Source: an uncultured Planctomycetia bacterium | GTDB taxonomy: Bacteria > Omnitrophota > Gorgyraeia > 1-14-0-20-64-10 | Assembly (NCBI GenBank): GCA_964373055.1 | Contig: CAYJTM010000002.1 | Coordinates: 1 to 53,421 of the forward strand | DNA length: 53,421 nt | Direction: 5' to 3' | Shown here: positions 1-53,421 of the stretch, piece by piece | How positions within the stretch are numbered: the stretch's first letter is position 1 | Layout of the letters: each line of letters starts with the position of its first letter | The notes under the pieces: generated by a model | Told to the model about the DNA's origin: nothing | Databases searched by the model: none | The model's input: only the letters and a program-made list of their open reading frames with translations | Made by a program: the position numbers and the translations under genes

Positions 1-2
1 CG

Positions 3-218
3 GTGATGGCCGCCTTCATGGGGCTGCTGCCGATCATGTGGTCCCACGGGGCCGGAGCGGACCTCATGAAGCGGATCGCCGCTCCCATGGTGGGAGGGCT
101 GTTCACCTCTTTCCTGCTGGAGCTTTTGGTCTACCCGGCGGTCTATTTCATCTGGAAGTGGCGGTTTGAGATGCGGCGAGGCAAGGCGGAATGGGTTCTC
201 CAGCAGCAGGGAGGGTGA
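3..218 (+). CDS. RND heavy-metal efflux permease (CusA/CzcA family), C-terminal fragment; 5' end lies outside the window
   Basis: The reading frame is open from the window edge. The last TM helix and tail (APMVGGLFTSFLLELLVYPAVYFIWKWR) are typical of HME-RND pumps. Copper genes follow. Confidence 0.75.
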   Translation: MMAAFMGLLPIMWSHGAGADLMKRIAAPMVGGLFTSFLLELLVYPAVYFIWKWRFEMRRGKAEWVLQQQGG

Positions 219-222
219 CGCG

Positions 223-555
223 ATGGCGGTGACTCAGGAGGATCTGGACGGGCTTTGGAAACGGGTGGGGTTGGGGCAGCTGCGCGCGGCCCTTCTGCGG
301 GTGCAGGGATTGAACCGGGAGTTTGAGCGGGTGCTCCGGCTTCTGCCGTCCTGCGACCAATGCGCCCGGGCCAAGCTCTTGGAGCAGATCCGCGGCGCCG
401 GCAGCCGCTTGAGCAGCGAGGCGGTGAATCTTTCCGTGCTGGCGGAGAGCGTGAAATCCACGGTGAAAGCGGCCGAGGACGCGCAGTGCATGCTGGAGAC
501 GAACCCTCCGCAACCCTGCCATTGCCCGCACGGGGAGTGCCGCTGCCATGGTTGA
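223..555 (+). CDS. hypothetical small protein with C-terminal Cys/His cluster (possible metal-binding accessory protein)
   Basis: ATG at 223 lies 5 nt after the RND stop and has a GGGAGGG RBS about 8 nt upstream. The tail is ...PPQPCHCPHGECRCHG. I recognise no family. Confidence 0.5.
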   Translation: MAVTQEDLDGLWKRVGLGQLRAALLRVQGLNREFERVLRLLPSCDQCARAKLLEQIRGAGSRLSSEAVNLSVLAESVKSTVKAAEDAQCMLETNPPQPCHCPHGECRCHG

Positions 556-1303
556 ATCTTCAAAAGTCCCGCTGTTGGCGGGAATGCCGATGAAGATCGG
601 GGTGATGGGAGGGGCGACCGGAGAATTTTCAAAAGAGCATCTGGACAAGGCGCACCGGTTGGGGGAGGCCGCCGCCAAGCGGGGCTGTATTCTGGTCACC
701 GGCGGCTGCCCCGGGCTCCCCCACGCGGCGGCGTGCGGGGCAAAACAAGGAGGCGGGTTCGTCATCGGAATTTCACCGGGCCTGAGCCTCGAAGAGCATG
801 TCCAGAAATACCGTTCGCCGGTTGAGTTCTACGACGTGCTCATCTACACCGGCAGCGGGCTGATGGGCCGGGAAGTGGTGAACATCCGCAGTTCCGACAT
901 CGTGGTGATCATCGGGGGCCGGAGCGGGACGCTGGGGGAGCTGGCCATCGCTTACGACGAGGGCAAGCTGATCGGCGTGCTGACCGGCACCGGCGGCATC
1001 AGCGACCTGGCGAAGGAGATCCTGGCGGCCTGCGAGAAGGATACCGGATCCCGAGTCGTCTACTCGGACGACCCGGAGAAACTGATCGGTGAACTGGTCC
1101 GGGTGTATCTGGAGGCGCACTACCGCCGCCCATCCGTTTTTTCCGGAGAACCGAAGCCAGACGAGGAGCAAGACGTTGTCTGCGGGATGCGGCTGGACCC
1201 TCAGCGGGCGGTCGCGGAGCGCCGGGCCGGCGGGAAACGGTACCTTTTCTGTTCCACCGCGTGCGCCGCGCGGTTCGACGCGGAGCCGGAGCGGTATGCC
1301 TAG
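548..1303 (+). CDS. TIGR00725/LOG-like (SLOG Rossmann) protein fused to a C-terminal YHS/TRASH metal-binding domain
   Basis: N-terminal KIGVMGGATG...VTGGCPGLPHAAACGAKQGGG...IGGRSGTLGE is LOG-like. C-terminal VVCGMRLDP...[19 protein letters not shown] is YHS. The start could instead be the ATG at 584. Confidence 0.7.
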   Translation: MVESSKVPLLAGMPMKIGVMGGATGEFSKEHLDKAHRLGEAAAKRGCILVTGGCPGLPHAAACGAKQGGGFVIGISPGLSLEEHVQKYRSPVEFYDVLIYTGSGLMGREVVNIRSSDIVVIIGGRSGTLGELAIAYDEGKLIGVLTGTGGISDLAKEILAACEKDTGSRVVYSDDPEKLIGELVRVYLEAHYRRPSVFSGEPKPDEEQDVVCGMRLDPQRAVAERRAGGKRYLFCSTACAARFDAEPERYA

Positions 1304-2690
1304 CCTTCAATTTTTGGGGGCGTCCGGGACCGTCACGGGGTCCAAATTCCTCGTCCAAGTAGGGCACCGGCAGCTGCTGCTGGACGCGGGACTCTTCCAG
1401 GGGCTCAAGGAGCTGCGCCTGCGCAACTGGGCCGACCCGCCCTTCAACCCGCCGGCGCTGGAGGCGGTGGTTCTCAGCCACGCCCACATTGACCACTCCG
1501 GGTTTCTGCCGCGGCTGGCGCGGATGGGATTCCGCGGCAAGATCTATTGCACCTCCGGCACGGCGGACCTCCTGCGGGTGATGCTGCCGGACGCGGCCTC
1601 TCTCCAAGAGGAAGATGCCGGGAGAGCCAACCGGAAAGGGTACACCCGACACAGGCCGGCCTTGCCGCTCTACACGCAAGAAGACGCGAAGAAGGCGCTT
1701 AAAACTTTGAGACCCTGCACCTACGAAAATCCCATCCGGGTGACGGAGGGATGCTCCGCTCTGTTCCGCCGCACGGCCCACATCCTGGGGGCGGCCAGTG
1801 TGGAGCTTCAGCTGGATAACGGGGAGGCGGGGCCGTTCCGGCTGGTCTACTCAGGCGATCTGGGCCGTTGGGATCAACCGATCCTCCGGGATCCGGAGCT
1901 TGTCCCCGAGGCGGACATCCTGCTGCTGGAGTCCACCTACGGAGACCGGACCCATCCAGCCGACCCCTCGACGGAGCTGGCACGGGTGGTCAACGAAGCC
2001 GCGCGCAGGGGAGGGGCCTTGCTGATTCCCGCCTTCGCGGTGGGGCGGGCGCAGGAGGTGATCTGGCGGCTGAGGCAGCTGCAGGACCAGCAGAGGATCC
2101 CATCCCTGCCGGTCTACCTGGACAGCCCGATGGCGATTGACGTCTCCGGGATCTACTGCCGGCACACCGAGGACCACGATCTGGAGATGAAGGAGCTGAT
2201 GGACAAGAAAGAGTGCCCCCTTTGCTGCCGGAACCAGAATTTCGCGAGGACTCCCGGTGAGTCCAAGGAGATCAACCGGGTGAAAGGCCCCGCGATCATC
2301 ATCTCTTCCAGCGGCATGGCCACCGGCGGGCGGATCCTCCACCATCTCGAGAAGCGCCTGCCTGATCCGCGGACGACCGTCCTGCTGGTCGGTTTCCAGG
2401 CGGCGGGCACCCGCGGGCGCCTTCTGAAGGAGGGGGCCCGCTTCCTGCGCATGTATGGGCAGGAGGTCCCGGTCCGCGCGCATGTTGAGACGATTGACGG
2501 CCTTTCCGCCCACGCTGATCAGGGAGACATCCTGCGCTGGCTCTCCGGATTCCGGCGGCCGCCCCGGCAGACCTTTGTGGTCCATGGGGAGCCGGGCCAG
2601 AGCGCGGCGTTGACGCGGACCATCACCGACCGGCTGAAATGGAATGTCCGTCCGGCCGTGGACGGCGAGACGGTGGACCTGCTGAAATGA
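1296..2690 (+). CDS. MBL-fold beta-CASP hydrolase (RNA-specificity-domain type)
   Basis: [17 protein letters not shown]..., the HAHIDHSG motif, and a C-terminal SAHADQ..L motif. The ATG at 1296 overlaps the upstream stop. The ORF track N-extension from 1089 overlaps the previous gene and is rejected. Confidence 0.8.
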
Positions 2691-4801
2691 TTTATACCTG
2701 CCCGATGCACCCGGAGGTGGTTCAGGATCGGCCCGGTGCTTGTCCTAAGTGCGGGATGGATTTGGAGCGCCAGGCCCCCGCCGCGGAGGAGGAAACGAAT
2801 CCCGAGCTGCTCGATATGGCCCGCCGGTTCCGGGCGGCTCTTCTCCTCACCGTCCCGGTCTTCCTGCTGGCCATGTCGGACATGATCCCGGGTCAACCCC
2901 TCCAGCAGTGGGTTTCCGACCGATTGCTGGGCTGGGTCCAGTTTTTGTTGGCGACCCCGGTTGTCCTCTGGGGCGGGTGGCCGTTTTTCCAGCGGGGATG
3001 GGCTTCCATCGTCCATCGGCGGCTCAACATGTTTACGCTGATTGCCCTGGGGACGGGAGCGGCCTACCTCTACAGCGTCGCCGCCCTCCTGTTCCACGAT
3101 CTGTTCCCCCCGTCCCTCCATAGTCACCGGGGGAGCGTTCCCATCTATTTTGAAGCCGCGGCCGTCATTACCACGCTGGTCTTGCTCGGCCAGGTGTTGG
3201 AGCTGCGGGCCCGAAGCCAAACAAGCAGCGCGATCAGAGCCCTGTTGAATCTTGCCCCGAAGACGGCCCGATTGCTGCGGGAAGATGGGATGGAGGAAGA
3301 GGTGCCCCTCGACCGTGTCAAGACCGGCGACCGGCTTCGGGTCCGGCCCGGCGAGAAGATTCCCGTGGATGGAGTGGTGCTGGAGGGGACGAGCGCGGTC
3401 GATGAGTCCATGATGACGGGGGAGCCGATTCCGGTGGAGAAGCTCGCGGGCCGGAAGGTGACCGGGTCCACCCGCAACGGCGCCGGAAGCCTGGTGATTC
3501 GGGCCGAGCGGGTGGGCAGCGAGTCTCTTCTTGCGCAGATCGTGCGGATGGTCGGTGAAGCCCAGCGCAGCCGGGCCCCCATTCAACGCCTTGCGGATGT
3601 GGTCTCGGCGTACTTCGTTCCGGCGGTGATCTTGGCGGCCTTCCTGACCGGCCTGGTCTGGGGGTGGGTGGGTCCCGAGCCGCGGCTGACGTACGCGTTG
3701 GTGAACGCGGTCGCCGTGTTGATCATCGCCTGTCCCTGCGCGCTGGGTCTGGCGACGCCGATGTCGATCATGGTGGGGATGGGCCGCGGCGCCCAGGCCG
3801 GAATCCTTATCAAGAACGCTGAAGCGCTCGAGAGGGTCGAGAAGGTGGACACCCTGATCGTGGACAAGACCGGCACGCTGACCGAAGGGAAACCGCGGTT
3901 GATCTCCGTGAACCCGGCGGCGGGATGGGATGAGCCCGGCCTACTGCGGTTGGCGGCTAGTCTGGAGCAGGCCAGCGAACATCCGCTGGCCCAAGCCATC
4001 GTCGCCGGGGCGAGGGAACGGCAGGTCCAACCCGGGCGGGTCGGGGAGTTTCAGTCGAAGACCGGCAAGGGGGTCACGGGTGTTGTGGACGGCCGCCGTG
4101 TCGCTTTGGGGAACCAGGCGCTGATGGAAGAGACCGGCCTCTCCGTCCAGGCGCTGTCGGATCAGGCGGAGAGATTGCGCCGAGAGGGACAGACTGTCCT
4201 ATTCGTGGCGGTGGACGGAAAGCCGGCCGGCTTCCTGGCGGTGGCCGATCCGATAAAAGGATCCACTCCGGAGGCCATCCAACTACTGCACCGGGAGGGG
4301 ATCCGGATTGTGATGGTGACCGGAGATAACCTGACGACCGCCCAGGCGGTGGCGAAGAAGCTTGGCCTCGACGAGGTGCATGCCGGGGTCCTCCCGGAAA
4401 GAAAAGGGGATCTCGTCAAACAACTCCAGGCAAAGGGCCGTGTCGTGGCGATGGCGGGCGACGGTGTGAACGACGCCCCGGCCCTCGCGCAGGCCGATGT
4501 AGGGATTGCCATGGGGACCGGAACCGATGTGGCGATGGAAAGCGCCGGGGCGACGCTCGTGAAGGGGGATTTGCGCGGCATCGCCCGCCTGCGCGCTTTA
4601 AGCCAGGCCACGATGCGCAACATCCGGCAGAACCTCTTCTTCGCGTTCATCTACAATGTCCTCGGGGTGCCGGTCGCGGCAGGGGCGCTTTACCCCTTCT
4701 TCGGGATCCTCCTTAGCCCGATGATCGCGGGGGCGGCGATGAGCTTCAGCTCCGTGTCGGTCATCGGCAACGCGCTGCGCCTGCGCCGCGTCAAGCTCTG
4801 A
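2687..4801 (+). CDS. copA: copper-translocating P1B-type ATPase with N-terminal CPMHPEV...CPKCGM metal-binding domain
   Basis: CPC (IIACPCALG), DKTGTLT and [10 protein letters not shown] motifs are present. ATGA start/stop overlap with the upstream gene. Confidence 0.95.
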
Positions 4802-4835
4802 TGCTGCCCGCCCCGTCAATGAGAAGGATGGATGA

Positions 4836-6185
4836 ATGACGCACAAAACCGAATTAATTCTGGCATTCTTTTTCACCGCGGGGGCTACTTCCGGCTGCGC
4901 GTCGGTTCCTGCCCGTGGCGGATTGGAGGACGTTCAGAAGCTCGCGGAACCGCGCGCGGGGGTTCACGTCCATTGGGATCAGGGCCGGCCTGAGGATTTG
5001 GAAGCGGAACAGGCTGTCCAACAGATGCTGGAGGATGAGCTTGGTCAGGAGGAGACGGTGCAGATCGCGCTTTTCAGGAACGGTTCCTTGCAGGCTACGT
5101 TCGAAGAGCTCGGAATCGCCCAGGCGGACCTGGTTCAGGCGGGACTCCTTCAGAACCCGGTTTTTGGGGCGGTGGTCCGTTTTCCGCACGATCCGGAAGG
5201 ATCCACAGAAACCGATTTTTCGATCTCGCAGGATCTGTGGGATCTTTTATCGCGTCCCTTGCGAACGAAACTGGCCGCCGCCGAATTTGAAGAGGCCAAG
5301 CTCCGGGTCGGGGATGCCGCGGTGAATCTCGCTGCCGAGGTCCGGTCCGCCTACGTTGCTCTTCAGGCGGCGGAGCATACGCACGCCACGCTTCAAACCA
5401 TTGTCCAAGCGGCTCAGGCCGCGGCGGAGCTGGCCGAGCGGCAGTATGCGGCGGGAAACATCAATGCCCTGGATCTGGCCAGGGAGCAGGCCGTCTTCCA
5501 GGAATCGGAGTTGGAGATGGCTCGCGGCGAATCCGAAGCGCTGGCGGAGAGGGAACGTTTGAACCGCCTCATGGGCCTTCCGGGGTTTCCGACATGGAAA
5601 ATCTCAAAGAATCTTCCGGAACTTCCAGGCCAAGAACTCCCGCTGGAAGATTTGGAGGATCGGGCTTTGACTCAGCGGCTGGATCTTGCCGCCGCCCGGA
5701 AGGAGGTTGAGGTTCTGGAACGGAACCTCGTTCTGGTTCGCCGGGGAATCATCCCGAAGGCGGAACTGGGAATCGAGATGGAGCATGAGGAGGGCGAGAG
5801 GGCCACCGGGCCGAGGGCGGAAGTAGGTCTGCCTCTTTTTGACCGTCGCCAGGGAGCGATCGCCCGGGCCCAAGCCGAGCTGCGACAGGGACAAAGACGG
5901 CTCGCCGCCTTCGAAACACGGGTCCGATCAGAAGTCCGCTCCGCGTGGGATCGGCTGCGGGTCACCCGCCGGATGGTTGAGCGGTACAGGGACGATCTGA
6001 TCCCTCTGCGCGAAAAGGTTGTGGAGGAATCCCAGAAGCAGTACAACTTCATGCTGATTGGCGTCTTCCAGCTGCTTCAGGACAAGCGAGAGGAGATCGC
6101 GGCTTACCGCGAGTATGTTAAGGCTTTCCGGGATTACTGGACTGCCAGGACCGATTTGGAGAAGGCCGTGGGAGGTCATTCATGA
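4836..6185 (+). CDS. outer-membrane efflux lipoprotein (TolC/CusC/CzcC family)
   Basis: Lipobox ...TSGCAS. Two repeated coiled alpha/beta OEP-like halves. Lies inside the metal cluster. Confidence 0.85.
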   Translation: MTHKTELILAFFFTAGATSGCASVPARGGLEDVQKLAEPRAGVHVHWDQGRPEDLEAEQAVQQMLEDELGQEETVQIALFRNGSLQATFEELGIAQADLVQAGLLQNPVFGAVVRFPHDPEGSTETDFSISQDLWDLLSRPLRTKLAAAEFEEAKLRVGDAAVNLAAEVRSAYVALQAAEHTHATLQTIVQAAQAAAELAERQYAAGNINALDLAREQAVFQESELEMARGESEALAERERLNRLMGLPGFPTWKISKNLPELPGQELPLEDLEDRALTQRLDLAAARKEVEVLERNLVLVRRGIIPKAELGIEMEHEEGERATGPRAEVGLPLFDRRQGAIARAQAELRQGQRRLAAFETRVRSEVRSAWDRLRVTRRMVERYRDDLIPLREKVVEESQKQYNFMLIGVFQLLQDKREEIAAYREYVKAFRDYWTARTDLEKAVGGHS

Positions 6186-7609
6186 AACGCTCGCTGAAAC
6201 TCATCGCTTTTCTTGGGTCCGCGGTTCTTGCCTTGGCCGCAAGTCCGCTCCTCGCGAGGAGTGAACCTAATCAACAAAGTCAGGATGAATTGTTGCCGTA
6301 CACCCCGGTGATTACTCCCAACGGAAGCACGCTTCCCTGGAAGATGGTGGATGGCGTGAAGGAGTTCCACCTGACCGTTGAGGAGGTTGAATGGGAAGTC
6401 GCCCCGGGGATGACGATCAAGGCCTGGGGCTACAACGGCCAGACGCCAGGGCCGACGATTGAGGCGGTGGAAGGCGACAGAGTTCGAATTCTTGTCACCA
6501 ACAAACTCCCCGAGCCCACGGCCGTTCACTGGCATGGAGTACTGCTCCCCAGCGGGATGGACGGCGTTCAGGGGCTTACTCAAAAACCCATCATGCCTGG
6601 AGAAACCTTTGCCTACGAGTTTACACTGAAGCAGCACGGCACCCAGATGTATCACTCGCATGGCGATGAGATGGTGCAGATCGGTCTTGGGACGATGGGT
6701 TTTTTCATCATCCATCCCAGGCATCGGAGTCCTAAAATCGACCGGGATTACGCGATCTTCCTGAATGAGTGGTTCGTGGAACCCGGCAGTTCCCGTCCGG
6801 ATCCCAACGTCATGACGGACTTCAATCTCTTCACGTTTAATAGCCGCGCGTTTCCCGGCACAGCTCCTCTTTTGGCCCGGCCCGGAGAGCGGGTTCGCGT
6901 CCGCGTCGGGCATGTGGGGCAGGATTTTCACGCGATCCATATGCACGGCCATACCTTCAATATTGTCGCGACCGACGGCGGCGATATCCCCGAATCCGCC
7001 CAGTGGCCTGAAACCACGGTAGCGATCGGGCCGGGCCAAACTCGCGATTATGAATTTATCGCGATCCCCGGAGACTGGGCGCTTCATTGCCATCTCCGGC
7101 ATCACCCCATGAACGCGATGGGGCACGACGTTCCCAATATCCTCGGTGTCAGCCAGGAAGGGGTGGAGGAGAAAATTCAAGCGCTTCTGCCAGGCTACAT
7201 GGCGATGGGAGAAAAGGGGATGCATGAGCATCTTGAGCACTCCAAGCACATGAAAGGTCCCGAGAATACGCTGCCCATGATGGGAGGGGACGGACCTTTT
7301 GGCCCGATCGGGATGGGGGGCATGTTCACGGTGCTTAAAGTTCACGAAGGGATTCCGGATTTCAAAACGGCGGGGGAATATACCCGGCAGGTGAAACTGC
7401 CCGGCGATTTTGGGTGGTACGACAATCCAGCCGGAACAGTGGCGGATATTTCTCCCGGATACGAAAACCAACCCAGCAAGGCCGGCATGGTTTATGCCTG
7501 CCCGATGCATCCTGAAGTGCAACAAGATAAACTAGGTTCCTGCCCTAAGTGTGGGATGTCATTAAAACCAGACCGTCAGGAGGGCGCTCATCCCCATGAA
7601 CATCATTGA
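6182..7609 (+). CDS. multicopper oxidase with Met-rich loop, C-terminal CPMHPEV...CPKCGM domain and His-rich tail
   Basis: Copper ligand motifs HWHG, HSHG, HMHGH and HCHLRHH, plus a signal peptide. 4-nt overlap with the upstream gene. Confidence 0.9.
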   Translation: MKRSLKLIAFLGSAVLALAASPLLARSEPNQQSQDELLPYTPVITPNGSTLPWKMVDGVKEFHLTVEEVEWEVAPGMTIKAWGYNGQTPGPTIEAVEGDRVRILVTNKLPEPTAVHWHGVLLPSGMDGVQGLTQKPIMPGETFAYEFTLKQHGTQMYHSHGDEMVQIGLGTMGFFIIHPRHRSPKIDRDYAIFLNEWFVEPGSSRPDPNVMTDFNLFTFNSRAFPGTAPLLARPGERVRVRVGHVGQDFHAIHMHGHTFNIVATDGGDIPESAQWPETTVAIGPGQTRDYEFIAIPGDWALHCHLRHHPMNAMGHDVPNILGVSQEGVEEKIQALLPGYMAMGEKGMHEHLEHSKHMKGPENTLPMMGGDGPFGPIGMGGMFTVLKVHEGIPDFKTAGEYTRQVKLPGDFGWYDNPAGTVADISPGYENQPSKAGMVYACPMHPEVQQDKLGSCPKCGMSLKPDRQEGAHPHEHH

Positions 7610-8108
7610 GTCATGGCTGAAGGCCATCGGTCCTTTTCCGATGGAGAGTGTTCACCCCTTGGTGATCCATTTTCCCATCGCTCTGCTGCTCGCCGCGCTG
7701 TTGCTCGATGCGTTGGCGCTGGTCTTCAAACGGCCCCAGCTGCATCGGGTGGCTCTCTGGAACCTTTTATTGGGGACGTTGGGAGCCGGCCTGGCTGTCT
7801 GGACCGGCTACCGGGCGGCAGAGATCGCCAAACATTCCATGGAGATCCATCAAGTCATGGAGCTCCATCGTAAGTTGGGAATCGCGACGCTGATTCTTGC
7901 AGGCTTCGTGGTGGTTTGGCGGCTTTTTAAACGGGACCGTCTGACTGCCCAAGGCAGGGTCCTCATGCTGTTTTTAATGCTGGCCGTGGCGGCCTCGCTG
8001 TCACTCGGAGCCCACTTGGGAGGCCGGCTGGTGTATGAATTTGGGGTAGGCGGCAGCTACGGCCGGTCGGCAGGCGGCATAGAGGTCATTCACGAACACG
8101 TCCATTAA
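7596..8108 (+). CDS. DUF2231-family membrane protein
   Basis: VHPLVIHFPIALLLAALLLD followed by 3 further TM helices. Overlaps the MCO stop. Confidence 0.7.
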   Translation: MNIIESWLKAIGPFPMESVHPLVIHFPIALLLAALLLDALALVFKRPQLHRVALWNLLLGTLGAGLAVWTGYRAAEIAKHSMEIHQVMELHRKLGIATLILAGFVVVWRLFKRDRLTAQGRVLMLFLMLAVAASLSLGAHLGGRLVYEFGVGGSYGRSAGGIEVIHEHVH

Positions 8109-8126
8109 CCGAGAAGGAGAAGAAAG

Positions 8127-8525
8127 ATGAAACGATTATTGCTTGCGGCGGTAGCGGTCGGCGTTGCATCGGTGTCGGGAGTGGGTCTTGCTGAGGAGGG
8201 GCATTCCCACGCGCACGAGGCCCCGAAGGCCTCGGTCGGGACGCAAACCGTGACGGGCGAGGTGGTGGATCTGGCCTGCTATCTGGGCCACGGCGCTTCC
8301 GGGGCAGGCCATAAGGATTGCGCGCAGAAGTGCATCACTTCAGGCCTGCCGGTGGGGATCAAGTCCGGAGACACGATTTACCTGGCGGTCGGAAGCGAGC
8401 ACTCGCCGGCCAACGCCGCGCTGGCGTCGCTGGCGGCGCAGCAGGTGACGGTGGAGGGGGAGGTGACCGAACGGGACGGCGTGTATTTGATCGCCATCAA
8501 GAAGGTCACTCCGAAGGAGGCCTGA
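8127..8525 (+). CDS. secreted hypothetical Cys/His protein (possible periplasmic metal-binding protein)
   Basis: Signal peptide, EEGHSHAHEAP stretch, and four Cys (DLACYL...HKDCAQKC). RBS GAAGGAGAAG upstream. Confidence 0.55.
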   Translation: MKRLLLAAVAVGVASVSGVGLAEEGHSHAHEAPKASVGTQTVTGEVVDLACYLGHGASGAGHKDCAQKCITSGLPVGIKSGDTIYLAVGSEHSPANAALASLAAQQVTVEGEVTERDGVYLIAIKKVTPKEA

Positions 8526-8604
8526 CATCTCCACCCATCCGCATGGCCCGCAGGCCTCGAGGGATCTCCGGCCCCTGATCGGCGCGCTGTTTGTCACCGC
8601 GTTC

Positions 8605-9390
8605 GTGATGGGGCTGGAGATCGTGGCGGGTTTTCTCTCCCACAGTTTGGCCCTGCTGGCGGATGCCGGGCACATGGCCACCGACGCGGCGGCCCTTGGG
8701 ATGAGCTTGTTCGCCTGCTGGATCGCCCGTCAGCCGGCCACCCGGACCAAAACCTACGGCTTCTACCGGACCGAGATCCTGGCGGCGTTCCTCAACGGGC
8801 TGACCCTGTGGCTGATCGTGGCATGGATCGTCTACGAAGCCGTTCAGCGGTTTTTCCATCCGCCGGTTGTCCGCGCCCCGATGATGTTGGCGGCTGCCGT
8901 CATTGGTTTGGCGGCGAACTTGGGGTGCGCCTGGCTGCTGCGGCCCTCCCAGGCCCAGAGCCTCAACCTGCGCGGCGCCTATCTCCATGTCTTATCGGAT
9001 GCCCTGGGCTCCGTCAGCGTCATCGGGGCCGCGGTGGTGATCTGGACGACCGGCTGGTTTCGGGCCGATCCGATCGCCAGTCTCCTCGTCTGCGCGGGCA
9101 TCCTCTGGGGGTCGTGGAGCCTCATCCGAGACTCGGTTAATATTTTGCTGGAGGGGGCGCCCGCCCACATTGAGGTGCCCAAGGTCATGCGGGCGATGCA
9201 GGCCGTGCCGGGCGTGCGCCGCATCCACGACGTCCACATCTGGACGATCACCTCCGGGATGGAAGCCATGAGCGCCCACGTTGTCGTGGATGATTCCCTG
9301 GGGAGCCAAGAAGTCCTGAACCATCTCAACGCCCTGCTTTGCGATCGGTTCGGAATCCATCACACCACGTTTCAGCTGGAAACAAGCTAG
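8605..9390 (+). CDS. cation diffusion facilitator transporter (CzcD/ZitB-like); true start probably upstream (see findings)
   Basis: SLALLADAGHMATD, HVLSDALGS and a C-terminal dimerisation domain. GTG at 8605 is the first canonical start, but CDF-like sequence continues upstream to 8527. Confidence 0.9.
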   Translation: MMGLEIVAGFLSHSLALLADAGHMATDAAALGMSLFACWIARQPATRTKTYGFYRTEILAAFLNGLTLWLIVAWIVYEAVQRFFHPPVVRAPMMLAAAVIGLAANLGCAWLLRPSQAQSLNLRGAYLHVLSDALGSVSVIGAAVVIWTTGWFRADPIASLLVCAGILWGSWSLIRDSVNILLEGAPAHIEVPKVMRAMQAVPGVRRIHDVHIWTITSGMEAMSAHVVVDDSLGSQEVLNHLNALLCDRFGIHHTTFQLETS

Positions 9391-9399
9391 GGAGGGACA

Positions 9400-9582
9400 A
9401 TGCCGATCATCACGGTGGATTTGTTTGAAGGAAGGTCGAGAGAGCAGCGGGAAGCGTTCACCAAGGCGGTGACCGAAGCGGCCACGCGGGACCTGAAAGC
9501 GCCGCTGGACCACACCTGGGTGATCTTCCGGGACCACAAGAAAACCAACTGGGCAATTGGCGGGAAGCTCTGTGATGGGTAA
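9400..9582 (+). CDS. 4-oxalocrotonate tautomerase family protein
   Basis: 60 aa, beginning MPIITVDLFEGRS (catalytic Pro1 after Met removal). GGGAGGG RBS. Confidence 0.85.
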   Translation: MPIITVDLFEGRSREQREAFTKAVTEAATRDLKAPLDHTWVIFRDHKKTNWAIGGKLCDG

Positions 9583-9588
9583 CGCGGC

Positions 9589-9677
9589 GTCATTGCGAGG
9601 CCCGCAGGGCCGAAGCAATCCCCCTGTGTCCCGAGGAGATTGCTTCGTCGTCCACTGCGTGGACTCCTCGCAATGAC
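9589..9677. repeat. nested palindromic intergenic repeat, copy A
   Basis: GTCATTGCGAGG-[GGCCCGCAGGGCC hairpin]-CGAAGCAATC-loop-GAGATTGCTTCG-[GTCCACTGCGTGGAC hairpin]-CCTCGCAATGAC. Confidence 0.9.
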
Positions 9678-10395
9678 AATTAATTTTGTTACGGCGTTGC
9701 TGGCGGGGCTGGTCTCTTTTCTCTCTCCCTGCGTGCTGCCGCTGATCCCCGGCTACATCTCCTTCATCTCCGGGATCTCCTTCGCGGAGCTCCGGGGATC
9801 GGAGCTGGCCGCTGGCACCCGGCGCCGGGCTCTCTGGAGCAGTGTCTGGTTCGTGCTGGGCTTCACGGCGGTTTTCGTGGCGCTCGGAGCCACGGCCACC
9901 GCGGTGGGGTCGGTCCTTCTGCAGCGGCTCGCGCTTCTGCGCCAGGCGGGGGCCGTGGTGGTCGTGGTTTTGGGGATCCATCTGACCGGCTTGTTCCGGA
10001 TCCCGTTCCTCCAATTCGAGAAGAAGGTGGAGGTCCGCCAACGCCCCCTGACGGCGGTGGGGGCCGCCGTGGTGGGGGCGGCATTCGGTTTCGGCTGGAC
10101 CCCCTGCATCGGCCCCCTCTTGGCCGGGATCCTGGCTCTGGCCGCCGCGCAGGAGACTTTGGGGCAGGGGATGCTGCTGTTGACCGCCTATTCGCTCGGC
10201 TTAGGAATCCCCTTTTTGCTGACGGCCCTCAGCGTGGAGAGGTTTCTCCGGTTCTCCGTCCGTTTCAGGAAATATCTCCGGGCCGTGGAGATCGCCAGCG
10301 GCCTCTTGCTGATAGCGATCGGAATTCTGATGTTCACCGACCGGCTGGGTCTGCTGGCTCGCCACCTCACGTTCTTTAACCGTTTCGCACTTTAG
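9673..10395 (+). CDS. ccdA: cytochrome c biogenesis / thiol-disulfide transfer membrane protein (CcdA/DsbD family)
   Basis: LSPCVLPLIPGYISF motif and 6 TM helices. The ATG at 9673 is the ATG inside the repeat terminus CGCAATGAC. Confidence 0.9.
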   Translation: MTINFVTALLAGLVSFLSPCVLPLIPGYISFISGISFAELRGSELAAGTRRRALWSSVWFVLGFTAVFVALGATATAVGSVLLQRLALLRQAGAVVVVVLGIHLTGLFRIPFLQFEKKVEVRQRPLTAVGAAVVGAAFGFGWTPCIGPLLAGILALAAAQETLGQGMLLLTAYSLGLGIPFLLTALSVERFLRFSVRFRKYLRAVEIASGLLLIAIGILMFTDRLGLLARHLTFFNRFAL

Positions 10396-10407
10396 AGCGA
10401 GGAAAAG

Positions 10408-10905
10408 ATGAAGAAAATTTTCGCCGCGATCCTTTTGGTTGGTTTGGCCGCCACCGGGTGCACCGCGGCCCCGCAGCAGGGCTTGAGGCAGACGGCCCCC
10501 GATTTTAATCTGAAGACGTTGGACGGGAAAACCCTCCAGCTTTCCGCTTTGAAGGGGAAGGTGGTGCTGCTGGATTTCTGGGCGACCTGGTGCCCCCCTT
10601 GCCGGGAGGAAATTCCCCACTTCAAGGAACTGTACACCCAGTACCGCGGCAAAGGCCTGGAAATCATCGGAGTGGCGCTGGATGAAGGGGGTGAAAAGGA
10701 CGTGGCTCCCTTCGCGCGGCAGAATCAGATCAACTACCCCTTGTCCGCGACCGGGGCGCAGCAGCTGGCCCAGGCGTACGGCGGCATCCGAGGGATCCCC
10801 ACCACCTTCCTGATCGACAAGCAGGGGAAGATCGCCAAGAAGTACGTTGGCTACCAGGACAAGCAAGTGTTCGAGACGGAGATTCGAGCGCTGTTGGCTG
10901 AATAA
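10408..10905 (+). CDS. TlpA/ResA-family thioredoxin-like lipoprotein
   Basis: Lipobox LAATGC and a WATWCPPCREE active site. Confidence 0.9.
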   Translation: MKKIFAAILLVGLAATGCTAAPQQGLRQTAPDFNLKTLDGKTLQLSALKGKVVLLDFWATWCPPCREEIPHFKELYTQYRGKGLEIIGVALDEGGEKDVAPFARQNQINYPLSATGAQQLAQAYGGIRGIPTTFLIDKQGKIAKKYVGYQDKQVFETEIRALLAE

Positions 10906-10915
10906 AGTGACAAAC

Positions 10916-10987
10916 GTCATCTCGAGCCCGAAGGGCGAGAGATCTCGTTTTAAGGCGAGATTTCTCGGCCTGCGGCCTCGAAATGAC
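10916..10987. repeat. nested palindromic intergenic repeat, divergent copy B
   Basis: GTCATCTCGAG-[CCCGAAGGG]-GAGAGATCTCG-TTTTAAGG-CGAGATTTCTC-[GGCCTGCGGCC]-TCGAAATGAC. Same architecture as the other copies, with different box sequences. Confidence 0.7.
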
Positions 10988-11008
10988 GGTTTCTGAAATA
11001 GGCTCTAG

Positions 11009-11016
11009 TGTATAAT
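11009..11016 (+). promoter_or_regulatory. candidate extended -10 element (TGTATAAT) just upstream of gcvT
   Basis: TGTATAAT ends 9 nt before the ATG at 11026. No convincing -35 element was seen. Confidence 0.3.
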
Positions 11017-11025
11017 GATTTCCCC

Positions 11026-12213
11026 ATGTCGAGTGATGTCGCGTCTCCTGCCGAGACGGCCTTGAAGAAAACCCCTCTCTACCCTCAGCACGCGGAGCTG
11101 GGCGCCCGGTTCTGCTCCTTCGCGGGCTGGGAGCTTCCCATTTACTACACCTCCATCCTCAAAGAGCACGAGGCGGTCCGGACGAAGGCCGGCCTGTTCG
11201 ACGTTTCCCACCTGGGCCACCTGGAGGTCTCCGGCCCGGACGCGGCCGCCCAGCTGCAGCTCTTGGTCACGCAGGACCTGATCGGGCTGGAACCGGGGCA
11301 GGCCATCTACTCCCCGATGCTCAATTCCCGCGGCTGGATTATGGACGAGATGATCTTCTACCGCCTCGAACCGGGTCGCTTCCGACTCGTGGTGAACGCC
11401 GCCAACGGCGATAAGATCCTGAGTTGGCTCAAGAGCCGGCTGAAGGGTGGGGCCGCCGTGGAGGACCTGCGGGAGAAGGTAGGCACCGTGGCGCTGCAGG
11501 GACCCGCCGCGGCCGGGATTTTCGGGAAGGTTTCCTCCCTGGCGCTTAAGAGCGTCCCCCGCTACCACATTGTTTCCGCGACCGCCGCGGAGAAGCCGGT
11601 CTGGATCGCCCGCACCGGCTACACCGGCGAGGACGGCTGCGAGATCTTCGCCGCCGTTGAGGATTTGCCGGCCATCTGGAAAGGGCTTCTGCAGCAGGGC
11701 CAGCCGGAGGGGATTCAGCCGGCCGGGTTGGGGGCCCGGGACACGCTGCGCCTCGAGGCGGGGCTGCCGCTGGGCGGCTCCGACCTGGACGAGAAGAGCA
11801 CCCCGCTCGAGACCAATCTCGATTGGACCGTCGAGTGGAGGAAGGGCCCCTTCATGGGACGGGAGGCGCTGGAGCGGCAGCGCAGGGAAGGGATCACCCG
11901 AAAACTGGCCGGTTTTGAGATGAAGGGGGCCGGCATCCCGCGGCCCGGCTGCGCTATCTTCCAGGGAGAAACACAAGTGGGACAGGTCACTAGCGGGACC
12001 ACGGTACCTCAATCGGTACCAGGTACCAATCAAGAAGAATCGGTACCTGGTACCGTACGAGGAGAACCGGTACCAGGTACCGTGAGAGGAATCGGCATGG
12101 GCTACGTGCCGCCGCAGGCGGCCAAGCCGGGGACGCGGATCGCCATCGAGATCCATAACAGGAAAGTGGACGCGGAAATCGTCAAGCTTCCTTTCTACAG
12201 GAGAAAGAAATGA
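11026..12213 (+). CDS. gcvT: glycine cleavage system aminomethyltransferase (T protein)
   Basis: KKTPLYPQH...AGWELPIYY...LFDVSHLG... and a C-terminal GQVTSGT...IGMGYV. GTG at 11008 is an alternative start. Confidence 0.95.
   Translation: MSSDVASPAETALKKTPLYPQHAELGARFCSFAGWELPIYYTSILKEHEAVRTKAGLFDVSHLGHLEVSGPDAAAQLQLLVTQDLIGLEPGQAIYSPMLNSRGWIMDEMIFYRLEPGRFRLVVNAANGDKILSWLKSRLKGGAAVEDLREKVGTVALQGPAAAGIFGKVSSLALKSVPRYHIVSATAAEKPVWIARTGYTGEDGCEIFAAVEDLPAIWKGLLQQGQPEGIQPAGLGARDTLRLEAGLPLGGSDLDEKSTPLETNLDWTVEWRKGPFMGREALERQRREGITRKLAGFEMKGAGIPRPGCAIFQGETQVGQVTSGTTVPQSVPGTNQEESVPGTVRGEPVPGTVRGIGMGYVPPQAAKPGTRIAIEIHNRKVDAEIVKLPFYRRKK
12001..12093 (+). repeat. in-frame 27-bp tandem repeat (3 units plus a partial unit) inside gcvT, carrying seven GGTACC sites
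   Basis: Units at 12013-12039, 12040-12066 and 12067-12093 each contain CGGTACC(A/T)GGTACC. They encode SVPGTNQEE / SVPGTVRGE / PVPGTVRGI. Confidence 0.85.
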
Positions 12214-12581
12214 GGTTCAGCAAGACGCACGAGTGGCTTTCTTTGGATTCCGATCGGGCGACCGTCGGCATCACGCAGCACGCGCAGGAGGAAATCTCCG
12301 ACGTGGTCTTTGTCGAGCTGCCCAAGGTGGGCAAGAGCGTCGCGCAGGGGGAGGAGATCGCCGTGGTGGAGTCGGTCAAGGCGGCCTTCTCCATCTACGC
12401 CCCGATCTCCGGCACGGTGACCGAGGTCAATGAGGCGCTGGCGAAGGACCCCGGGCTCATCAACCGTTCCCCCACCGAGGGCGGCTGGATCGCCCGGCTT
12501 AAGCCCAAGAGCCCCGCCGAGGCGGGCGGCCTCATGGATCAGAAACAATACGACGAGTGGGTCAAAGGCGGCGGGCATTGA
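12210..12581 (+). CDS. gcvH: glycine cleavage system H protein
   Basis: Lipoyl-lysine motif VESVKAA. 4-nt overlap with gcvT. Confidence 0.95.
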   Translation: MRFSKTHEWLSLDSDRATVGITQHAQEEISDVVFVELPKVGKSVAQGEEIAVVESVKAAFSIYAPISGTVTEVNEALAKDPGLINRSPTEGGWIARLKPKSPAEAGGLMDQKQYDEWVKGGGH

Positions 12582-13918
12582 ATTTCGTTCCAATCACTGA
12601 GAACGATCGCAAGGTGATGCTCCGCGCCATCGGCGTCGGCTCGTTCGAGGAGCTGATCCAGAGCGTCCCGAAGCTCATCCCCCGCGCCAAACTGAATCTC
12701 CCCGCCGCCCTCTCCGAACCGGAGTTGCTGCGCCACTGCGGCGAGCTGGCCGCGCTCAACCAGGCGCCGGAGCCGGAGCGCTGTTTCCTGGGGGCGGGCG
12801 CCTATTCCCATTGGACTCCCAGCGTGGTTCGCTACATCACCTCCCGAGGCGAGTTCCTGACCGCTTACACCCCTTACCAGGCCGAGGCCTCCCAGGGAAC
12901 CCTGCAGGCGATGTACGAGTTCCAGAGCTTGCTGTGCGAGCTGACCGGCATGGATGTGGCCAACGCTTCCCTCTACGAGGGGGCGAGCGCGCTCGCGGAG
13001 GCCTGCCTGCTCGCGGCCCGGGAGACCGGCCGCTCCCGCGTGGTGGTCGCGCAGAGCCTCCATCCGGAATACCGGCAGACGGTCCAGACCTACTTGAAGC
13101 AATCCGGGATCCGGGTTGTGCTGTTGGAGGCCCGCCACGGGGCCGTGGACCCGCAGGCCGCGGCCGCCCAGGTGGATTCCGGCACGGCGGCGCTGGTCGT
13201 GCAGATGCCCAACGCCTTCGGCTGCCTGGAATCTGTCGAGGAACTTTCCGCCCTCGCCCACCGCCGCGGCGCCCTCTTCATCTCCGTGATCAATCCCATC
13301 TCTCTGGGGATCCTGCGGCCTCCCGGGTCCTACGGGGCCGACATCGCCGTCGGGGAAGGGCAGCCCCTCGGGACCGACCTGAACTACGGCGGTCCTTACC
13401 TGGGGCTGTTCGCCTGCCGCAAGGAGCTCCTCCGCAAGGTCCCCGGCCGGATCGTCGGCATGACCAAGGACGCGCACGGCCGCCGCGGGTTCACGCTGAC
13501 GCTGCAGACGAGGGAACAGCATATCCGCCGGGCCAAGGCCACCTCCAACATCTGCACCAACGAAGCGATGATGGCGCTGGGAGCGGCCGTTTATTTGAGC
13601 TCAATGGGGAAAGAGGGGTTCCGGGAGCTGGCGCTGCAGAACCTCCAAAAGGCCCATTATTGCCGCGACCGGCTCACCGAGATCCCCGGCGTTCGCCAGA
13701 TCTTCCCGGGATCTTTCTTCAACGAATTCGCGCTGGAGATGCCGGTGGATCCGGAGCGCGTGAACCGAAACCTGTTGAAGGAAGGGATCGTCGGCGGGTT
13801 CCCGCTCAAGCGGTGGGATCGCAATCTCACGAACGGCTGGCTGCTCTGCGTCACCGAGATCCACAGTAAGGCCGCCATGGACCGGTTTGTCCAGGTGGTC
13901 CAGAGGTCCCTGAAATGA
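12557..13918 (+). CDS. gcvPA: glycine dehydrogenase (decarboxylating) subunit 1
   Basis: FVPITENDRKVMLRAIGV..., TAYTPYQAE...QG. TTG at 12578, overlapping the gcvH stop, is an alternative start. Confidence 0.95.
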   Translation: MGQRRRALNFVPITENDRKVMLRAIGVGSFEELIQSVPKLIPRAKLNLPAALSEPELLRHCGELAALNQAPEPERCFLGAGAYSHWTPSVVRYITSRGEFLTAYTPYQAEASQGTLQAMYEFQSLLCELTGMDVANASLYEGASALAEACLLAARETGRSRVVVAQSLHPEYRQTVQTYLKQSGIRVVLLEARHGAVDPQAAAAQVDSGTAALVVQMPNAFGCLESVEELSALAHRRGALFISVINPISLGILRPPGSYGADIAVGEGQPLGTDLNYGGPYLGLFACRKELLRKVPGRIVGMTKDAHGRRGFTLTLQTREQHIRRAKATSNICTNEAMMALGAAVYLSSMGKEGFRELALQNLQKAHYCRDRLTEIPGVRQIFPGSFFNEFALEMPVDPERVNRNLLKEGIVGGFPLKRWDRNLTNGWLLCVTEIHSKAAMDRFVQVVQRSLK

Positions 13919-15423
13919 CCCCACAGACGATGATCAAGGAGTCGGTTGAGCCGTCGAAGACCCCCCATTCCCCCGGCCGGCTGCTGGAGCCCCTGCTCAA
14001 AGAGCTCAGCGAACCGGGCCGGCGCGCCTTCACGCTGCCGCCGCTGGACGTGCCCAAGCAAAAACCGGAGAACCTGTTGCCCCCTTCCTTGATACGCAAG
14101 GATCCGGCGGATCTTCCGGAGCTCTCCGAGCGGGATCTGGTGAAACATTTCATGCGGCTGGCCCACCTGAACTTCTCCGGCGAAACCAATTTCTACCCGC
14201 TCGGCTCCTGCACGATGAAGTACAACCCGAAGATCAATGAGGAGATCGCCGCTCTGCCCGGTTTCGCCAAGCTGCACCCGTACTCCTCTGAGGAGAGCAG
14301 CCAGGGGATCCTGAAGCTCCTGTTCGAGACGGAGCGGCTGTTCCGGGAGATCCTCGGCATGGACGCGGTGACGCTGCAGCCGGCGGCCGGCGCCCAGGGG
14401 GAGCTGACCGCGCTGCTCATGGCGGCTGCGTTCCACGAGGCGAAGGCCAAGCCCCGCCGCAAGGTGGTGGTCCCCGATTCGGCGCACGGCACCAACCCGG
14501 CCAGCGCCGCCATCGCCGGTTTCGAGGTGGTGGAGGTTAAATCCAATTCTCGCGGAAGAGTCTCCCTTTCCGCTTTGGCGGCCGCCATTGACGAGGATGT
14601 GGCCCTCTTCATGATGACCAACCCCAACACGCTGGGCCTCTTCGAAGAGGAGGTCCTGGAGGTGACGGCCCTCGTCCATGAGAAGGGGGCCCTCATGTAC
14701 CTCGACGGCGCCAACATGAACGCGCTGCTGGGGCTGCTGCGCCCCGGAGACATGGGCTTCGACATGGTCCACGTGAACATCCACAAGACCTTCTCGATCC
14801 CGCACGGCAGCGGCGGCCCGGGCGGCGGCCCGGTCGGCATCAAGGCGGCCCTAAAGCCGTTCCTGCCGGGACCGATTGTCGTCGAAAAAGAGGGCGCCTA
14901 CCGCCAGGAATCGCCCGGCCCCCTCTCGATCGGCCGGGTCCGATCCTTCACGGGCAACGTCGGGGCGACGGTCCGCGCCTACGCTTACATCCGTTCGCTC
15001 GGGGCGGAGGGCCTCAAGCGGATCTCCGAGGGGGCGATCCTGAACGCCAATTACCTCAAGGCGCTGCTCAAGGACGTCCTGCCGATGGCGGTGGATGAGC
15101 ACTGCATGCACGAGTTCATCGCGACGGCCAAAGAGCTCAAGCAACGCCACGGCATCAAGGCGATGGACATCGCCAAGCGCCTGCTCGATTACGGTTTCTA
15201 CGCGCCGACGATCTGCTTCCCGCTGATCGTGGAGGAGGCCTTGATGGTGGAGCCCTCCGAGACGGAATCCCGGCAGACGCTGGAGCAGTTCGCCGAGGCG
15301 CTCAAGGCGATCGTTCGGGAAGCCAAGGAGATCCCAAGCCGGGTGCAGAGGGCGCCGCACCGGATGCCGGTGGCCCGGCTGGACGAGGTCCAGGCGGCGC
15401 GCGAACCGAACCTGCGGTGGTGA
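13915..15423 (+). CDS. gcvPB: glycine dehydrogenase (decarboxylating) subunit 2
   Basis: PLGSCTMKYNP..., the PLP-lysine region NIHKTFSIPHGGGGPG, and a 4-nt overlap with gcvPA. Confidence 0.95.
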   Translation: MTPQTMIKESVEPSKTPHSPGRLLEPLLKELSEPGRRAFTLPPLDVPKQKPENLLPPSLIRKDPADLPELSERDLVKHFMRLAHLNFSGETNFYPLGSCTMKYNPKINEEIAALPGFAKLHPYSSEESSQGILKLLFETERLFREILGMDAVTLQPAAGAQGELTALLMAAAFHEAKAKPRRKVVVPDSAHGTNPASAAIAGFEVVEVKSNSRGRVSLSALAAAIDEDVALFMMTNPNTLGLFEEEVLEVTALVHEKGALMYLDGANMNALLGLLRPGDMGFDMVHVNIHKTFSIPHGSGGPGGGPVGIKAALKPFLPGPIVVEKEGAYRQESPGPLSIGRVRSFTGNVGATVRAYAYIRSLGAEGLKRISEGAILNANYLKALLKDVLPMAVDEHCMHEFIATAKELKQRHGIKAMDIAKRLLDYGFYAPTICFPLIVEEALMVEPSETESRQTLEQFAEALKAIVREAKEIPSRVQRAPHRMPVARLDEVQAAREPNLRW

Positions 15424-16154
15424 CGGGGTCCGCTCCCTCCGCCATCGAGGCGCAAAACCTCTCCAAGCATTTTACCTGCTCGGTCGGTTGGCTCAAGCGC
15501 AAGGCCCTCTGGGCGCTCCGTGAGGTCTCCTTCTCCGTGGCGCCCGGCGAGGCGTTCGGCCTGATGGGTCCCAATGGTTCGGGCAAGTCCACGCTGCTGA
15601 GGATACTCAAGGCCTTTTTCCTGCCCACAGCCGGACGGGCCTGGGTCTTCGGGACTCCCACCTCCGATGAGGGCCGGATCAAGCCGCTGATCGGCGTGGT
15701 CCCGTCCTCCTCCCTTGGGTTCGCCGGACGGCTCAACGCGTTCCAGAACCTGGAATTTTACGCCGTTCTTCAGGATGTTCCGCCGGGACAACTGCGGGCC
15801 CGCGTGCAGGGCCTGCTGGATCTGGTCGGCCTTTCCGAGTTGGGCGGTCAGCCGGTGTGGACCTATTCGACGGGCCAACGCCAACGACTGGGCATCGCCC
15901 GAGCACTTTTGGCGGATCCTCCGGTTCTTCTTTTCGACGAACCCACCCGCGGCCTGGACCCCTGGAAAGCCAGAGAAATCCGGAAATGGATTCGCGAAGA
16001 GCTTCTTATCCGAAAAAAAAAGACGTTGCTGGTGGCTACCAACCAGACAGAGGATGTCCGGCAGCTCTGCGACCGGGCCGGCATCCTCGAGCACGGTCGC
16101 CTGGTCTGGCAGGGGACCGCGGCGGAGGCGGAATTTGCGCGCTCTCCGGGCTAG
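15417..16154 (+). CDS. ABC transporter ATP-binding protein (ABC-2 exporter type)
   Basis: Walker A GPNGSGKST, signature YSTGQRQR, Walker B LLFDEPTRGLD. Overlaps the gcvPB stop by 7 nt. Confidence 0.9.
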   Translation: MVTGSAPSAIEAQNLSKHFTCSVGWLKRKALWALREVSFSVAPGEAFGLMGPNGSGKSTLLRILKAFFLPTAGRAWVFGTPTSDEGRIKPLIGVVPSSSLGFAGRLNAFQNLEFYAVLQDVPPGQLRARVQGLLDLVGLSELGGQPVWTYSTGQRQRLGIARALLADPPVLLFDEPTRGLDPWKAREIRKWIREELLIRKKKTLLVATNQTEDVRQLCDRAGILEHGRLVWQGTAAEAEFARSPG

Positions 16155-16965
16155 GCTCCTCGGTGAGGCCAGGGTTGCCGTGGCCTTCATGAAGCGGGAA
16201 TTGCTGGGCACCGGCCCGTGGAATTACGGCTTGGAGTCCTTGAATGGTTTGGTTGGCCTGTTTCTCCTGCAGTTCTTCGCCCGGTCCTTCCACGGGGCCG
16301 TGGGCGCCTTCTCCCAGGGAATGGATTATTTCACCTTCGGGCTCATCGGGTTGGTGCTGGCCCAGTCCATGCTGCGCGGGCTCTCGATGTTTTCCGAGAG
16401 GATGAGATTCCTTATGCTCTCCGGCACTCTGGAGAGCATCTGGGTGACCCGGCGTTCTTTTCCGGTTTTGCTGCTGTACGATAGTCTCTGGAGCGTCCTT
16501 TTTTGGAGCTTCAACGGGGTTTTGCTCCTGATCTTCGGCGCCGGCGTGCTGGGAGCCCATCTCAACGCCTCGCAGATCGCCGCGGTTTGGGGGATTGGCC
16601 TGATCACCTTCTTGTCCATGGGCTCGCTGGGGCTGCTCTCCGCGGCCACTCTTATTGTGTTGGGTCACAAGGCCGTCCGGCTGTGGGCTCCGGTAGGTCC
16701 CGCGATCCTCTTGATCAGCGGCAGTTTCTTCACGGCAAGCGTTTTCCCCTCATGGATGCAGGGGGTCATCGGATGGATCCCCTTGACCCATGCCCTGAAG
16801 CTGGCCCGCGGAACGGTCCTGCCCTTGGACCCGGGCGCCGCCGCCCGGGCCTGGGGCGCCCTGATCGGGCAGGGGATCCTGCTGGCGCTGCTGGGTTGGG
16901 CGGCGCTCCGCTGGGCCGTGCGCCGGGCCCGGTCCGACGGCCGGTGGGCCGCCGTTGCGTTTTGA
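16135..16965 (+). CDS. ABC-2 family transporter permease
   Basis: Six predicted TM helices. TTG at 16135 or ATG at 16189 could be the start. The upstream part of ORF 15715..16965 overlaps the ATPase and is rejected. Confidence 0.75.
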   Translation: MRALRARLLGEARVAVAFMKRELLGTGPWNYGLESLNGLVGLFLLQFFARSFHGAVGAFSQGMDYFTFGLIGLVLAQSMLRGLSMFSERMRFLMLSGTLESIWVTRRSFPVLLLYDSLWSVLFWSFNGVLLLIFGAGVLGAHLNASQIAAVWGIGLITFLSMGSLGLLSAATLIVLGHKAVRLWAPVGPAILLISGSFFTASVFPSWMQGVIGWIPLTHALKLARGTVLPLDPGAAARAWGALIGQGILLALLGWAALRWAVRRARSDGRWAAVAF

Positions 16966-16973
16966 GAGCTCTC

Positions 16974-17603
16974 ATGAGGTCCTGGCGCCTGATTATTGAC
17001 CCGCCGGGCGATCCGGCGGGGAACATGGCAGCCGACGAGGGGATTGCCCGCTTGGCTGTTGAAGAGGCCCGCCCGATCCTCCGGATTTACCGCTGGGACC
17101 GTTCGGCTGTCTCTCTGGGCCGGCGGCAGAAGAGGGAAGAGCTTTCCCTCTCAGTGATGGAAAACCGGCTGCCGGTGGTTTGGCGTCTGACCGGCGGGGG
17201 AGCGGTGTTTCATCGCCCGGATGAATTGACCTACGCCTTTTCAGCTTCCCGGAGCTTGCTTCCTCCCGGTATCCCTTTAAGGGAGATTGCCTGCTTCCTG
17301 CATCGGCGATTGCGGGAGACGGCTGTTGCCCGGGGATGGGTGAACGGGGCGGATCTTTCGCTTGCCGGGGCCGATCCGGCCGGACCGGCGCCGTTCTGTT
17401 TCTCAGCGCCGGCCCGCGGCGATCTCATCTACCAGGGCAGGAAGGTAGCCGGTTCCGCTCTCCGGGTATGGAACGATAGGATCCTGCTCCAGGGTTACCT
17501 TCAAGGGTTGCCCCTCCGGTATGACCAGGCGCTTGAGGTGTTCGTGCTGGCCGCGGAAAGAGGTTTCAGGCATGAAGAAGCTTTACAGCTATCACATTCA
17601 TAA
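16974..17603 (+). CDS. lipoate-protein ligase family protein (BPL_LplA_LipB domain)
   Basis: NMAADEGIA...LRIYRW...AVSLGRRQ...RLTGGGAVFH..ELTY...GRKVAGSA. Sits downstream of the lipoyl-dependent gcv genes. Confidence 0.85.
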   Translation: MRSWRLIIDPPGDPAGNMAADEGIARLAVEEARPILRIYRWDRSAVSLGRRQKREELSLSVMENRLPVVWRLTGGGAVFHRPDELTYAFSASRSLLPPGIPLREIACFLHRRLRETAVARGWVNGADLSLAGADPAGPAPFCFSAPARGDLIYQGRKVAGSALRVWNDRILLQGYLQGLPLRYDQALEVFVLAAERGFRHEEALQLSHS

Positions 17604-18513
17604 CACCTTGTTCCAAAGTGAGTTTTCCATTCCGGCTTTGGCCGGTGCTTCGGTTGCTGGAGGGAATGCCCGGCAACGCGTCCGGTTCCGGGAAAGAAGG
17701 TTCCGGGTCGAGGCGCCGCGTCACGGATGGTTGCGTGTGCGGGGGCTTTTCTACTGGGCCCCTCCCCGCGGCCGGTTTGCCGTTCTCCGGTCCCCTTTCA
17801 TCGGCGATTTCAAAGTCAGCTTCTCGGAGAGGACCATTGATTGGAACCCGTCCCGGCAGAACTCCCGGCAACTGGCTTGCGTGATCGCGAGCGGGCGGGC
17901 TCTCAGTCTTCTTCTCCCTCACCTCAAACCCTGTCTTGTGTTGCACGCCGTGGGGCTCCAGCTCCGCCGAAAGGCGGTCCTGTTCGTCGCGCCAAGCGGC
18001 GGCGGGAAATCCACCTTGGCGGCGAGTTTTCTCAACGAAGGCCATCCGCTCGTTTGCGAGGACATCGCGGTCATCCGCAAGGGAAGGAACGGTTTCCTCT
18101 TGGAACCGGGAGTGCCCCAAATCCGGCTCTGGCCGCGGGCGGCCAGAAGGTTGTCTAAGCTCAGGAAGGGGAATCGTCTCTATCCCGAGACGGTCAAAGA
18201 GTTCTTCCTTCTGGATCGCCAGGGCTCGTGGCGGTTCAGGGCGTCGGCGGCGCCGGTGGCGGCGGTCTATTTCCTCTCCCGGAGCATGAAGAGGGAGGTC
18301 CGGATCGATCCGCTTAAACCCAAAGAGGCCCTCTTTCATTGCATGGATCACCGCCATTCCCCGCTTTCCCAAGGTTCCCGGATAGACGGCCGGCAGTTCG
18401 CGATTGCAAGCGAGCTGGTCCAGAACGTCCGGGTGAAGCGCTTGGTCTATCCCTCCGGTTTCGCCCGCCTTCCCGACGTCCGCCGGGCGGTTCTGGCCGA
18501 TTTGGATGCTTAG
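17572..18513 (+). CDS. HPr-kinase-related (HprK-like) P-loop kinase, lasso-peptide tailoring type
   Basis: P-loop FVAPSGGGKSTLAASF. Position at the head of the lasso cluster. Overlaps the upstream gene by 32 nt. Confidence 0.8.
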   Translation: MKKLYSYHIHNTLFQSEFSIPALAGASVAGGNARQRVRFRERRFRVEAPRHGWLRVRGLFYWAPPRGRFAVLRSPFIGDFKVSFSERTIDWNPSRQNSRQLACVIASGRALSLLLPHLKPCLVLHAVGLQLRRKAVLFVAPSGGGKSTLAASFLNEGHPLVCEDIAVIRKGRNGFLLEPGVPQIRLWPRAARRLSKLRKGNRLYPETVKEFFLLDRQGSWRFRASAAPVAAVYFLSRSMKREVRIDPLKPKEALFHCMDHRHSPLSQGSRIDGRQFAIASELVQNVRVKRLVYPSGFARLPDVRRAVLADLDA

Positions 18514-19786
18514 AGAGCCGGTTCTTAATCCGGAGGATCAGCTTCTTGTTTCTTGCGGGCGTCCCGCTTTTGATGAGGCGGTTTTCTCCCGGCTCTGTTC
18601 CGAAGTCCGCGATTGGGACGCCCTTCTCCGGAAGGCCGCCCGCCACCGCGTGATCCTTCGGCTCCACGCTTTCTTAAAACAAATAGGGGCCGGAGGAATC
18701 CTCGAACCGGCCGCCTGGCGGAAGATCGAGGAGGTTTCCCGCCTAACTCAATTCCGCGTCATGGCCCTGGAAGCGGAGCTTTCGGAAACCCTGCTGCCCC
18801 GGTTCAATCAGGCCGGTATCGAACCGCTCTTGCTCAAGGGTCTCGCCCTCAATCGGACGGTTTATGCCGGGAAACCTTGCCGCTCCTTTAAGGATCTCGA
18901 CCTGTTGATCCATCCCAATGAGGCGGGGCGGGCTCGCTCTGTCCTGGAAGGCCTGGGATATCAGGAAAAACAGGACTCTCATTTTCCCAGCCGCTGGCAC
19001 GAGCGGGTCCTTTCGCCGCTGCTTCCTCAGAATGCCATTTCTTTCTTTCATGCTGAGCGGAGGGTCCCCGTGGATCTCCATCTCGAACCTTTTGGGGAGG
19101 ATGCCCCGGTGCGCTGGGAACCGGACTGGCTCTGGAAGGAGGCGCGGCCCGTTCCGGTGGGGGATTCCTCCGCTTGGATCCCTCACCCGGACCGGCTCTT
19201 CCTGCATCTGCTGTTTCACCTGGCCAAGCACATCGGCCGGCGCCAGAACTTCTTGGGCTGGTACCTCGATCTGGATGAATGCCTCCGGTATCCGGGGGGA
19301 GTCGGGGAAGGGGATTTCTGCCGGGCGGAGATCGAGAAACAGCCGGTTGCGGGGGAAGCTTTTCAGATCCTGGGTTTTCTCCAAACACATTTTGAAACCC
19401 CGTTGTCTTTCCCGTTGAAGGAAGCCATCCGCGCGCGGAGGATTCGGCCTCTTCCTTTGGAGCAGCTTTTCCTTCCGGAAGAGACGCTGGACATCTCCAC
19501 GTTTTCCGACGGCGGCTGGATCGACCGCCGGGAAACCTTCTTTTCTTATTGGGACCGCGTGCCGGGCTGGGGGGCGAAGACCTGGTTCCTTTTGAGATGG
19601 ATTTTCCCGGACGGGTTCTACTTTGAAGCCAAATACCCTCCCTTCCGAACGCCAAGCCAGAAACTCCGGACCTATGCCAAACACTTCCGCGCCCTCCTTT
19701 ACAAGGGGTTTTATCTTCTGCGCTATTGCCTGGATCGGAAAAAGAGCTATACTGAACACCAGCATGCCTCCCAAAGTCCGGGTTGA
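18506..19786 (+). CDS. uncharacterised nucleotidyltransferase family protein (PF14907-like)
   Basis: EPLLLKGLALNRTVY...RSFKDLDLLIHPNEAGRARSVLEGLGY motif. Overlaps the kinase gene by 8 nt. Confidence 0.8.
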   Translation: MLREPVLNPEDQLLVSCGRPAFDEAVFSRLCSEVRDWDALLRKAARHRVILRLHAFLKQIGAGGILEPAAWRKIEEVSRLTQFRVMALEAELSETLLPRFNQAGIEPLLLKGLALNRTVYAGKPCRSFKDLDLLIHPNEAGRARSVLEGLGYQEKQDSHFPSRWHERVLSPLLPQNAISFFHAERRVPVDLHLEPFGEDAPVRWEPDWLWKEARPVPVGDSSAWIPHPDRLFLHLLFHLAKHIGRRQNFLGWYLDLDECLRYPGGVGEGDFCRAEIEKQPVAGEAFQILGFLQTHFETPLSFPLKEAIRARRIRPLPLEQLFLPEETLDISTFSDGGWIDRRETFFSYWDRVPGWGAKTWFLLRWIFPDGFYFEAKYPPFRTPSQKLRTYAKHFRALLYKGFYLLRYCLDRKKSYTEHQHASQSPG

Positions 19787-20051
19787 GTTCTCGAAGAAGG
19801 TGATGGGGAAGAAACTTGAGGGGGAGTGGGTTTTTCTCCATCTTGAGAACGGAAAATATTACGGCTTGAATGAGACCGGGAGTCTTGTCTGGGATGAGAT
19901 CAGGGAGAAGAAAGATCCTGAAGAGGCCGTCGCCCGCCTTCAAACCGTTTATCAATTGGAACGCCGCCAGGCGGAGAAAGACGTCCGGGATCTCTTGAAG
20001 GAGCTCGAGAGAGAGGGCCTGATCCGGGTTGAGCATTCCGAAAACGCTTAG
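19764..20051 (+). CDS. PqqD-family lasso peptide chaperone / RRE (B1)
   Basis: WVFLHLENGKYYGLNETGSLVWDEI, about 95 aa. ATG at 19764; an alternative ATG is at 19803. Confidence 0.85.
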   Translation: MPPKVRVEFSKKVMGKKLEGEWVFLHLENGKYYGLNETGSLVWDEIREKKDPEEAVARLQTVYQLERRQAEKDVRDLLKELEREGLIRVEHSENA

Positions 20052-20433
20052 GGCAGTTCTTCGATTCTCGCCGGCCGAACGAATCGCGATTCTACTCGCC
20101 TATGCATTCCTCCTGAAGGCCCGTCTTCTCCTTATCTTCTGTTCTCGGTCCGTGGTGGAGGAAGCTGTCTCCGCTTCGCCCTCGCTGCGCCGGCCCAGGA
20201 GCGGGTTTTCCCAAAGGGAGTTGGACGCTCTCTTCCGCATCGCCTGGCGATACCAGTTCCCATGGCCGAAATGCCTTGTCACCGCGCTGGCCCAGCGGTT
20301 TTTCCTTGCCCACTACGGCCATGCCGTCTCCTTCAAGATCGGCGTCCAAAAGAATGAGGGGAGATTCCAGGCCCACGCCTGGTGCGGAGACAGGGAACGT
20401 CCCTACGTTCCGCTGGAGGCGCCGAGCTCATGA
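20029..20433 (+). CDS. lasso peptide biosynthesis B2 protein (transglutaminase-like leader peptidase)
   Basis: FPWPKCLVTALAQRFFL...GV....RFQAHAW, giving a Cys/His catalytic pair. Confidence 0.9.
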   Translation: MSIPKTLRAVLRFSPAERIAILLAYAFLLKARLLLIFCSRSVVEEAVSASPSLRRPRSGFSQRELDALFRIAWRYQFPWPKCLVTALAQRFFLAHYGHAVSFKIGVQKNEGRFQAHAWCGDRERPYVPLEAPSS

Positions 20434-22316
20434 GCGGGATCGGCGGGGTTTTCCACGCGGACGGCTCCCCGGCGGACCGGGCGCTGCTGGAAAGAATGCG
20501 GGAGATCATCGATCACAGGGGCCCCGACGGCGCCGGCTTCTGGATGGACGGGAATGTCGGTCTTGTCCACCGGCTTCTCCGCAACACCGAGGAATCGGTT
20601 TCCGACCAGCAGCCGATGACAAACGGCCGCGGCCTCTGGATCACGGCCGACTGCCGGATCGATAACCGGGAGGAGCTCAAGCAATCCTTCGAATCAAAAG
20701 GCCTCTGGAGGGAAATGCAGAAGCTCTTCAACGGCCGGCCGATTCCCGATTCCGCTTTTATCCTCTTTGCTTATGAACTTTGGGGGGAAGATTCCCCTAA
20801 CCACCTCTTGGGCGACTTCGCCTTCGCCGTTTGGGATCAGCCCCGCCAAGCACTCTTCTGCGCCCGGGATCAAATTGGGATTAAACCTTTCAACTACCAC
20901 TGGAACGGAAGGAAGTTTCTCTTCGGGACAGAGATGAAGCAGGTTTTTCAGGATCCCAGCCTTTCCAGAGACCTAGACCTCTATTATCTTTCGGATCTGC
21001 TTGCGATGAACTTCCCGAACCGGGAACAGACCCCCTATGAGGCGGTCCGGAGACTGCCGCCGGCCCATTGCCTGAAGATTCGCGGGGGAAACTTTAACGT
21101 CAAACGTTACTGGCATTGGAACCCGGATTCCGAATCTTTGTCGAAATCAAGCTGCGAGGAAAACGCCGGTGTTTTTCTTTCCCTATTCACACAGGCGGTC
21201 CAGGCAAGGTTGCGGACGGTTTCGGGATACCGAACAGGTTCCTTGCTGAGCGGCGGCCTCGATTCCTCATCCATTGTGTCGGTCGCGGCGCTAGCGGGGG
21301 ATTCGGAAGCTGGTTTTCCGGTATTCAGCCTCTCCTGCCCGGAAGCCAATCCGGAGTATCAACTCAAAAACTATGATTTCGCGGATGAAGCCGTTTACCG
21401 GAAAGCGCTGATTGAAAAATACCGATTGGAAGCCCATGAGATAGAGATCGCGGGCCGAAGCCCCTTCGAAAATTTAAAAAAAAATATCTGGCATCAGGAA
21501 ATCCCCCTCTTTTCTCCTGGTTTCAACTCTTACGGACCCCTCTGCCGGGCTATCCAAGAGGCCGGCGTGCGGATCCTTTTGGACGGAAACGGCGGAGATG
21601 AAATGTTTCACGTTCGCCCGCCCCGTTCGTTCAAAGAACTCCGTGGACGCGCTCGGATGACTGCTTGGATCCCTGAAAGGATAAAGGCTTTTTACCGCCG
21701 AGGTTTCCGGGATGTCCTGCCGCGCGCTATACGAAAGGGGTGGGCTAAAAAGTTTTCCTTGAGGAGCCGGGTGCTCCGGGATTTCGGTTGGGATTTCCCC
21801 TCCCGAGGGTCTTCTTCTTTTGGTATCTTGCTTTTATTAAAGAGGGGTTATCATGCGACCTGGCTCGAGACGGTGGACCGAGGAGCCGCTGCCGCCCGAT
21901 ACGAAGTCCGGTTTCCCTTTCTTGACAGGAGACTCCTGCGGTTTTCCGCCACGTTGCCGTTGGACCAAAAAGTCCGGGGAGAGGTTAAGAAAGTTTTATT
22001 GCGTCAAGCGTTAAGGGGGCATCTTCCCCCCGCTACGTGCGGCCGCTTAAAAAAGTCGGAATATAGTCCAGCTGTGCGCGTAAGCCTCGAGCGGTACGCC
22101 CAAGAACCCATTCGGGCCCTGTTCAGAAACCCTCATTTTCTTGTTCGGGAAATGGTCGATGTTGAGAAGCTGAGGAAGGCCAGTCCTGTGGGCAGTTGGT
22201 TTTTTTGGCATGTCTTGAGCCTCGATCAGTGGCTCAAAAACAGGGAAGATTTTTTTGAAAAACCCAAGGAGAGTTTCTATGAAACAGAGGTCGCTTCCTC
22301 GTCAAGCGCGGGATAG
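20430..22316 (+). CDS. asparagine-synthetase-like lasso cyclase (C)
   Basis: MSGIGGVFHADG N-terminus and a SLLSGGLDSSSIV PP-loop. ATGA overlap with B2. Confidence 0.9.
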   Translation: MSGIGGVFHADGSPADRALLERMREIIDHRGPDGAGFWMDGNVGLVHRLLRNTEESVSDQQPMTNGRGLWITADCRIDNREELKQSFESKGLWREMQKLFNGRPIPDSAFILFAYELWGEDSPNHLLGDFAFAVWDQPRQALFCARDQIGIKPFNYHWNGRKFLFGTEMKQVFQDPSLSRDLDLYYLSDLLAMNFPNREQTPYEAVRRLPPAHCLKIRGGNFNVKRYWHWNPDSESLSKSSCEENAGVFLSLFTQAVQARLRTVSGYRTGSLLSGGLDSSSIVSVAALAGDSEAGFPVFSLSCPEANPEYQLKNYDFADEAVYRKALIEKYRLEAHEIEIAGRSPFENLKKNIWHQEIPLFSPGFNSYGPLCRAIQEAGVRILLDGNGGDEMFHVRPPRSFKELRGRARMTAWIPERIKAFYRRGFRDVLPRAIRKGWAKKFSLRSRVLRDFGWDFPSRGSSSFGILLLLKRGYHATWLETVDRGAAAARYEVRFPFLDRRLLRFSATLPLDQKVRGEVKKVLLRQALRGHLPPATCGRLKKSEYSPAVRVSLERYAQEPIRALFRNPHFLVREMVDVEKLRKASPVGSWFFWHVLSLDQWLKNREDFFEKPKESFYETEVASSSSAG

Positions 22317-22446
22317 GGGTAAAAAGGGAAGGTACATTCCCCCCTCTCTGGTTCGTTATGGGAATCTAAAGAAAATCACGCTAGGGCTATCGCCGGAGGG
22401 CCCTGAGGACAATCCAACTCCTTGGATCGGGACGATGTATTCGTAA
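22279..22446 (+). CDS. lasso peptide precursor (A): 35-aa leader plus 20-aa core GLSPEGPEDNPTPWIGTMYS
   Basis: AAGGAGA RBS lies 7 nt before the ATG. The leader YIPPSLVRYGNLKKITL fits YxxPxLxxxGxxxxxTx exactly. Core has Gly1 and Glu8/Asp9. C-terminal Ser. Confidence 0.8.
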   Translation: MKQRSLPRQARDRGKKGRYIPPSLVRYGNLKKITLGLSPEGPEDNPTPWIGTMYS

Positions 22447-22468
22447 CAAGCCTGTCCAGCAATAAGGC

Positions 22469-23755
22469 ATGAAAGTTCTTTACACGCCTTGCCGTTTTAT
22501 ACCGCGCCCGGTCGGGGGCGGAGATATTCATGTCCAATCCCAAGCGGAAGTTTTAAGAGAGCGAGGGGTGACGGTGGTGGGGGCTTTCCCGGGCGCGTCC
22601 CCTGCTGAGGCTGTGAAGGATTTCGCGGGAATTCTTGAGAAGGAACGGCCTGACATCGTCCATTTTTTTAGCTTCAAGCCGGATCTTTCCGTTCCATTCC
22701 TTCGGGAGGCGAAGCGGCGGGGACTCCCCACCGTTTTTAGCTACATCAGCGCGGAGACGGGCTGCGGGCGGAAAACCCTCTTGCGGTGGGGAAAAGAGCC
22801 CTGCTCAAGCATTTTTAATCTGGATCTTTGCGTTTCCTGCGCACTCCACGGTCACGGCCTGCCGCGGATTGTTTCCGGGCTGGTAGGACGAACTCCGGTG
22901 AGGATCGGTTCCTCTCTGAGAAGGATGAAGATACTCGGAAAAGCAGGAACAGCCCTTCGGATGCGGGCGCAGATTCAGGCGAGCCAGCAATCCTTCAAAG
23001 CTTTTCTTGACGGGGTGGATCATGTTGTCGCTTCAGCGGAATGGGCGAGGGTTCTTCTGCTTAGAAACGGGGTTCAGCCGGATAAGATTACTTTGTCCCG
23101 CGTTGGAATCCCTCACAATGTACCCGCTCCGTCCGTTCAAGCGAAGGAGATCACGTTGCCGCTTCGCGTCGCGATGGTGGGGCGGCTACACCCGCAAAAA
23201 GGGTTTCATATTCTCATTCCTGCTTTGCGTCGGGAGCCCAGGCTTAAGATTAAATTAGATATTTTTGCCTCGTTTGCTCAGGATGTCGGGTCACGCGGGT
23301 TAAGATTTCTGCAGAAGTTCTCCGGAAATGATTTCCGCATCAGATTCCATCCCTTGCCGATGCCCATAGATAAGCTCTCCAGCCTTTTGAAAGATTATGA
23401 CGCGCTTGCGGTGCCTTCGCAGTGGCTTGAGACGGGACCTCTCGTCGTCTTGGAATCCTTTGCCGCGGGAACACCGGTGATCGGCTCTCGCTGGGGGGGG
23501 ATTTCAGAATTGATAAAGGACGGCGTGAATGGCCTGCTTGTGGATTCGCCGCACCGGATTGAATCTTGGCAAGCGGTCTTACGAAGAATTTGCGCTGAGC
23601 CCAATCTCCTTGAGGATTTGAGAAAAAATATTCTCCCTCCCCGTACGATGAATGAGACGGCCGAAGAAATAGAGGGCGTCTATCGCCGGCTGCTTTTTGG
23701 AAGAAAGCCGTTATCAACGAGTTCTTGCAGCAGCGCGGCGCCGGCCACCCGATGA
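22469..23755 (+). CDS. glycosyltransferase, GT-B fold (GT4-like)
   Basis: C-terminal GSRWGGISELIKDGVNGLLVD (EX7E-type region). Starts 23 nt after the precursor stop. Confidence 0.85.
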   Translation: MKVLYTPCRFIPRPVGGGDIHVQSQAEVLRERGVTVVGAFPGASPAEAVKDFAGILEKERPDIVHFFSFKPDLSVPFLREAKRRGLPTVFSYISAETGCGRKTLLRWGKEPCSSIFNLDLCVSCALHGHGLPRIVSGLVGRTPVRIGSSLRRMKILGKAGTALRMRAQIQASQQSFKAFLDGVDHVVASAEWARVLLLRNGVQPDKITLSRVGIPHNVPAPSVQAKEITLPLRVAMVGRLHPQKGFHILIPALRREPRLKIKLDIFASFAQDVGSRGLRFLQKFSGNDFRIRFHPLPMPIDKLSSLLKDYDALAVPSQWLETGPLVVLESFAAGTPVIGSRWGGISELIKDGVNGLLVDSPHRIESWQAVLRRICAEPNLLEDLRKNILPPRTMNETAEEIEGVYRRLLFGRKPLSTSSCSSAAPATR

Positions 23756-24930
23756 CCTTTCTGATTCCAATGAGCCCCATCGCCCAATCTTAATTTCCCT
23801 TGGATGGATTCTTCCGAAACGATTCGATCGGGAATGCTGGCGATAAACGGGATGCCCGTTTGCGCGAAGATTTTCCCAAAGTGGTCTCTCGAGGGGCCTT
23901 CGCTGACGGTAAAGGCGACCATCGGTGTTTCGCCGACCCTGTCTTTAATCCTGCCGATAATCTGCCGCGTTACCTCAAAGGATTCTCGATAGGGCCCGAA
24001 GTTGAGGCCTTGTTTTTCGATGTCATTTTCTACCGTGTAAATTTTACCGATCTTGGCAAGGCGAACAAGGTTTTGTCGAGACATAACGATTAAGCGATAG
24101 GCCAGCCTTGAGCGGAGCGCCAAGAAATAAACGGTTTCGCCGAAATTTCCAGGATACCGATACGACACCGTGCCCTTTGTGTCGTAATAAGGCCGGACCA
24201 TCGGGTGATTCTCAAAGCAGCTCTTAGATCCTAATTCCCAATGATTATTAATGAAATCATTGGCGCACACTTGCAGCAGGATCAGATCCGGTTTAATTCT
24301 ATCCAGGTATTTGTCGATCACAAAAAATTCCTGCAGCGTTCCGTACCCCGTCCCCCCGTAAACAAAGAGTTCTGCGCCGAGTTCGTTTTTAAGCGTTTCG
24401 TAATACATGGCGGGGCTGCCTCCCGCCGTAAAGGAATCTCCTACAATAAAGATCTTGAGCCGTTTTGTTTCCGGGTCGCCGAAATATTTTTTTCCGGACC
24501 AGCCCAAGAGGTCATCTCGGTAGAGGCTAATGGATTTGTGCAGCGGGATATCCCAGCGGAATGAATCGTAGAAACGAACGAAGAGTTCTCCTCCCACGCA
24601 GAGCGCTAAGAGGGTTGACATGAAAACCGCCGCGCGGACCCGGAACCCTACCTGCCGGCGCCCCCTGTGTTTTAAAAGATAGACGACGAGGAAACCCAGG
24701 GCCAGCATCCATGCGGTCCAGAAAAGAAAAGAAAACCACAGGGTATCCCCGATTCTCAAATAGGTCTCCAGCGGAGAGGAGGTGTTTTGATCAATGAACC
24801 GGTTGAGGACGCTGAGAGATTGCCTGCGGTAGATGGATCCGATGAGGAAACGGCCCCAAAGAGGGTAGGCCGTGATAAGAACGAAGCCGAAGACGAGGAA
24901 GGATAATCGGATCAGTCCCGCTGGTTTCAT
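23680..24930 (-). CDS. membrane-anchored SGNH/GDSL-like hydrolase or acyltransferase
   Basis: N-terminal TM helices, block I IFIVGDSFTAGG, and a C-terminal DGAHWNQKGH. ATG at 24930 (ORF track start 24990). Confidence 0.7.
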   Translation of the reverse strand: MKPAGLIRLSFLVFGFVLITAYPLWGRFLIGSIYRRQSLSVLNRFIDQNTSSPLETYLRIGDTLWFSFLFWTAWMLALGFLVVYLLKHRGRRQVGFRVRAAVFMSTLLALCVGGELFVRFYDSFRWDIPLHKSISLYRDDLLGWSGKKYFGDPETKRLKIFIVGDSFTAGGSPAMYYETLKNELGAELFVYGGTGYGTLQEFFVIDKYLDRIKPDLILLQVCANDFINNHWELGSKSCFENHPMVRPYYDTKGTVSYRYPGNFGETVYFLALRSRLAYRLIVMSRQNLVRLAKIGKIYTVENDIEKQGLNFGPYRESFEVTRQIIGRIKDRVGETPMVAFTVSEGPSRDHFGKIFAQTGIPFIASIPDRIVSEESIQGKLRLGDGAHWNQKGHRVAGAALLQELVDNGFLPKSSRR

Positions 24931-25068
24931 CGTTGCGCCCCCCTGCGAAATCCCTTTTCCTCCCCGTGCTTCCCGGGGTATCCTCTTCATGGGCAGTTCT
25001 TTCTTTGCTGATGTCCGTCAACTGTTTCCAGGATAACCCTAAAGCCGGCGGATTTCATCCTGGAAAAG

Positions 25069-25287
25069 ATGGAACCGGAGGAAAAGTTGAGGCGGGTCCT
25101 TCTGAAAGTGGGCCACTTCCAGTCCTCTCTTTTGCTCTGCCTGATCTACCTCGTGCTTTGGGTTCCTGTTGGGCTACTGTCGTTCCTGTTCGCGGACTGG
25201 CTCCGCCGGCGCAGGCCGGCCGCGTCGGCCTGGCTTCCTCGGAATCCCCGCTTGAACCTGCCAGAGCACGCGAAAGAGCCCTACTGA
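25069..25287 (+). CDS. small membrane protein preceding carbamoyltransferase (SxtJ-like position)
   Basis: 72 aa with one or two TM helices. Ends 2 nt before the carbamoyltransferase ATG. The family assignment is uncertain. Confidence 0.45.
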   Translation: MEPEEKLRRVLLKVGHFQSSLLLCLIYLVLWVPVGLLSFLFADWLRRRRPAASAWLPRNPRLNLPEHAKEPY

Positions 25288-25289
25288 GG

Positions 25290-26999
25290 ATGTACCTTCT
25301 CGGCCTTTCCTGTTTCTACCACGATGCAGCGGCGGTGATCTTGCGCGACGGGCTGCTGATCGCCGCAGCGGAGGAGGAACGTTTCTCCCGAAAGAAGCAT
25401 GACAGCGGATATCCGCAGCAGGCGATCCGGTTTTGCTTGGCCCGAGCAGGGATCACGGCGCAGGACCTCGACGGCGTTGTTTTTTATGAGAAGCCCCTCG
25501 TTAAGTTTGAGCGAATCATCAAGACCACCCTGCAAACGATCCCCCGGTCCGCCAAGCTCTTCCGATCCGCTATGGGCAGCTGGCTCGTGGATAAGCTTTG
25601 GATCGAGGAGATCATCCGGGCGGATTTGGGGGTTTCGCCGGATAGGATCTTTTTTGCCGACCACCATCAGTCCCACGCCGCCAGCGCTTTCTACTGCTCC
25701 CCCTTTGATTCCGCCGCTGTGCTGACCATCGACGGTGTAGGGGAGTGGGCCTGCGGGTCGATCGGCTTAGGGCAGGGTTCCCGCCTGACCCAGAGCCGGG
25801 AGATCCGCTTCCCGCATTCCCTGGGGCTTCTCTACAGCACTTTCACGGCCTTTCTGGGGTTTGAGGTGAACGAGGGGGAGTACAAGGTAATGGGGATGGC
25901 CGCCTACGGGATCCCCCGGTACACCGAGGAGGTGCGGAAGATCCTAAAGGTGTACGCGGACGGATCCCTCTGGCTGGATCTGAGATACTTCGCGTTCCAC
26001 CATTCCACCGACCGCAGCTTCAGCCGAAAGTTCACGGAGGTGTTCGGCCCTCCCCGAGACCCGAAACGGTCGGAGGACCTGGACCCGAAATACTGCGACA
26101 TCGCTGCCAGTATCCAGAAGGTGACCGAGGAGGTGGTCGTGGCGATGGCGCGCCAGGCCTTGCGGGAGACGGGCCAGGAGCGTCTCTGCTACGCGGGAGG
26201 GGTGGCGCTCAACAGCGTGGCGAACTGGCGGATCCTGCAGGAGACTCCGGTAAAGGACCTGTTCATCCAACCGGCAGCGGGGGACTCCGGTGGGGCCTTG
26301 GGGGCCGCCCTCTACCTCTATCACCATGTTCTGGGGAACCCCCGGCGGTTCGTGATGGATCATGCCTACTGGGGAGCGGACAGCTCGCCGGCTCAGGTGG
26401 AGGAGTTTCTGCGGTCGGAGAATATCCGGTATGAGCCGCTTGGGCGGCTGGATGCGCTGGTGGACCGGACCGTCGGCCTGCTGACGGAGGGCAAGGTGGT
26501 GGGATGGATGCAGGGAAGGTTCGAGTGGGGGCCCCGGGCGTTGGGCAACCGCTCGATTTTAGCGGATCCCAGACGCGCGGAGATGAAGGAGATCGTCAAC
26601 CGGAAGATCAAGTTCCGGGAACCGTTCCGTCCGTTTGCCCCTTCTGTCCATTCGGAAGCCGTGGGGGATTATTTCGAATTGCCCGAGAATGCCCGATGGC
26701 CGGCCCGGTTCATGCTGGTTGCGCCTCCCGTGAGGGCGCAGCGGCGGTCGGAGATCCCGGCGGTGACGCATGTGGATGGGACCGGACGGGTGCAATGGGT
26801 GGAGGAGTCGGAGAATCCGCTCTACGGTCGGCTGATCCGGCGATTTGGGGAGGCAACGGGGGTTCCGGTGGTGCTCAACACCTCTTTCAATCTGAAAGGC
26901 GAGCCGATCGTGAACACGCCGGCCCAGGCCCACTCCGCATTCATTCGCTCCGATATGGACGGCCTGGTGATGGCTCACTGCCTGGTGACGAAGGAATGA
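25290..26999 (+). CDS. carbamoyltransferase (NodU/CmcH family)
   Basis: MYLLGLSCFYHDAAA..., HHQSHAASAF, GGVALNSVAN, NTSFNLKGEPIV. The N-extension from 24933 is rejected. Confidence 0.92.
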   Translation: MYLLGLSCFYHDAAAVILRDGLLIAAAEEERFSRKKHDSGYPQQAIRFCLARAGITAQDLDGVVFYEKPLVKFERIIKTTLQTIPRSAKLFRSAMGSWLVDKLWIEEIIRADLGVSPDRIFFADHHQSHAASAFYCSPFDSAAVLTIDGVGEWACGSIGLGQGSRLTQSREIRFPHSLGLLYSTFTAFLGFEVNEGEYKVMGMAAYGIPRYTEEVRKILKVYADGSLWLDLRYFAFHHSTDRSFSRKFTEVFGPPRDPKRSEDLDPKYCDIAASIQKVTEEVVVAMARQALRETGQERLCYAGGVALNSVANWRILQETPVKDLFIQPAAGDSGGALGAALYLYHHVLGNPRRFVMDHAYWGADSSPAQVEEFLRSENIRYEPLGRLDALVDRTVGLLTEGKVVGWMQGRFEWGPRALGNRSILADPRRAEMKEIVNRKIKFREPFRPFAPSVHSEAVGDYFELPENARWPARFMLVAPPVRAQRRSEIPAVTHVDGTGRVQWVEESENPLYGRLIRRFGEATGVPVVLNTSFNLKGEPIVNTPAQAHSAFIRSDMDGLVMAHCLVTKE

Positions 27000-27178
27000 G
27001 CCGCCGGATTGATTCTCTGGCAGGACGGTTCCGGGTGGTCAGGTCGATTTTCCGTTTTCTCTGGCGGGAGCGTCTCTGGTGGATGATCCCGCTAATGGCG
27101 GTCCTCTTGATATTCGGAGCTCTGCTGCTCTTTGCCCAACAGAGCGCTTTGGCCCCGTTCATCTACACCCTCTTTTGA
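26996..27178 (+). CDS. DUF5989-family small membrane protein
   Basis: ATGA overlap with the carbamoyltransferase. C-terminal ...QSALAPFIYTLF is typical of this family. Confidence 0.8.
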   Translation: MSRRIDSLAGRFRVVRSIFRFLWRERLWWMIPLMAVLLIFGALLLFAQQSALAPFIYTLF

Positions 27179-27201
27179 ACACCGCGCCAAACCCGTTGGT
27201 T

Positions 27202-27861
27202 TCATTGTTGCGTCGCCCCTGTCTTTAGGAACGACAGGAAGCTCGGTTCAGAGCGGAACCACCCCGCGAAAGCTGTCCTTGGAAAGCTTCCGGTCACCCG
27301 GGTCACCCGGTGCTCCAGCTTATTGCTGATTCGGAAAAGGACGGCATCTCCGGAAGCGATGTTGGCCACTTCGCTCAAAGTTTTTTTTGAATTCTGATCT
27401 CGAATCTGAAGGACCCCTCCCTCATAGGGTTCCCGGCCGAGGTTGATCGAAAATCCGAACATTCTGTGCTTGCCCACATCATTGTGCCAATCCAGCTGTC
27501 CTTCGGAAGGGATAAGTTGGTAGAGCCTTCCTGTGAAATTTCGGATTGGACCGGAGCCCGCGATCTTTTCAATCACTCGGAAGAGGGCCGGATCATTCAG
27601 CAAAAAGAAAAAAAATCCAACGGTCCGGCTGTCTTCGAAATACAATTCTTCCCCGATCTGTTTGTAAGATTTTTTTGTGCCGCTTAATTCCTTAATCTGA
27701 CCCTGAAGAGTTTGGAGGAGGGGGAGGGAAAGGAACTGAGGGATCTGAACGCAATGATCGCGTTGAAAGGTTCTGGAGAAATCGCGCAGGTTTTTCTTCG
27801 CGGGCAGAAAGAAACTTCCGTCTTCTTGAACTTGCAAGGAAACCAAAGAAGCCCTCAGCAT
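27202..27861 (-). CDS. 2OG-Fe(II) oxygenase superfamily protein
   Basis: DWHND...(x)...LEHRV, a His-x-Asp...His facial triad pattern in a cupin-like region. Confidence 0.65.
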   Translation of the reverse strand: MLRASLVSLQVQEDGSFFLPAKKNLRDFSRTFQRDHCVQIPQFLSLPLLQTLQGQIKELSGTKKSYKQIGEELYFEDSRTVGFFFFLLNDPALFRVIEKIAGSGPIRNFTGRLYQLIPSEGQLDWHNDVGKHRMFGFSINLGREPYEGGVLQIRDQNSKKTLSEVANIASGDAVLFRISNKLEHRVTRVTGSFPRTAFAGWFRSEPSFLSFLKTGATQQ

Positions 27862-27928
27862 TACGGCCGACGGGGATTCATGAAGTCATTTTACCGGAGG
27901 AATAGGAGGAAGGCGATTCAAAAATAAA

Positions 27929-28045
27929 CTCGGGCGACGACCTACTCTTCCGTTCAGTTACTCAGGCTTTACCATCGGCCCTGGGAGGCGTAACGGTCGT
28001 GCCCGGAATAGGGAAGGCATTCCAGTTGGGACCAATTTGGGTTGA
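27929..28045 (-). pseudogene. degenerate 5S rRNA-like segment (3' about 100 nt), overlapping the sulfatase-like gene 3' end
   Basis: The minus strand reads ...GGTCCCAACTGG..TTCCCTATTCCGGGCACGACCGTTACGCC..GGCCGATGGTA..GGAAGAGTAGGTCGTCGCCCGAG, resembling the 5S consensus. The 5' helix I partner and helix IV pairing are absent. Confidence 0.3.
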
Positions 28046-29885
28046 GTTTTGTCAATTTTTCGATAAGCTGGTTGGTTCGTTCAGGATACTTTGCGGCAAG
28101 GTTGGTTTTCTCGGCAGGATCCCGACGCAAATCGTAGAGCGCAAAGCTCGCCTTTCCCTTCGTGACACTTGCGTAGATCTGGTATCTTCCCCAACGCAGC
28201 CCCTGAACGGACGTGGAGGAAGCATGATAAATGGGGCGAGGCTCCTCCTGCCCAAACCCCCGGACCATCCGACTCACGTCTTTTCCGTCAAGTGACGGAT
28301 CACGAGCGAGACCAGCCAACGCCAGGAAGGTGGGAAGCAGATCGATGAGTTGAATGGGAGCATCAATCCACTGAAGCTTTTTTTGATGGGGAATGCGAAT
28401 CATCAGGGGGACATGAGTGACGCCGCGGTGAAATGCCTCGGCATGACCCATGAGTCCGTGTTCACCAAACTCCTCACCATGATCGGCCGTGATGACAACC
28501 ACGGTACGCTCCCAATCTTCCCTTTGTTTCAGCGAGGTGAGAATCTCCCGAATCTTCGAATCGGCGTAGGAAATGTCCAGATCATAAGCCTCGATATACT
28601 GTTCTACCTCTCTTCTGTCCCGGGCCGGGGCGTCCAGTTTACACAAAGAGTACTTCTCATTTCCAATAGGCCCCAGCTTGAAACCCTGGGTATCCCCATA
28701 AGGCGCATGAACCGACATCAGGTGCAGGTAGGCAATCCAAGGCTCGCGGGGCGGGAGGCGATCCACCCATTTCAAGAAAGCATCCCGAAGCTCGTCGTCT
28801 TTAATCCATCTGGGCCGCGGCTTTTCTGCGTTCGAGAAAAATCCCCAATATTCGAACGGCACCGCCATACGATGAAGGTATTTGTGACCCCGGACTTGTC
28901 TTAAGATCCATCCGGCGACCAAAAAGTTTTCGAAAAATAAAGTGTGCTTCGGCTCCAGGAATTCGTTTGCCTGCTGAGGTACGCCGTGTTCGGTCGACGC
29001 GTAGGGATTCGCCACGAACCATCCGGTTTGGTATCCGGCTTGGTGGAATCTTTCAAAGAGGGTGGCCTCGTCTGCCGACAGGATCTTATTTCTACCGTAG
29101 GTCTTGGGAGCAAGTTTTCCGGTGACAATATTCTGGACGGAGGGCCTTGTCCAGGTTGCGTTGGCCTGGCAGTCTCGGAAGACCCAAGATCCCTCTCTGG
29201 AAAACTCGTCAATGAACGGAGTGGTGGGCTTCGGGTAACCGTAAAGCGACATGTGGTCAGGGCGCAGGGCGTCGATCACTAAAATCAGGATATTGGAGGA
29301 ACGGCCTGCTCTGGCCGAGCGAGCTTGGGATCCCCAGAAAGATTCTCCCCAGCCTGTTTTTTGGATAACCGTCGCCATCCAGCCAAAAAATACTGCTGCA
29401 AGGACAAGGCAATTCAGAATTTGGAGTTGGTGAGCAAGCCGCTTCTTCCGGGCGCATAGCCCGAGCCACCCTCGTTGAATCCCACCAAAAACATACCAAC
29501 CCACGACGCTCAAGACAAGAAGGGCAAACCCCAGGAGACGGAGAGACATAAACGGAGGCTGTTTCATCATCCGAGCCACGGCCAGGATGGCAAATCCAAT
29601 GGTGAGCGCTCCCAGGACCCGGGAGATCTGATGAAGGTCAGAATCCTGCAGATACCGGCGGTTGAGGATGCGACGCGTGAAGAAAAATCCAAGGGTGATG
29701 ATGAGGCCGAAGACGAACCAAAGTCCTCCCGAAAAAAAGAGGAGGGGAAAATTCCAGAAGATTTCCTTCAGAGGGGTATTTTCCAACAGAGCCCATTCCC
29801 AAAGACCCTCCAAGATTCCCAGAAGAAAGGCTGTTTGAAGAGCGGAGAAAAAGAAAGTACGCGCAGAGATTAGTGAGGACTTCAT
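27969..29885 (-). CDS. membrane-anchored sulfatase-like (alkaline phosphatase superfamily) hydrolase/transferase
   Basis: N-terminal multi-TM domain; ILILVIDALRPDH; ATWTRPSVQNIVTG (Thr where sulfatases carry Cys/Ser); ITADHGEEFGEHG. ATGA overlap with the upstream chrA. Confidence 0.85.
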   Translation of the reverse strand: MKSSLISARTFFFSALQTAFLLGILEGLWEWALLENTPLKEIFWNFPLLFFSGGLWFVFGLIITLGFFFTRRILNRRYLQDSDLHQISRVLGALTIGFAILAVARMMKQPPFMSLRLLGFALLVLSVVGWYVFGGIQRGWLGLCARKKRLAHQLQILNCLVLAAVFFGWMATVIQKTGWGESFWGSQARSARAGRSSNILILVIDALRPDHMSLYGYPKPTTPFIDEFSREGSWVFRDCQANATWTRPSVQNIVTGKLAPKTYGRNKILSADEATLFERFHQAGYQTGWFVANPYASTEHGVPQQANEFLEPKHTLFFENFLVAGWILRQVRGHKYLHRMAVPFEYWGFFSNAEKPRPRWIKDDELRDAFLKWVDRLPPREPWIAYLHLMSVHAPYGDTQGFKLGPIGNEKYSLCKLDAPARDRREVEQYIEAYDLDISYADSKIREILTSLKQREDWERTVVVITADHGEEFGEHGLMGHAEAFHRGVTHVPLMIRIPHQKKLQWIDAPIQLIDLLPTFLALAGLARDPSLDGKDVSRMVRGFGQEEPRPIYHASSTSVQGLRWGRYQIYASVTKGKASFALYDLRRDPAEKTNLAAKYPERTNQLIEKLTKLNPNWSQLECLPYSGHDRYASQGRW

Positions 29886-30400
29886 TTCATGAGACAGCTG
29901 ATAACGATGGTTGACAAAATGATCGGGGCGGGGTTCACGCGCCAACGGAGGACGAACCAAAGAGTTAAGGCAATCACCGCTGCATCAAGTCGAGTCAATC
30001 CCTTTTCGGCTAATAGATTCCAAGCTAATGCGGCAAGGAGCCCGGGAATGGCCAGGCGGAGATCTTTCAAGACATGATGCAATAAGGGCAGTTCGCGCCA
30101 CCGTTGATACACAAAACCTACCAGTCCCGTCCACAAGAGTCCTGGAACAACCAGAAAAATACCCACCCCAATAGCTCCGATCCATCCGGCCCATTTCACA
30201 CCAACAAATACCATTCCAAGGATGACGGGGCCGGGGGTCGCCTGACCCAGAGCAACAGCGTAAATAAATTCCTCTCTCGTCAACCAAGGGTTCTGGGTCA
30301 CCAATTCATGGGAAAAGGCCGGCAGCATTGCCGTGGCCCCTCCGGCCGTCAGCGCAGCAACCTTGAGGCAACTAATTAGCAGTGATAGGAGATTTCCCAC
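29882..30400 (-). CDS. chrA: chromate transporter family protein (half-size, second of pair)
   Basis: GGATAMLPAFSHELV...WLTREEFIYAVALGQATPGPV. Confidence 0.85.
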   Translation of the reverse strand: MGNLLSLLISCLKVAALTAGGATAMLPAFSHELVTQNPWLTREEFIYAVALGQATPGPVILGMVFVGVKWAGWIGAIGVGIFLVVPGLLWTGLVGFVYQRWRELPLLHHVLKDLRLAIPGLLAALAWNLLAEKGLTRLDAAVIALTLWFVLRWRVNPAPIILSTIVISCLMK

Positions 30401-30890
30401 GTCGTAATCGTCTCAAGGTATAGGCGGCAGCGCTGTAACAACCCAAACACCAAAGAAAAAGGAGAGGTGAAAAATTCAGAATCAGGGCTACAAAGGCCAA
30501 GCTACAAATCAACCAGTCCCTCCAGTGCATGAGGCGGGATTTCCCCAGATTCCAAGCGGTCGTAAAAAGGAGTGCCCCTACGAGGGGATTCAAGAGAAGC
30601 GCTATTTTCTCGGGATTTAACTTGAAACCTTTTTGGAAATAAAGAAAGCTCGCCAGGGTGATGAGCAAAAAGGAGGGGAGGGTGAAACAGCTGACGGCCA
30701 CCACCGTGCCTCTCCAACTTCTGAGGATATAACCTACGCATGCGGTAACCTTCAAGGTCACGGGACCGGGAACGACTTCGGCCAGTGCCACCGCGTCTAC
30801 AAACCGCCGGCGGCTGAGCCAGTTGCGTTTCTCAACCAGGGTTTCTTCCATCAAAGGAAGCATTGAACCACCAAAGCTCGTTGCACCCAA
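30372..30890 (-). CDS. chrA: chromate transporter family protein (half-size, first of pair); true start probably upstream
   Basis: GATSFGGSMLPLMEETLV...WLSRRRFVDAVALAEVVPGPV. ChrA-like sequence (VDLIELASVFLY) continues upstream of the TTG at 30890. Confidence 0.85.
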   Translation of the reverse strand: MGATSFGGSMLPLMEETLVEKRNWLSRRRFVDAVALAEVVPGPVTLKVTACVGYILRSWRGTVVAVSCFTLPSFLLITLASFLYFQKGFKLNPEKIALLLNPLVGALLFTTAWNLGKSRLMHWRDWLICSLAFVALILNFSPLLFLWCLGCYSAAAYTLRRLRRGKSPITAN

Positions 30891-31007
30891 ATAAAGAAAT
30901 ACCGACGCGAGCTCGATGAGGTCAACCCTCTTTCGCGGTTGCCACCCCTTAACCGGTGTCAGGGCAATGTTCCCTCCTCGCCTTCAGTTTGAACTCTCGT
31001 CACCCTG

Positions 31008-32153
31008 TCAGTCCAGAAGGAGTTCCAGGCCATGACGCAAATGCGTGGAAATAAACTTGGAGCTGCTCTCAGGCCGGGCGGATTTACTGATGAGGATTCG
31101 CCGGTCCGCCTTAATCAAATCCGCGACGGTGTTTAAGCGATTCATATCCTCCACGCCGGGAGCGCTGGTCAGCCTGAACTCAAAGGCCCACAAGCCTTTT
31201 CTGAATTTCAAAACCAGGCCCACTTCGCGACCGTCGTTTGTTCTGAAAAAGTAAGCGTCAAAATCTTCGCCCACGGTCTTGAGGGTGGCCAAGATCTGGT
31301 TGATGCACCAGCCCTCCCAGCTTGCTCCCACCCACGGTTGGGACAGAAGCCCTTCCAAGTTGGAGACCCCCAGAAGGGCATGCAGGAGGCCGCTGTCTCG
31401 CCAGAAGATTTTCGGGCTTTTGACTAATCTTTTCCGGATGTTCGCGTGATAAGGGGCGAGTGAAAGAATTAAGTAGGTGTCTTGGAGATACTCCAGATAG
31501 TGATTCACGGTATGATAACTGAGTCCAAGGCTCGCCCCGATCTTCGACGCGTTCCAAATTTGCCCATGGCACGCGGCCAACATTTTAAAAAACCTCAAGG
31601 TCGTTTGCGGTTTAGCGGGGAGTCCCCAGGCCGGCAAATCCCGCTCAGCCAGCAAAGACAGATAATTCCTTTCCCACACCGGGAAATTCTTCTTCTTCAG
31701 GATGCCCCCGTCAGGGAATCCGCCTCTCAGCCACGCTTCATTCGGATCCCGTTTCTTTCCCAGCTCCGTTAGGAGCAAGGGGTGAAGCTCGCAAACGGCC
31801 AACCTTCCAGCCAAGGATTCGGAAACGTTTTTCATGAGCCCAGGCGCGACGGAACCCAGCAAAAGAAATCGGCCATTTCGTTCGCGCTTCGCGTCAATGG
31901 CTCCTCGGATTCTCGGGAAAACGCTGGGTAAAACCTGGGCCTCGTCCAGAATGAGGAGCTCTTTGGAATGGACTAAGGAATCCCACTGCAAATCCAGCCG
32001 CAGCTGCTCTTCCGGCTGTTCCAAGTCAAAGTAGTGTGCGGAGCGGGTTTTTGCGAGCGTGGTTTTGCCTGACTGGCGGGGACCCAAGAGAGCCACAGCG
32101 GGGAATTGTTTTAACCGGTCCGAAAGCTGACGGGCCAACCGTCGCTTGATCAT
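31008..32153 (-). CDS. AAA-family ATPase with DUF4143 domain
   Basis: Walker A LLGPRQSGKTTLAK, Walker B LLILDEAQ, and a DUF4143-like C-terminal half. Confidence 0.85.
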   Translation of the reverse strand: MIKRRLARQLSDRLKQFPAVALLGPRQSGKTTLAKTRSAHYFDLEQPEEQLRLDLQWDSLVHSKELLILDEAQVLPSVFPRIRGAIDAKRERNGRFLLLGSVAPGLMKNVSESLAGRLAVCELHPLLLTELGKKRDPNEAWLRGGFPDGGILKKKNFPVWERNYLSLLAERDLPAWGLPAKPQTTLRFFKMLAACHGQIWNASKIGASLGLSYHTVNHYLEYLQDTYLILSLAPYHANIRKRLVKSPKIFWRDSGLLHALLGVSNLEGLLSQPWVGASWEGWCINQILATLKTVGEDFDAYFFRTNDGREVGLVLKFRKGLWAFEFRLTSAPGVEDMNRLNTVADLIKADRRILISKSARPESSSKFISTHLRHGLELLLD

Positions 32154-32235
32154 GTATTGTATTATAGATATTTATTTCTATTTTGCAATCAACAAAACCG
32201 AGGATCTGACGCGGCTACTGTGGGGGGTGAGGGAG

Positions 32236-32317
32236 TGCGGAAGGAGAGATTTGAACTCTCAAGGGTTTCCCCGCGGGCTTCTGAGACCCGAGCGTATGCC
32301 AGTTCCGCCACTTCCGC
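32236..32317 (-). tRNA. tRNA-Leu (anticodon CAG), CCA not encoded
   Basis: Hand-folded: GCGGAAG acceptor, anticodon stem CGGGT/GCCCG with loop CTCAGAA, 13-nt variable arm, T-arm GAGAG-TTCAAAT-CTCTC. Confidence 0.9.
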
Positions 32318-32403
32318 GAGTCTCTATAATATAACGCCCCACCCGAAGGATGGAAGGGAATAATTCTGTTTCTGTATATTATAAAAATGTATAATATAGA
32401 GAA

Positions 32404-33033
32404 ATGAGATATGGAGCGTTCAAGCAGAGGATAAGGGGCTTTCCTGTTTTTTCTTCCAGCATGTTGGGCGTTCTCACCCGCAAGGTGGAGCCGCTCCGCG
32501 TGCAGCTCTCGCTTTGGAAGAAGAAAGGGCTACTCCGCTCCTTGCGAAGAGGGCTTTACGTTTTAAGTCCAGAGGAAAGGCAGGTTGAGCCCTCCCTCTT
32601 TTATCTGGCCAATCAGATTTTCGGTCCCTCTTATGTGAGCTTAGAATCGGCCCTTGCCCATTACGGGCTTATCCCTGAGTTTGTTGCCGAGACAACCTCC
32701 GTGACGGTCAGAAAAACCTGTCGCTTTGAAAATGATTTCGGAGTCTTCAGGTATCAGCGCATTCTCCCCGGAGCCTTCAATGGCTTCGAGTCTTTGAAGG
32801 AATCCGAAAAATCCTCCGTGCTGATCGCTCTTCCAGAGAAAGCGGTCGTCGATTTCTTTTATCTGAACCTGTCCCGATTCCATGCCATGGATCGACGGAT
32901 CTTCACGGAGTCGTATCGTTTTCAGAATTTTGAGAAGTTGAGCGCCAAGAAGCTCAAGGCGTACGCGAAGCGGTTTGGGTCGCGCAAGCTTCTTCAGGTC
33001 GTTGAGTCCTTTGTGGATGCGGTCCTGTCATGA
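32404..33033 (+). CDS. abiEi: AbiEi-family antitoxin / transcriptional regulator (type IV TA)
   Basis: LSLWKKKGLLRSLRRGLYVL...PSYVSLESALAHYGLIPE. 4-nt overlap with the downstream toxin gene. Confidence 0.85.
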   Translation: MRYGAFKQRIRGFPVFSSSMLGVLTRKVEPLRVQLSLWKKKGLLRSLRRGLYVLSPEERQVEPSLFYLANQIFGPSYVSLESALAHYGLIPEFVAETTSVTVRKTCRFENDFGVFRYQRILPGAFNGFESLKESEKSSVLIALPEKAVVDFFYLNLSRFHAMDRRIFTESYRFQNFEKLSAKKLKAYAKRFGSRKLLQVVESFVDAVLS

Positions 33034-33833
33034 GGGATTTGATTGGGAAGGAATTGGCCAAGGAGCCGAGGGAACCCTTGAAGCGGCTCCTTCTGGCCGA
33101 GTTTTTGCAGCATCTCCTCTTGCAGAGCCTGTACCGCCATGGGGCCTTTAAAAACCTTGTCTTCACCGGCGGGACCGCCTTGCGGGTTCTTTACCGCACC
33201 CACCGTTATTCGGAAGATCTGGATTTTTCACTGGTGCGGCGGGAAGGTTTTAAGTTCCCGGCGCTCCTTAAGAAGCTTCAGGGGGATCTCTCGATGCAGC
33301 AGCTTTATTTCGATTTTTATCCCAAGGAGGAGAAGGCCGTTGCCAAGGCGGATGTCCGGTTTCCGGGCCTCCTGAAGGAGTTGGGCATTTCCCCCCTCAA
33401 GGATCAGAAATTGACGGTCAAGGTGGAGGTGGATAAAAACCCTCCTCGGGGAGGGGCAACGGAAATTGCGCTAGTGACTTCTCCGGTTTCCTATCAAGTC
33501 AGGGTGTTCGACCTGCCGTCGCTTTTCGCGACAAAGCTCCACGCCCTCTTCTTCCGCCGGTACGTGAAGGGAAGGGATTACTACGATCTCCTCTGGTTTC
33601 TTGGAAAGAATGTGAAACCAAATCTCCCCCTGCTGAACAACGCCATTCGCCAGACAGAGGGGAAAGGCCAGGAGATCAAAGAAGGCAGGTGGAAACATCG
33701 CCTCATCGGGCATTTGGAATCTGTGGATTTTGCCATGGTTCGTTCGGAGGTGGAGCGTTTCCTTCCGGATCGGGGAGAACTCCGGTTTCTTAACCCCCAA
33801 TCACTCCAGAGCCTGCTTCGGAATTATGAGTAA
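33030..33833 (+). CDS. abiEii: AbiEii/AbiGii-family nucleotidyltransferase toxin (DUF1814)
   Basis: FTGGTALRVLYRTHRYSEDLDFSL motif. Confidence 0.9.
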   Translation: MRDLIGKELAKEPREPLKRLLLAEFLQHLLLQSLYRHGAFKNLVFTGGTALRVLYRTHRYSEDLDFSLVRREGFKFPALLKKLQGDLSMQQLYFDFYPKEEKAVAKADVRFPGLLKELGISPLKDQKLTVKVEVDKNPPRGGATEIALVTSPVSYQVRVFDLPSLFATKLHALFFRRYVKGRDYYDLLWFLGKNVKPNLPLLNNAIRQTEGKGQEIKEGRWKHRLIGHLESVDFAMVRSEVERFLPDRGELRFLNPQSLQSLLRNYE

Positions 33834-35224
33834 TGTTTCCGGTCCAGCAGCCCTTTTTTCTCCAGCACGATCGCGAACGCTTCCACCACCTCGGGGCGGA
33901 ACTGGGTTCCGGCCCCCCGGCGCAGCTCGGCCATCGCCTGCGCCGTGGGCATCGCGTGGCGGTAAGGGCGGTGGCTGGTCATCGCATCGTAGGCGTCGGC
34001 CACCGAGACGATCGCGACCAGGTCGGAGATCTTGGAGCGGTCCAGCCCCCGCGGGTACCCCGCGCCGTCCTCCCGCTCATGATGGCTGGCGATCAGCTCC
34101 AGCTCCTCGGAAGTGAGGTCCAAGGGGCTAAGGATTTTCGCTCCGATGGATGGGTGCTGCTGGATGGAGCGCCGTTCCTCCGGGTTCAGGGCGGAGGGTT
34201 TCGACAGCGTGGCGTCATGGACGCCGATCTTCCCGATGTCGTGCAGAAGACTCAAACGCTCCAGCATGTCGATCTCCCGCGCCGGTTTCGCCAGCGCCTT
34301 CGCGATCTCGGTCGCGTAGCCCACGACCGACACCGAATGGCCGCGCGTGTAGGGGTCTTTGGCCTCCAGCGCGGTCATCAAACTCTGGATCGTCCTGAGG
34401 AAGGCGGCCCTCAGCTCGGCCCGCGCCGATTCCAGGCCTCTCGTCATCCGGTTGAAAGCGGCCGCCGCCTCTTGAAACTCGTCCCCGGTGAAGATCTCCA
34501 CCCGCTGGCTCAGGTTCCCTTCCTCCACCTCTTTCATGCCACCGACCAGGCGGCTTAAGGGGTGGGCGATGGTCCGTCCCACCCCCGCGCCTCCCAGCAG
34601 TCCAAGAACCAGCACGACCGGCAAGCTGATCAGAAGAAATTGGACGAAACTCTGGCGCAGCCGGTAAAGCTCCCGGTCGTAGACATCCACGCCCAGCAGA
34701 GCCACCACCTCGCCGGCCCGGTTCCGGACCGGGGCGTATCCGGAGATGGAAACTCCCCAGGGGTCTTTGACCTCCTTGCGATCGGCCGTTGGGATTTTGA
34801 ATCCTTCCCACAGGTCCGGGATCGCGGCCGCGTTGTACGGCCGGCCCGGCACCTTCGATCCGCCGCCGCCAACATCCCCCACGAACAGCGTTTGCCCGGG
34901 CTTGCGGCCCGGGACCATGGTCCAGACATAGCGGACGCCGGGGTTGGCGCTCAGGATCTGCTTGAGCCGGGTTTGGAGCTGCTGGTAGGCGGGAAGGGAA
35001 GTAGAGGAGGGACGCGGAGGGATCGAGGCATGAAGATCCCCGTCAATGGAAAAGGCCGCCGTGGAGGCGATGCCGGTGACGGCGCGGCGGAGACTTTCCC
35101 TCTGCTCCGCGTAGAGCCGGGGGTAGGTGAGGCCGGCCAGCAACAGCACGACGCCGAGCTCCAGCAGCAGGATCAGGAACGTCACCTTCCGTTGGAATCT
35201 CATCGTTGGGGGACAGAATAGCAC
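33824..35224 (-). CDS. HD-GYP domain c-di-GMP phosphodiesterase with periplasmic sensor and HAMP domains
   Basis: LHDIGKIGV, HHEREDGAGYPRGL, a HAMP-like segment, and two TM helices. ATG at 35203 is an alternative start. Confidence 0.9.
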   Translation of the reverse strand: MLFCPPTMRFQRKVTFLILLLELGVVLLLAGLTYPRLYAEQRESLRRAVTGIASTAAFSIDGDLHASIPPRPSSTSLPAYQQLQTRLKQILSANPGVRYVWTMVPGRKPGQTLFVGDVGGGGSKVPGRPYNAAAIPDLWEGFKIPTADRKEVKDPWGVSISGYAPVRNRAGEVVALLGVDVYDRELYRLRQSFVQFLLISLPVVLVLGLLGGAGVGRTIAHPLSRLVGGMKEVEEGNLSQRVEIFTGDEFQEAAAAFNRMTRGLESARAELRAAFLRTIQSLMTALEAKDPYTRGHSVSVVGYATEIAKALAKPAREIDMLERLSLLHDIGKIGVHDATLSKPSALNPEERRSIQQHPSIGAKILSPLDLTSEELELIASHHEREDGAGYPRGLDRSKISDLVAIVSVADAYDAMTSHRPYRHAMPTAQAMAELRRGAGTQFRPEVVEAFAIVLEKKGLLDRKHYS

Positions 35225-35254
35225 CTTTACCGGCGGTCTGATAGACTGTTTCGC

Positions 35255-35959
35255 ATGCGCTTGGAACCGGTAAACGTCTCTGTGATTGTCCCGGTGTGCA
35301 ATGAGGCGCAGGTTCTCCCCGGTACCCTAAGGGAAATGATCCCGGAACTCAGAGCCTTGAAGGTTCCCTTCGAGGTGGTCCTCTGTGAGAACGGAAGTTC
35401 GGACGCCACGTTTGTCGCTGCCAAGGAGCTGCAGACCGGCAACCCCGAGCTGCGGATCGAGCGGATTGCCGCGCGGGACAAAGGTTTGGCGCTTCGGCGA
35501 GCGATCGCCGCCGCCGGCGGAAGCATCCTGGTTTTCTTTGATGCCGAATACTGGAGCGTGGATTTTATTCGGGAGGGGTTTCGGCAGCTCGAATCCTGTG
35601 ACGGGGTGATCGGTTCCAAATCGATGAGTGGGGCAAAGGACGGTCGTCCCTTCCTCCGCAAGGCGGTCACCCGGATCTACAACGCTTTCCTGAGGGCGTT
35701 CTTCGGACTCCGCGGGACCGAGACCCGCGGCTTGATGATGTTCAAAAGGGCGGCCCTCTCTCAAATCCTCCCCCACTGCGTCACCCGTCAGTTTGTGTTC
35801 GAAACGGAGTTGGTTCTCCGCGCCCAGCGGATGGGGCTCAGGATTGTCGAGATCCCGTCCCAGGTGCGCGAGCTCCGTCCCCACGGCGTCGGTGCGCTGT
35901 TCGGACGTGTTCCCGGAGTCCTATGGAACCTCGGAAAACTTCGCCTCGCGCTGAAGTGA
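35255..35959 (+). CDS. GT2 glycosyltransferase (polyprenyl-phosphate sugar synthase-like)
   Basis: VSVIVPVCNEAQ..., FFDAEY (DxD-like). Confidence 0.85.
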   Translation: MRLEPVNVSVIVPVCNEAQVLPGTLREMIPELRALKVPFEVVLCENGSSDATFVAAKELQTGNPELRIERIAARDKGLALRRAIAAAGGSILVFFDAEYWSVDFIREGFRQLESCDGVIGSKSMSGAKDGRPFLRKAVTRIYNAFLRAFFGLRGTETRGLMMFKRAALSQILPHCVTRQFVFETELVLRAQRMGLRIVEIPSQVRELRPHGVGALFGRVPGVLWNLGKLRLALK

Positions 35960-37365
35960 GATTCTTTCTCCTGCTGTTTGCGTTCTCCCTGTATCTCTGC
36001 TTCTTCAAGATCCCATTTCCGGCGGTGGACGATCTTTGCTTCAAGGAAGCGGCGTACCGGCTGAGCCAGGGTTTGGGTTTTTCCGCCCCGGGTATACAGG
36101 GGAGGTACCCCGGTTCCGAAAGGCTGTTTGCCTTTTATCCGCCGGTGCATTCCTTCCTCCTTGGGGGCTGGTTCCTCACATTCGGGTTTTCTTTGGGGAG
36201 CAGTCTCCTGTTTTCGCTGCTCCTCTGCGGAGCGATCGCGCTGTTCTGCGTCCGGCTCTGCCGGGGCGCCCCGGGCGATTCTCCGCCCAAGATCATCTAT
36301 GGGCTGGCGTTTGTGGCCTGGACGCTGGCGCTTTCCGGCATCCATCGCCCCGATCCCCTCTATGTGCTGTTCGGGTTGATACTCCTCTGGATGTTCGATA
36401 AGAGATTGCCGTGCCCCCCGGGGGATTGGTCTACCCACCTGTTCTGTGTTCTCCTGGTCGCCCTGGGCGTTGGGACCTCTCCTGGGATGGGAGTCTTCAT
36501 GCTTCCCTATTTCGCGGTGATCTTTACCGCGGCCTCCGGCTTCACCCGGAAATCCTTCCTCCTCTTTTTGGGTGATGCCTTTCTGGGAGTGGTGTTGGCC
36601 CTGTGCGCGTGGGCTTGGGTGGTTCGGGCAGAGCCCCAGTTGTTCTGGGATCATTTCCTCCACAGGGCCCTGACGCTTCGGGTTGGGGAGGGGAATCCCC
36701 GTCTGTTTCTCTGCCTTCCGCTCATGTTTTTTCTTTTCCTGGTTGCCTTGGGAAAGAAAGCCCTCCTGCTCCAACTGTGGGTTCTCTTGGGCCTCTGGAT
36801 CTTTTTTTTCTTTGTGAGGACAAAGGGAACCTATCTGACCATGATTCACATCACTCTCATCGTCCTGTGCGGGAAAGTGTTTTCCCATTGGCTCCTCACG
36901 ATCAAAGGTCTCTTCCTTCGGCGGTTGTGGCGCGGGGTTGCTTGGTCGGGAATTTTCTTGGCGGTGTTGCCATTTGTGAGGATGGCCGCGATGCCGCTCA
37001 CTTGGAATTCATCCGATTCTTACGGCTATAATAGAGGGAGGATCCTGAGCCAGATTCCCCGGGGAGCAGCGGTGCTGTCGGACGTTCAGTTTTGGTATAT
37101 TCTGGCGCCGGGGCACCGAGTTTATGACGCTTATTTCTCGCCCTCCATGATCTTTAGATCCGAGTATGTTCTGCTGGGGGGCGCGGGATCGGGGCGGCCC
37201 GGGGTGGCTCGGCTGCCCTTTTCCGGCGCCGCGCGGAAATATTTCGACCAGAATTTTGTTCGGAAAGATTCAACCCTCTTGGATGTTCCCAATCAACTTT
37301 GGGGGTTGCCGCTGGCGAGATCCCGGTGGAGTTATCGGTATGATCTCTACGAAAGGCAAGGTTGA
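35923..37365 (+). CDS. polytopic membrane protein, probable GT-C fold glycosyltransferase (ArnT/PMT-like)
   Basis: More than 10 TM helices and a first-loop VDDLCFKEAAY motif. Paired with the GT2. Confidence 0.55.
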   Translation: MEPRKTSPRAEVRFFLLLFAFSLYLCFFKIPFPAVDDLCFKEAAYRLSQGLGFSAPGIQGRYPGSERLFAFYPPVHSFLLGGWFLTFGFSLGSSLLFSLLLCGAIALFCVRLCRGAPGDSPPKIIYGLAFVAWTLALSGIHRPDPLYVLFGLILLWMFDKRLPCPPGDWSTHLFCVLLVALGVGTSPGMGVFMLPYFAVIFTAASGFTRKSFLLFLGDAFLGVVLALCAWAWVVRAEPQLFWDHFLHRALTLRVGEGNPRLFLCLPLMFFLFLVALGKKALLLQLWVLLGLWIFFFFVRTKGTYLTMIHITLIVLCGKVFSHWLLTIKGLFLRRLWRGVAWSGIFLAVLPFVRMAAMPLTWNSSDSYGYNRGRILSQIPRGAAVLSDVQFWYILAPGHRVYDAYFSPSMIFRSEYVLLGGAGSGRPGVARLPFSGAARKYFDQNFVRKDSTLLDVPNQLWGLPLARSRWSYRYDLYERQG

Positions 37366-38240
37366 CCTGCATGCCCCCACCACTTCGCTTGGATCGTCTC
37401 AACCGGCTGGTGCGCGACGGGCGGACCATCGACGGCCGCTGGAGGATGACGCCCCGCCATGAGCTGCAGTACCGCCGCGACGGCCCCGGCGAAGAGCTGG
37501 TGGCGGCGGGGGATCTGGTCTCCGCGGAGCCGCTGGGTCTGACGTTCCGGCTGGAGAAGGAGAGCCGGGAGGAGGACACGCGGCGCCGGGAGCTTCAACT
37601 CAAGGGGCGGTGGCAGGCCGACTCACGCAACCGGCTGACCTTTCGGGTTGAGCGGGAGCAAGGGGCCGTGGACATCCTCACGCTGGAAGGAGGATGGGAA
37701 GTCGGGCCGGGGAACGAGATCCAATACCGGTTCGAACGGACCGAGCGGAAAAAAGGGGCCCGAGCCCTCCACCGGATCCGTTTCGAGGGCTACTGGGAGG
37801 TCGGAGAGGACCGCCGGTTGGCCTACGTGCTGGAGGCCGGTTCCAATTCCGCTTTCCGGTTCCGGGGCGCGTTCCAGACCGACTCCATCCGCCGGAAAGA
37901 AGGGGCCCTCCGGTACCAGATCGGCGTAGAGGCCGAAAAGGGGAGGAGCTTTCAAACCGTGACGCTGTTCGGCAAATGGAAGATTTCCCGGGATCTCTCG
38001 CTGGAGTTTGAGGTCCCGTACGCCGGCGGGTTCCGCCGCGCCATGAAATTCGGAGCGACCTACTCCTGGGATAGCCGGACCTCGGTCTCCGCCCGGCTGG
38101 CCGCCCCTGGCGGCGGTCCGCTGGGGGTTGAGCTGTCGCTGCACCGGGAGTTCCTGCAGGGCCGCGGCGAAGCGTTCGTCCGCCTGCGGCGTTCCCTAGA
38201 GGAGACCGCCGCCGAGGCGGGCGCCCGGGTGCGCTGGTGA
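37362..38240 (+). CDS. hypothetical protein with internal beta-strand repeats
   Basis: Recurring G(R/G/Y/K)W(Q/E/K)...L.(F/Y) units. Overlaps both neighbouring genes by 4 nt. No family recognised. Confidence 0.5.
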   Translation: MTCMPPPLRLDRLNRLVRDGRTIDGRWRMTPRHELQYRRDGPGEELVAAGDLVSAEPLGLTFRLEKESREEDTRRRELQLKGRWQADSRNRLTFRVEREQGAVDILTLEGGWEVGPGNEIQYRFERTERKKGARALHRIRFEGYWEVGEDRRLAYVLEAGSNSAFRFRGAFQTDSIRRKEGALRYQIGVEAEKGRSFQTVTLFGKWKISRDLSLEFEVPYAGGFRRAMKFGATYSWDSRTSVSARLAAPGGGPLGVELSLHREFLQGRGEAFVRLRRSLEETAAEAGARVRW

Positions 38241-38707
38241 GCGGTGTGGTAGAATTGCTAATAGCCAAGAACCCCACCGCCGGGCGGGATTTTGAGCTGT
38301 TCGACCGGCTGGAAGCGGGGATCGAGCTCGAAGGGGCGGAGGTGAAGTCCCTCCGGGACCACAAGGTGCAGTTGAGGGACAGCTTCGCCCGGATCGAAGA
38401 GGGCCAGGTCTGGCTGTACGGCATGGAGGTGAGCCCCTACGCCCAGGCCGGCCCGTGGGCGCCGGAGCCGAAACGCAACCGCCGCCTCCTGCTCCACAAG
38501 GAGCAGATCAAGCGGCTGCAGGAGCAGCTGTCCCGCAAGGGATTCACGCTGGTCCCGACGAAGCTCTATTTCAAGGGATCGCTGGCCAAGGTGGAGTTGG
38601 CGGTCGCCCAGGGCAAGAAGCAGTGGGACAAGCGTGAGACGATCAAGAAGCGGGAATCGGAACGGGAGATCTCCCGCATGATCAAGTTCAGAAAAGGCCG
38701 AGTGTGA
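38237..38707 (+). CDS. smpB: SsrA-binding protein
   Basis: NPTAGRDFELFDRLEAGIELEGAEVKSLR...RRLLLHKEQI...GFTLVPTKLYF. Confidence 0.95.
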   Translation: MSGVVELLIAKNPTAGRDFELFDRLEAGIELEGAEVKSLRDHKVQLRDSFARIEEGQVWLYGMEVSPYAQAGPWAPEPKRNRRLLLHKEQIKRLQEQLSRKGFTLVPTKLYFKGSLAKVELAVAQGKKQWDKRETIKKRESEREISRMIKFRKGRV

Positions 38708-38711
38708 TATT

Positions 38712-38850
38712 GTCATCGCGAGGCCGTTGCGAGGCGAAGCCGAAGCAAACTCGGAGCCCCCTCGCTTCGCTCGGGGCAGGCTCCGGGGCCGTGGCGATCT
38801 CGGTTTTAAAGTGAGATTGCTTCGTCCGCTTTCAGCGGACTCGCAATGAC
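38712..38850. repeat. nested palindromic intergenic repeat, copy C (expanded or composite)
   Basis: GTCATCGCGAGG...CGAAGCAAAC...GCGATCTCGGTTTTAAAGTGAGATTGCTTCG-[TCCGCTTTCAGCGGA]-CTCGCAATGAC. Confidence 0.85.
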
Positions 38851-38862
38851 GGGCGAGGAATT

Positions 38863-39271
38863 GGGGGCGACCGGTTTCGACTGAAGGGGTTGGGTCGTGG
38901 TCGCGTGCCGAGGTTGTCCGGAGGCCTCGTAAAAAACCGGGCAAAAAGATACGTGCCAAAAATATGGTCAAGGGAATCGCTCCGGTGGTGCCGATGAGGC
39001 CCGCCGTGGTTCCCATGGCACTGGCCGCCTAAAAACAGGCAGCCCGTCTCCTGGTCCACGCCTGCTAGGCCGGTGAGACGTCAAATCGCAGGCTGGCCGC
39101 GGCCTGGTACCTCCGGGGGTCGCGGCGAGGATACCAACCGGGGGGTAGCCGGCTCCATGATCCTGTCCGCGGGAGCGGGGGTTGGCGATTTGCTCAGAAC
39201 ACGGACTACGCACGTAGTGGCGCGATTTGATCGGCTTCAACACGAGGGTTCGACTCCCTCCGCCTCCACCA
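38863..39271 (+). ncRNA. ssrA: tmRNA (ssrA); tag reading frame ends ...PMALAA-TAA at 39032
   Basis: 5' GGGGGCGACCGGTTTCGAC and 3' GGTTCGACTCCCTCCGCCTCCACCA form a tRNA-Ala-like acceptor with G3-U70. Lies immediately after smpB. Confidence 0.9.
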
Positions 39272-39292
39272 CTTCAGTGGTAAAGATTATTC

Positions 39293-39377
39293 GTCATTGC
39301 GAGCGACCCATGGAAGTGAAGCAATCTCCTTGTGTCCCGAGGAGTTTGCTTCGGGCGCTTTGCGCTCTCGCAATGAC
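39293..39377. repeat. nested palindromic intergenic repeat, copy D
   Basis: GTCATTGCGAG...GTGAAGCAATCTCC-TTGTGTCCCGAGGAG-TTTGCTTCG-[GGCGCTTTGCGC]-TCTCGCAATGAC. The apical loop is nearly identical to copy A. Confidence 0.9.
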
Positions 39378-40437
39378 GGGAATGTTCTTCTCCGGATGCG
39401 CGACGGCTCCGATTTCTTCCGGGCCCCTTTCTTCCTCGCTGCTGGCGCGCCGCGTCTATCTATCTGGAAACCCGTACCTCGATTCGGGATCGGTCGCTCG
39501 GGAGCTGTGGGGGCAGGAGCAGTGGGACCCTCAGACGCGGGTCTGGCGGCTGACCGCCGGCTCTCATGAGCTGCGGTTGTCGCCGCAGATGCCGGTGGCC
39601 CTGCTGGACGGCTCGCCCACTCCGTTGGGAGCCCCTCCGTTGATGCACCAAGGCCGGCTGTTGATTCCGGAACTGCTTTGGAGCGACCATCTCTTCCGCT
39701 GGAAGAGGTCCGCTCCGCCTGCTTCGCGGGCCGGCTCGCGGCTGAAGACGATCGTCGTGGACGCGGGCCACGGCGGCCATGACCCGGGCGCCTCCGGGCG
39801 GTTGGGGCTGAAAGAGAAGACCGTGACGCTGGATGTGGCCCGCCGGCTGGCGGACCTGCTCCGGCGGGACGGGTTCCAGGTGATCCTGACCCGCAGCGAC
39901 GACCGCTTCATCCCGCTGTACGGGCGGCCCGCGATCGCCAACCGGGCGGGGGCCGATTTATTTATATCGGTCCACGCCAACGCCTCCCGCAGCCGGGCGG
40001 CGGGCGGGTTCGAGGCCTACTACTTGTCGGAAGCCACGGACGACCACGCCCGCGCGCTGGAGGCGGCTGAGAATTCCGCGCTGCCGGCCGGGGTGGGCAA
40101 CGGCCACGCCGTCTCATCCAACAGTGAAGCGATCCTTTGGGATCTCCTCTACACCGAGCACCGGGCCGAATCCTCGGAGCTGGCGTCCCACATCTGCCGG
40201 GGGATGTCCGGCAGCAGTTTGGCCTCGAAGAGCCGGGGGATCAAATCGGCCCGTTTCGCCGTGCTCAAGGGAGCCCGCATGCCGGCCGTGCTCGTCGAGA
40301 TCGGCTTCCTCACCCATCCCGGAGAGGAGGTCCGCATGCGCACCCCGGACCACCGCCAGCGGATTGCCGAAGGGATCCGCAAGGGGGTGCTGGCCTTCCG
40401 CGATGAGATGGAGCGCAAGTTTGCCCACGCCAGGTAA
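39310..40437 (+). CDS. N-acetylmuramoyl-L-alanine amidase lipoprotein (AmiC-like)
   Basis: IVVDAGHGGHDPGA...ISVHANA...ARFAVL. Lipobox FFSGC. ATG at 39310 (alternative 39373). The track N-extension from 39073 runs through the tmRNA and is rejected. Confidence 0.9.
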   Translation: MEVKQSPCVPRSLLRALCALAMTGMFFSGCATAPISSGPLSSSLLARRVYLSGNPYLDSGSVARELWGQEQWDPQTRVWRLTAGSHELRLSPQMPVALLDGSPTPLGAPPLMHQGRLLIPELLWSDHLFRWKRSAPPASRAGSRLKTIVVDAGHGGHDPGASGRLGLKEKTVTLDVARRLADLLRRDGFQVILTRSDDRFIPLYGRPAIANRAGADLFISVHANASRSRAAGGFEAYYLSEATDDHARALEAAENSALPAGVGNGHAVSSNSEAILWDLLYTEHRAESSELASHICRGMSGSSLASKSRGIKSARFAVLKGARMPAVLVEIGFLTHPGEEVRMRTPDHRQRIAEGIRKGVLAFRDEMERKFAHAR

Positions 40438-41260
40438 CGCCATTGGTGTTTTCGACTCCGGGATCGGCGGGCTCACCGTGGTCCGGGAGCTGTTGCGGGC
40501 GCTGCCGTCCGAGCCGATCGTCTATCTGGGAGACACGGCCCGCGTGCCGTACGGAAACAAGTCGCGCGAGACGGTGGTCAAATTCTCCACCGAGAACGTG
40601 CTGTTCCTTCTGCACCACGACGTGAAGTTGATCATCATCGCCTGCCACACCGCCTCCAGCTTCGCGCTGCCGTTCCTTGAGCGCCATTTCCGGCGGCCGA
40701 TCCTCGGCGTGATCGAGCCCGGCGTGGAGACCGCGCTTGAATTAACGCGCAACGGCCGGATCGGCGTGATCGGCACCAACGCCACGATCGGCTCCGACTC
40801 ATACCTGCACGCCTTCAAGAAATGGGGACGTTTCCGGAAACGTCCCCATTTTCGTTTGAAGGTGACGCAGGCGGCTTGCCCCCTGTTCGTTCCATTGGTG
40901 GAGGAGGGGTGCGTGGATGACACGTTGGCGCTGCAGGTGGCGCGGCGGTACCTCAAGCCGCTTCAAGCCGCCGGCGTGGACACCGTGATCCTCGGCTGCA
41001 CCCACTATCCGCTGCTCAAGAGGACGATCGCGCGAGTGATGGGGCCGAAAGTCCAACTGATTGATTCGGCCCAACAGGTGGCGCTGAAGGCGAAGGAGAT
41101 CCTGAACGAAGAGGGGATCGCCGCTTTGCCTCGCAACGGCGCCGGGCCCGCCCGCCGCTTTTTTGTCACCGATGAGCCCAGGCACTTCGAGAAACTCTCC
41201 CGGCAGTTTCTCGGCCGGTCCCCCGGAGATGTCTCGAAGGCGGATGTCACCAAGCTCTAG
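40403..41260 (+). CDS. murI: glutamate racemase
   Basis: IGVFDSGIGGLTV, IIACHTAS and LGCTHYPLL motifs. Confidence 0.9.
   Translation: MRWSASLPTPGNAIGVFDSGIGGLTVVRELLRALPSEPIVYLGDTARVPYGNKSRETVVKFSTENVLFLLHHDVKLIIIACHTASSFALPFLERHFRRPILGVIEPGVETALELTRNGRIGVIGTNATIGSDSYLHAFKKWGRFRKRPHFRLKVTQAACPLFVPLVEEGCVDDTLALQVARRYLKPLQAAGVDTVILGCTHYPLLKRTIARVMGPKVQLIDSAQQVALKAKEILNEEGIAALPRNGAGPARRFFVTDEPRHFEKLSRQFLGRSPGDVSKADVTKL
40820..40851. repeat. perfect 32-bp palindrome inside murI
   Basis: AAATGGGGACGTTTCC|GGAAACGTCCCCATTT. It starts on a codon boundary and encodes KWGRFRKRPHF on both strands. Confidence 0.95.
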
Positions 41261-41930
41261 ACGGGCCGTCGTCCTGCTCTCCGGCGGCCTCGACTCCGCC
41301 ACCGCCCTTTACGACGCCCTCTCCAAAGGCTACCGCTGCTCCTGCCTGATCGTGGATTACGGCCAGCGCCATCGCCGGGAGATCCGGTCCGCCCGTGCCA
41401 TCGCTCGCGCGGCCGGCTGCCCGGCCTTCACGGCGAAGATCCGGATGCCCTGGGGCGGCTCCGCCCTCACCGACCGGAAGATCCGCGTCCCCTCCGGCCG
41501 TTCCATGGCCCGGATCGGCCGGGGGATCCCGGCCACCTATGTCCCGGCGCGCAACACGATCTTCCTCAGCATGGCGCTTGGGTTCGCCGAGGCCTCCGGC
41601 GCGGGGGCGGTCTTCATCGGAGCGAATGCCCTGGATTTCTCCGGCTATCCGGATTGCCGGCCGGCCTACTATCGTCTGATGCAGAGGGCCGCCCGGGCCG
41701 GCACCAAGGCCGGTGTGGAGGGGAAGGGGATCCGGATTGTGACGCCGCTGATCCGGCTCACCAAGGCCCAGATCATCCGCAAGGGGCTGCGCTTGGGCGT
41801 CCCCTACGCCAAGACTTGGTCCTGTTACCTGGGCGGCCGGCGGCCCTGCGGCCGCTGCGACAGCTGCCTCTTGCGGGCCAAGGGTTTTCGTGAAGCAGGA
41901 ATCTCGGATCCTGCTATCCTAGTCCCATGA
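41244..41930 (+). CDS. queC: 7-cyano-7-deazaguanine synthase
   Basis: AVVLLSGGLDSATA and the C-terminal Zn motif CYLGGRRPCGRCDSC. ATG at 41229 is an alternative start. Confidence 0.92.
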   Translation: MSPSSRRAVVLLSGGLDSATALYDALSKGYRCSCLIVDYGQRHRREIRSARAIARAAGCPAFTAKIRMPWGGSALTDRKIRVPSGRSMARIGRGIPATYVPARNTIFLSMALGFAEASGAGAVFIGANALDFSGYPDCRPAYYRLMQRAARAGTKAGVEGKGIRIVTPLIRLTKAQIIRKGLRLGVPYAKTWSCYLGGRRPCGRCDSCLLRAKGFREAGISDPAILVP

Positions 41931-42631
41931 GCAAAACGGCGCGGGTCATCGAGGTCTTTCCCTCCATCCAGGGAGAAGGGATCCATGCCGGGCGGCGGCA
42001 CCTGTTCGTCCGCTTCTGGAACTGCAACATGGCTTGCCATTACTGCGACACCGATTACAAGGGCCCTTACCGGGAGGTGACGCAAGAGGGGCTTCTCGGC
42101 GAGGTGGGGGAATTCGTCCGCCGGGACGGCCCGTTCCACGCGGTGAGCTTGACCGGCGGCGAGCCGCTCCTATGGGCCTCTTTCCTGAAGGGCTGGCTGC
42201 CGGAGCTCAAATCGCTCGGGCAGAAAATCTATCTGGAAACCAACGGCACCCTCGAGCCCTCCTTCAAGGAGGTTTCGGACTGGATCGACATCGTCGCGAT
42301 GGACCTGAAACCCCCGAGCGCCACGGCCGACCGCTCTGTTTGGACGGAGCATGACGCCTTTCTCCGGAGCGCGCGTGGGAACGGCCGGGAGCTTTTCGTG
42401 AAGGTCGTGGTCACCGCCGATACCCGGGAGGAGGAACTGCGGCAGGGGTTTGATTTAGTGGCGCGGGTGGACCGGGAGATCCCGGTCGTCTTGCAGCCGG
42501 TGACGCCATGGGGTCCGGTGCGCCAAGCCCCTTCGGAAGAGCAGATCGCCCGCTGGGTCCGCGCGGGAGAGGAAACGCTGGCTGATGTCCGCGTTCTGCC
42601 GCAGATCCACCGGATGCTGGGGGTGCGCTGA
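41927..42631 (+). CDS. queE: 7-carboxy-7-deazaguanine synthase (radical SAM)
   Basis: EVFPSIQGEG...FVRFWNCNMACHYCDT. Confidence 0.92.
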   Translation: MSKTARVIEVFPSIQGEGIHAGRRHLFVRFWNCNMACHYCDTDYKGPYREVTQEGLLGEVGEFVRRDGPFHAVSLTGGEPLLWASFLKGWLPELKSLGQKIYLETNGTLEPSFKEVSDWIDIVAMDLKPPSATADRSVWTEHDAFLRSARGNGRELFVKVVVTADTREEELRQGFDLVARVDREIPVVLQPVTPWGPVRQAPSEEQIARWVRAGEETLADVRVLPQIHRMLGVR

Positions 42632-43365
42632 TGGCGGGAGCCCGTTCCGACCAGCGCGGCCCCTCCGACCTGCGCCTTCTTTCCATCACGCCCGGTTACC
42701 TCAAATATGCCGAGGGCTCCTGCCTGATCGAGTTGGGCAACACCCGCGTGGTCTGCAGCGCCTCCGTTGAGGAAAAGCTCCCCTTCTGGATGCAGGGTAA
42801 AACGGCCGGCTGGGTCACCGGCGAATACGGCATGCTGCCCCGATCCACCCACCGCCGCAGTCCCCGGGAAGCGACCCGCGGAGGGCAGGGGGGCCGCACG
42901 CAGGAGATCCAGCGCTTGATCGGCCGTTCCCTGCGGGCCGTCGTGGACTTGCCCTCGATGGGTCCCCGCACGGTCTGGATGGACTGCGACGTGATCCAGG
43001 CCGACGGAGGCACCCGCACCGCATCGGTCACCGGCGCCTTCGTGGCGCTGGTCCACGCGCTGGAGTATCTTCGAAAGAATGGGGCGTTCCTCAAACTGCC
43101 GGTGAAGGATTTTGTCGCCGCCACCAGCGCGGGGTTCGTGGACGGGCAGCCGCTGCTGGACTTGAATTACGATGAGGATTCGAAGGCCCAGGTGGACATG
43201 AACGTCGTGATGACCGGCAAGGGGGATCTCGTGGAAGTGCAGGGGACCGGCGAGGGAGGCACCTTCACCCAGCAACAGATGGAGCAGATGCTGGCCCTCG
43301 CCAGGAACGGCGTCGAACGCTTGGTGGACGCCCAAAAAAAAGCGCTGAAGGACCTGCTCATTTAG
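42631..43365 (+). CDS. rph: ribonuclease PH
   Basis: GSCLIELGNTRVVC...WVTGEYGMLPRST..R..RE...G...GRTQEIQRLIGRSLRA. Confidence 0.95.
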   Translation: MAGARSDQRGPSDLRLLSITPGYLKYAEGSCLIELGNTRVVCSASVEEKLPFWMQGKTAGWVTGEYGMLPRSTHRRSPREATRGGQGGRTQEIQRLIGRSLRAVVDLPSMGPRTVWMDCDVIQADGGTRTASVTGAFVALVHALEYLRKNGAFLKLPVKDFVAATSAGFVDGQPLLDLNYDEDSKAQVDMNVVMTGKGDLVEVQGTGEGGTFTQQQMEQMLALARNGVERLVDAQKKALKDLLI

Positions 43366-44042
43366 TGGTGTCATTGCGAGGAGTCCGCCTTCGGCGGACG
43401 ACGAAGCAATCTCCGGTTTTTCTCTTTGCCACCCGCAACCGCCACAAGGTCCGGGAGCTGCGTCGCCTGCTGAAAAATGTCCCGGTCCGCCTGGTCACGC
43501 TGGACCGTTTCCCAACCATCCCTCCGGTTCATGAAGACGGCTCCACCTTCCGCGTGAACGCCGTCAAGAAAGCGGTCCAAACTTCCCGATACACGATCCT
43601 GCCGGTGATCGCCGAGGATTCCGGGTTGGAGGTCCGGGCGCTGGGCGGCCGCCCCGGGATCCGCTCCGCCCGCTTCGCCCTTCGACCCTTCGGCAAGCTC
43701 AGGGCTCAGGGCGAACGGACGCAGAATCAGATTGACCGGGCCAATGTGGCGAAATTGCTTCGGGTCTTGGCCCGCGTGCCGGCCTCCCGCCGCCAGGCCC
43801 GCTTCGTTTGCTTGACGGCGGTGGCGGCCGGCGGCCGGCTCATCAAGGTTTTCAGGGGTGCCTGCCGGGGTTCGATCGCTTTCGAAGAGCATGGGAAGGG
43901 CGGTTTCGGCTACGACCCGGTTTTTATCCCGGCCGGTTCCCGGAAGACCACGGCCCAGTTGAACGCCGCCCGGAAGGACCGGATCAGCCACCGGGGGCAG
44001 ACAGCCCGAGCGCTGGCGGCTTGGCTCAAAAGAGGTCGCTGA
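43365..44042 (+). CDS. rdgB: non-canonical purine NTP pyrophosphatase (RdgB/HAM1)
   Basis: FATRNRHKVRELRRLL, EDSGLEV, GFGYDPVF, ISHRG. The only available start codons lie inside repeat copy E. Confidence 0.9.
   Translation: MVSLRGVRLRRTTKQSPVFLFATRNRHKVRELRRLLKNVPVRLVTLDRFPTIPPVHEDGSTFRVNAVKKAVQTSRYTILPVIAEDSGLEVRALGGRPGIRSARFALRPFGKLRAQGERTQNQIDRANVAKLLRVLARVPASRRQARFVCLTAVAAGGRLIKVFRGACRGSIAFEEHGKGGFGYDPVFIPAGSRKTTAQLNAARKDRISHRGQTARALAAWLKRGR
43370..43414. repeat. solo left half of the nested palindromic repeat, copy E
   Basis: GTCATTGCGAGGA-[GTCCGCCTTCGGCGGAC]-GACGAAGCAATCTCC. No right arm follows. Confidence 0.8.
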
Positions 44043-46461
44043 GCAGGTCCTGCAGGTTGAAGATCTGCTCGTTTAAGACCTGGGTCAGTTTCTTCGGGAT
44101 GAACTTGCTCTGAGGGTTCTTCCAGGTGCCGGAGAGCTGCACCTCCCCCACGAAGTAGCTCGCTCCCTTGGCGATCGCTTTGCCCAGTGGGATCCGGCCC
44201 CGCTCCGGGAGCAGCTCCGGCGCGAAGGTCGGTAAGATCTTGAGCTGGATGGGGCTCTCGGCTCCGTTCAGGAAACCCACCCATCCGGAGATGGTCAGCG
44301 TCGCCTGCGGGGCCCGCAGCACCAGGGAATCGGTCTCCACCCGGCCCTCCTTTACGCGGAACGGCCCCTTTGCCTCCTGGAACCGGATGGTCCGCAGCGT
44401 CGGCAGGCCGAGGAACTCCGCGAATCTCCCCATCAGCGGCAGCTCCAGGATCTGGGCGCCGGCCACGTCGAGGTTCCCCGGCCCCGCGAAACTTTTCAGG
44501 TCGCCCCAAGCCCCTTCGCCGGTCCAGTCCGCCTGCAGCTGGCCTGAGAGGGCCTCCTGGGTTTTCCATTTCAGCGCGCGCGCTAATTCGTCGAGCTGGA
44601 CCGCCTCGGCATCCAGGCGGGCCCGCCATCGGGCCGGCGCCTGGGTGCGATCCAGGGACCCCGTGGCGGAGAGCGTCCCGCCCGCCAGCTCCGCCTGGGC
44701 GGAATGGAGGGTGAGCACTCCCTCTGTCTGCCGCAGGTGGAATGAGCTTTTTTGAAAGGGGATGCCCTGGATCTCAAGAGCGTTGGAGGAAACGTGCAGG
44801 TCCAGGTCCATACCGGCCGGGCGGTTCAGAGGTCCCTGCAGGAGCCACCGGAGGGAAATATCTCCCGTGGCCGGATGTATCCTCAGCCAGTCTTGCGCGG
44901 CCGGCCAGATGGGCCCCAACTCTTCCATTTGGAACGCCGCTTCGCCGTAAAGATTGGCCTCCGGTTCGGGGCGGGCGATTTCCCCGAAAAGGCGGAAGGA
45001 CCCTTGGCCGAAACGCCCGGTGAGCGCTTCCACGGAGATCTTCTCCGACGTCATGGAAATCTGCGCCTCCCCATCCAGATTCCCCCAGGAAAAGGAGGCG
45101 TTGACCTCCGGCTGTTCCCAATGGGCCAGCGTCCCCTCCAGATGGAACGGCTGTTCCAGCGCGCTGCCGTTGATCCCGGTGAAGGTGACCAGCTCCGGCT
45201 GCCAGCGCACCTGGCCGCTCTGGATCTCCAGGCGGGGGGCCCGCTCCGGCTGGAGCACAAGCTTCTCCAGGCGGGCGATCGCGGTGGGGCGGAGCGTGAA
45301 TTGGGGCAGCAGCGTCCCGTTGCCGATCGCCTCCAGCGAAATCCGGCCGGAGGAGAGGTTCATCCTTTTCAAGAGCCCCGCCCATTTCGGCGGGAGCGGC
45401 GGCGGCTGCTCCACTGGGAAAACGGCGGCGGCCCGGAAACCGAAGCTGCGGCTCTCGTCGTTGGTCAGGGCCCCGCTCAGCTCCACCGGGATGCCGTTGG
45501 ACAGCTTCAGCGTGAGACGCTCGGCGCGCGCTCCCCCCGCGTCAAACAGGACTTCGCCGGCCAAGTCCCGCAGCTCCCCCAGGCGCGGCACGGAAGTCAT
45601 CCGCAGCCCTTCAAGCTGCAGGGACCCTTTCAGGGATTTCAGGAGGTCCTCTTTCCGGAGAGGAGCGGCCCGGGTCCCAAACCGGCCGGACAAATCCCCG
45701 CTCCCTTCGATTTTTAAAATTTTCCACTGCAGGTCCTTCGTCCGGGCTTCACCGTGGATTTCCAATAGGCCCTGAGAATTCCTGGAAACCTCCCATTCCA
45801 TGGAAACTAATCCACCCAACTGTTCAACGGGGTTTCCGGCCGTTGCGTCGGCGCGCACCTGCGCTGTCAGGGTGCCCCGGATTTGGGCCGGCAGCGAGAG
45901 GTGCAGGTCGGCGTCCAGCTTTTCGACGCGGACGGCGGGCAGGCTGGCAGGACGCACAACCCGAAGCTCGCAGGTTCCCTCCGTCACCCGGATCTTCGGG
46001 ATGCTCACCCGGAAACGGGCCCCGGCCGAGGGGGCTGCCGCTCCTTGGGAGGATAGCGACTGGAAATTCCAGCGCTCCTGGGCATCCTGCAGGAGGCGGA
46101 TCTTCGGCCGAACCAGGTGCAGCACCGGGATCAGCAGTTCCCGCCTGCCCAGCAGCGGGAGGAACAGCACGCCGCCGGAGATCTGGTCCGCCTCGAGGAA
46201 GAGAGCGGTTCCGAAGGCGGGGTCCTCCTCGACGGAGACCCGCTCCAGAAGGAAACCCCGCCAGAGGCTCAGCCGGACCGCCCCAATTGAGACCTTCCGC
46301 CCGACCGCCCGCGTGGCGGACTCCTCCGCCCACGCGCGGGCCTTCGCCGGCAGCACGGTCCGGTTCAGGACCTCCAGCCCGAGGATTCCCGCGGCGAGGA
46401 GAGCGACGAACAGAATGAGGACTGTACGGATGCGGCGCATCACGTCCATTATACGGTACAA
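44026..46461 (-). CDS. AsmA/TamB-like large membrane-anchored protein
   Basis: N-terminal TM anchor followed by about 780 aa of beta-rich repeats. The N-terminus VLPAKARAWAEESATRAVGRKVSIGAVRLSLW is AsmA-like. Confidence 0.7.
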   Translation of the reverse strand: MYRIMDVMRRIRTVLILFVALLAAGILGLEVLNRTVLPAKARAWAEESATRAVGRKVSIGAVRLSLWRGFLLERVSVEEDPAFGTALFLEADQISGGVLFLPLLGRRELLIPVLHLVRPKIRLLQDAQERWNFQSLSSQGAAAPSAGARFRVSIPKIRVTEGTCELRVVRPASLPAVRVEKLDADLHLSLPAQIRGTLTAQVRADATAGNPVEQLGGLVSMEWEVSRNSQGLLEIHGEARTKDLQWKILKIEGSGDLSGRFGTRAAPLRKEDLLKSLKGSLQLEGLRMTSVPRLGELRDLAGEVLFDAGGARAERLTLKLSNGIPVELSGALTNDESRSFGFRAAAVFPVEQPPPLPPKWAGLLKRMNLSSGRISLEAIGNGTLLPQFTLRPTAIARLEKLVLQPERAPRLEIQSGQVRWQPELVTFTGINGSALEQPFHLEGTLAHWEQPEVNASFSWGNLDGEAQISMTSEKISVEALTGRFGQGSFRLFGEIARPEPEANLYGEAAFQMEELGPIWPAAQDWLRIHPATGDISLRWLLQGPLNRPAGMDLDLHVSSNALEIQGIPFQKSSFHLRQTEGVLTLHSAQAELAGGTLSATGSLDRTQAPARWRARLDAEAVQLDELARALKWKTQEALSGQLQADWTGEGAWGDLKSFAGPGNLDVAGAQILELPLMGRFAEFLGLPTLRTIRFQEAKGPFRVKEGRVETDSLVLRAPQATLTISGWVGFLNGAESPIQLKILPTFAPELLPERGRIPLGKAIAKGASYFVGEVQLSGTWKNPQSKFIPKKLTQVLNEQIFNLQDLLSDLF

Positions 46462-46474
46462 TTATCCGTTGTCC

Positions 46475-46548
46475 CGGGGTGTGGCTCAGCTTGGTAGAGC
46501 GCTGCGTTTGGGACGCAGAGGTCGCAGGTTCAAATCCTGCCACCCCGA
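46475..46548 (+). tRNA. tRNA-Pro (anticodon TGG)
   Basis: CGGGGTG acceptor, anticodon stem CTGCG/CGCAG with loop TTTGGGA, T-arm GCAGG-TTCAAAT-CCTGC. Confidence 0.92.
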
Positions 46549-46561
46549 AAAATGGAGCTTC

Positions 46562-46635
46562 GCGCCTGTAGCTCAGTTGGATAGAGCAGCTCCCTTCTAA
46601 GGAGAAGGTCGGCCGTTCGACTCGGCCCAGGCGCG
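46562..46635 (+). tRNA. tRNA-Arg (anticodon TCT)
   Basis: GCGCCTG acceptor, D-arm GCTC-AGTTGGATA-GAGC, anticodon loop CTTCTAA, T-arm GGCCG-TTCGACT-CGGCC. Confidence 0.9.
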
Positions 46636-46644
46636 CTTAATCGG

Positions 46645-47700
46645 ATGATGAAGAGCAAACTCAAACTCCTTTGGTGGGTCCTCGGTTTCGGAGCCGTTCT
46701 CGGGATTTACCTGGTCGGGGTTTCCTCGTTGCGCGGGCAGATGGAGGCGCGGCTCAGCGCGGCCTGCAAGCGCACCGTCACGATCCAGTCCGCGCGGTTC
46801 GTGCTTCCGCCGGCGATCCGCCTGATCGGGCTGGAAGTCCCGGCCAGGCGAGGCGAGGACCGCTCCCCGATCAAGGTGGACGTGATCCAGGCGCGCCTCA
46901 TCGCGTCGGCCTGGGGGCAGGGACAGCCCGGCGGCGAGGTGGTGGTGGTCCATCCGCGGATCCACCTTGAGTGGACGCTGGAGGCCAGGGCCCTCTCGGA
47001 GATGGGAGGGACTCCCATCGTCGTCGTCCCTTCCGGGATCCCCGTCGCCCAGGCGAGCGTCCGCGACGGCGAGATCACCTACATCGACCGCCTGGCGGTC
47101 CCGAACGTTTTCTGGAACTTGCGGGACGTCTCGTTCGCCTTTCGGCCCGGGGTTCGCCCCGAGGAGCGGGAGTTCGCGCTGTCGGGCCGGCTGGAGGACA
47201 CTGAAGGGCAGCCGCTCGGAAGGGTGGAGACGCGCGGGACCGCTTTCCCGGAAGGCCCGGTGGACGCCGTCGTCAAGCTGTCTCATGGGGATATAGGCAA
47301 ACTGGCGCCTTACCTCCGGCGCGTCTTGGGCACGGCCCCCGTCCGTGGCGCGGTGGAGGTGGAGACCCGCCTGACCCTGTACGAGGGAACGCTGATGGCC
47401 CACAACGACGTGACGGCGACCGGCCTCTTTTTCTCGGATAGCCAGCCGACCACGCTGGGCCCGGACGGCAACCGGCTCGTGGAGCTGCTGAAGGACCGGG
47501 AAGGGAAGATCCACCTGAGCTTCATCGTGGCCCGCAAGCCGGGCGAGAAGGTGGACTGGTCGGACCTCGCGGCCGGGGCCATGCGGGAGGCGATGCGCCA
47601 GGCGATGACCCGCAGCATCCAGCAGGTCTTGAGCGACACCGAGCAGCAGAAACCGGTCGAGGAGCTCCTGCGCCGCAAGCTGGACACCTTGGATAGATAA
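46645..47700 (+). CDS. hypothetical membrane-anchored protein (DUF748/AsmA-like)
   Basis: N-terminal TM helix and a beta-rich body. The family call is from weak pattern memory only. Confidence 0.5.
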   Translation: MMKSKLKLLWWVLGFGAVLGIYLVGVSSLRGQMEARLSAACKRTVTIQSARFVLPPAIRLIGLEVPARRGEDRSPIKVDVIQARLIASAWGQGQPGGEVVVVHPRIHLEWTLEARALSEMGGTPIVVVPSGIPVAQASVRDGEITYIDRLAVPNVFWNLRDVSFAFRPGVRPEEREFALSGRLEDTEGQPLGRVETRGTAFPEGPVDAVVKLSHGDIGKLAPYLRRVLGTAPVRGAVEVETRLTLYEGTLMAHNDVTATGLFFSDSQPTTLGPDGNRLVELLKDREGKIHLSFIVARKPGEKVDWSDLAAGAMREAMRQAMTRSIQQVLSDTEQQKPVEELLRRKLDTLDR

Positions 47701-47736
47701 TCGCCACATTCTTCTGGTAAGATTCAGCGTTCCGAC

Positions 47737-47808
47737 GGTGGCTATGGTGTAATGGCAGCACAAGGGATTGTGGATCCCTCAGAGCGGGTTCGAATCCCGT
47801 TAGCCACC
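47737..47808 (+). tRNA. tRNA-His (anticodon GTG) with encoded G-1
   Basis: G-GTGGCTA acceptor, anticodon stem AGGGA/TCCCT with loop TTGTGGA, T-loop TTCGAAT. Confidence 0.9.
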
Positions 47809-47879
47809 CTTCTTTTTGGCTCACTTATAATTGCCAGCCGTTTATTTGTCGATAAGGTGGACTAAAATATGATATATTT

Positions 47880-47897
47880 ACATTGTACATACAATGT
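47880..47897 (+). promoter_or_regulatory. inverted repeat ACATTGT-ACAT-ACAATGT overlapping the brnT start codon (candidate operator)
   Basis: Perfect 7-bp arms inside an AT-rich leader. The ATG at 47894 lies within the right arm. Confidence 0.45.
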
Positions 47898-48187
47898 CAG
47901 AAATCAGGTTTGCCTGGGATGAAACCAAGAATAGGCTAAACAAGAGAAAGCACAAGATTTCTTTTGAAGAGGCCAAAACCGTCTTTTACGATGAGAATGC
48001 GATTGAATTTCCAGATCCGGATCATTCACAAGATGAAGACAGATTCCTTATGCTGGGTATGAGTTACCGGTTGAGAGTTCTTATGGTATGCCATTGTTTT
48101 AGAAAGAACGATTCGGTTATCAGGATTATTTCAGCTCGAAAAACAACTAAGCGGGAAATCGAGCGATACGAGGAGGGGAAAATATGA
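47894..48187 (+). CDS. brnT: BrnT-family ribonuclease toxin (DUF497)
   Basis: FAWDETKNRLNKRKHKISFEEAKTVFYD...RIISARKTTKRE. Confidence 0.9.
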   Translation: MSEIRFAWDETKNRLNKRKHKISFEEAKTVFYDENAIEFPDPDHSQDEDRFLMLGMSYRLRVLMVCHCFRKNDSVIRIISARKTTKREIERYEEGKI

Positions 48188-48396
48188 GAGCTGAGTACGA
48201 TTTGACCAAGCTTAAGGGGCGTCGTAATCCGTATGCCAAAGCGTTGAAGAAGCAGGTAACCATCCGGCTTGGAACGGACGTGATCGCTTATTTCAAGACC
48301 CTGGCGGATCAGATTGGTGTGCCTTATCAAAGCCTGATTAATCTCTATTTGCGTGATTGCGTGGAGCATCATCGCAGATTGACTTGGGCTGCTTGA
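48184..48396 (+). CDS. brnA: BrnA-family antitoxin
   Basis: 4-nt overlap with brnT. KKQVTIRLGTDVIAYFK...PYQSLINLYLRDC. Confidence 0.9.
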   Translation: MRAEYDLTKLKGRRNPYAKALKKQVTIRLGTDVIAYFKTLADQIGVPYQSLINLYLRDCVEHHRRLTWAA

Positions 48397-48495
48397 AGCA
48401 ATTTCCGGGTCAGGCGGCTAGCCTCAGACAGGTTCTAATGTCATCTAGCCAGCCGCCCCAATCTTTTCTCTCCTAAGGCCGCAACAGAGAGGCAC

Positions 48496-48530
48496 AAAGC
48501 CCCGGTTTGCTCCCTGAGCCGGGGCTTTTT
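48496..48530 (+). terminator. Rho-independent terminator candidate
   Basis: AAAGCCCCGG-12 nt loop-CCGGGGCTTT followed by a run of T residues. Confidence 0.7.
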
Positions 48531-48567
48531 CATTTAAAGAGGAGAGTGAACGATTATAATCGGACTT

Positions 48568-50073
48568 ATGGAAACCAAGGACTTGGCTTCGCTCGCGGCG
48601 GGCAGTATCGAGCTGCTGGAGGCGATCGCGGTGGACCGCGGGCTGCTGGCCGAGCTTCCGAATGACCTGAGGATCCGGCTGCTCACGGCGGCCGGGCAGG
48701 CCTCGAAGCCCGGGCGGGCGGACCAGCAGGTGCTGTGGAGCGCCCGGCGGCGCCGGCGGCAGAAGGAGCGCGGCGCGGCGCGCGCGGCCGATCAGTGCCT
48801 GCTGGACAAGACGGGGATCCGCCGCCAGCGGCTGCAGCTGGTCTACGCGACGCCTCTGCCCGGATCCGGCGTGTCGGCCTCCCTGCCGCCGCTTCAGACG
48901 GAAGAGGTCCCCGGGTCGGTCGAACTGCAGGAGCCCCTGGACTGCTACATCTGCAAACACCCCTACCGGCAGGTGCATTTCTTTTACGACTTGCTCTGCC
49001 CGGCCTGCGCGGAGTTCAACTGGAAGAAGCGCCTTCAAACGGCCGACCTTTCCGGGCGCGTCGCGCTGGTGACCGGGGCCCGCGTGAAGATCGGGTACCA
49101 GGCCGCCATCATGCTGCTGCGGGCCGGGGCGCGGGTGATCGCGCTGACCCGGTTCCCGAAGGACGCGGCGGCCCGCTACGCCAAGGAGCCGGATTTTGAG
49201 CAGTGGGGGGGGCGGCTGCAGGTGTATGGGCTCGACCTGCGCCACACGCCCAGCGTCGAGCTCTTCGCCGCCCATCTGAAGAGGGTGACCGACCGCCTCG
49301 ACTTCATCCTCAACAACGCCTGCCAGACCGTGCGCCGCCCGCCGGACTTCTACCGGCACCTCATCGAGGGGGAAACCGGCCCGCTGGAGGCTCTGCCTCC
49401 GGCCGCCCGCCGTGTGCTGGAGGAGCACGAGGTCTTGCGCAGCCGGAGCCCCCGGACGCATGAGGGGGTGCGGGATTCGGCGCAGCTCTCGCAGCTGCCC
49501 CTGCTGGACGGGGAGGGCAAGCGCGACAGCCAGCTCTTTCCCGCCGGCCAGTTGGACGCCGACCTGCAGCAGGTGGACTTGCGGAAGATCAACAGCTGGC
49601 GCCTGCCGCTGGCCGACGTATCGGCCACGGAGCTCCTCGAGGTGCACCTGGTGAACGCGGTGGCCCCCTTCGTCCTCAACGCGCGGCTAAAGCCCCTGAT
49701 GCTGAAGGTCCCGTCGCCGGACAAGCACATCGTCAATGTCTCGGCGATGGAGGGGCAGTTTTACCGCGCCTGCAAGACGGACAAGCACCCCCACACGAAC
49801 ATGGCCAAGGCGGCCCTCAACATGATGACGCGCACCTCGGCCGAGGATTACATCAAGGACGGCATCCACATGAACAGCGTGGATACCGGGTGGATCACCG
49901 ACGAGGACCCCATTGAGCTGGCGGATCGCAAGCGCGAGCAGCATGACTTTTACCCGCCGCTGGACTATGTCGACGCCGCGGCACGGATCTGCGACCCGAT
50001 CTTTTCCGGGTTCCTGACCGGCCAGCACGTGTGGGGGCAGTTCCTCAAGGATTACCGGCCGGCGCGGTGGTAG
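48568..50073 (+). CDS. SDR-family oxidoreductase with about 170-aa N-terminal extension containing CxxC...CxxC
   Basis: GRVALVTGARVKIGYQ (TGxxxxG) and the Y...K region YRACKTDK. N-terminal CYICKHPY...LCPACAEF. Confidence 0.85.
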   Translation: METKDLASLAAGSIELLEAIAVDRGLLAELPNDLRIRLLTAAGQASKPGRADQQVLWSARRRRRQKERGAARAADQCLLDKTGIRRQRLQLVYATPLPGSGVSASLPPLQTEEVPGSVELQEPLDCYICKHPYRQVHFFYDLLCPACAEFNWKKRLQTADLSGRVALVTGARVKIGYQAAIMLLRAGARVIALTRFPKDAAARYAKEPDFEQWGGRLQVYGLDLRHTPSVELFAAHLKRVTDRLDFILNNACQTVRRPPDFYRHLIEGETGPLEALPPAARRVLEEHEVLRSRSPRTHEGVRDSAQLSQLPLLDGEGKRDSQLFPAGQLDADLQQVDLRKINSWRLPLADVSATELLEVHLVNAVAPFVLNARLKPLMLKVPSPDKHIVNVSAMEGQFYRACKTDKHPHTNMAKAALNMMTRTSAEDYIKDGIHMNSVDTGWITDEDPIELADRKREQHDFYPPLDYVDAAARICDPIFSGFLTGQHVWGQFLKDYRPARW

Positions 50074-50176
50074 GGTGTTACTCGAGAAAATTCAGTAAGT
50101 AGTAATAAAATCTAAATGTTATATTGACAGCCGCCCCTGTTTCCAGCCATACTTGATGTATAACCCCTGAGATGAG

Positions 50177-51547
50177 ATGAGAAAAACTTTACCCAGAATC
50201 CTGGCCCTTTTCCTAAGCATTGGCCTCGCTTTGCCCAGCCCCGCCTTCGGCTTGCGGAACCTGGAAATTGGGCAGAATGCCGCCGGCTTGGAAGCCCTGG
50301 AAACCCAGTTGAAGGAGGGGCAGCCGAGCCCCATCGCCGCCGGGGTGGAGGCCGACAAGCCGGACGATAAGGCAAAGCCCGCTCCTGAGGATAAGGGCAA
50401 ACCCGCTGCCGGCGACAAGAGCAAACCTGCTGCCGGGATGTCCGGCCGCCGGAAGTTCCTCTGGACGGTGCTCCTCGGCGGAGTGGGGACTGCGCTGCTG
50501 ATGAAAGTCATGGGATGGGGGCCTTTCGCTCCTGTGCCGGAGCCGGCGGGCCAGGACTTGAGGGTGCGGGAGAACCGCGTTGTGAGCATCACTCCGACCC
50601 GCATCGAACTGGAACTGCTGCTGACCGCCCGACTCGCGGCCATGGTGGCGAACGAGCATCTGGTCGCAGTGCCTTTTACGCGGGCGGAGGGTGGCACGTG
50701 GGGAATCCGGCTTCCTCGGGAAGGAGATAACGCGAATGGATTCCCGGTGCGCGTGAGCCGGTCTGGGGGCGGGTTAGTGACGGTGAGCACGGAGGCCGGG
50801 AATCCGTTTCAGGGATCCAACGCCGCCGGGCAAAGGGTAAACGGAAGGGCGGTCATGCTGGTGGACCGCGCCGTGTTTGACGCCTTCATGAATCTCTATG
50901 AGCTTGGGCAGGGGCGGCGCCCGCCGATGGGGGCCTGGATGGCGGCGGAGGTATCGGGAGAGGTGATCCTCATCCAGGAGGATGGCCGTGTCCAAACGCT
51001 CCATCAGCTTCCGGACGTGCCGACACGGCAGGACGCCGGGTTGGAGCAGGAGGTGAGGTGGCTGGCGGAGGGGATCGGGATCCGCAGGGTGGGGGAGAAG
51101 GAAGAGCTGGTCATCGCCAATTCCCTGCTGGAATCGGCCCACCCGGAGCAGGCAGGCGTGAAGGTGGTCGCCCAGGCCAGCGTTTCCGTGGATGCCTTGA
51201 TGCTGTTCGATCCGCCGGGACACTACGTGGGCCGGCTGCCGGAGAGTTCGGAGGAGGTCCGCCGGGAAGTGCAGCGGATCCTGGAACAGGAAGGAGCGGA
51301 GTTCGTTGTGGCTCTGGACGATTCTTCAATCCCGGCCGGGCGCATGGCGGGATATCTCCCCTCGGAGCATCCCTTCACCGTTCTGCTTGAACGCGGGGAG
51401 TGGATACACTACAGGGGGATTGTCCAGGCGATCTTGCGGGTGCCTGTGGCCGCGCTCCGGAACCGGATCATGCAGTTTACCCAGGGCTCCGCACGCGCCG
51501 TGATGATCGATAACCAGGGGTTCGTGGCTCTCGACATCTCCGCGTAA
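50177..51547 (+). CDS. hypothetical secreted or membrane protein with Lys/Pro/Ala-rich low-complexity linker
   Basis: Signal peptide, a KPxxxDK repeat linker, and an internal RRKFLWTVLLGGVGTALLM segment. No family recognised. Confidence 0.6.
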   Translation: MRKTLPRILALFLSIGLALPSPAFGLRNLEIGQNAAGLEALETQLKEGQPSPIAAGVEADKPDDKAKPAPEDKGKPAAGDKSKPAAGMSGRRKFLWTVLLGGVGTALLMKVMGWGPFAPVPEPAGQDLRVRENRVVSITPTRIELELLLTARLAAMVANEHLVAVPFTRAEGGTWGIRLPREGDNANGFPVRVSRSGGGLVTVSTEAGNPFQGSNAAGQRVNGRAVMLVDRAVFDAFMNLYELGQGRRPPMGAWMAAEVSGEVILIQEDGRVQTLHQLPDVPTRQDAGLEQEVRWLAEGIGIRRVGEKEELVIANSLLESAHPEQAGVKVVAQASVSVDALMLFDPPGHYVGRLPESSEEVRREVQRILEQEGAEFVVALDDSSIPAGRMAGYLPSEHPFTVLLERGEWIHYRGIVQAILRVPVAALRNRIMQFTQGSARAVMIDNQGFVALDISA

Positions 51548-51570
51548 GGCGGGGTATCATAGACGCCGAT

Positions 51571-52701
51571 ATGAATCGGCGTCTTCTTTTCGCCTTCTTC
51601 TCTATCGCCCTCGCGAGTGCCGGGTGCGGCAAGAGCGAACCGGTTATCAAGATCGGGTTCGTCGCCCCGCTGACCGGCGACCAGGCGGCCCACGGCAACG
51701 ACATGCTGCAAGGGGCCCAGCTGGCGCTGGATGAGGCGCGGGCCGCCGGCGAGATCCTTCCCGGCTTCAAGGTGGAGCTGGCCCCGTTGGACGACAACCG
51801 CAGCCCGGCGCAGGCGGTCTCCGCGGCGAAGCGGTTGGCGGCCGACGCGGACGTGCTGGCGGTGGTGGGCCACCTGAACTCCAGCTGCACCAAGCCGGCC
51901 TCCGCGATTTACCACGAAGCCCGGCTTCTCCACATCTGTCCGGTCTCCTCCAACCCCGAGATCTCCCGCCAAGGATTCGACACCTTCTACCGGATCTGCC
52001 CGACGGATGATTTGCAGGGGCCGGCCGGCGCCCGCTACGCGGTCCAGAGGATGGGGGCCAAAAGGATCTTCGTGCTGGACGACATGACCACCTACGGGCG
52101 GGGGCTGGCAAACGAATTTGTGCCGGCCGCGAAGAGCCTGGGCGCGGAGATCCTGGGGCATGAAGGGATCACGCAGGGGGAGAAGGACTTCACGCCGGTC
52201 CTGACCAAGATCAAGGGTCTTGAACCGGACCTCATCTACTTCGCCGGGATGTTCCCCGAAGCGGCGCTGCTGCTCAAGCAGAGGATGAAGCTTGGGCTGC
52301 CTGCCAAGTTCCTGGGCGGCGACGGCCTGTTCGAGCCGGCCCTGATCGAGTTGGCGACGCCGGAGGCGGCGGAGGGGATGTCTCTCACCACCCTCGGCGG
52401 AGACATCCGAAGTTTGCCGACGGCGCAGACCTTCGTACAGGCCTTCGAGCATAAGCACGGCCACCTGGGGGCTTACTCCTGGTACGCATACGAGTCCACC
52501 CAAATCGCGCTCGAAGCGATCCGCCGCGCCGGCAAGAAAAACCGGGCCGCGGTCCTTGCCGCCATGAAGGGGATGGGCGGCTACTCCGGCATCCTCGGCC
52601 ACCACACCTTTGATTCGAAGGGGGACACCAACCTGCGCACGATCGGCATCTACACAGTCCGGAACGGGAAATTCGAATTCGTCGAAACAGCGAACCCGTA
52701 A
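51571..52701 (+). CDS. livK: branched-chain amino acid ABC transporter substrate-binding lipoprotein
   Basis: Lipobox LASAGC. IKIGFVAPLTGDQAAHG is typical of type I PBPs of the LIV family. Confidence 0.9.
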   Translation: MNRRLLFAFFSIALASAGCGKSEPVIKIGFVAPLTGDQAAHGNDMLQGAQLALDEARAAGEILPGFKVELAPLDDNRSPAQAVSAAKRLAADADVLAVVGHLNSSCTKPASAIYHEARLLHICPVSSNPEISRQGFDTFYRICPTDDLQGPAGARYAVQRMGAKRIFVLDDMTTYGRGLANEFVPAAKSLGAEILGHEGITQGEKDFTPVLTKIKGLEPDLIYFAGMFPEAALLLKQRMKLGLPAKFLGGDGLFEPALIELATPEAAEGMSLTTLGGDIRSLPTAQTFVQAFEHKHGHLGAYSWYAYESTQIALEAIRRAGKKNRAAVLAAMKGMGGYSGILGHHTFDSKGDTNLRTIGIYTVRNGKFEFVETANP

Positions 52702-52705
52702 AAAT

Positions 52706-52809
52706 GTCATTGCGAGCAAAGCGAAGCAATCTCGATCTTAAAACGAGATTGCCACGGCTCTTCGGGCCTCGCAAGAGATTGCTTCGTCGCTGACGCTCCT
52801 CGCAATGAC
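52706..52809. repeat. nested palindromic intergenic repeat, copy F (composite)
   Basis: GTCATTGCGAG-CAAAG-CGAAGCAATCTCG-ATCTTAAAA-CGAGATTGC-...-GAGATTGCTTCG-...-CTCGCAATGAC. Confidence 0.9.
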
Positions 52810-53421
52810 GCCCAGCGCTCTTTTTCTCCAGCAACTCCTCAACGGCCTGACCATCGGGGCGGTCTACGCCCTGATCGCGCTCGGCTACACGATGGTCTAC
52901 GGCGTCATCCAGATGATCAACTTCGCCCACGGCGAGGTCTTCATGGTGGGGGCCTATTTTGGTTTAAGCGTGATACTGGTTTTCAGCTTGGCAACGCCGG
53001 TTCCGGGCGGGATGGCTTGGTTGATGATCGTGATCGCCGTCGCGGCGGTCGGCTGCGCCCTCCTGGGCTTCTTCATCGAACGGGTCGCCTACCGCCCCCT
53101 CCGGAACGCCCCGAAGCTGTCGGTGCTGATCACCGCGATCGGCGTCTCCTTCTTTCTTCAGAATCTCGTGATGCTCACCTATGGGGCCCAGGACCGCTAC
53201 GTGCCGGAGATGCTGCCGGTCCGGCAGATGGGGGAGGGGGCCATCTCAGTCACCCCGATGCAGGCGGTGATCTTCGCGGTGAGTCTCCTTCTGATGGCCA
53301 TGCTGCAGTGGATTGTGCACGGCACGAAGCTCGGCCGAGCCATGCGAGCGGTCGCGCAGGACCCGCTGGCCGCGCGGCTGATGGGGATCCCGGTGGACCG
53401 GGTGATCGCGGTGACCTTCGC
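52805..53421 (+). CDS. livH: branched-chain amino acid ABC transporter permease, 3' end outside the window
   Basis: [44 protein letters not shown]. The ATG is the one inside the repeat terminus. Open to the window end. Confidence 0.9.
   Translation, partial: [205 protein letters not shown]

Follow-up and report, generated by a model that had tools for sequence, protein, structure and literature searches.

Intergenic hairpin repeats in an Omnitrophota-like genome are probably CGTC-tagged REPs and predicted sites of an Ssn-family single-stranded DNA nuclease

We analysed six intergenic repeat copies (A to F) in a contig stretch of 53,421 nucleotides, hereafter the window, and find that they are inverted pairs of one hairpin half-unit. 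The repeats probably belong to the class of CGTC-tagged REPs and Ssn-related motifs (SRM), and a cognate Ssn is predicted to act on the half-unit hairpin as single-stranded DNA (ssDNA). Elsewhere this class flanks a gene for a small GIY-YIG ssDNA nuclease, and the window repeats would therefore be a further member of a described system rather than an unknown one. A sequence-only reading of the same DNA had suspected a functionally undescribed family; in fact, CGTC-tagged REPs were catalogued in 2013 (PMC3733652), and their Neisseria members were identified in 2025 as ssDNA targets of SsnA, a GIY-YIG site-specific nuclease that cuts NTS/SRM hairpins as ssDNA (Chenal 2025, PMC11893778). That reading was right that the family is real, lies between genes and has a REP/BIME-like layout, and among the roles that it offered, a protein-binding site is very probably the correct one.

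Direct inspection placed all six copies where they had been reported. GTCATTGCGAG, with at most one mismatch allowed, matched 10 times (vs. 0.95 expected; 0/100 shuffles reached 10), with 10/10 matches inside the six copies, and CGAAGCAATC matched 14 times (vs. 5.4 expected); by the shuffle test, the repeats stand far above chance similarity of short boxes. Copies A and D are 92% identical across 36 nt, and copies C and F have the loop TCTCG-TTTTAAA-CGAGA in common. From 5' to 3', the half-unit runs through (C/T)GTC, ATTGC and GA(G), then a variable, GNA-triloop GC hairpin, then (C)GA(A), GCAAT and C, and the doublets are half-units paired head-to-head. A nested layout of four boxes had been proposed, and its outer and inner inverted repeats, variable GC hairpins and two loop subtypes are all present, but the four boxes are secondary to pairing inside each half-unit, which covaries between subfamilies, and the half-unit is the better parse. 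The working unit is 25-45 nt long and is predicted to form its hairpin on one DNA strand, with an unpaired (C/T)GTC tag at the 5' end, a 5-bp stem (ATTGC:GCAAT, beginning with A-T), one or two tandem G.A mismatches, an apical GC clamp that varies in length and in most cases closes with a GNA triloop (minimal form GCGNAGC), and an invariant C on the 3' side of the stem.

A census of further loci agrees with this architecture. In 377 exact units, for which box conservation holds by construction because the loci were selected by exact box match, the base preceding GTC was C (51%) or T (44%), the commonest spacers (CGAAGC, CGCAGC, CGTAGC and CGGAGC) gave GCGNAGC, and the tail ran C, then C/T, then A/C; GNA triloops predominated among the predicted loops. 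The stem was fully complementary in 40/71 non-ATTGC units in the same frame, which comprised at least seven stem types, including ATTCT:AGAAT, ATTCC:GGAAT, ATCCC:GGGAT and GTTGC:GCAAC. Dimers were head-to-head in 99 cases, head-to-tail in 18 and tail-to-tail in 10. The peptides VIASEAKQS and LRFARNDK, previously named as translations of the motif, are indeed correct translations of its commonest 26-nt form, and similar peptides occur in mechanical ORFs at other loci.

Pfam profiles bear out the six gene junctions (for A to F, Tautomerase/DsbD_TM, AhpC-TSA/GCV_T, SmpB/tmRNA, tmRNA/Amidase_3, RNase_PH/Ham1p and Peripla_BP_6/BPD_transp_2). Copy A (9588-9678; no strand is assigned to A, B, C, D or F) is a head-to-head doublet that follows the 4-OT stop (9582) and precedes ccdA, with a left half-unit (9588-9620, +), a loop of the CCCCTGTGTCCCGAGGA type (9621-9637) and a right half-unit (9638-9678, -); the ATG at 9673-9675, in its terminal box, is likely the ccdA start. 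Copy B (10915-10988), between a tlpA-like stop and the gcvT promoter region, is a sister-subfamily doublet with a left half of stem ATCTC:GAGAT (10915-10944, +), the loop TCGTTTTAAGGCGA and a right half of stem ATTTC:GAAAT (10959-10988, -). Its halves differ from each other, yet both are self-complementary; B was considered as a decayed copy, and this was rejected in favour of sister subfamilies, each half being complementary within itself. Copy C (38711-38851), which separates the smpB stop from the 5' end of the tmRNA, is a composite doublet with a degenerate composite left arm (38712-38750, +) that holds a nested unit (38723-38750, GTTGCGAG...GAAGCAAAC), a GC-rich insert, a TTTTAAA loop and a right half-unit (38815-38851, -). 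Copy D (39292-39378), between the tmRNA 3' end (39271) and an amidase gene, joins a left half (39292-39326, +) and a right half (39344-39378, -) through the loop TCCTTGTGTCCCGAGGAG, and has an ATG at 39373 in frame with the amidase.

Copy E (43369-43414, +), which lies past the rph stop (43365) and ahead of the conserved RdgB core, had been described as a left half only; it is a single half-unit (TGTC-ATTGC-GAGGA-GTCCGCC(TTCG)GGCGGAC-GACGAA-GCAAT-C plus tail). It is traversed by the rdgB reading frame, and the Ham1p profile begins at ORF residue 20. Copy F (52705-52810), between the livK stop and livH, is a grouped element with a left unit of the minimal GCAAAGC form (52705-52731, +), a TCGATCTTAAAACGAGA loop, a truncated third half-unit (52747-52774, -) and a right unit (52777-52810, -); the ATG at 52805 is likely the livH start. 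As ssDNA, the doublets fold at -28 to -36 kcal/mol (A, dG -30.7, z = -7.2; B, -28.5, z = -7.5; C, -36.2, z = -2.6; D, -28.2, z = -6.3; F, -27.9, z = -4.1), and singlet E folds with z = -1.2. In the source metagenomes, depth over copy A was ~8 times that of its flanks, and loose ends fell at 9586-9589 and 9620-9621; the right half of copy B had the highest depth (~23-26 times the flanks in X1, X3 and X4; a higher ratio still in X6, but with uneven flank depth), with loose ends at 10956-10957 and 10987-10989; and copy C showed a depth spike with loose ends at 38813, 38826 and 38850.

The conjecture that the family is widespread proved correct. Database matches comprised at least 120 loci in genomes and at least 120 viral ones, and among the matches listed the half-unit spans almost all bacterial phyla, patchily, and extends to phage contigs, mostly between genes (76%); 559 kb of control loci gave one weak match only. 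One close relative (L242) is without copies A-E at 5/5 orthologous junctions compared, and another (L358) has D and is without C and E (absent at 2/3 junctions compared); E is also absent from contig P0124, and rph and rdgB overlap or abut in both L358 and P0124. The orthologous D of L358 has a loop type identical to that in the window, and between these copies the boxes differ at 1/39 positions and the spacers at 7/28 (p = 0.008). In the near-identical populations examined, neither precise excision nor an empty-site variant was seen. The window doublets look like gene-less derivatives gained recently at tight operon junctions, and it is plausible that they are non-autonomous, MITE-like elements.

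A 96-aa GIY-YIG ORF at one element-bearing locus is bracketed by the half-unit, and of eight more homologues, chosen blind to their flanks, 8/8 have the unit or a GTTGC variant directly beside the gene, with a unit or partial unit readable on both sides in 6/8; in total, a ~95-aa GIY-YIG gene is directly flanked by the half-unit at 9/9 independent loci. The first protein is 44% identical (E = 9e-17) to the gonococcal orthologue of SsnA, a Neisseria gonorrhoeae ORF flanked by CGTCATTCCCGCGCAGGCGGGAATC, and Y6, Y17 and E64, whose mutation abolished SsnA cleavage (PMC11893778), are invariant in the Ssn alignment. Published mutagenesis also showed that SsnA depends critically on the three bases that precede the palindrome and on the C that directly follows it (PMC11893778), and the window-type unit has GTC and C at these positions. 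Conceivably, though improbably, ssn cassettes merely use existing doublets as safe insertion sites, as some insertion sequences target REPs, with the nuclease not acting on the hairpins and another agent making or maintaining the repeats: the gene occupies the doublet-loop position in 9/9 ssn loci, and several of these have extra units nearby, outside the bracket. Against this, protein clade and flanking hairpin type change together (Planktothrix, Spirosoma, Rhizobium, Neisseria), in vitro, homologues of SsnA bind the hairpins beside their own genes and cleave them (PMC11893778), and the tag and 3' C are the most conserved positions of the half-unit.

Comparison with known systems points to the same class. 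Like SsnA-associated NTS, NTSvar and SRM sites (PMC11893778), the unit has a 5' (C/T)GTC tag, then A-T, a hairpin and A-T-C at the 3' side; in both, hundreds of nearly all intergenic copies, often in inverted pairs, accompany a nuclease gene bracketed by the motif, and the neighbouring proteins are 38-55% identical to gonococcal SsnA, with Y6, Y17 and E64 kept. However, the published pattern HGTCWYN(0-2)YYVSBRHN(0-5)WNVSBRGN(0-2)RNCYNB matches 0/6 window copies, a conserved tandem G.A mismatch follows after just 5 bp of the unit stem, the apical GC hairpin is 0 to ~40 nt (vs. a 3-5 nt loop in SRM), and the unit-associated Ssn clade, whose pairing with the unit is predicted, is distinct and unusually uniform (66-74% identity across several phyla). 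In the accessible part of the catalogue of CGTC-1 to CGTC-4, which includes Neisseria dRS3 and Rickettsia RPE-4 and RPE-6 (Di Nocera 2013, PMC3733652), the half-unit fits most features of the superfamily: an unpaired CGTC/TGTC tag, an A-T-first stem, a 3-nt tail near CCA, head-to-head dimers commonest and tail-to-tail rare, occasional intragenic or N-terminal copies, no adjacent transposase and an uneven species distribution; CGTC-3 (CGTCATTGCCGGG...CCCGGCAATCC) has CGTCATTGC...GCAATCC in common with it. As far as that part goes, the families are defined by an uninterrupted stem of 8-9 bp with a 4-5 nt loop, whereas here the stem is interrupted and the loop variable, and none of the four-family peptide signatures (VIPAKAGI, VIAGLDPAI, VIPWLDHGI and others) equals VIASEAKQS.

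It is unlikely that the repeats act mainly as RNA in operon transcripts, stabilising upstream mRNA, pausing ribosomes or directing processing as proposed for E. coli REPs, even though the six copies lie within co-directional operons or at their edges, 4-16 nt from the upstream stop (D, 21 nt past the tmRNA 3' end), units are largely intergenic, UUCG-type loops occur in E and F, and G-T stem pairs are present (e.g. GTTGC:GCAAT 14 times). The G.A motif and tag lie on one strand only, and RNA is not bound by SsnA (PMC11893778). Relative to transcription, singlets have no preferred orientation (43 sense, 37 antisense), no Rfam match was found even at E <= 1, and metatranscriptome contigs span the tmRNA with essentially nil depth on copies C and D; on these grounds, an RNA stabiliser or processing site, as earlier suggested, is not supported as the primary role. 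GNA triloops and GCGAAGC typify stable DNA hairpins, and d(GCGAAGC)/GNA-triloop DNA mini-hairpins and tandem sheared G.A mismatches were reportedly described by Hirao and colleagues in the 1990s. The minimal unit holds exactly GCGAAGC (variants GCGCAGC, GCGTAGC and GCGGAGC), bordered by 5'-GA/GA-5' mismatches; the mini-hairpins differ in being structural motifs and no repeat family, and the likeness bears only on the argument that what is selected is a DNA fold.

Classical REP/BIME/REPIN elements (Nunvar 2010; Bertels and Rainey 2011; Ton-Hoang 2012) likewise are short imperfect palindromes with an unpaired 5' tag, occur as singlets, inverted doublets and clusters with lineage-specific expansions, and bracket a single-copy gene for an ssDNA-hairpin-specific enzyme. 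Mobilisation by a RAYT (Y1 HUH transposase) encoded elsewhere in the genome would suit this layout, and RAYT absence from one window is expected because RAYTs are single-copy, but we consider it very improbable: the tag is (C/T)GTC rather than GTAG, tblastn with E. coli RayT gave no match in ~2.6 Mb of element-bearing loci, the repeatedly bracketed gene is GIY-YIG, and the accessible part of the 2013 survey associates no transposase with CGTC REPs (PMC3733652). The REP-associated tyrosine transposase raised by the sequence-only reading thus found no support. REPIN-RAYT systems are also described as mostly vertical and lineage-specific, whereas the window-type unit is identical in many phyla and phage contigs among the matches listed. 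Terminal-inverted-repeat MITEs derived from a DDE-transposase insertion sequence are scarcely credible, despite terminal inverted repeats of 11 bp, a small size, many copies and presence/absence differences between relatives: the suggested check for target-site duplications (1 to 9 nt) gave none above shuffle expectation in 105 doublets, half-units also occur alone and in same-strand tandem arrays, read and contig boundaries coincide with half-unit ends, and no transposase recurs near the elements.

Returning to the Ssn-related assignment, we propose that a cognate Ssn-family nuclease (single-domain GIY-YIG, ~95 aa) would bind the hairpin only in ssDNA and, as Neisseria SsnA does biochemically on NTS, nick a few bases 5' of the tag. 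No ssn gene lies within the 53-kb window; we infer that this Omnitrophota-like genome encodes such an Ssn, which would cut the window sites and drive their spread. The sites and their nuclease gene also act like a selfish pair, with ssn between two inverted half-units in the manner of an insertion sequence; a GIY-YIG nuclease alone does not account for reinsertion. With binding and nicking confined to ssDNA, the sites would mark where exposed ssDNA is cut, for example in transformation, conjugation or replication, and, if this is true, cutting at them would modulate recombination.

All six repeat copies that the sequence-only reading had described as nested four-box palindromes are present in the window (A, 9588-9678; B, 10915-10988; C, 38711-38851; D, 39292-39378; E, 43369-43414; and F, 52705-52810). 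With at most one mismatch, GTCATTGCGAG occurs 10 times in the window vs. 0.95 expected, a count that no shuffle reached, and all ten matches fall inside the six copies; CGAAGCAATC occurs 14 times vs. 5.4 expected. The two proposed loop subtypes are genuine (A and D, 92% identity over 36 nt; C and F, 84% over 37 nt, inverted), and doublets, that is, half-units (hereafter units) paired head to head, folded as ssDNA at -28 to -36 kcal/mol (z = -7.2, -7.5, -2.6, -6.3 and -4.1). Profile matches agreed with the flanking genes that had been named at each junction (Tautomerase/DsbD_TM, AhpC-TSA/GCV_T, SmpB/tmRNA, tmRNA/Amidase_3, RNase_PH/Ham1p and Peripla_BP_6/BPD_transp_2). Every Rph relative that bears a name belongs to Candidatus Omnitrophica, and the sequencing runs containing the window are mainly groundwater metagenomes (e.g. 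ERR4904390). Within metagenomes containing the window, depth rose 8- to 25-fold over the repeats and contigs diverged precisely at half-unit edges (9586-9589, 9620-9621, 10956-10957, 10987-10989, 38850 and 39293); we therefore take the half-unit to be the repeated module.

Read 5' to 3', the unit consists of a (C/T)GTC tag, ATTGC, GA(G), a variable spacer, (C)GA(A), GCAAT, C and a C/T-A/C tail, with CGTCATTGCGAGCGAAGCGAAGCAATCCA as its minimal form; every unit in the window begins with CGTC or TGTC and ends in ...AAT-C (...GAT-C in copy B). The 5-bp stem is followed by a G.A mismatch and then by a GC stem of variable length, with loops mostly of 3 nt (GNA). Spacers span 4 to more than 40 nt, the most frequent yielding GCGAAGC, GCGCAGC, GCGTAGC and GCGGAGC, and the longer ones forming GC stems closed mainly by a GNA triloop. 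Since d(GCGAAGC) is a known mini-hairpin, the GA/GA positions can be read as able to form tandem sheared G.A pairs, judging from their sequence. Under a nearest-neighbour DNA model, which gives sheared G.A pairs no credit, spacers folded at -5.6 vs. -3.5 kcal/mol in shuffles, a moderate excess.

Covariation, suggested earlier as a check, bore out pairing within the half-unit: 40 of 71 same-frame units with another 5-mer in the stem had full complementarity, stems fell into at least seven types, and GTTGC:GCAAT, with its G-T pair, was found 14 times. The halves of copy B carry the stems ATCTC:GAGAT and ATTTC:GAAAT, each self-complementary, while the long-range outer inverted repeat between them is mismatched. 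The four-box description is thus right as sequence but secondary as structure, because it is the pairing within each half that covaries. Sister hairpin types (e.g. GTCTTCTCGACCGAAGCGCAGCGAAGTGGAGAGATC, from Pedobacter, and TGTCATCGCGAGCGGAACGCGGCGATCTCG) adjoin the ATTGC type elsewhere, as in two loci from public collections (L157, 6180-6230; L348, about 4390-4440), so several subfamilies can coexist in one genome, as copy B does with the others in the window.

Searching public collections with GTCATTGCGAG-N(4-34)-GAAGCAATC, we found the unit in at least 120 genomes and at least 120 viral contigs, and the earlier suspicion that the family is widespread was well founded. The genomes listed include Bradyrhizobium, Sphingomonas, Pedobacter, Mucilaginibacter, Flavobacterium, Chloroflexus, Nostoc, Microcoleus, Sporomusa and Helicobacter rodentium, with Patescibacteria, Zixibacteria, Planctomycetota, Latescibacterota and others as further carriers among the matches listed. 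The distribution is patchy, with one weak match in 80 unrelated loci (559 kb) picked through SmpB. The census shows that the repeats populate phage or prophage genomes too (IMG/VR loci L001, L003, L006, L017, L025, L029, L036, L056 and others); in a group of related phage contigs, each with several units, these lie between genes for capsid, portal, adaptor and tail proteins. Because census loci were chosen by exact box match, what they show independently is limited to the flanks, the spacers, the arrangement and the neighbouring genes; as to arrangement, 192 units were single, 36 lay in same-strand tandem arrays and 220 in inverted pairs. Neighbouring pairs were head-to-head (tags outward) in 99 cases, head-to-tail in 18 and tail-to-tail in 10. 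About three quarters of the units were intergenic by crude gene calls, and singlets between co-directional genes displayed no strand preference (43 sense vs. 37 antisense). The base preceding GTC, which is not part of the search key, was C or T in 95% of units. The GTC ahead of the stem and the C behind it are in the search pattern and constant by construction, and after GCAAT and this C came C (51%) or T (45%) and then A (39%) or C (48%).

What ties the unit to a protein is a small nuclease gene. A motif scan of the loci revealed, in a Planctomycetota MAG (L188), a 96-aa GIY-YIG ORF that is inserted at the pheT/pheS junction and bracketed on both sides by the ATTGCGAG unit with tags outward. 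At least 8000 homologues of this protein were found, the best 120 of which are 66-74% identical and come from several phyla; clade members are 95-99 aa long with PF01541 as their sole domain. Eight further homologues were chosen by nothing but contig name or length, and in all of them the gene directly adjoins the unit or the GTTGC variant, which can usually be seen at both ends. With L188 this makes 9/9 independent loci, mostly bracketed on both sides and with tags outward, against a background of one weak match in 559 kb. Each of the eight has a different insertion context: liv permease/binding-protein genes, gatB/IF-2B, NurA and its neighbours, uvrB/uvrA, a response regulator, hsdR/hsdM, a glycoside hydrolase, and a methylase with ResIII. 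An N. gonorrhoeae ORF flanked by the canonical NTS, the target hairpin of the Neisseria nuclease SsnA, is 44% identical to the L188 protein (tblastn, E = 9e-17), and on replicons of Planktothrix, Spirosoma and Rhizobium the homologue is in each case flanked by a variant of its own (ATTCT:AGAAT, ATCCC:GGGAT and the CGTC-3-like ATCCCAGGG, respectively). Y6, Y17 and E64 are invariant in a 13-sequence alignment; NCBIfam holds no specific model for this nuclease, and the 53 kb window itself has no ssn gene. An all-against-all clustering of ORFs within 1.5 kb of elements returned only phage structural genes and ABC transporters as recurrent families; its 90-aa cut-off and its exclusion of element-overlapping ORFs dropped most small GIY-YIG genes, the 96-aa L188 ORF passing, and the later motif scan recovered them.

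Ssn cassettes of this clade often lie within restriction-modification or defence loci (hsdR/hsdM; N6_N4 methylase/ResIII helicase; MmeI/DISARM drmA on a Planktothrix plasmid; and beside genes for NurA, PDDEXK and a methylase, with a HerA-type gene downstream). One sits between uvrB and uvrA; cassettes in such loci and at uvrB/uvrA occupy L354 3001-3297, L356 3001-3294, L350 598-882, L344 4001-4291 and L348 4001-4288.

Two published systems invite comparison. SsnA is a 94-aa GIY-YIG protein that binds the NTS (CGTCATTCCCGCGMAVGCGGGAATCYRG) only as ssDNA and cuts a few nt upstream; cleavage depends most on the three bases that precede the palindrome and binding most on the C that follows it, mutation of Y6, Y17 or E64 abolishes cleavage, and ssn homologues are bracketed by related motifs, SRMs (PMC11893778). 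The unit shares with these hairpins its orientation, the GTC upstream of the palindrome and the C right after it, the flanking of an Ssn-family gene (in 9/9 loci of the L188 clade) and a nuclease that is a single-domain GIY-YIG homologue of SsnA with the catalytic residues kept. However, the published SRM/NTS pattern, HGTCWYN(0-2)YYVSBRHN(0-5)WNVSBRGN(0-2)RNCYNB, matches 0 sites in the window and, as a regular expression, rejects the consensus unit while accepting the Neisseria NTS. By analogy with SsnA, a nuclease would bind and cut the unit only when it is single-stranded, acting on the tagged strand and cutting a few nt upstream of the tag; the only indirect support comes from the singlets' lack of strand bias relative to transcription and from the DNA-type loops. 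The second system is the CGTC-REP class, defined in PMC3733652 by an unpaired CGTC/TGTC (or CCTC) tag, an A-T stem start, a CCA-like 3-nt tail, a stem of 8-9 bp and a loop of 4-5 nt, with head-to-head dimers predominant, tail-to-tail rare and head-to-tail scarce, no dedicated transposase, and Neisseria dRS3 and Rickettsia RPE-4 and RPE-6 as members. Measured against this definition, the unit has the tag, the A-T start, the tail, the head-to-head predominance and no recurrent transposase nearby, but it has neither an uninterrupted 8-9 bp stem nor a 4-5 nt loop; the Bradyrhizobium "CGTC-1 with unusual loops" mentioned in that paper may be the same unit.

Taken together, the best explanation of the repeats is that they belong to the CGTC-REP / Ssn-related-motif class, to which they add a member with a distinctive interrupted hairpin and its own, widely spread Ssn clade. 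The suggestion that the family is functionally undescribed is not supported, since PMC3733652 and PMC11893778 already cover the class; our literature search by sequence strings and peptides returned unrelated primer matches only. The proposals of REP-like and protein-binding elements were right in kind, and those of a RAYT partner and an RNA found no support.

Comparison with relatives of the window organism gave a view of when copies arrived. In one relative (L242, ~79% DNA identity), none of copies A to E is present at the orthologous junctions. In a second (L358, whose Rph is 81% identical), copy D has an orthologue of the same loop subtype, C and E are missing, and rph and rdgB overlap by 4 nt; the copies were thus gained at different times, D being common to the window and L358, and C and E specific to the window lineage. 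Between the orthologous D copies, boxes differ at 1/39 positions and spacers at 7/28 (p = 0.008), which suggests from sequence conservation that the boxes are under constraint. In near-identical populations a search for precise empty-site or excision variants yielded no exact joints, copies being missing only in divergent relatives.

A bolder reading, whose chances we rate somewhat below even, is that the bracketed cassette (half-unit, 95-aa GIY-YIG gene, inverted half-unit) could be an autonomous mobile element of a not-yet-established class whose only protein is a site-specific ssDNA nuclease, with gene-less doublets and singlets as non-autonomous derivatives and the ATTGCGAG lineage recently moving between phyla and into phages. 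It is compatible with the nine insertion contexts, with gain and loss between close relatives, and with the absence of target-site duplications, for which a check had been proposed: none flank the 105 doublets, direct end repeats of 1-9 nt being no commoner than in shuffled pairings. The nuclease is ~70% identical across Planctomycetota, Chloroflexota, Desulfobacterota, Marinimicrobia, Omnitrophota and others, and the DNA boxes are shared, these being the search key. A nuclease by itself does not reinsert DNA.

The remaining readings fared worse than membership of the CGTC-REP / Ssn-related-motif class. An RNA element, as the sequence-only reading had considered, is disfavoured by the balance of sense and antisense singlets and by the repeats having no Rfam match even at E <= 1; tmRNA and tRNAs alone matched in the window at gathering score. 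In assembled metatranscriptome contigs, which are from related organisms only and constitute weak evidence, the tmRNA was covered and the repeats on either side were not. A TIR-MITE of a DDE transposon is made unlikely by the lack of target-site duplications flanking the 105 doublets. As for a REP/REPIN-RAYT pair, the tag is YGTC and not GTAG-type, the bracketed gene is GIY-YIG and not a Y1 HUH RAYT, and the E. coli RayT query found no homologue at E <= 1e-3 in any locus examined.

The repeats also touch the genes beside them. The terminal box CTCGCAATGAC contains an ATG that shares the reading frame of ccdA (9673-9675) and livH (52805-52807), and possibly of the amidase gene (39373-39375). 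This ATG is apparently the start codon of ccdA and livH, the Pfam profiles starting at residues 3 and 11, respectively, counted from the box ATGs. Across all loci, long open frames were equally common in the ATG frame (15%) and a control frame (15%), so this use is a local co-option. The rdgB frame passes through half-unit E (43365-43422), either adding ~19 element-encoded residues or starting at a TTG within the box. The tmRNA bracketed by copies C and D (38863-39271) is predicted to encode a tag peptide of unusual length (25 aa, AKNMVKGIAPVVPMRPAVVPMALAA) and is highly abundant in groundwater metatranscriptomes. Inside gcvT, an in-frame 3 x 27 nt tandem repeat (12011-12091) encodes SVPGTNQEE / SVPGTVRGE / PVPGTVRG, includes GGTACCNGGTACC palindromes and lies between the GCV_T and GCV_T_C domains, the corresponding stretch of L242 being only about 24 nt. 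Unrelated to the repeat family, the ORF starts at 2687-2758 and 7487-7558 are 75% identical over 72 nt and have a paralogous N-terminal Cys-rich motif in common, the former reading ...C-P-K-C-G-M.

Short-read contigs stop at the repeats, many P00xx contigs are 500-2000 nt long, many ssn genes sit on very short contigs, and an SmpB-carrying Logan contig (L121, ERR4904390) ends ~30 nt past the smpB stop, inside copy C; assemblies are thus often broken by this family. A repeat that is abundant, fragments metagenome assemblies and gives rise to spurious ORFs (peptides such as VIASEAKQS, LRFARNDK and IASLRSQ*) is now tied to a described protein-DNA system, which gives annotators a name for it and a means of masking it. 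The Ssn-hairpin system in turn gains a type of hairpin not caught by the published search pattern, many further phyla (Omnitrophota and Patescibacteria among them) together with phage contigs, and a nuclease clade unusually uniform across phyla. How CGTC-type repeats spread is a question left open in both PMC3733652 and PMC11893778, and the comparison of close relatives supplies material for it in the form of dated gains at defined junctions. Should the specificity of the clade be confirmed, the toolbox of site-specific ssDNA nucleases that has been proposed would gain a new recognition sequence.

Follow-up and report, generated by a model that had tools for sequence, protein, structure and literature searches.

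The 53,421-nucleotide stretch of DNA analysed here (the window), from an uncultured diderm bacterium, contains an intact lasso peptide cluster at 17572-23755. We consider it very probable that this is an active lasso cluster of the type carrying a kinase (K) and a nucleotidyltransferase-family protein (N). On balance, we favor reading the locus as a whole as a class II lasso cluster of the paeninodin/pseudomycoidin kinase/nucleotidyltransferase type with several proposed additions. The peptide is new, and the cluster represents no new kind of system, as phosphorylated and sugar-decorated lasso peptide clusters are already known. Nonetheless, its additional glycosyltransferase and probable hydroxylase make it a good natural-product lead.

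Gene content and the predicted peptide

Seven co-directional open reading frames on the + strand overlap or abut in an operon with the order K-N-B1-B2-C-A-GT4. K (17572-18513) overlaps N (18506-19786) by 8 nt, N overlaps B1 (19764-20051) by 23 nt, B1 overlaps B2 (20029-20433) by 23 nt, B2 overlaps C (20430-22316) by 4 nt, and C overlaps the precursor gene A (22279-22446) by 38 nt. Only A and the glycosyltransferase gene GT4 (22469-23755) are separated, by a gap of 22 nt. An initial annotation made from the sequence alone had described this arrangement, and we recovered all of its reading frames as well as every motif it quoted (VAPSGGGKST, DLDLLI, PKCL, AHAW, and SGGLDSS). An assembly or sequencing artefact is ruled out by contigs of 3.3 to 16.3 kb, present in three independent metagenome assemblies, that match the window at 100% identity.

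Family-specific models matched every class-defining lasso gene in HMM searches, with significant matches to PF14907, PqqD, PF13471, and Asn_synthase as the initial annotation had anticipated. B1 is a PqqD-like RRE predicted to bind the leader (PF05402, E = 3.5e-19; lasso PqqD model NF033536, 62.8 bits), and B2 is a transglutaminase-like Cys protease predicted to remove it (PF13471, E = 9e-14; lasso B2 model NF033537, 53.9 bits, above the cutoff of 33). C is an Asn-synthetase-like protein with an SGGLDSS PP-loop (PF00733, E = 2e-43), predicted to act as the ATP-dependent macrolactam (isopeptide) cyclase. Its top NCBIfam match was the lasso cyclase model NF033535, at 424 bits under that model's 525-bit cutoff and far above the asparagine synthase model. 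N belongs to the PF14907 nucleotidyltransferase family (E = 3.8e-40), has a DLD metal-binding motif, and is 40-45% identical to the N proteins of four related lasso loci (L014-L017). By analogy, we expect it to play a PsmN-like role.

Evidence for K was weaker than for the other genes. The initial assignment to HprK-related kinases fell under the cutoffs of both PF07475 (E = 0.0016) and TIGR04352 (31 bits), but a profile of eight homologues matched the HPr kinase/phosphatase structures 1ko7 (E = 6e-6), 3tqf, and 1jb1 over the His, P-loop, and Asp-Asp region. K is 35-37% identical to kinases from related lasso clusters. We predict that this HprK-like P-loop kinase phosphorylates the precursor, by analogy at the C-terminal Ser.

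The 55-residue precursor A scored 20.8 bits against the lasso leader model NF033521 (lasso_leader_L3), above its 19-bit cutoff, and AAGGAG lies 7 nt 5' of its ATG. Its leader (residues 1-35, ending at the cleavage site) matches YxxPxLx3Gx5Tx exactly, and no other open reading frame in the window fits [YFW]xxPx[LIVM]x3Gx5Tx. Hence, the lasso identity given in the initial annotation is upheld by the HMM matches, the exact leader motif, and published K and N chemistry (PMC9266682, PMC6993621). The core, GLSPEGPEDNPTPWIGTMYS, is predicted to form a ring between G1 and D9 and to end in Ser. In the related lineage L004, the orthologous precursor keeps G1, D9, and the tail DNPxPWIGTxYS. The ring acceptor Asp9 is the only acidic residue conserved between the two cores, and T17, Y19, and S20 are conserved as well. 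Placement of the precursor as the last biosynthetic gene had been called unusual, which does not hold up: each of the seven relatives examined (L004 and L014-L019) has A after C, and the pseudomycoidin cluster is also named psmCA... (PMC6993621).

The terminal Ser was correctly noted in the initial annotation, and together with the gene set it fits the published roles of PadeK, ThcoK, PsmK, and PsmN (PMC9266682, PMC6993621). However, the precursors of related kinase-bearing clusters end in C, Q, H, G, K, or V; therefore, the terminal Ser is not the sole possible phosphate acceptor.

We propose that B1 would bind the leader motif Y-17xxP-14xL-12 and that K would phosphorylate the linear precursor, most likely at Ser20. 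Placement of a hexose on the Ser phosphate would require N. B2 would then cut on the C-terminal side of Leu35, where Thr occupies position -2, and C would link Gly1 to the Asp9 side chain, giving a 9-residue ring and a threaded 11-residue tail. Three steps would be specific to the lineage: the co-transcribed GT4 may add or extend the sugar decoration, a 2OG-Fe(II) oxygenase may hydroxylate the precursor, and an ABC-2 pair encoded upstream may export the product or protect the producer.

Candidate tailoring and export genes

GT4 is a GT-B, retaining-type glycosyltransferase (PF00534, Glycos_transf_1; E = 1.3e-21) and a candidate tailoring enzyme. The EX7E and Cys4 motifs are invariant throughout its family, and the catalytic EX7E is intact in the window. 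We place its start at 22469, in line with an N-terminus that L004 conserves; public gene calls begin the gene 35 codons later. GT4 is under purifying selection (dS 0.76, dN/dS 0.22), the same as C. The initial annotation had proposed an additional dedicated GT4. The gene is real; a role dedicated to the peptide, though plausible, is unproven, and by analogy we lean slightly toward the peptide as its substrate.

On the - strand at 27202-27861 lies a 2OG-Fe(II) oxygenase (PF13640, E = 1.4e-10), a candidate precursor hydroxylase. Its counterpart in L004 (79% identity by tblastn) is convergent with GT4 and overlaps the 3' end of that gene. Along its whole length, the window enzyme also shares 35% identity (E = 3e-43) with a 2OG-PqqD (RRE) fusion inside another lasso cluster (L032). 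Against such a role, it lies in the window on the strand opposite to the lasso genes and 3.4 kb from GT4. Weighing these analogies, we give hydroxylation of the precursor by this enzyme an even chance. The initial annotation overlooked both the oxygenase and an Asp-to-Glu change in the Asp-Asp motif of the kinase.

Between gcvPB and lplA, two genes upstream of the cluster, an ABC-2 pair occupies 15417-16965. The pair consists of a DrrA-like ATPase (15417-16154, + strand; TIGR01188 drrA, 169 bits) and its DrrB-like permease partner (16135-16965, + strand), which has a weak match to TIGR01247 drrB and a faint PF01061 match in the public annotation. The ATPase shares 56% identity with the one located directly 3' of K in the syntenic lasso cluster of L019, compared with only 31-34% for other ABC ATPases. 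The permease is 45% identical to the L019 permease over the visible 75 residues of the latter. No ABC pair is present between gcvPB and lplA in the syntenic loci L018 and L019. Given the in-cluster ATPase of L019, the earlier statement that the cluster has no ABC exporter was wrong in substance, and by analogy the pair is a probable exporter or immunity system of the lasso cluster.

Chromosomal setting and alternative readings

The cluster sits behind gcvT-H-PA-PB-lplA, where the initial annotation had placed it. Its view of this location as unusual did not stand, since the same position is common to L018 and L019 (gcvPB 84-86% identical). Because this position is conserved in related genomes, we regard the cluster as an old resident of the site. 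Synteny with L018 ends after the lasso genes and restarts at tRNA-Leu (32235-32317), leaving 22469-32235 of the window, ~9.8 kb beginning with GT4, as extra DNA relative to L018.

This difference raises the possibility, which we consider real but distinctly less likely than a peptide substrate, that the lasso cluster stops at its precursor and GT4 modifies a polysaccharide or lipid-linked glycan. GT4 would then belong to a block acquired separately and inserted behind the lasso genes, ahead of tRNA-Leu, together with an SGNH/GDSL membrane protein, a carbamoyltransferase trio, the 2OG oxygenase, and a sulfatase-family membrane protein. The genes downstream of GT4 are of typical glycan-modifying, envelope types, and the block has a GC3 of mostly 0.54-0.66 compared with 0.80-0.89 in the flanks. 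However, GC3 is likewise lowered in the lasso genes (0.54-0.74), so composition cannot separate GT4 from them. The nearest GT4 relatives outside the window and L004 (42-45% identity) were in O-antigen-like clusters in all three cases sampled. When a GT4-family profile was compared with 91 other loci having C homologues, only one K-positive locus matched, and its GT4 genes are part of an upstream glycan cluster. Linkage of GT4 to lasso genes was seen only in the window and L004, which are related lineages. Within these lineages the linkage is tight: GT4 lies on the lasso strand directly behind the precursor with a convergent gene beyond, and no terminator was found in the 22-nt gap. L004 keeps the C-A-GT4 order and a spacer of 22-23 nt (~87% conserved) at 73% protein identity, whereas the adjoining 3.5-kb block is not kept. 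Two other K/N clusters also have a glycosyltransferase, of another family, directly after N (GT2 in L027 and GT47-like in L050). Moreover, neither an att-type repeat of the tRNA end nor an integrase among the scanned proteins was found.

In a further reading, GT4 and the oxygenase would act together and without involvement of the phosphate, with hydroxylation (candidates being the conserved Pro11 or Pro13, Asp9, and Asn10) followed by O-glycosylation of the new hydroxyl or of the conserved Thr17 or Tyr19. These two genes alone are additions unique to the window/L004 subclade, and they are direct neighbours in L004; PF13640 is a prolyl-hydroxylase-like family, and both cores retain the DNPxPW segment. 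Nevertheless, we judge this scheme unlikely: the acceptor residue is a candidate only, the adjacency occurs in just two related lineages, we found no glycosylation of hydroxylated residues in the lasso peptide literature consulted, and a phosphate-linked sugar is already predicted from K and N. Slightly less probable still is a decayed tailoring branch, in which an inactive K leaves the lasso peptide undecorated and N and GT4 without a peptide substrate. This reading draws on E163-D164 in K, where 31 of 33 kinase homologues have DD (a comparison made without L004, whose contig has no K). Glu163 replaces the first Asp of a His-Lys-Asp-Asp motif whose four residues are reported to be essential (PMC9266682), and it counts against a functional cluster. 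Yet the carboxylate is preserved in Glu, one other, independent homologue (L046) likewise has ED, and K is a full-length reading frame with H125 and the P-loop GGGKST intact and an identical sequence across independent assemblies. We continue to favor a functional cluster whose peptide is phosphorylated and sugar-decorated.

Comparison with known lasso clusters

The closest parallel is pseudomycoidin (psm) from Bacillus pseudomycoides (Zyubko et al. 2019, PMC6993621). Both clusters have an HprK-like kinase, a PF14907 protein, split B1 and B2, C, and a precursor after C that ends in Ser, where a (poly)phosphate carrying an N-dependent hexose would be expected. In contrast to psm, the window has a permuted gene order (K-N-B1-B2-C-A), a core unrelated in sequence, a diderm host, and ED rather than DD in its kinase. 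It also lacks the fused D-type ABC transporter, having the upstream two-gene ABC-2 pair instead, and adds a recognisable GT4 and the linked 2OG oxygenase. Paeninodin (pade) from Paenibacillus dendritiformis (Zhu et al. [quoted passage not shown] As far as the description in PMC9266682 goes, pade differs in having a D-type exporter and a Firmicute host, and neither an N gene nor a glycosyltransferase.

Lasso clusters combining K (and N) with a glycosyltransferase have been predicted in silico in Butyrivibrio (PMC7533575) and Stanieria (PMC6993621). Their glycosyltransferases, from Firmicutes and cyanobacteria, are GT2/EpsH-type or unspecified; none is characterised or of the GT4 subfamily in the window. 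Davasins from Streptomyces davaonensis (igt; PMC11912497) are glycosylated by a cluster-encoded glycosyltransferase, as we propose for the window. However, IgtG is a polysaccharide-deacetylase/GT2 fusion whose target is a Ser in the mature lasso peptide, with neither a kinase nor N involved (PMC11912497), whereas the window has a GT4 in a kinase/N setting. For the oxygenase, precedent comes from CanE, the canucin A hydroxylase, described in PMC9266682 as a lasso-linked Fe/2OG oxygenase that acts on the linear precursor with the aid of B1. The window enzyme belongs to PF13640, is encoded on the opposite strand, and is likened to CanE by this described role.

Gene content and precursor of the lasso operon

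Seven ORFs on the + strand occupy positions 17572-23755 of the window in the order K-N-B1-B2-C-A-GT4; each overlaps the next by 4-38 nt, except that 22 nt separate A from GT4. They encode an HprK-like P-loop kinase (K, 17572-18513), a PF14907 nucleotidyltransferase-family protein (N, 18506-19786; E 3.8e-40), a PqqD-like RRE protein (B1, 19764-20051; PF05402, E 3.5e-19; NF033536), a transglutaminase-like Cys protease (B2, 20029-20433; PF13471, E 9e-14; NF033537 above cutoff), an Asn-synthetase-like macrolactam cyclase (C, 20430-22316; PF00733, E 2e-43; PP-loop SGGLDSS), a 55-aa precursor (A, 22279-22446), and a glycosyltransferase (GT4, 22469-23755; Glycos_transf_1 PF00534, E 1.3e-21; GT4 N-terminal domain PF13579, E 3e-11). 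The top NCBIfam match to C was the lasso cyclase model NF033535 at 424 bits. The initial annotation had called this a complete lasso peptide cluster, and our HMM check bore this out, with C, B1, B2, N, and GT4 each matched by family models. Contigs 100% identical to the window, from 3.3 to 16.3 kb each, were present in three independent metagenome assemblies, ruling out an assembly artifact. Judged by gene content and precursor, the locus is a lasso peptide cluster of the class II, split-B type, and a threaded topology is predicted for its product.

Lasso precursors were recognized by their leader motif, Thr at position -2, a small residue at core position 1, and Asp or Glu at core positions 7-9. 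The ATG of A is preceded by AAGGAG 7 nt upstream, and the encoded peptide scored 20.8 bits against NF033521 (lasso_leader_L3; cutoff 19). Its leader carries YxxPxLx3Gx5Tx in exact register at Y19, P22, L24, G28, and T34, which correspond to Y-17, P-14, L-12, G-8, and T-2 when numbered from the cleavage site. Among all six frames of the window, the precursor was the only ORF that the motif fit. Cleavage after Leu35 leaves a predicted core starting at G36, GLSPEGPEDNPTPWIGTMYS. The orthologous core in the closest relative, a metagenome contig (L004) with a 73%-identical C, is GTALSGSLDNPDPWIGTFYS.

Only Asp9 is conserved as an acidic residue between the two cores, from which we infer that Gly1 and Asp9 close a nine-membered ring, leaving a tail of 11 residues. 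Also kept are T17, Y19, and the terminal S20, with the C-terminus reading ...TMYS in the window and ...TFYS in L004, in agreement with the Ser-terminal precursor described initially. The precursor dN/dS between the two loci was 0.74. A protein search for precursor homologs returned the query alone, and a full-text literature search for the core strings found no paper containing them. On these two negatives only, we concur that the core is not a known lasso peptide and describe the 20-residue sequence as previously unreported.

Predicted tailoring enzymes encoded with the cluster

The kinase was the weakest single-sequence call, as its matches to PF07475 (E 0.0016) and TIGR04352 (31 bits) both fell below cutoffs. 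When eight homologous kinases from lasso clusters were combined into a profile, it matched the HPr kinase/phosphatase structures 1ko7 (E 6e-6), 3tqf, and 1jb1 over a span covering the His, P-loop, and Asp-Asp core, and it is at this level that the earlier HprK-like assignment was upheld. Of the conserved His-Lys-Asp-Asp catalytic residues, K keeps His125, the P-loop Lys (K146), and Asp164. Position 163 is Glu in K; 31 of 33 homologs have the Asp-Asp pair, and just one other (from locus L046) has Glu-Asp. In N, the Asp-x-Asp metal site is present as KDLDLLI, and its likeness to PsmN runs through the PF14907 family model.

The characterized kinases of this type (PadeK, ThcoK, and PsmK) act on the linear precursor and place phosphate on its C-terminal Ser, and PsmN, a PF14907 protein, is needed for the addition of one or two hexoses to that phosphate (PMC9266682, PMC6993621). 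That work did not decide between PsmN being the transferase and PsmN making a substrate for a host glycosyltransferase (PMC9266682, PMC6993621). Phosphorylation of Ser20 by K would be a reasonable analogy rather than a certainty, because many precursors in related kinase-bearing clusters (L014-L019, L027, and L050) end in C, Q, H, G, K, or V. These termini conflict with the published claim that a C-terminal Ser is extremely conserved in kinase-bearing clusters, and the kinases concerned may use other acceptor residues.

The extra glycosyltransferase reported behind the precursor was confirmed: it lies on the same strand, starts after the 22-nt gap, and combines PF00534 with an EX7E motif. Based on its domains and this motif, GT4 is assigned as a retaining, GT-B glycosyltransferase of the GT4 family. 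The EX7E motif is intact, and E-TGPLVVL-E is invariant in 118-120 of 120 family members; the closest PDB match was MshA (3c4q, E 3.5e-13). All 120 members share four cysteines at residues 99-124 (C99, C112, C121, and C124 in GT4), which suggests that the N-terminal domain holds a metal-binding insertion. We rejected this Cys4 insertion as a peptide-specific feature since it is family-wide, including members checked in polysaccharide clusters.

Whether GT4 belongs to the lasso pathway was judged from its linkage. No terminator or unusually stable or structured RNA was found between A and GT4, and the operon is closed 3' of GT4 by a convergent gene. The closest relative keeps the C-A-GT4 order, a 23-nt spacer (~87% identical), and the GT4 N-terminus. 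Between these two loci, dS is 0.76 for both GT4 and C, and selection on them is alike (dN/dS of 0.22 and 0.23, respectively). Two more K/N clusters have a glycosyltransferase of another family directly after N, a GT2 in L027 and a GT47-like enzyme in L050. Earlier in-silico work likewise recorded GT2 genes alongside K and N in Butyrivibrio clusters and, in Stanieria, a kinase cluster with a glycosyltransferase (PMC7533575, PMC6993621).

Other observations pull GT4 toward polysaccharide assembly or the variable DNA downstream. Its pairing with a lasso cluster was found in two related lineages only, the window and its 73%-identical relative. No GT4 adjoins the precursor in the six contexts read from the 42-51%-identical clade (L014-L019), and a search of the 91 surveyed loci with a GT4-family HMM turned up nothing comparable in the other kinase-positive ones. 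Its nearest relatives, at 42-45% identity, all reside within O-antigen-like clusters. The interval from GT4 to tRNA-Leu (22469-32235) amounts to ~9.8 kb of extra, low-GC3 DNA relative to L018, a relative sharing the window's chromosomal site, and contains a SGNH membrane protein, a carbamoyltransferase trio, a sulfatase-family membrane protein, chromate-transporter halves, and an AAA_14/DUF4143 ATPase. GC3 did not discriminate between membership of GT4 in the lasso operon and in this downstream block, nor was any att-type repeat found that would set GT4 inside or outside an element integrated at tRNA-Leu. On balance, we lean slightly toward GT4 acting on the lasso peptide.

The initial annotation missed a 2OG-Fe(II) oxygenase gene (PF13640) on the - strand at 27202-27861. 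In L004 this gene is convergent with GT4 and overlaps it, and its product is 79% identical by tblastn (dN/dS 0.23); in the window, a 3.5-kb block missing from L004 separates the two. The oxygenase aligned over its full length to a protein of locus L032 at 35% identity (E 3e-43), with conserved HxD...H iron ligands. That protein (9024-10004 of L032) is a 2OG-Fe(II) oxygenase fused to a C-terminal PqqD (RRE) domain, and it belongs to a kinase/N lasso cluster in which its gene is flanked by B2 and C. Experimental precedent exists in CanE, an Fe/2OG hydroxylase that modifies a lasso precursor, aided by B1 (PMC9266682). We regard the window's oxygenase as a candidate tailoring enzyme of the lasso peptide, at about even odds. 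The L032 cluster also contains a PF14907-methyltransferase fusion (13175-14899) and a second PF14907 gene.

Chromosomal site, transporter, and variable DNA

Homologs of C comprise one protein at 73% identity (L004) and about 30 from metagenomes at 42-51%; beyond these, identity drops to 37% or less. Scanning reference genome contigs with C gave relatives of 27-33% only, and no named genome with a close copy. Loci L014-L017 have the order N-B1-B2-C-A-K with a divergent ABC-2/ACT module, and carry variable methyltransferase, sulfotransferase, or amine-oxidase genes. Loci L018 and L019 have the order gcvT-gcvH-gcvPA-gcvPB-lplA-B1-B2-C-A-K, at the same chromosomal site as the window. A precursor in last place had been considered unusual; A follows C in every relative examined, so this order is normal for the group. 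Similarly, the cluster does lie behind the gcv/lipoylation operon as reported, but the position is not unusual given that L018 and L019 share it. Identity to the window is 66-87% for the flanking housekeeping proteins and only 35-50% for the lasso proteins, which indicates an old, vertically kept site with fast-diverging lasso content. At this one fixed site, tailoring genes and the core peptide change much faster than the flanking housekeeping genes, making it a useful case of RiPP clusters diversifying in place.

The cluster had also been thought to lack an exporter. However, an ABC ATPase (15417-16154) and an ABC-2 permease (16135-16965) are encoded upstream between gcvPB and lplA, a gap that holds no genes in L018 or L019. 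The ATPase is 56% identical to the one directly after K in the L019 cluster, versus 31-34% to other ABC ATPases of the sampled loci, and we therefore count the pair as cluster-linked. Orthology with the divergent ABC/ACT module beside L014-L017 was rejected, as the ATPases are 32-34% identical. From this linkage we infer a role for the pair in export or immunity.

Several stretches of the window differ from its relatives. The 3.5-kb block (23695-27222) encodes a SGNH/GDSL membrane protein (-), a 66-aa ORF, a carbamoyltransferase, and DUF5989; in L004, GT4 and the oxygenase gene abut without it. The carbamoyltransferase of this block has a GC3 of 0.79, versus 0.57-0.60 in its neighbors, and close to the block edges, at 23926 and 27206, are the two copies of a 22-nt imperfect direct repeat. 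On the far side of tRNA-Leu (32235-32317, -), an AbiEii toxin gene (PF08843, E 3.6e-27) in the region 32404-33833 is preceded by a possible AbiEi-like antitoxin (PF17194, a weak match below cutoff). This region is missing from the syntenic L018, implying that variable DNA inserted on both sides of the tRNA. Further along, a GT2 gene and a 480-aa ORF without a Pfam match (35255-37365) have lowered GC3 and lie between a HAMP-HD gene and a conserved 292-aa gene, where L018 is empty. Directly after smpB is a tmRNA gene (38863-39271; ~90% conserved in L018), whose predicted tag peptide, AKNMVKGIAPVVPMRPAVVPMALAA, is unusually long. At the other end, neither L018 nor L019 has the genes at 4836-7609, which encode an outer-membrane efflux protein and a multicopper oxidase bearing a heavy-metal-binding domain. 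A cation-efflux gene (8527-9390) is absent in L018 and has an 87%-identical counterpart in L019. These genes adjoin a conserved heavy-metal P-type ATPase and look like a variable metal-resistance patch.

Proposed pathway and comparison with known systems

In the pathway that these genes suggest, B1 would bind the leader and K would phosphorylate the linear precursor, most likely on Ser20. N would be required for the first sugar on the phosphate, GT4 would add or extend a sugar from an NDP-sugar donor, and the 2OG oxygenase would hydroxylate some residue of the core or precursor. B2 would then cut after Leu35, C would form the Gly1-Asp9 isopeptide bond, and the ABC-2 pair would export the product. 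Gene identities, cleavage site, ring acceptor, operon structure, and selection come from the sequence analysis itself, and the chemistry of each step is drawn by analogy. Calculated monoisotopic masses are 2128.9411 Da for the lasso core, 2208.9075 Da with one phosphate, 2370.9603 and 2533.0131 Da with phosphate plus one or two hexoses, and 2144.9360 Da for the core with one added oxygen.

A more specific scheme, which we consider rather unlikely, is that N, rather than transferring the sugar, activates or primes the phospho-Ser peptide and a dedicated glycosyltransferase (GT4 here, the GT2 in L027, the GT47-like enzyme in L050) completes a phosphate-linked glycan. If true, the cluster would be a natural two-enzyme version of a step perhaps supplied by E. 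coli host enzymes in the pseudomycoidin experiments, and it would answer what Zyubko et al. could not decide. Further hydroxylation by the 2OG oxygenase, giving a phospho-glyco-hydroxylated lasso peptide, is more speculative still. The kinase/N clusters of L027 (13045-18549) and L050 (708-9006 and 16610-17821) lie co-directionally inside glycan-assembly gene sets with GT2, GT4, Wzy-like, and GT47-like genes, and such Wzy-like loci hint at coupling of the lasso peptide to a larger glycan. L027 also has a second Asn-synthetase-like gene 3' of its precursor.

The class and its tailoring logic are already known, and glycosyltransferases with K/N clusters have been noted before. To our knowledge, characterized glycosylated lasso peptides are of two kinds only, pseudomycoidins and davasins. 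A kinase, a PF14907 protein, and a recognizable glycosyltransferase in one operon make a compact system for addressing the phosphate-linked sugar, and the linked 2OG oxygenase and previously unreported core raise the cluster's value, with a peptide that is possibly triply tailored. Davasins are lasso peptides decorated by a cluster-encoded glycosyltransferase, although theirs is an unrelated GT2 fusion and their cluster has no kinase (PMC11912497). The closest characterized system is the pseudomycoidin cluster, followed by that of paeninodin. Relative to both, the gene order here is permuted, the core is new, and a two-gene ABC-2 transporter stands in place of the fused D protein. The extra GT4, the linked 2OG oxygenase, and the Glu-Asp kinase motif are further differences, as is the host, which its OEP and AsmA genes indicate to be diderm.

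Follow-up and report, generated by a model that had tools for sequence, protein, structure and literature searches.

A serine-terminated candidate lasso peptide precursor in a kinase-, nucleotidyltransferase- and glycosyltransferase-containing operon from a probable Omnitrophota bacterium

The locus and its operon

The window, by which we mean the whole 53,421-nucleotide stretch of DNA analysed here, carries seven co-directional genes between positions 17572 and 23755, in the order K-N-B1-B2-C-A-GT4. The lasso gene set lies directly upstream of the precursor gene A, on the same strand and with overlaps of 4-40 nt:

17572-18513, + strand: K, HprK-like P-loop kinase, 313 aa; weak match to Pfam Hpr_kinase_C (PF07475), E 0.0018
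18506-19786, + strand: N, NTP_transf_5 nucleotidyltransferase of the PsmN type, 426 aa; PF14907, E 3.8e-40
19764-20051, + strand: B1, PqqD-like RiPP recognition element (RRE), 95 aa; PF05402, E 1e-18
20029-20433, + strand: B2, transglutaminase-like leader peptidase, short at 134 aa; PF13471, E 9e-14
20430-22316, + strand: C, lasso macrolactam cyclase, 628 aa; Asn_synthase (PF00733), E 2e-43, plus GATase_7/6
22279-22446, + strand: A, precursor peptide gene, 55 codons and a stop; translation MKQRSLPRQARDRGKKGRYIPPSLVRYGNLKKITLGLSPEGPEDNPTPWIGTMYS
22469-23755, + strand: GT4-family glycosyltransferase, candidate tailoring enzyme; Glycos_transf_1, E 1e-21, plus Glyco_trans_4_4

B1, for which we adopted the start called in L010, matches two lasso PqqD NCBIfam models (E 5e-17 and 5e-15), both under the curated cut-offs. 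B2 reaches 53.9 bits with NF033537, over the cut-off of 33, and retains C82 and H116 as invariant residues, with a 14-column gap directly after H116-A-W relative to four homologues. The cyclase carries an SGGLDSS PP-loop and scores 424 bits with the lasso cyclase model NF033535, under its cut-off of 525; searched against GTDB representative genomes, its best matches were just 27-33% identical (Proteobacteria, Contendobacter, Deinococcus and Rhodoferax MAGs), and that collection therefore holds no close genome. No ABC_membrane-type exporter (D) lies within the operon, there being only an ABC-2 pair upstream (15417-16965).

The slot upstream of the kinase, where some kinase clusters have their precursor, revealed no second one, its small ORFs being frame artefacts inside an LplA-like gene. 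The region has an atypical GC content and adjoins toxin-antitoxin genes. Scanning 16.8-25.2 kb for promoters and terminators yielded no signal beyond shuffled expectation, a search for att-like direct repeats around the tRNA-Leu and the low-GC stretch gave short chance pairs only, and no Rfam RNA family was found in the locus.

The precursor gene and its maintenance

The precursor ORF fills the gap between the lasso cyclase and the next gene, and can be divided as follows:

22266-22272, + strand: Shine-Dalgarno sequence AAGGAGA, read from the sequence; 6-nt spacer to the ATG at 22279-22281
22279-22332, + strand: N-terminal basic leader extension MKQRSLPRQARDRGKKGR, with 8 K/R and 1 D/E; codons 1-13 overlap C at its 3' end, in the +1 frame
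22333-22383, + strand: conserved leader motif YIPPSLVRYGNLKKITL, with Y-17, P-14, L-12, G-8 and T-2; predicted B1/RRE binding and B2 cleavage after L-1
22384-22443, + strand: predicted 20-aa core GLSPEGPEDNPTPWIGTMYS, class II
22408-22410, + strand: Asp9 codon, favoured macrolactam acceptor (Gly1-Asp9, 9-residue ring)
22441-22443, + strand: Ser20 codon, C-terminal residue (S55 of the precursor) and putative phospho-acceptor; invariant in the orthologue P0035

A first-pass annotation had described this ORF as a lasso precursor, and all of the features that it listed were found in the sequence where it had placed them. The ribosome-binding site AAGGAGA precedes the ATG at 22279 (the distance of 7 nt given for it counts to the A of the ATG, the spacer itself being 6 nt), and purine-rich sites likewise lie 5' of orthologous ORFs (GAGGAGGA in L020, AAGGGGG in L021). 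The 38-nt overlap with the cyclase is also as described, the Asn-synthase-type ORF stopping at 22316; since the start codon of A lies 38 nt inside the cyclase 3' end, A is probably translationally coupled to C. The codon list contains no ATG, GTG or TTG as an alternative in-frame start between M1 and the leader motif, and the ORF is called as a gene in three other assemblies, each 100% identical to the window.

Precursor residues 19-35 fit the lasso leader pattern YxxPxLxxxGxxxxxTx in the register originally assigned, with Y19, P22, L24, G28 and T34 as Y-17, P-14, L-12, G-8 and T-2, and T34-L35 is followed by G36, which is core Gly1 at nt 22384. This match exceeds chance. When all six frames of the 53-kb window are translated, the strict motif Y..P.L...G.....T. 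appears a single time, whereas 300 first-order Markov resamplings of the same DNA give an expectation of 0.033, and 0 of these 300 resampled windows combine the motif with G/A/S/C at +1, D/E at 7-9 and a nearby stop. The NCBIfam model NF033521 (lasso_leader_L3) matches residues 19-38 over its full length at 20.8 bits, its curated cut-off being 19; at E<=1 the precursor is otherwise matched only by NF033528, and neither is a paeninodin-family model.

Using an exhaustive phmmer peptide search, we recovered a diverged orthologue, P0035, at 56% identity (E 5.9e-10); the other matches (P0034, P0036 and P0037) were long repetitive proteins and were discarded as spurious. A word-indexed protein search with the precursor peptide returned nothing but the peptide itself, and back-translated peptide patterns compared with JGI metagenome contigs gave 55 pattern matches, with 0 relatives among them. 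On the P0035 contig, which has ~70% DNA identity to the window, the precursor ORF likewise overlaps C in the +1 frame and is likewise followed by the GT4 gene. The reading frame is preserved there, as are Thr-2, Gly1, Asp9, the C-terminal Ser and the leader motif, of which R, Y, PP, L, RYG, LK and T are invariant. Outside the overlap, the two ORFs differ with a pN of 0.275 and a pS of 0.689 (ratio ~0.4), and 14 same-residue codons differ synonymously. The shared cyclase overlap, the shared downstream GT4 and the pN/pS of ~0.4 indicate that the precursor ORF is maintained, conservation being read here from one diverged orthologue, with the other three copies identical. The leader N-terminus had earlier been called unusually basic, and this holds beyond the window: basic leader extensions recur in the four closest relatives (17-21 aa in P0035, L001 and L021), and a +1-frame overlap with C of 38-44 nt is kept in the window ORF, P0035, L001 and L021 alike. 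Among related kinase-containing (metagenomic) loci in which both C and the precursor could be located, the precursor lies directly 3' of C in most, L016 being an exception, and it occupies the same position in an NCBI-annotated paeninodin-family cluster.

We therefore find the lasso-precursor reading supported by gene context, family model, position after C and a diverged orthologue. It is very improbable that the ORF is a chance reading frame or that the cluster has decayed without a product, a reading for which one may cite the unusually short B2, the lack of a dedicated exporter, and the atypical GC and adjoining toxin-antitoxin genes, which would suit a recently acquired, possibly silent island. 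Such a reading is opposed by the motif statistics and the NF033521 score above cut-off, by a reading frame kept with mostly synonymous changes, by the preserved catalytic motifs of K, N, B2 and C, and by the finding that pseudomycoidin is made even without B1/B2 (PMC6993621). ORF 22279-22446 is thus almost certainly a genuine lasso peptide precursor, and there is good reason to believe that it is a maintained one, processed by the K-N-B1-B2-C-A-GT4 operon. It adds an uncharacterised member to a natural-product family already known and is no new kind of system.

Core peptide and predicted ring

The core contains no Cys, which assigns it to class II. Two features expected of class II precursors, Thr at -2 and a small residue (Gly1) at core position 1, are present and invariant in P0035, and the core, at 20 aa within a range of ~15-24 residues, has acidic residues within positions 7-9 (E8 and D9). 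Core residues invariant in P0035 are G1, P4, G6, D9, N10, P11, P13, W14, I15, G16, T17, Y19 and S20, and the tail DNPxPWIGTxYS is kept with its terminal Ser included.

The first-pass annotation had allowed ring closure at either Glu8 or Asp9. Comparison with P0035 sustains Asp9, which is invariant at core position 9, and goes against Glu8, which is replaced by Met. As Asp9 is invariant in the orthologue and Glu8 is not, a Gly1-Asp9 ring is favoured, and sequence comparison makes it highly probable that the macrolactam closes in this way. Closure at Glu8 to give an 8-residue ring would be improbable: Glu8 is present in the core, 8-residue rings are common among lasso peptides, and the first acidic residue falls at position 8 in L001 and several distant relatives, but the orthologue has Met at this position while Asp9-Asn10-Pro11 are invariant, and paeninodin has a nine-residue ring that uses position 9. 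The ring of pseudomycoidin is likewise of nine residues and closed at position 9 (PMC6993621), as predicted for the window peptide.

From what is known of the family, B1 would bind the YxxPxL leader motif and present the precursor to B2, YxxP having a role in RRE binding (PMC13381572), and B2 would cut after Thr(-2)-Leu(-1), freeing Gly1. The ATP-dependent cyclase would join the Gly1 amine to the side chain of Asp9, the ring residue suggested by one orthologue, and in the predicted topology the 9-residue ring would be threaded by the tail NPTPWIGTMYS. Candidate plugs are Trp14 and the C-terminal Met-Tyr-Ser region; Trp14 and Tyr19, the two candidate plug residues, are both invariant in P0035. 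For the dehydrated core the calculated [M+H]+ is 2129.948, and it would rise by 79.966 with each phosphate and by 162.053 with each hexose, giving 2209.915 (one phosphate), 2289.881 (two phosphates), 2371.968 (phosphate and hexose) or 2412.994 (phosphate and HexNAc).

Kinase, candidate glycosylation genes and known systems

Besides its weak Hpr_kinase_C match, K has weak matches to TIGR04352/04355 and shares 26% identity over 207 aa with the kinase encoded in an annotated paeninodin-family cluster (BLASTP, E 4e-17). Its AlphaFold model (pLDDT 83.7) was matched by Foldseek to PEPCK and HprK/P folds, and nothing informative came from searching PDB sequences with K and N. H126, GKSTL146-150 (K147) and D165 are invariant (residue numbering of alignment A1, query 17569-18510). 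Tailoring kinases have a catalytic His-Lys-Asp-Asp motif (PMC9266682); K has Glu164-Asp165 where its relatives have Asp-Asp, and Glu164 also occurs in the 82% relative P0003.

The kinases PadeK, ThcoK and SyanK phosphorylate the C-terminal Ser of the linear precursor (PMC9266682), as does PsmK (PMC6993621). By analogy, K would most likely phosphorylate the C-terminal Ser20, on the linear precursor. This Ser is kept in the one orthologue and also in Bacillota paeninodin-type precursors. Precursors beside more distant members of the kinase clade mostly lack it (...ASC, ...PSC, ...KSG, ...GGF, ...GSGAT and ...VGL), and the site is therefore not universal in the clade. The case for Ser20 is weakened by these distant clusters, by a leader of YxxP and not WxxP type, and by the Glu-Asp of the kinase.

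A lasso precursor whose kinase acts elsewhere (Thr17, Tyr19 or Ser3), or a kinase clade with a different role, is accordingly a rival to consider, albeit an unlikely one. Many of the distant precursors without a terminal Ser carry Ser 2-5 residues from the end (...ASC, ...PSC, ...KSG, ...GSGAT, ...GSGGV and ...GGSQPV), Thr17 and Tyr19 too are unchanged in the orthologue, K has E-D for D-D, and Ser3 of a linear core is the phosphorylation site of LppK of the LPP RiPPs, a kinase that is also HprK-like and works alongside an NTP transferase (PMC13381572). However, Ser20 is invariant in the only close orthologue, where Ser3 is Ala, the lasso-cluster kinases studied experimentally target the C-terminal Ser (PMC9266682, PMC6993621), and both of the Bacillota K-containing clusters examined have Ser-terminal precursors. 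On balance, the analogy with these kinases makes phosphorylation of Ser20 by K probable.

In N, residues K111, G112 and D130-x-D132 are invariant in an alignment among five lasso-cluster homologues, from which PsmN itself was left out; PsmN is required for a hexose to be added to the phosphate (PMC6993621). A spacer of 22 nt separates the precursor stop from the GT4 gene, which has the same orientation. The GT4 N-terminus MKVLYTPCRFIPRPVGGG has a conserved counterpart, VKVLCVPCRFLARPIGGG, immediately 3' of the orthologous precursor gene in L020, which places the start at 22469 and not at the 22574-equivalent position chosen by the gene caller. One gene further downstream is a possible cluster member:

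27202-27846, - strand: 2OG-Fe(II) oxygenase; PF13640, E 1.4e-10

By analogy only, the PsmN-like N, the adjacent GT4 or both may add a sugar to the phosphate, and the C-terminus of the product would then be phospho-glycosylated, like that of pseudomycoidin. Glycosylation by N and/or GT4 is, on this analogy, a nearly even prospect. It is also quite conceivable, if not what we would expect, that GT4 and the genes downstream (GDSL/SGNH, carbamoyltransferase, DUF5989, 2OG oxygenase and sulfatase) are unrelated envelope or polysaccharide genes abutting the lasso operon, in which case the mature product would carry no more than phosphate, or the modification made by N alone. Enzymes of the GT4 family are generic, and this one may serve cell-envelope glycan synthesis; its best NCBIfam matches are of EPS/LPS/MshA type and far under cut-offs, tblastn found no GT4 homologue in the other kinase loci, and the genes beyond GT4 lie on mixed strands. 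Against this, GT4 begins 22 nt behind the precursor gene with the same orientation, the orthologous precursor on the diverged contig is followed by GT4 as well, L002 has a glycosyltransferase of another family (GT41/TPR) in the same slot after A, co-occurrence of K, N and a glycosyltransferase has been reported in lasso clusters (PMC7533575; PMC6993621), and in the related lasso locus L021 the kinase gene has a 44%-identical homologue of the 2OG oxygenase as its neighbour.

Paeninodin (PadeA/PadeK, Paenibacillus dendritiformis) and NCBI paeninodin-family clusters, for example that of Priestia aryabhattai pB2.3, resemble the window in their class II precursor directly after the cyclase, split B1/B2, HprK-like kinase (the Priestia kinase being the 26%-identical one above), and in precursors that end in Ser and have an acidic residue at position 9. 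The gene order differs, K-N-B1-B2-C-A-GT4 in the window as against C-A-K-B1-B2-D in paeninodin-type clusters, as does the leader, which is YxxP (Y-I-P-P) in the window whereas paeninodin-like leaders are nearly always WxxP (PMC13381572), the Bacillota examples examined here included. Unlike paeninodin, the window has an 18-aa basic N-terminal leader extension, no core similarity, no MsbA-type exporter, a kinase with Glu-Asp instead of Asp-Asp, and a Gram-negative host, probably of the Omnitrophota.

Pseudomycoidin (PsmA/K/N, Bacillus pseudomycoides) shares with the window a kinase, an NTP_transf_5 nucleotidyltransferase and a C-terminal Ser, and its phosphate and hexose on the terminal Ser are the outcome predicted by analogy for the window peptide. 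The canonical GT4 directly after the precursor sets the window apart, a glycosyltransferase in phospho-glycosylation having been mentioned as a possibility for a cyanobacterial cluster only (PMC6993621). ThcoA/ThcoK and SyanA/SyanK, compared by description (PMC9266682), are polyphosphorylated lasso peptide systems, one of them proteobacterial, with HprK-like kinases that act on the C-terminal Ser of otherwise dissimilar precursors; in neither is a glycosyltransferase or N reported as essential. The linear polyphosphorylated peptides (LPP; Popov et al. [quoted passage not shown] The combination of K, N and a glycosyltransferase is shared with predicted Butyrivibrio lasso clusters, known from genome mining only and compared by description (PMC7533575), which have an HPr kinase, a nucleotidyltransferase and a glycosyltransferase beside the lasso core genes; unlike the window, they belong to Bacillota hosts and use another glycosyltransferase family (GT2/EpsH).

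More speculatively, and with rather little likelihood, lasso peptides would have here a first representative from an uncultivated, Omnitrophota-like lineage, its Ser20 phosphate being extended by a dedicated GT4, perhaps together with the 2OG oxygenase and the carbamoyltransferase, to a phospho-glycan tail acting as the lower steric lock, and the basic leader extension would serve the tailoring enzymes as a second recognition element distinct from the B1-bound YxxP site.

The locus leaves the general picture of lasso biosynthesis unchanged. Only a few phosphorylated or phospho-glycosylated lasso peptides have been described, from Bacillota and Proteobacteria. The failure of the "C-terminal Ser" rule across the wider kinase clade bears on genome-mining rules. 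With a defined precursor, a comparative prediction of the Gly1-Asp9 ring and exact expected masses, this seven-gene operon from a distant uncultivated lineage offers a test case for whether N, a canonical glycosyltransferase or both build the sugar-phosphate tail.

The precursor gene and its operon

The lasso precursor proposed by the first-pass annotation was borne out when the sequence was re-read: the ATG at 22279, the 38-nt overlap with the cyclase, the leader register, Gly1 at nt 22384 and the core are all correct. The gene lies among co-directional biosynthetic genes, which overlap one another slightly.

Genes of the lasso operon
17572-18513, +, K, HprK-like kinase
18506-19786, +, N, NTP transferase (NTP_transf_5, E 3.8e-40)
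19764-20051, +, B1, PqqD-like RiPP recognition element (PqqD)
20029-20433, +, B2, leader peptidase (Transglut_core3; NF033537 above cut-off)
20430-22316, +, C, lasso cyclase (628-aa Asn-synthase/GATase protein)
22279-22446, +, A, precursor (ATG at 22279, 55 codons)
22469-23755, +, GT4, glycosyltransferase

The precursor product is MKQRSLPRQARDRGKKGRYIPPSLVRYGNLKKITLGLSPEGPEDNPTPWIGTMYS. AAGGAGA stands at 22266-22272, leaving a spacer of 6 nt to the ATG, and a codon check revealed no other start codons between Met1 and the leader motif. As the ORF begins 38 nt ahead of the cyclase stop (22316) and only 22 nt separate its end from the gene that follows, it occupies the gap between the two. The leader places Y at -17, P at -14, L at -12, G at -8 and T at -2. 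Translating the window in all six frames gives a single match to this strict motif (Y..P.L...G.....T.), whereas 0.033 matches are expected from 300 Markov resamplings of the window; none of the 300 resampled windows matched once the pattern also demanded a small residue at +1, an acidic one at 7-9 and a stop close by. NCBIfam NF033521 (lasso_leader_L3) aligned with the precursor over its full model length at 20.8 bits (curated cut-off 19). Taken together, the motif statistics, this model, the operon context and a diverged orthologue, P0035, support the lasso precursor reading.

The PP-loop SGGLDSS is present in the cyclase and the invariant D130-x-D132 is kept in N. B2 keeps Cys82 and His116, invariant in an alignment with four homologues, and at 134 aa is short, about 14 residues being missing just after His116 relative to those homologues. 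In K, His126, the GKSTL P-loop and Asp165 are kept, while residue 164 is Glu where relatives carry the first Asp of an Asp-Asp pair. The structure predicted for K by AlphaFold (pLDDT 83.7) matched PEP-carboxykinase and HprK/P folds, and K shares 26% identity (E 4e-17) with the kinase encoded in a Priestia plasmid cluster annotated by NCBI as a paeninodin-family lasso cluster.

An orthologue, the predicted ring and the leader extension

A word-indexed search with the precursor peptide gave no match besides the peptide itself. The precursor is also found in three other assemblies, which are 100% identical to the window in DNA and so add no evidence for maintenance. An exhaustive phmmer search retrieved one real homologue, P0035 (MRRRSNPDPSKPEDKKRYEPPALIRYGDLKEATKGGAPSGEMDNPDPWIGTFYS; 56% identity, E 5.9e-10), on a 607-bp contig about 70% identical to the window DNA, from a sample that also holds a kinase 82% identical to K. 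P0035 starts 44 nt inside the cyclase 3' end, in the +1 frame as in the window, is preceded by the ribosome-binding site GAGGAGGA and is directly followed by the same GT4 N-terminus (VKVLCVPCRFLARPIGGG vs MKVLYTPCRFIPRPVGGG). Outside the overlap, this one pair differs synonymously at 14 same-residue codons (pN 0.275, pS 0.689). The ORF is therefore conserved in a homologous cluster, albeit from one pair only, and the lack of maintenance that the first-pass annotation had named as grounds for rejection was not found.

Gly1, Pro4, Gly6, Asp9, Asn10, Pro11, Pro13, Trp14, Ile15, Gly16, Thr17, Tyr19 and Ser20 are invariant between the two cores, whilst position 3 is Ser in the window and Ala in P0035. 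Either Glu8 or Asp9 had been suggested to close the ring; position 8 is Met in P0035, and since Asp9 is the acidic residue common to both cores, sequence comparison favours a nine-residue Gly1-Asp9 ring over closure at Glu8. The paeninodin ring is also closed at position 9. In pseudomycoidin, too, ring closure is at position 9 (PMC6993621). The conserved tail (Trp14, Tyr19-Ser20) fits a predicted loop and plug region.

The N-terminal leader had been described as unusually basic, and residues 1-18 indeed contain 8 Lys/Arg and 1 acidic residue. Similar basic extensions of 17-21 aa are present in P0035 and in precursors of related kinase-containing loci (L001/L022 and L021), each with its start within the cyclase gene, which it overlaps by 44 nt in the +1 frame; among the precursors compared, the extension is absent from more distant relatives and from Bacillota. 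Judged by these comparisons, the extension is a conserved feature, and it may plausibly offer tailoring enzymes a second place to dock.

Precursor starts inside the cyclase 3' end (38-44 nt, always +1 frame)
22279-22316, window
9809-9852, L001
365-408, L020 (contig of P0035)
1757-1800, L021

This overlap in the four closest clusters suggests translational coupling; the more distant clusters L002, L003 and L017 have no such overlap.

The kinase clade and the C-terminal Ser

Homologues of K are few (32 in a 5.8-billion-protein index), and related contigs were obtained by exact look-up and a metagenome scan. In most of those with both cyclase and precursor locatable, a YxxPxL...G...T precursor directly follows the cyclase. 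The C-terminal Ser is the reported acceptor of lasso-cluster kinases (PMC9266682), a rule that fits the window precursor and P0035 but not the whole clade: among ORFs after the cyclase in L001-L004, L017 and L021-L040, only a few precursors end in Ser. Their C-termini vary (...QASC, ...TPSC, ...HHKSG, ...DGKSG, ...GAGGF, ...GSGAT, ...GSGGV, ...GGVGL), and several without terminal Ser have one 2-5 positions short of the end (...SC, ...KSG, ...GSGxx). It may be that only a sub-clade follows the published rule. In two Bacillota clusters that were read, precursors end in Ser and leaders are WxxP, as paeninodin-like leaders almost always are (PMC13381572); the same 2026 study describes Ser3 phosphorylation of a non-lasso RiPP by an HprK-like kinase that is partnered with an NTP transferase. 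Because of the variable clade C-termini, this use of Ser3 and the WxxP leaders of paeninodin-like precursors, we consider phosphorylation of Ser20 no more than somewhat probable. Separately, lasso cluster L016 has a sulfotransferase gene directly after its kinase (8975-9907), and its candidate precursor (ORF ending at 11275) terminates in ...GYAAS.

Possible further tailoring and genomic setting

PsmN-type proteins are needed for hexose addition to pseudomycoidin phosphate, and the same paper mentions a cyanobacterial cluster with a canonical glycosyltransferase (PMC6993621); K, N and glycosyltransferase combinations are known from Butyrivibrio genome mining (PMC7533575). The GT4 position directly after the precursor is kept in the P0035 contig, and in L002 the same slot holds a TPR/GT41 (OGT-like) glycosyltransferase (13017-14744). 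A 2OG-Fe(II) oxygenase (PF13640; 27202-27846, -) lies 5 kb from the window precursor and is 44% identical to one directly beside the kinase in L021 (2893-3531, -); it is possibly a hydroxylase for the Pro-rich core. Together, these observations suggest that GT4, and perhaps also the oxygenase, acts on the peptide.

L002 also encodes a PMT_2-like protein ahead of the kinase (8426-9988). A PrmA/PRMT5_C-like methyltransferase lies inside other kinase-containing lasso operons (L001 6935-7870, same in L022; L017 6859-8004), one of them from a Nitrospira MAG, and their predicted cores contain Arg. To our knowledge, no tailoring enzyme of the PRMT type has been described for lasso peptides.

Between ~19.4 and 33.8 kb, GC is 50-56% against 62-66% in the flanks, with an exception at 25.4-27.2 kb. 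This stretch takes in most of the lasso operon, GT4, GDSL, 2OG, sulfatase, split chromate-transporter genes and an AAA_14/DUF4143 ATPase; searches around it turned up no att repeat, no direct repeat at its flanks and no integrase.

Other features of the low-GC stretch and of the block between GT4 and the oxygenase (23680-27178)
within the block, -, GDSL/SGNH-like protein
25087-25287, block, 66-aa ORF
25290-26999, block, carbamoyltransferase
26996-27178, block, DUF5989
32235-32317, -, tRNA-Leu(CAG), low-GC stretch
33030-33833, AbiEii toxin with a 209-aa ORF upstream (AbiE-type toxin-antitoxin pair), low-GC stretch

Genes in the flanks point to a Gram-negative cell (OEP, AsmA, copper efflux, a gcvT-H-PA-PB operon). 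GcvPB shares 73-78% identity with proteins attributed to Candidatus Omnitrophica MAGs and, as a single marker, places the host only tentatively in Omnitrophota. Elsewhere lie metal-resistance genes (2639-7609: P-type ATPase with HMBD, outer-membrane efflux protein, multicopper oxidase with C-terminal HMBD), a cation-efflux protein, a DsbD-like protein and a peroxiredoxin (8605-10905), a tmRNA gene (38863-39271) with the long predicted tag peptide AKNMVKGIAPVVPMRPAVVPMALAA, and tRNA-Pro, tRNA-Arg and tRNA-His (within 46475-47809).

Our literature search found no description of a lasso peptide from Omnitrophota. Narrowly defined, the paeninodin family nearly always has WxxP leaders, whereas the window leader is YxxP, and the precursor falls outside the family so defined by both WxxP and a model-based test. 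By analogy, the system probably works like those of paeninodin and pseudomycoidin, and its predicted product is a new, uncharacterised kinase/nucleotidyltransferase-associated class II lasso peptide.
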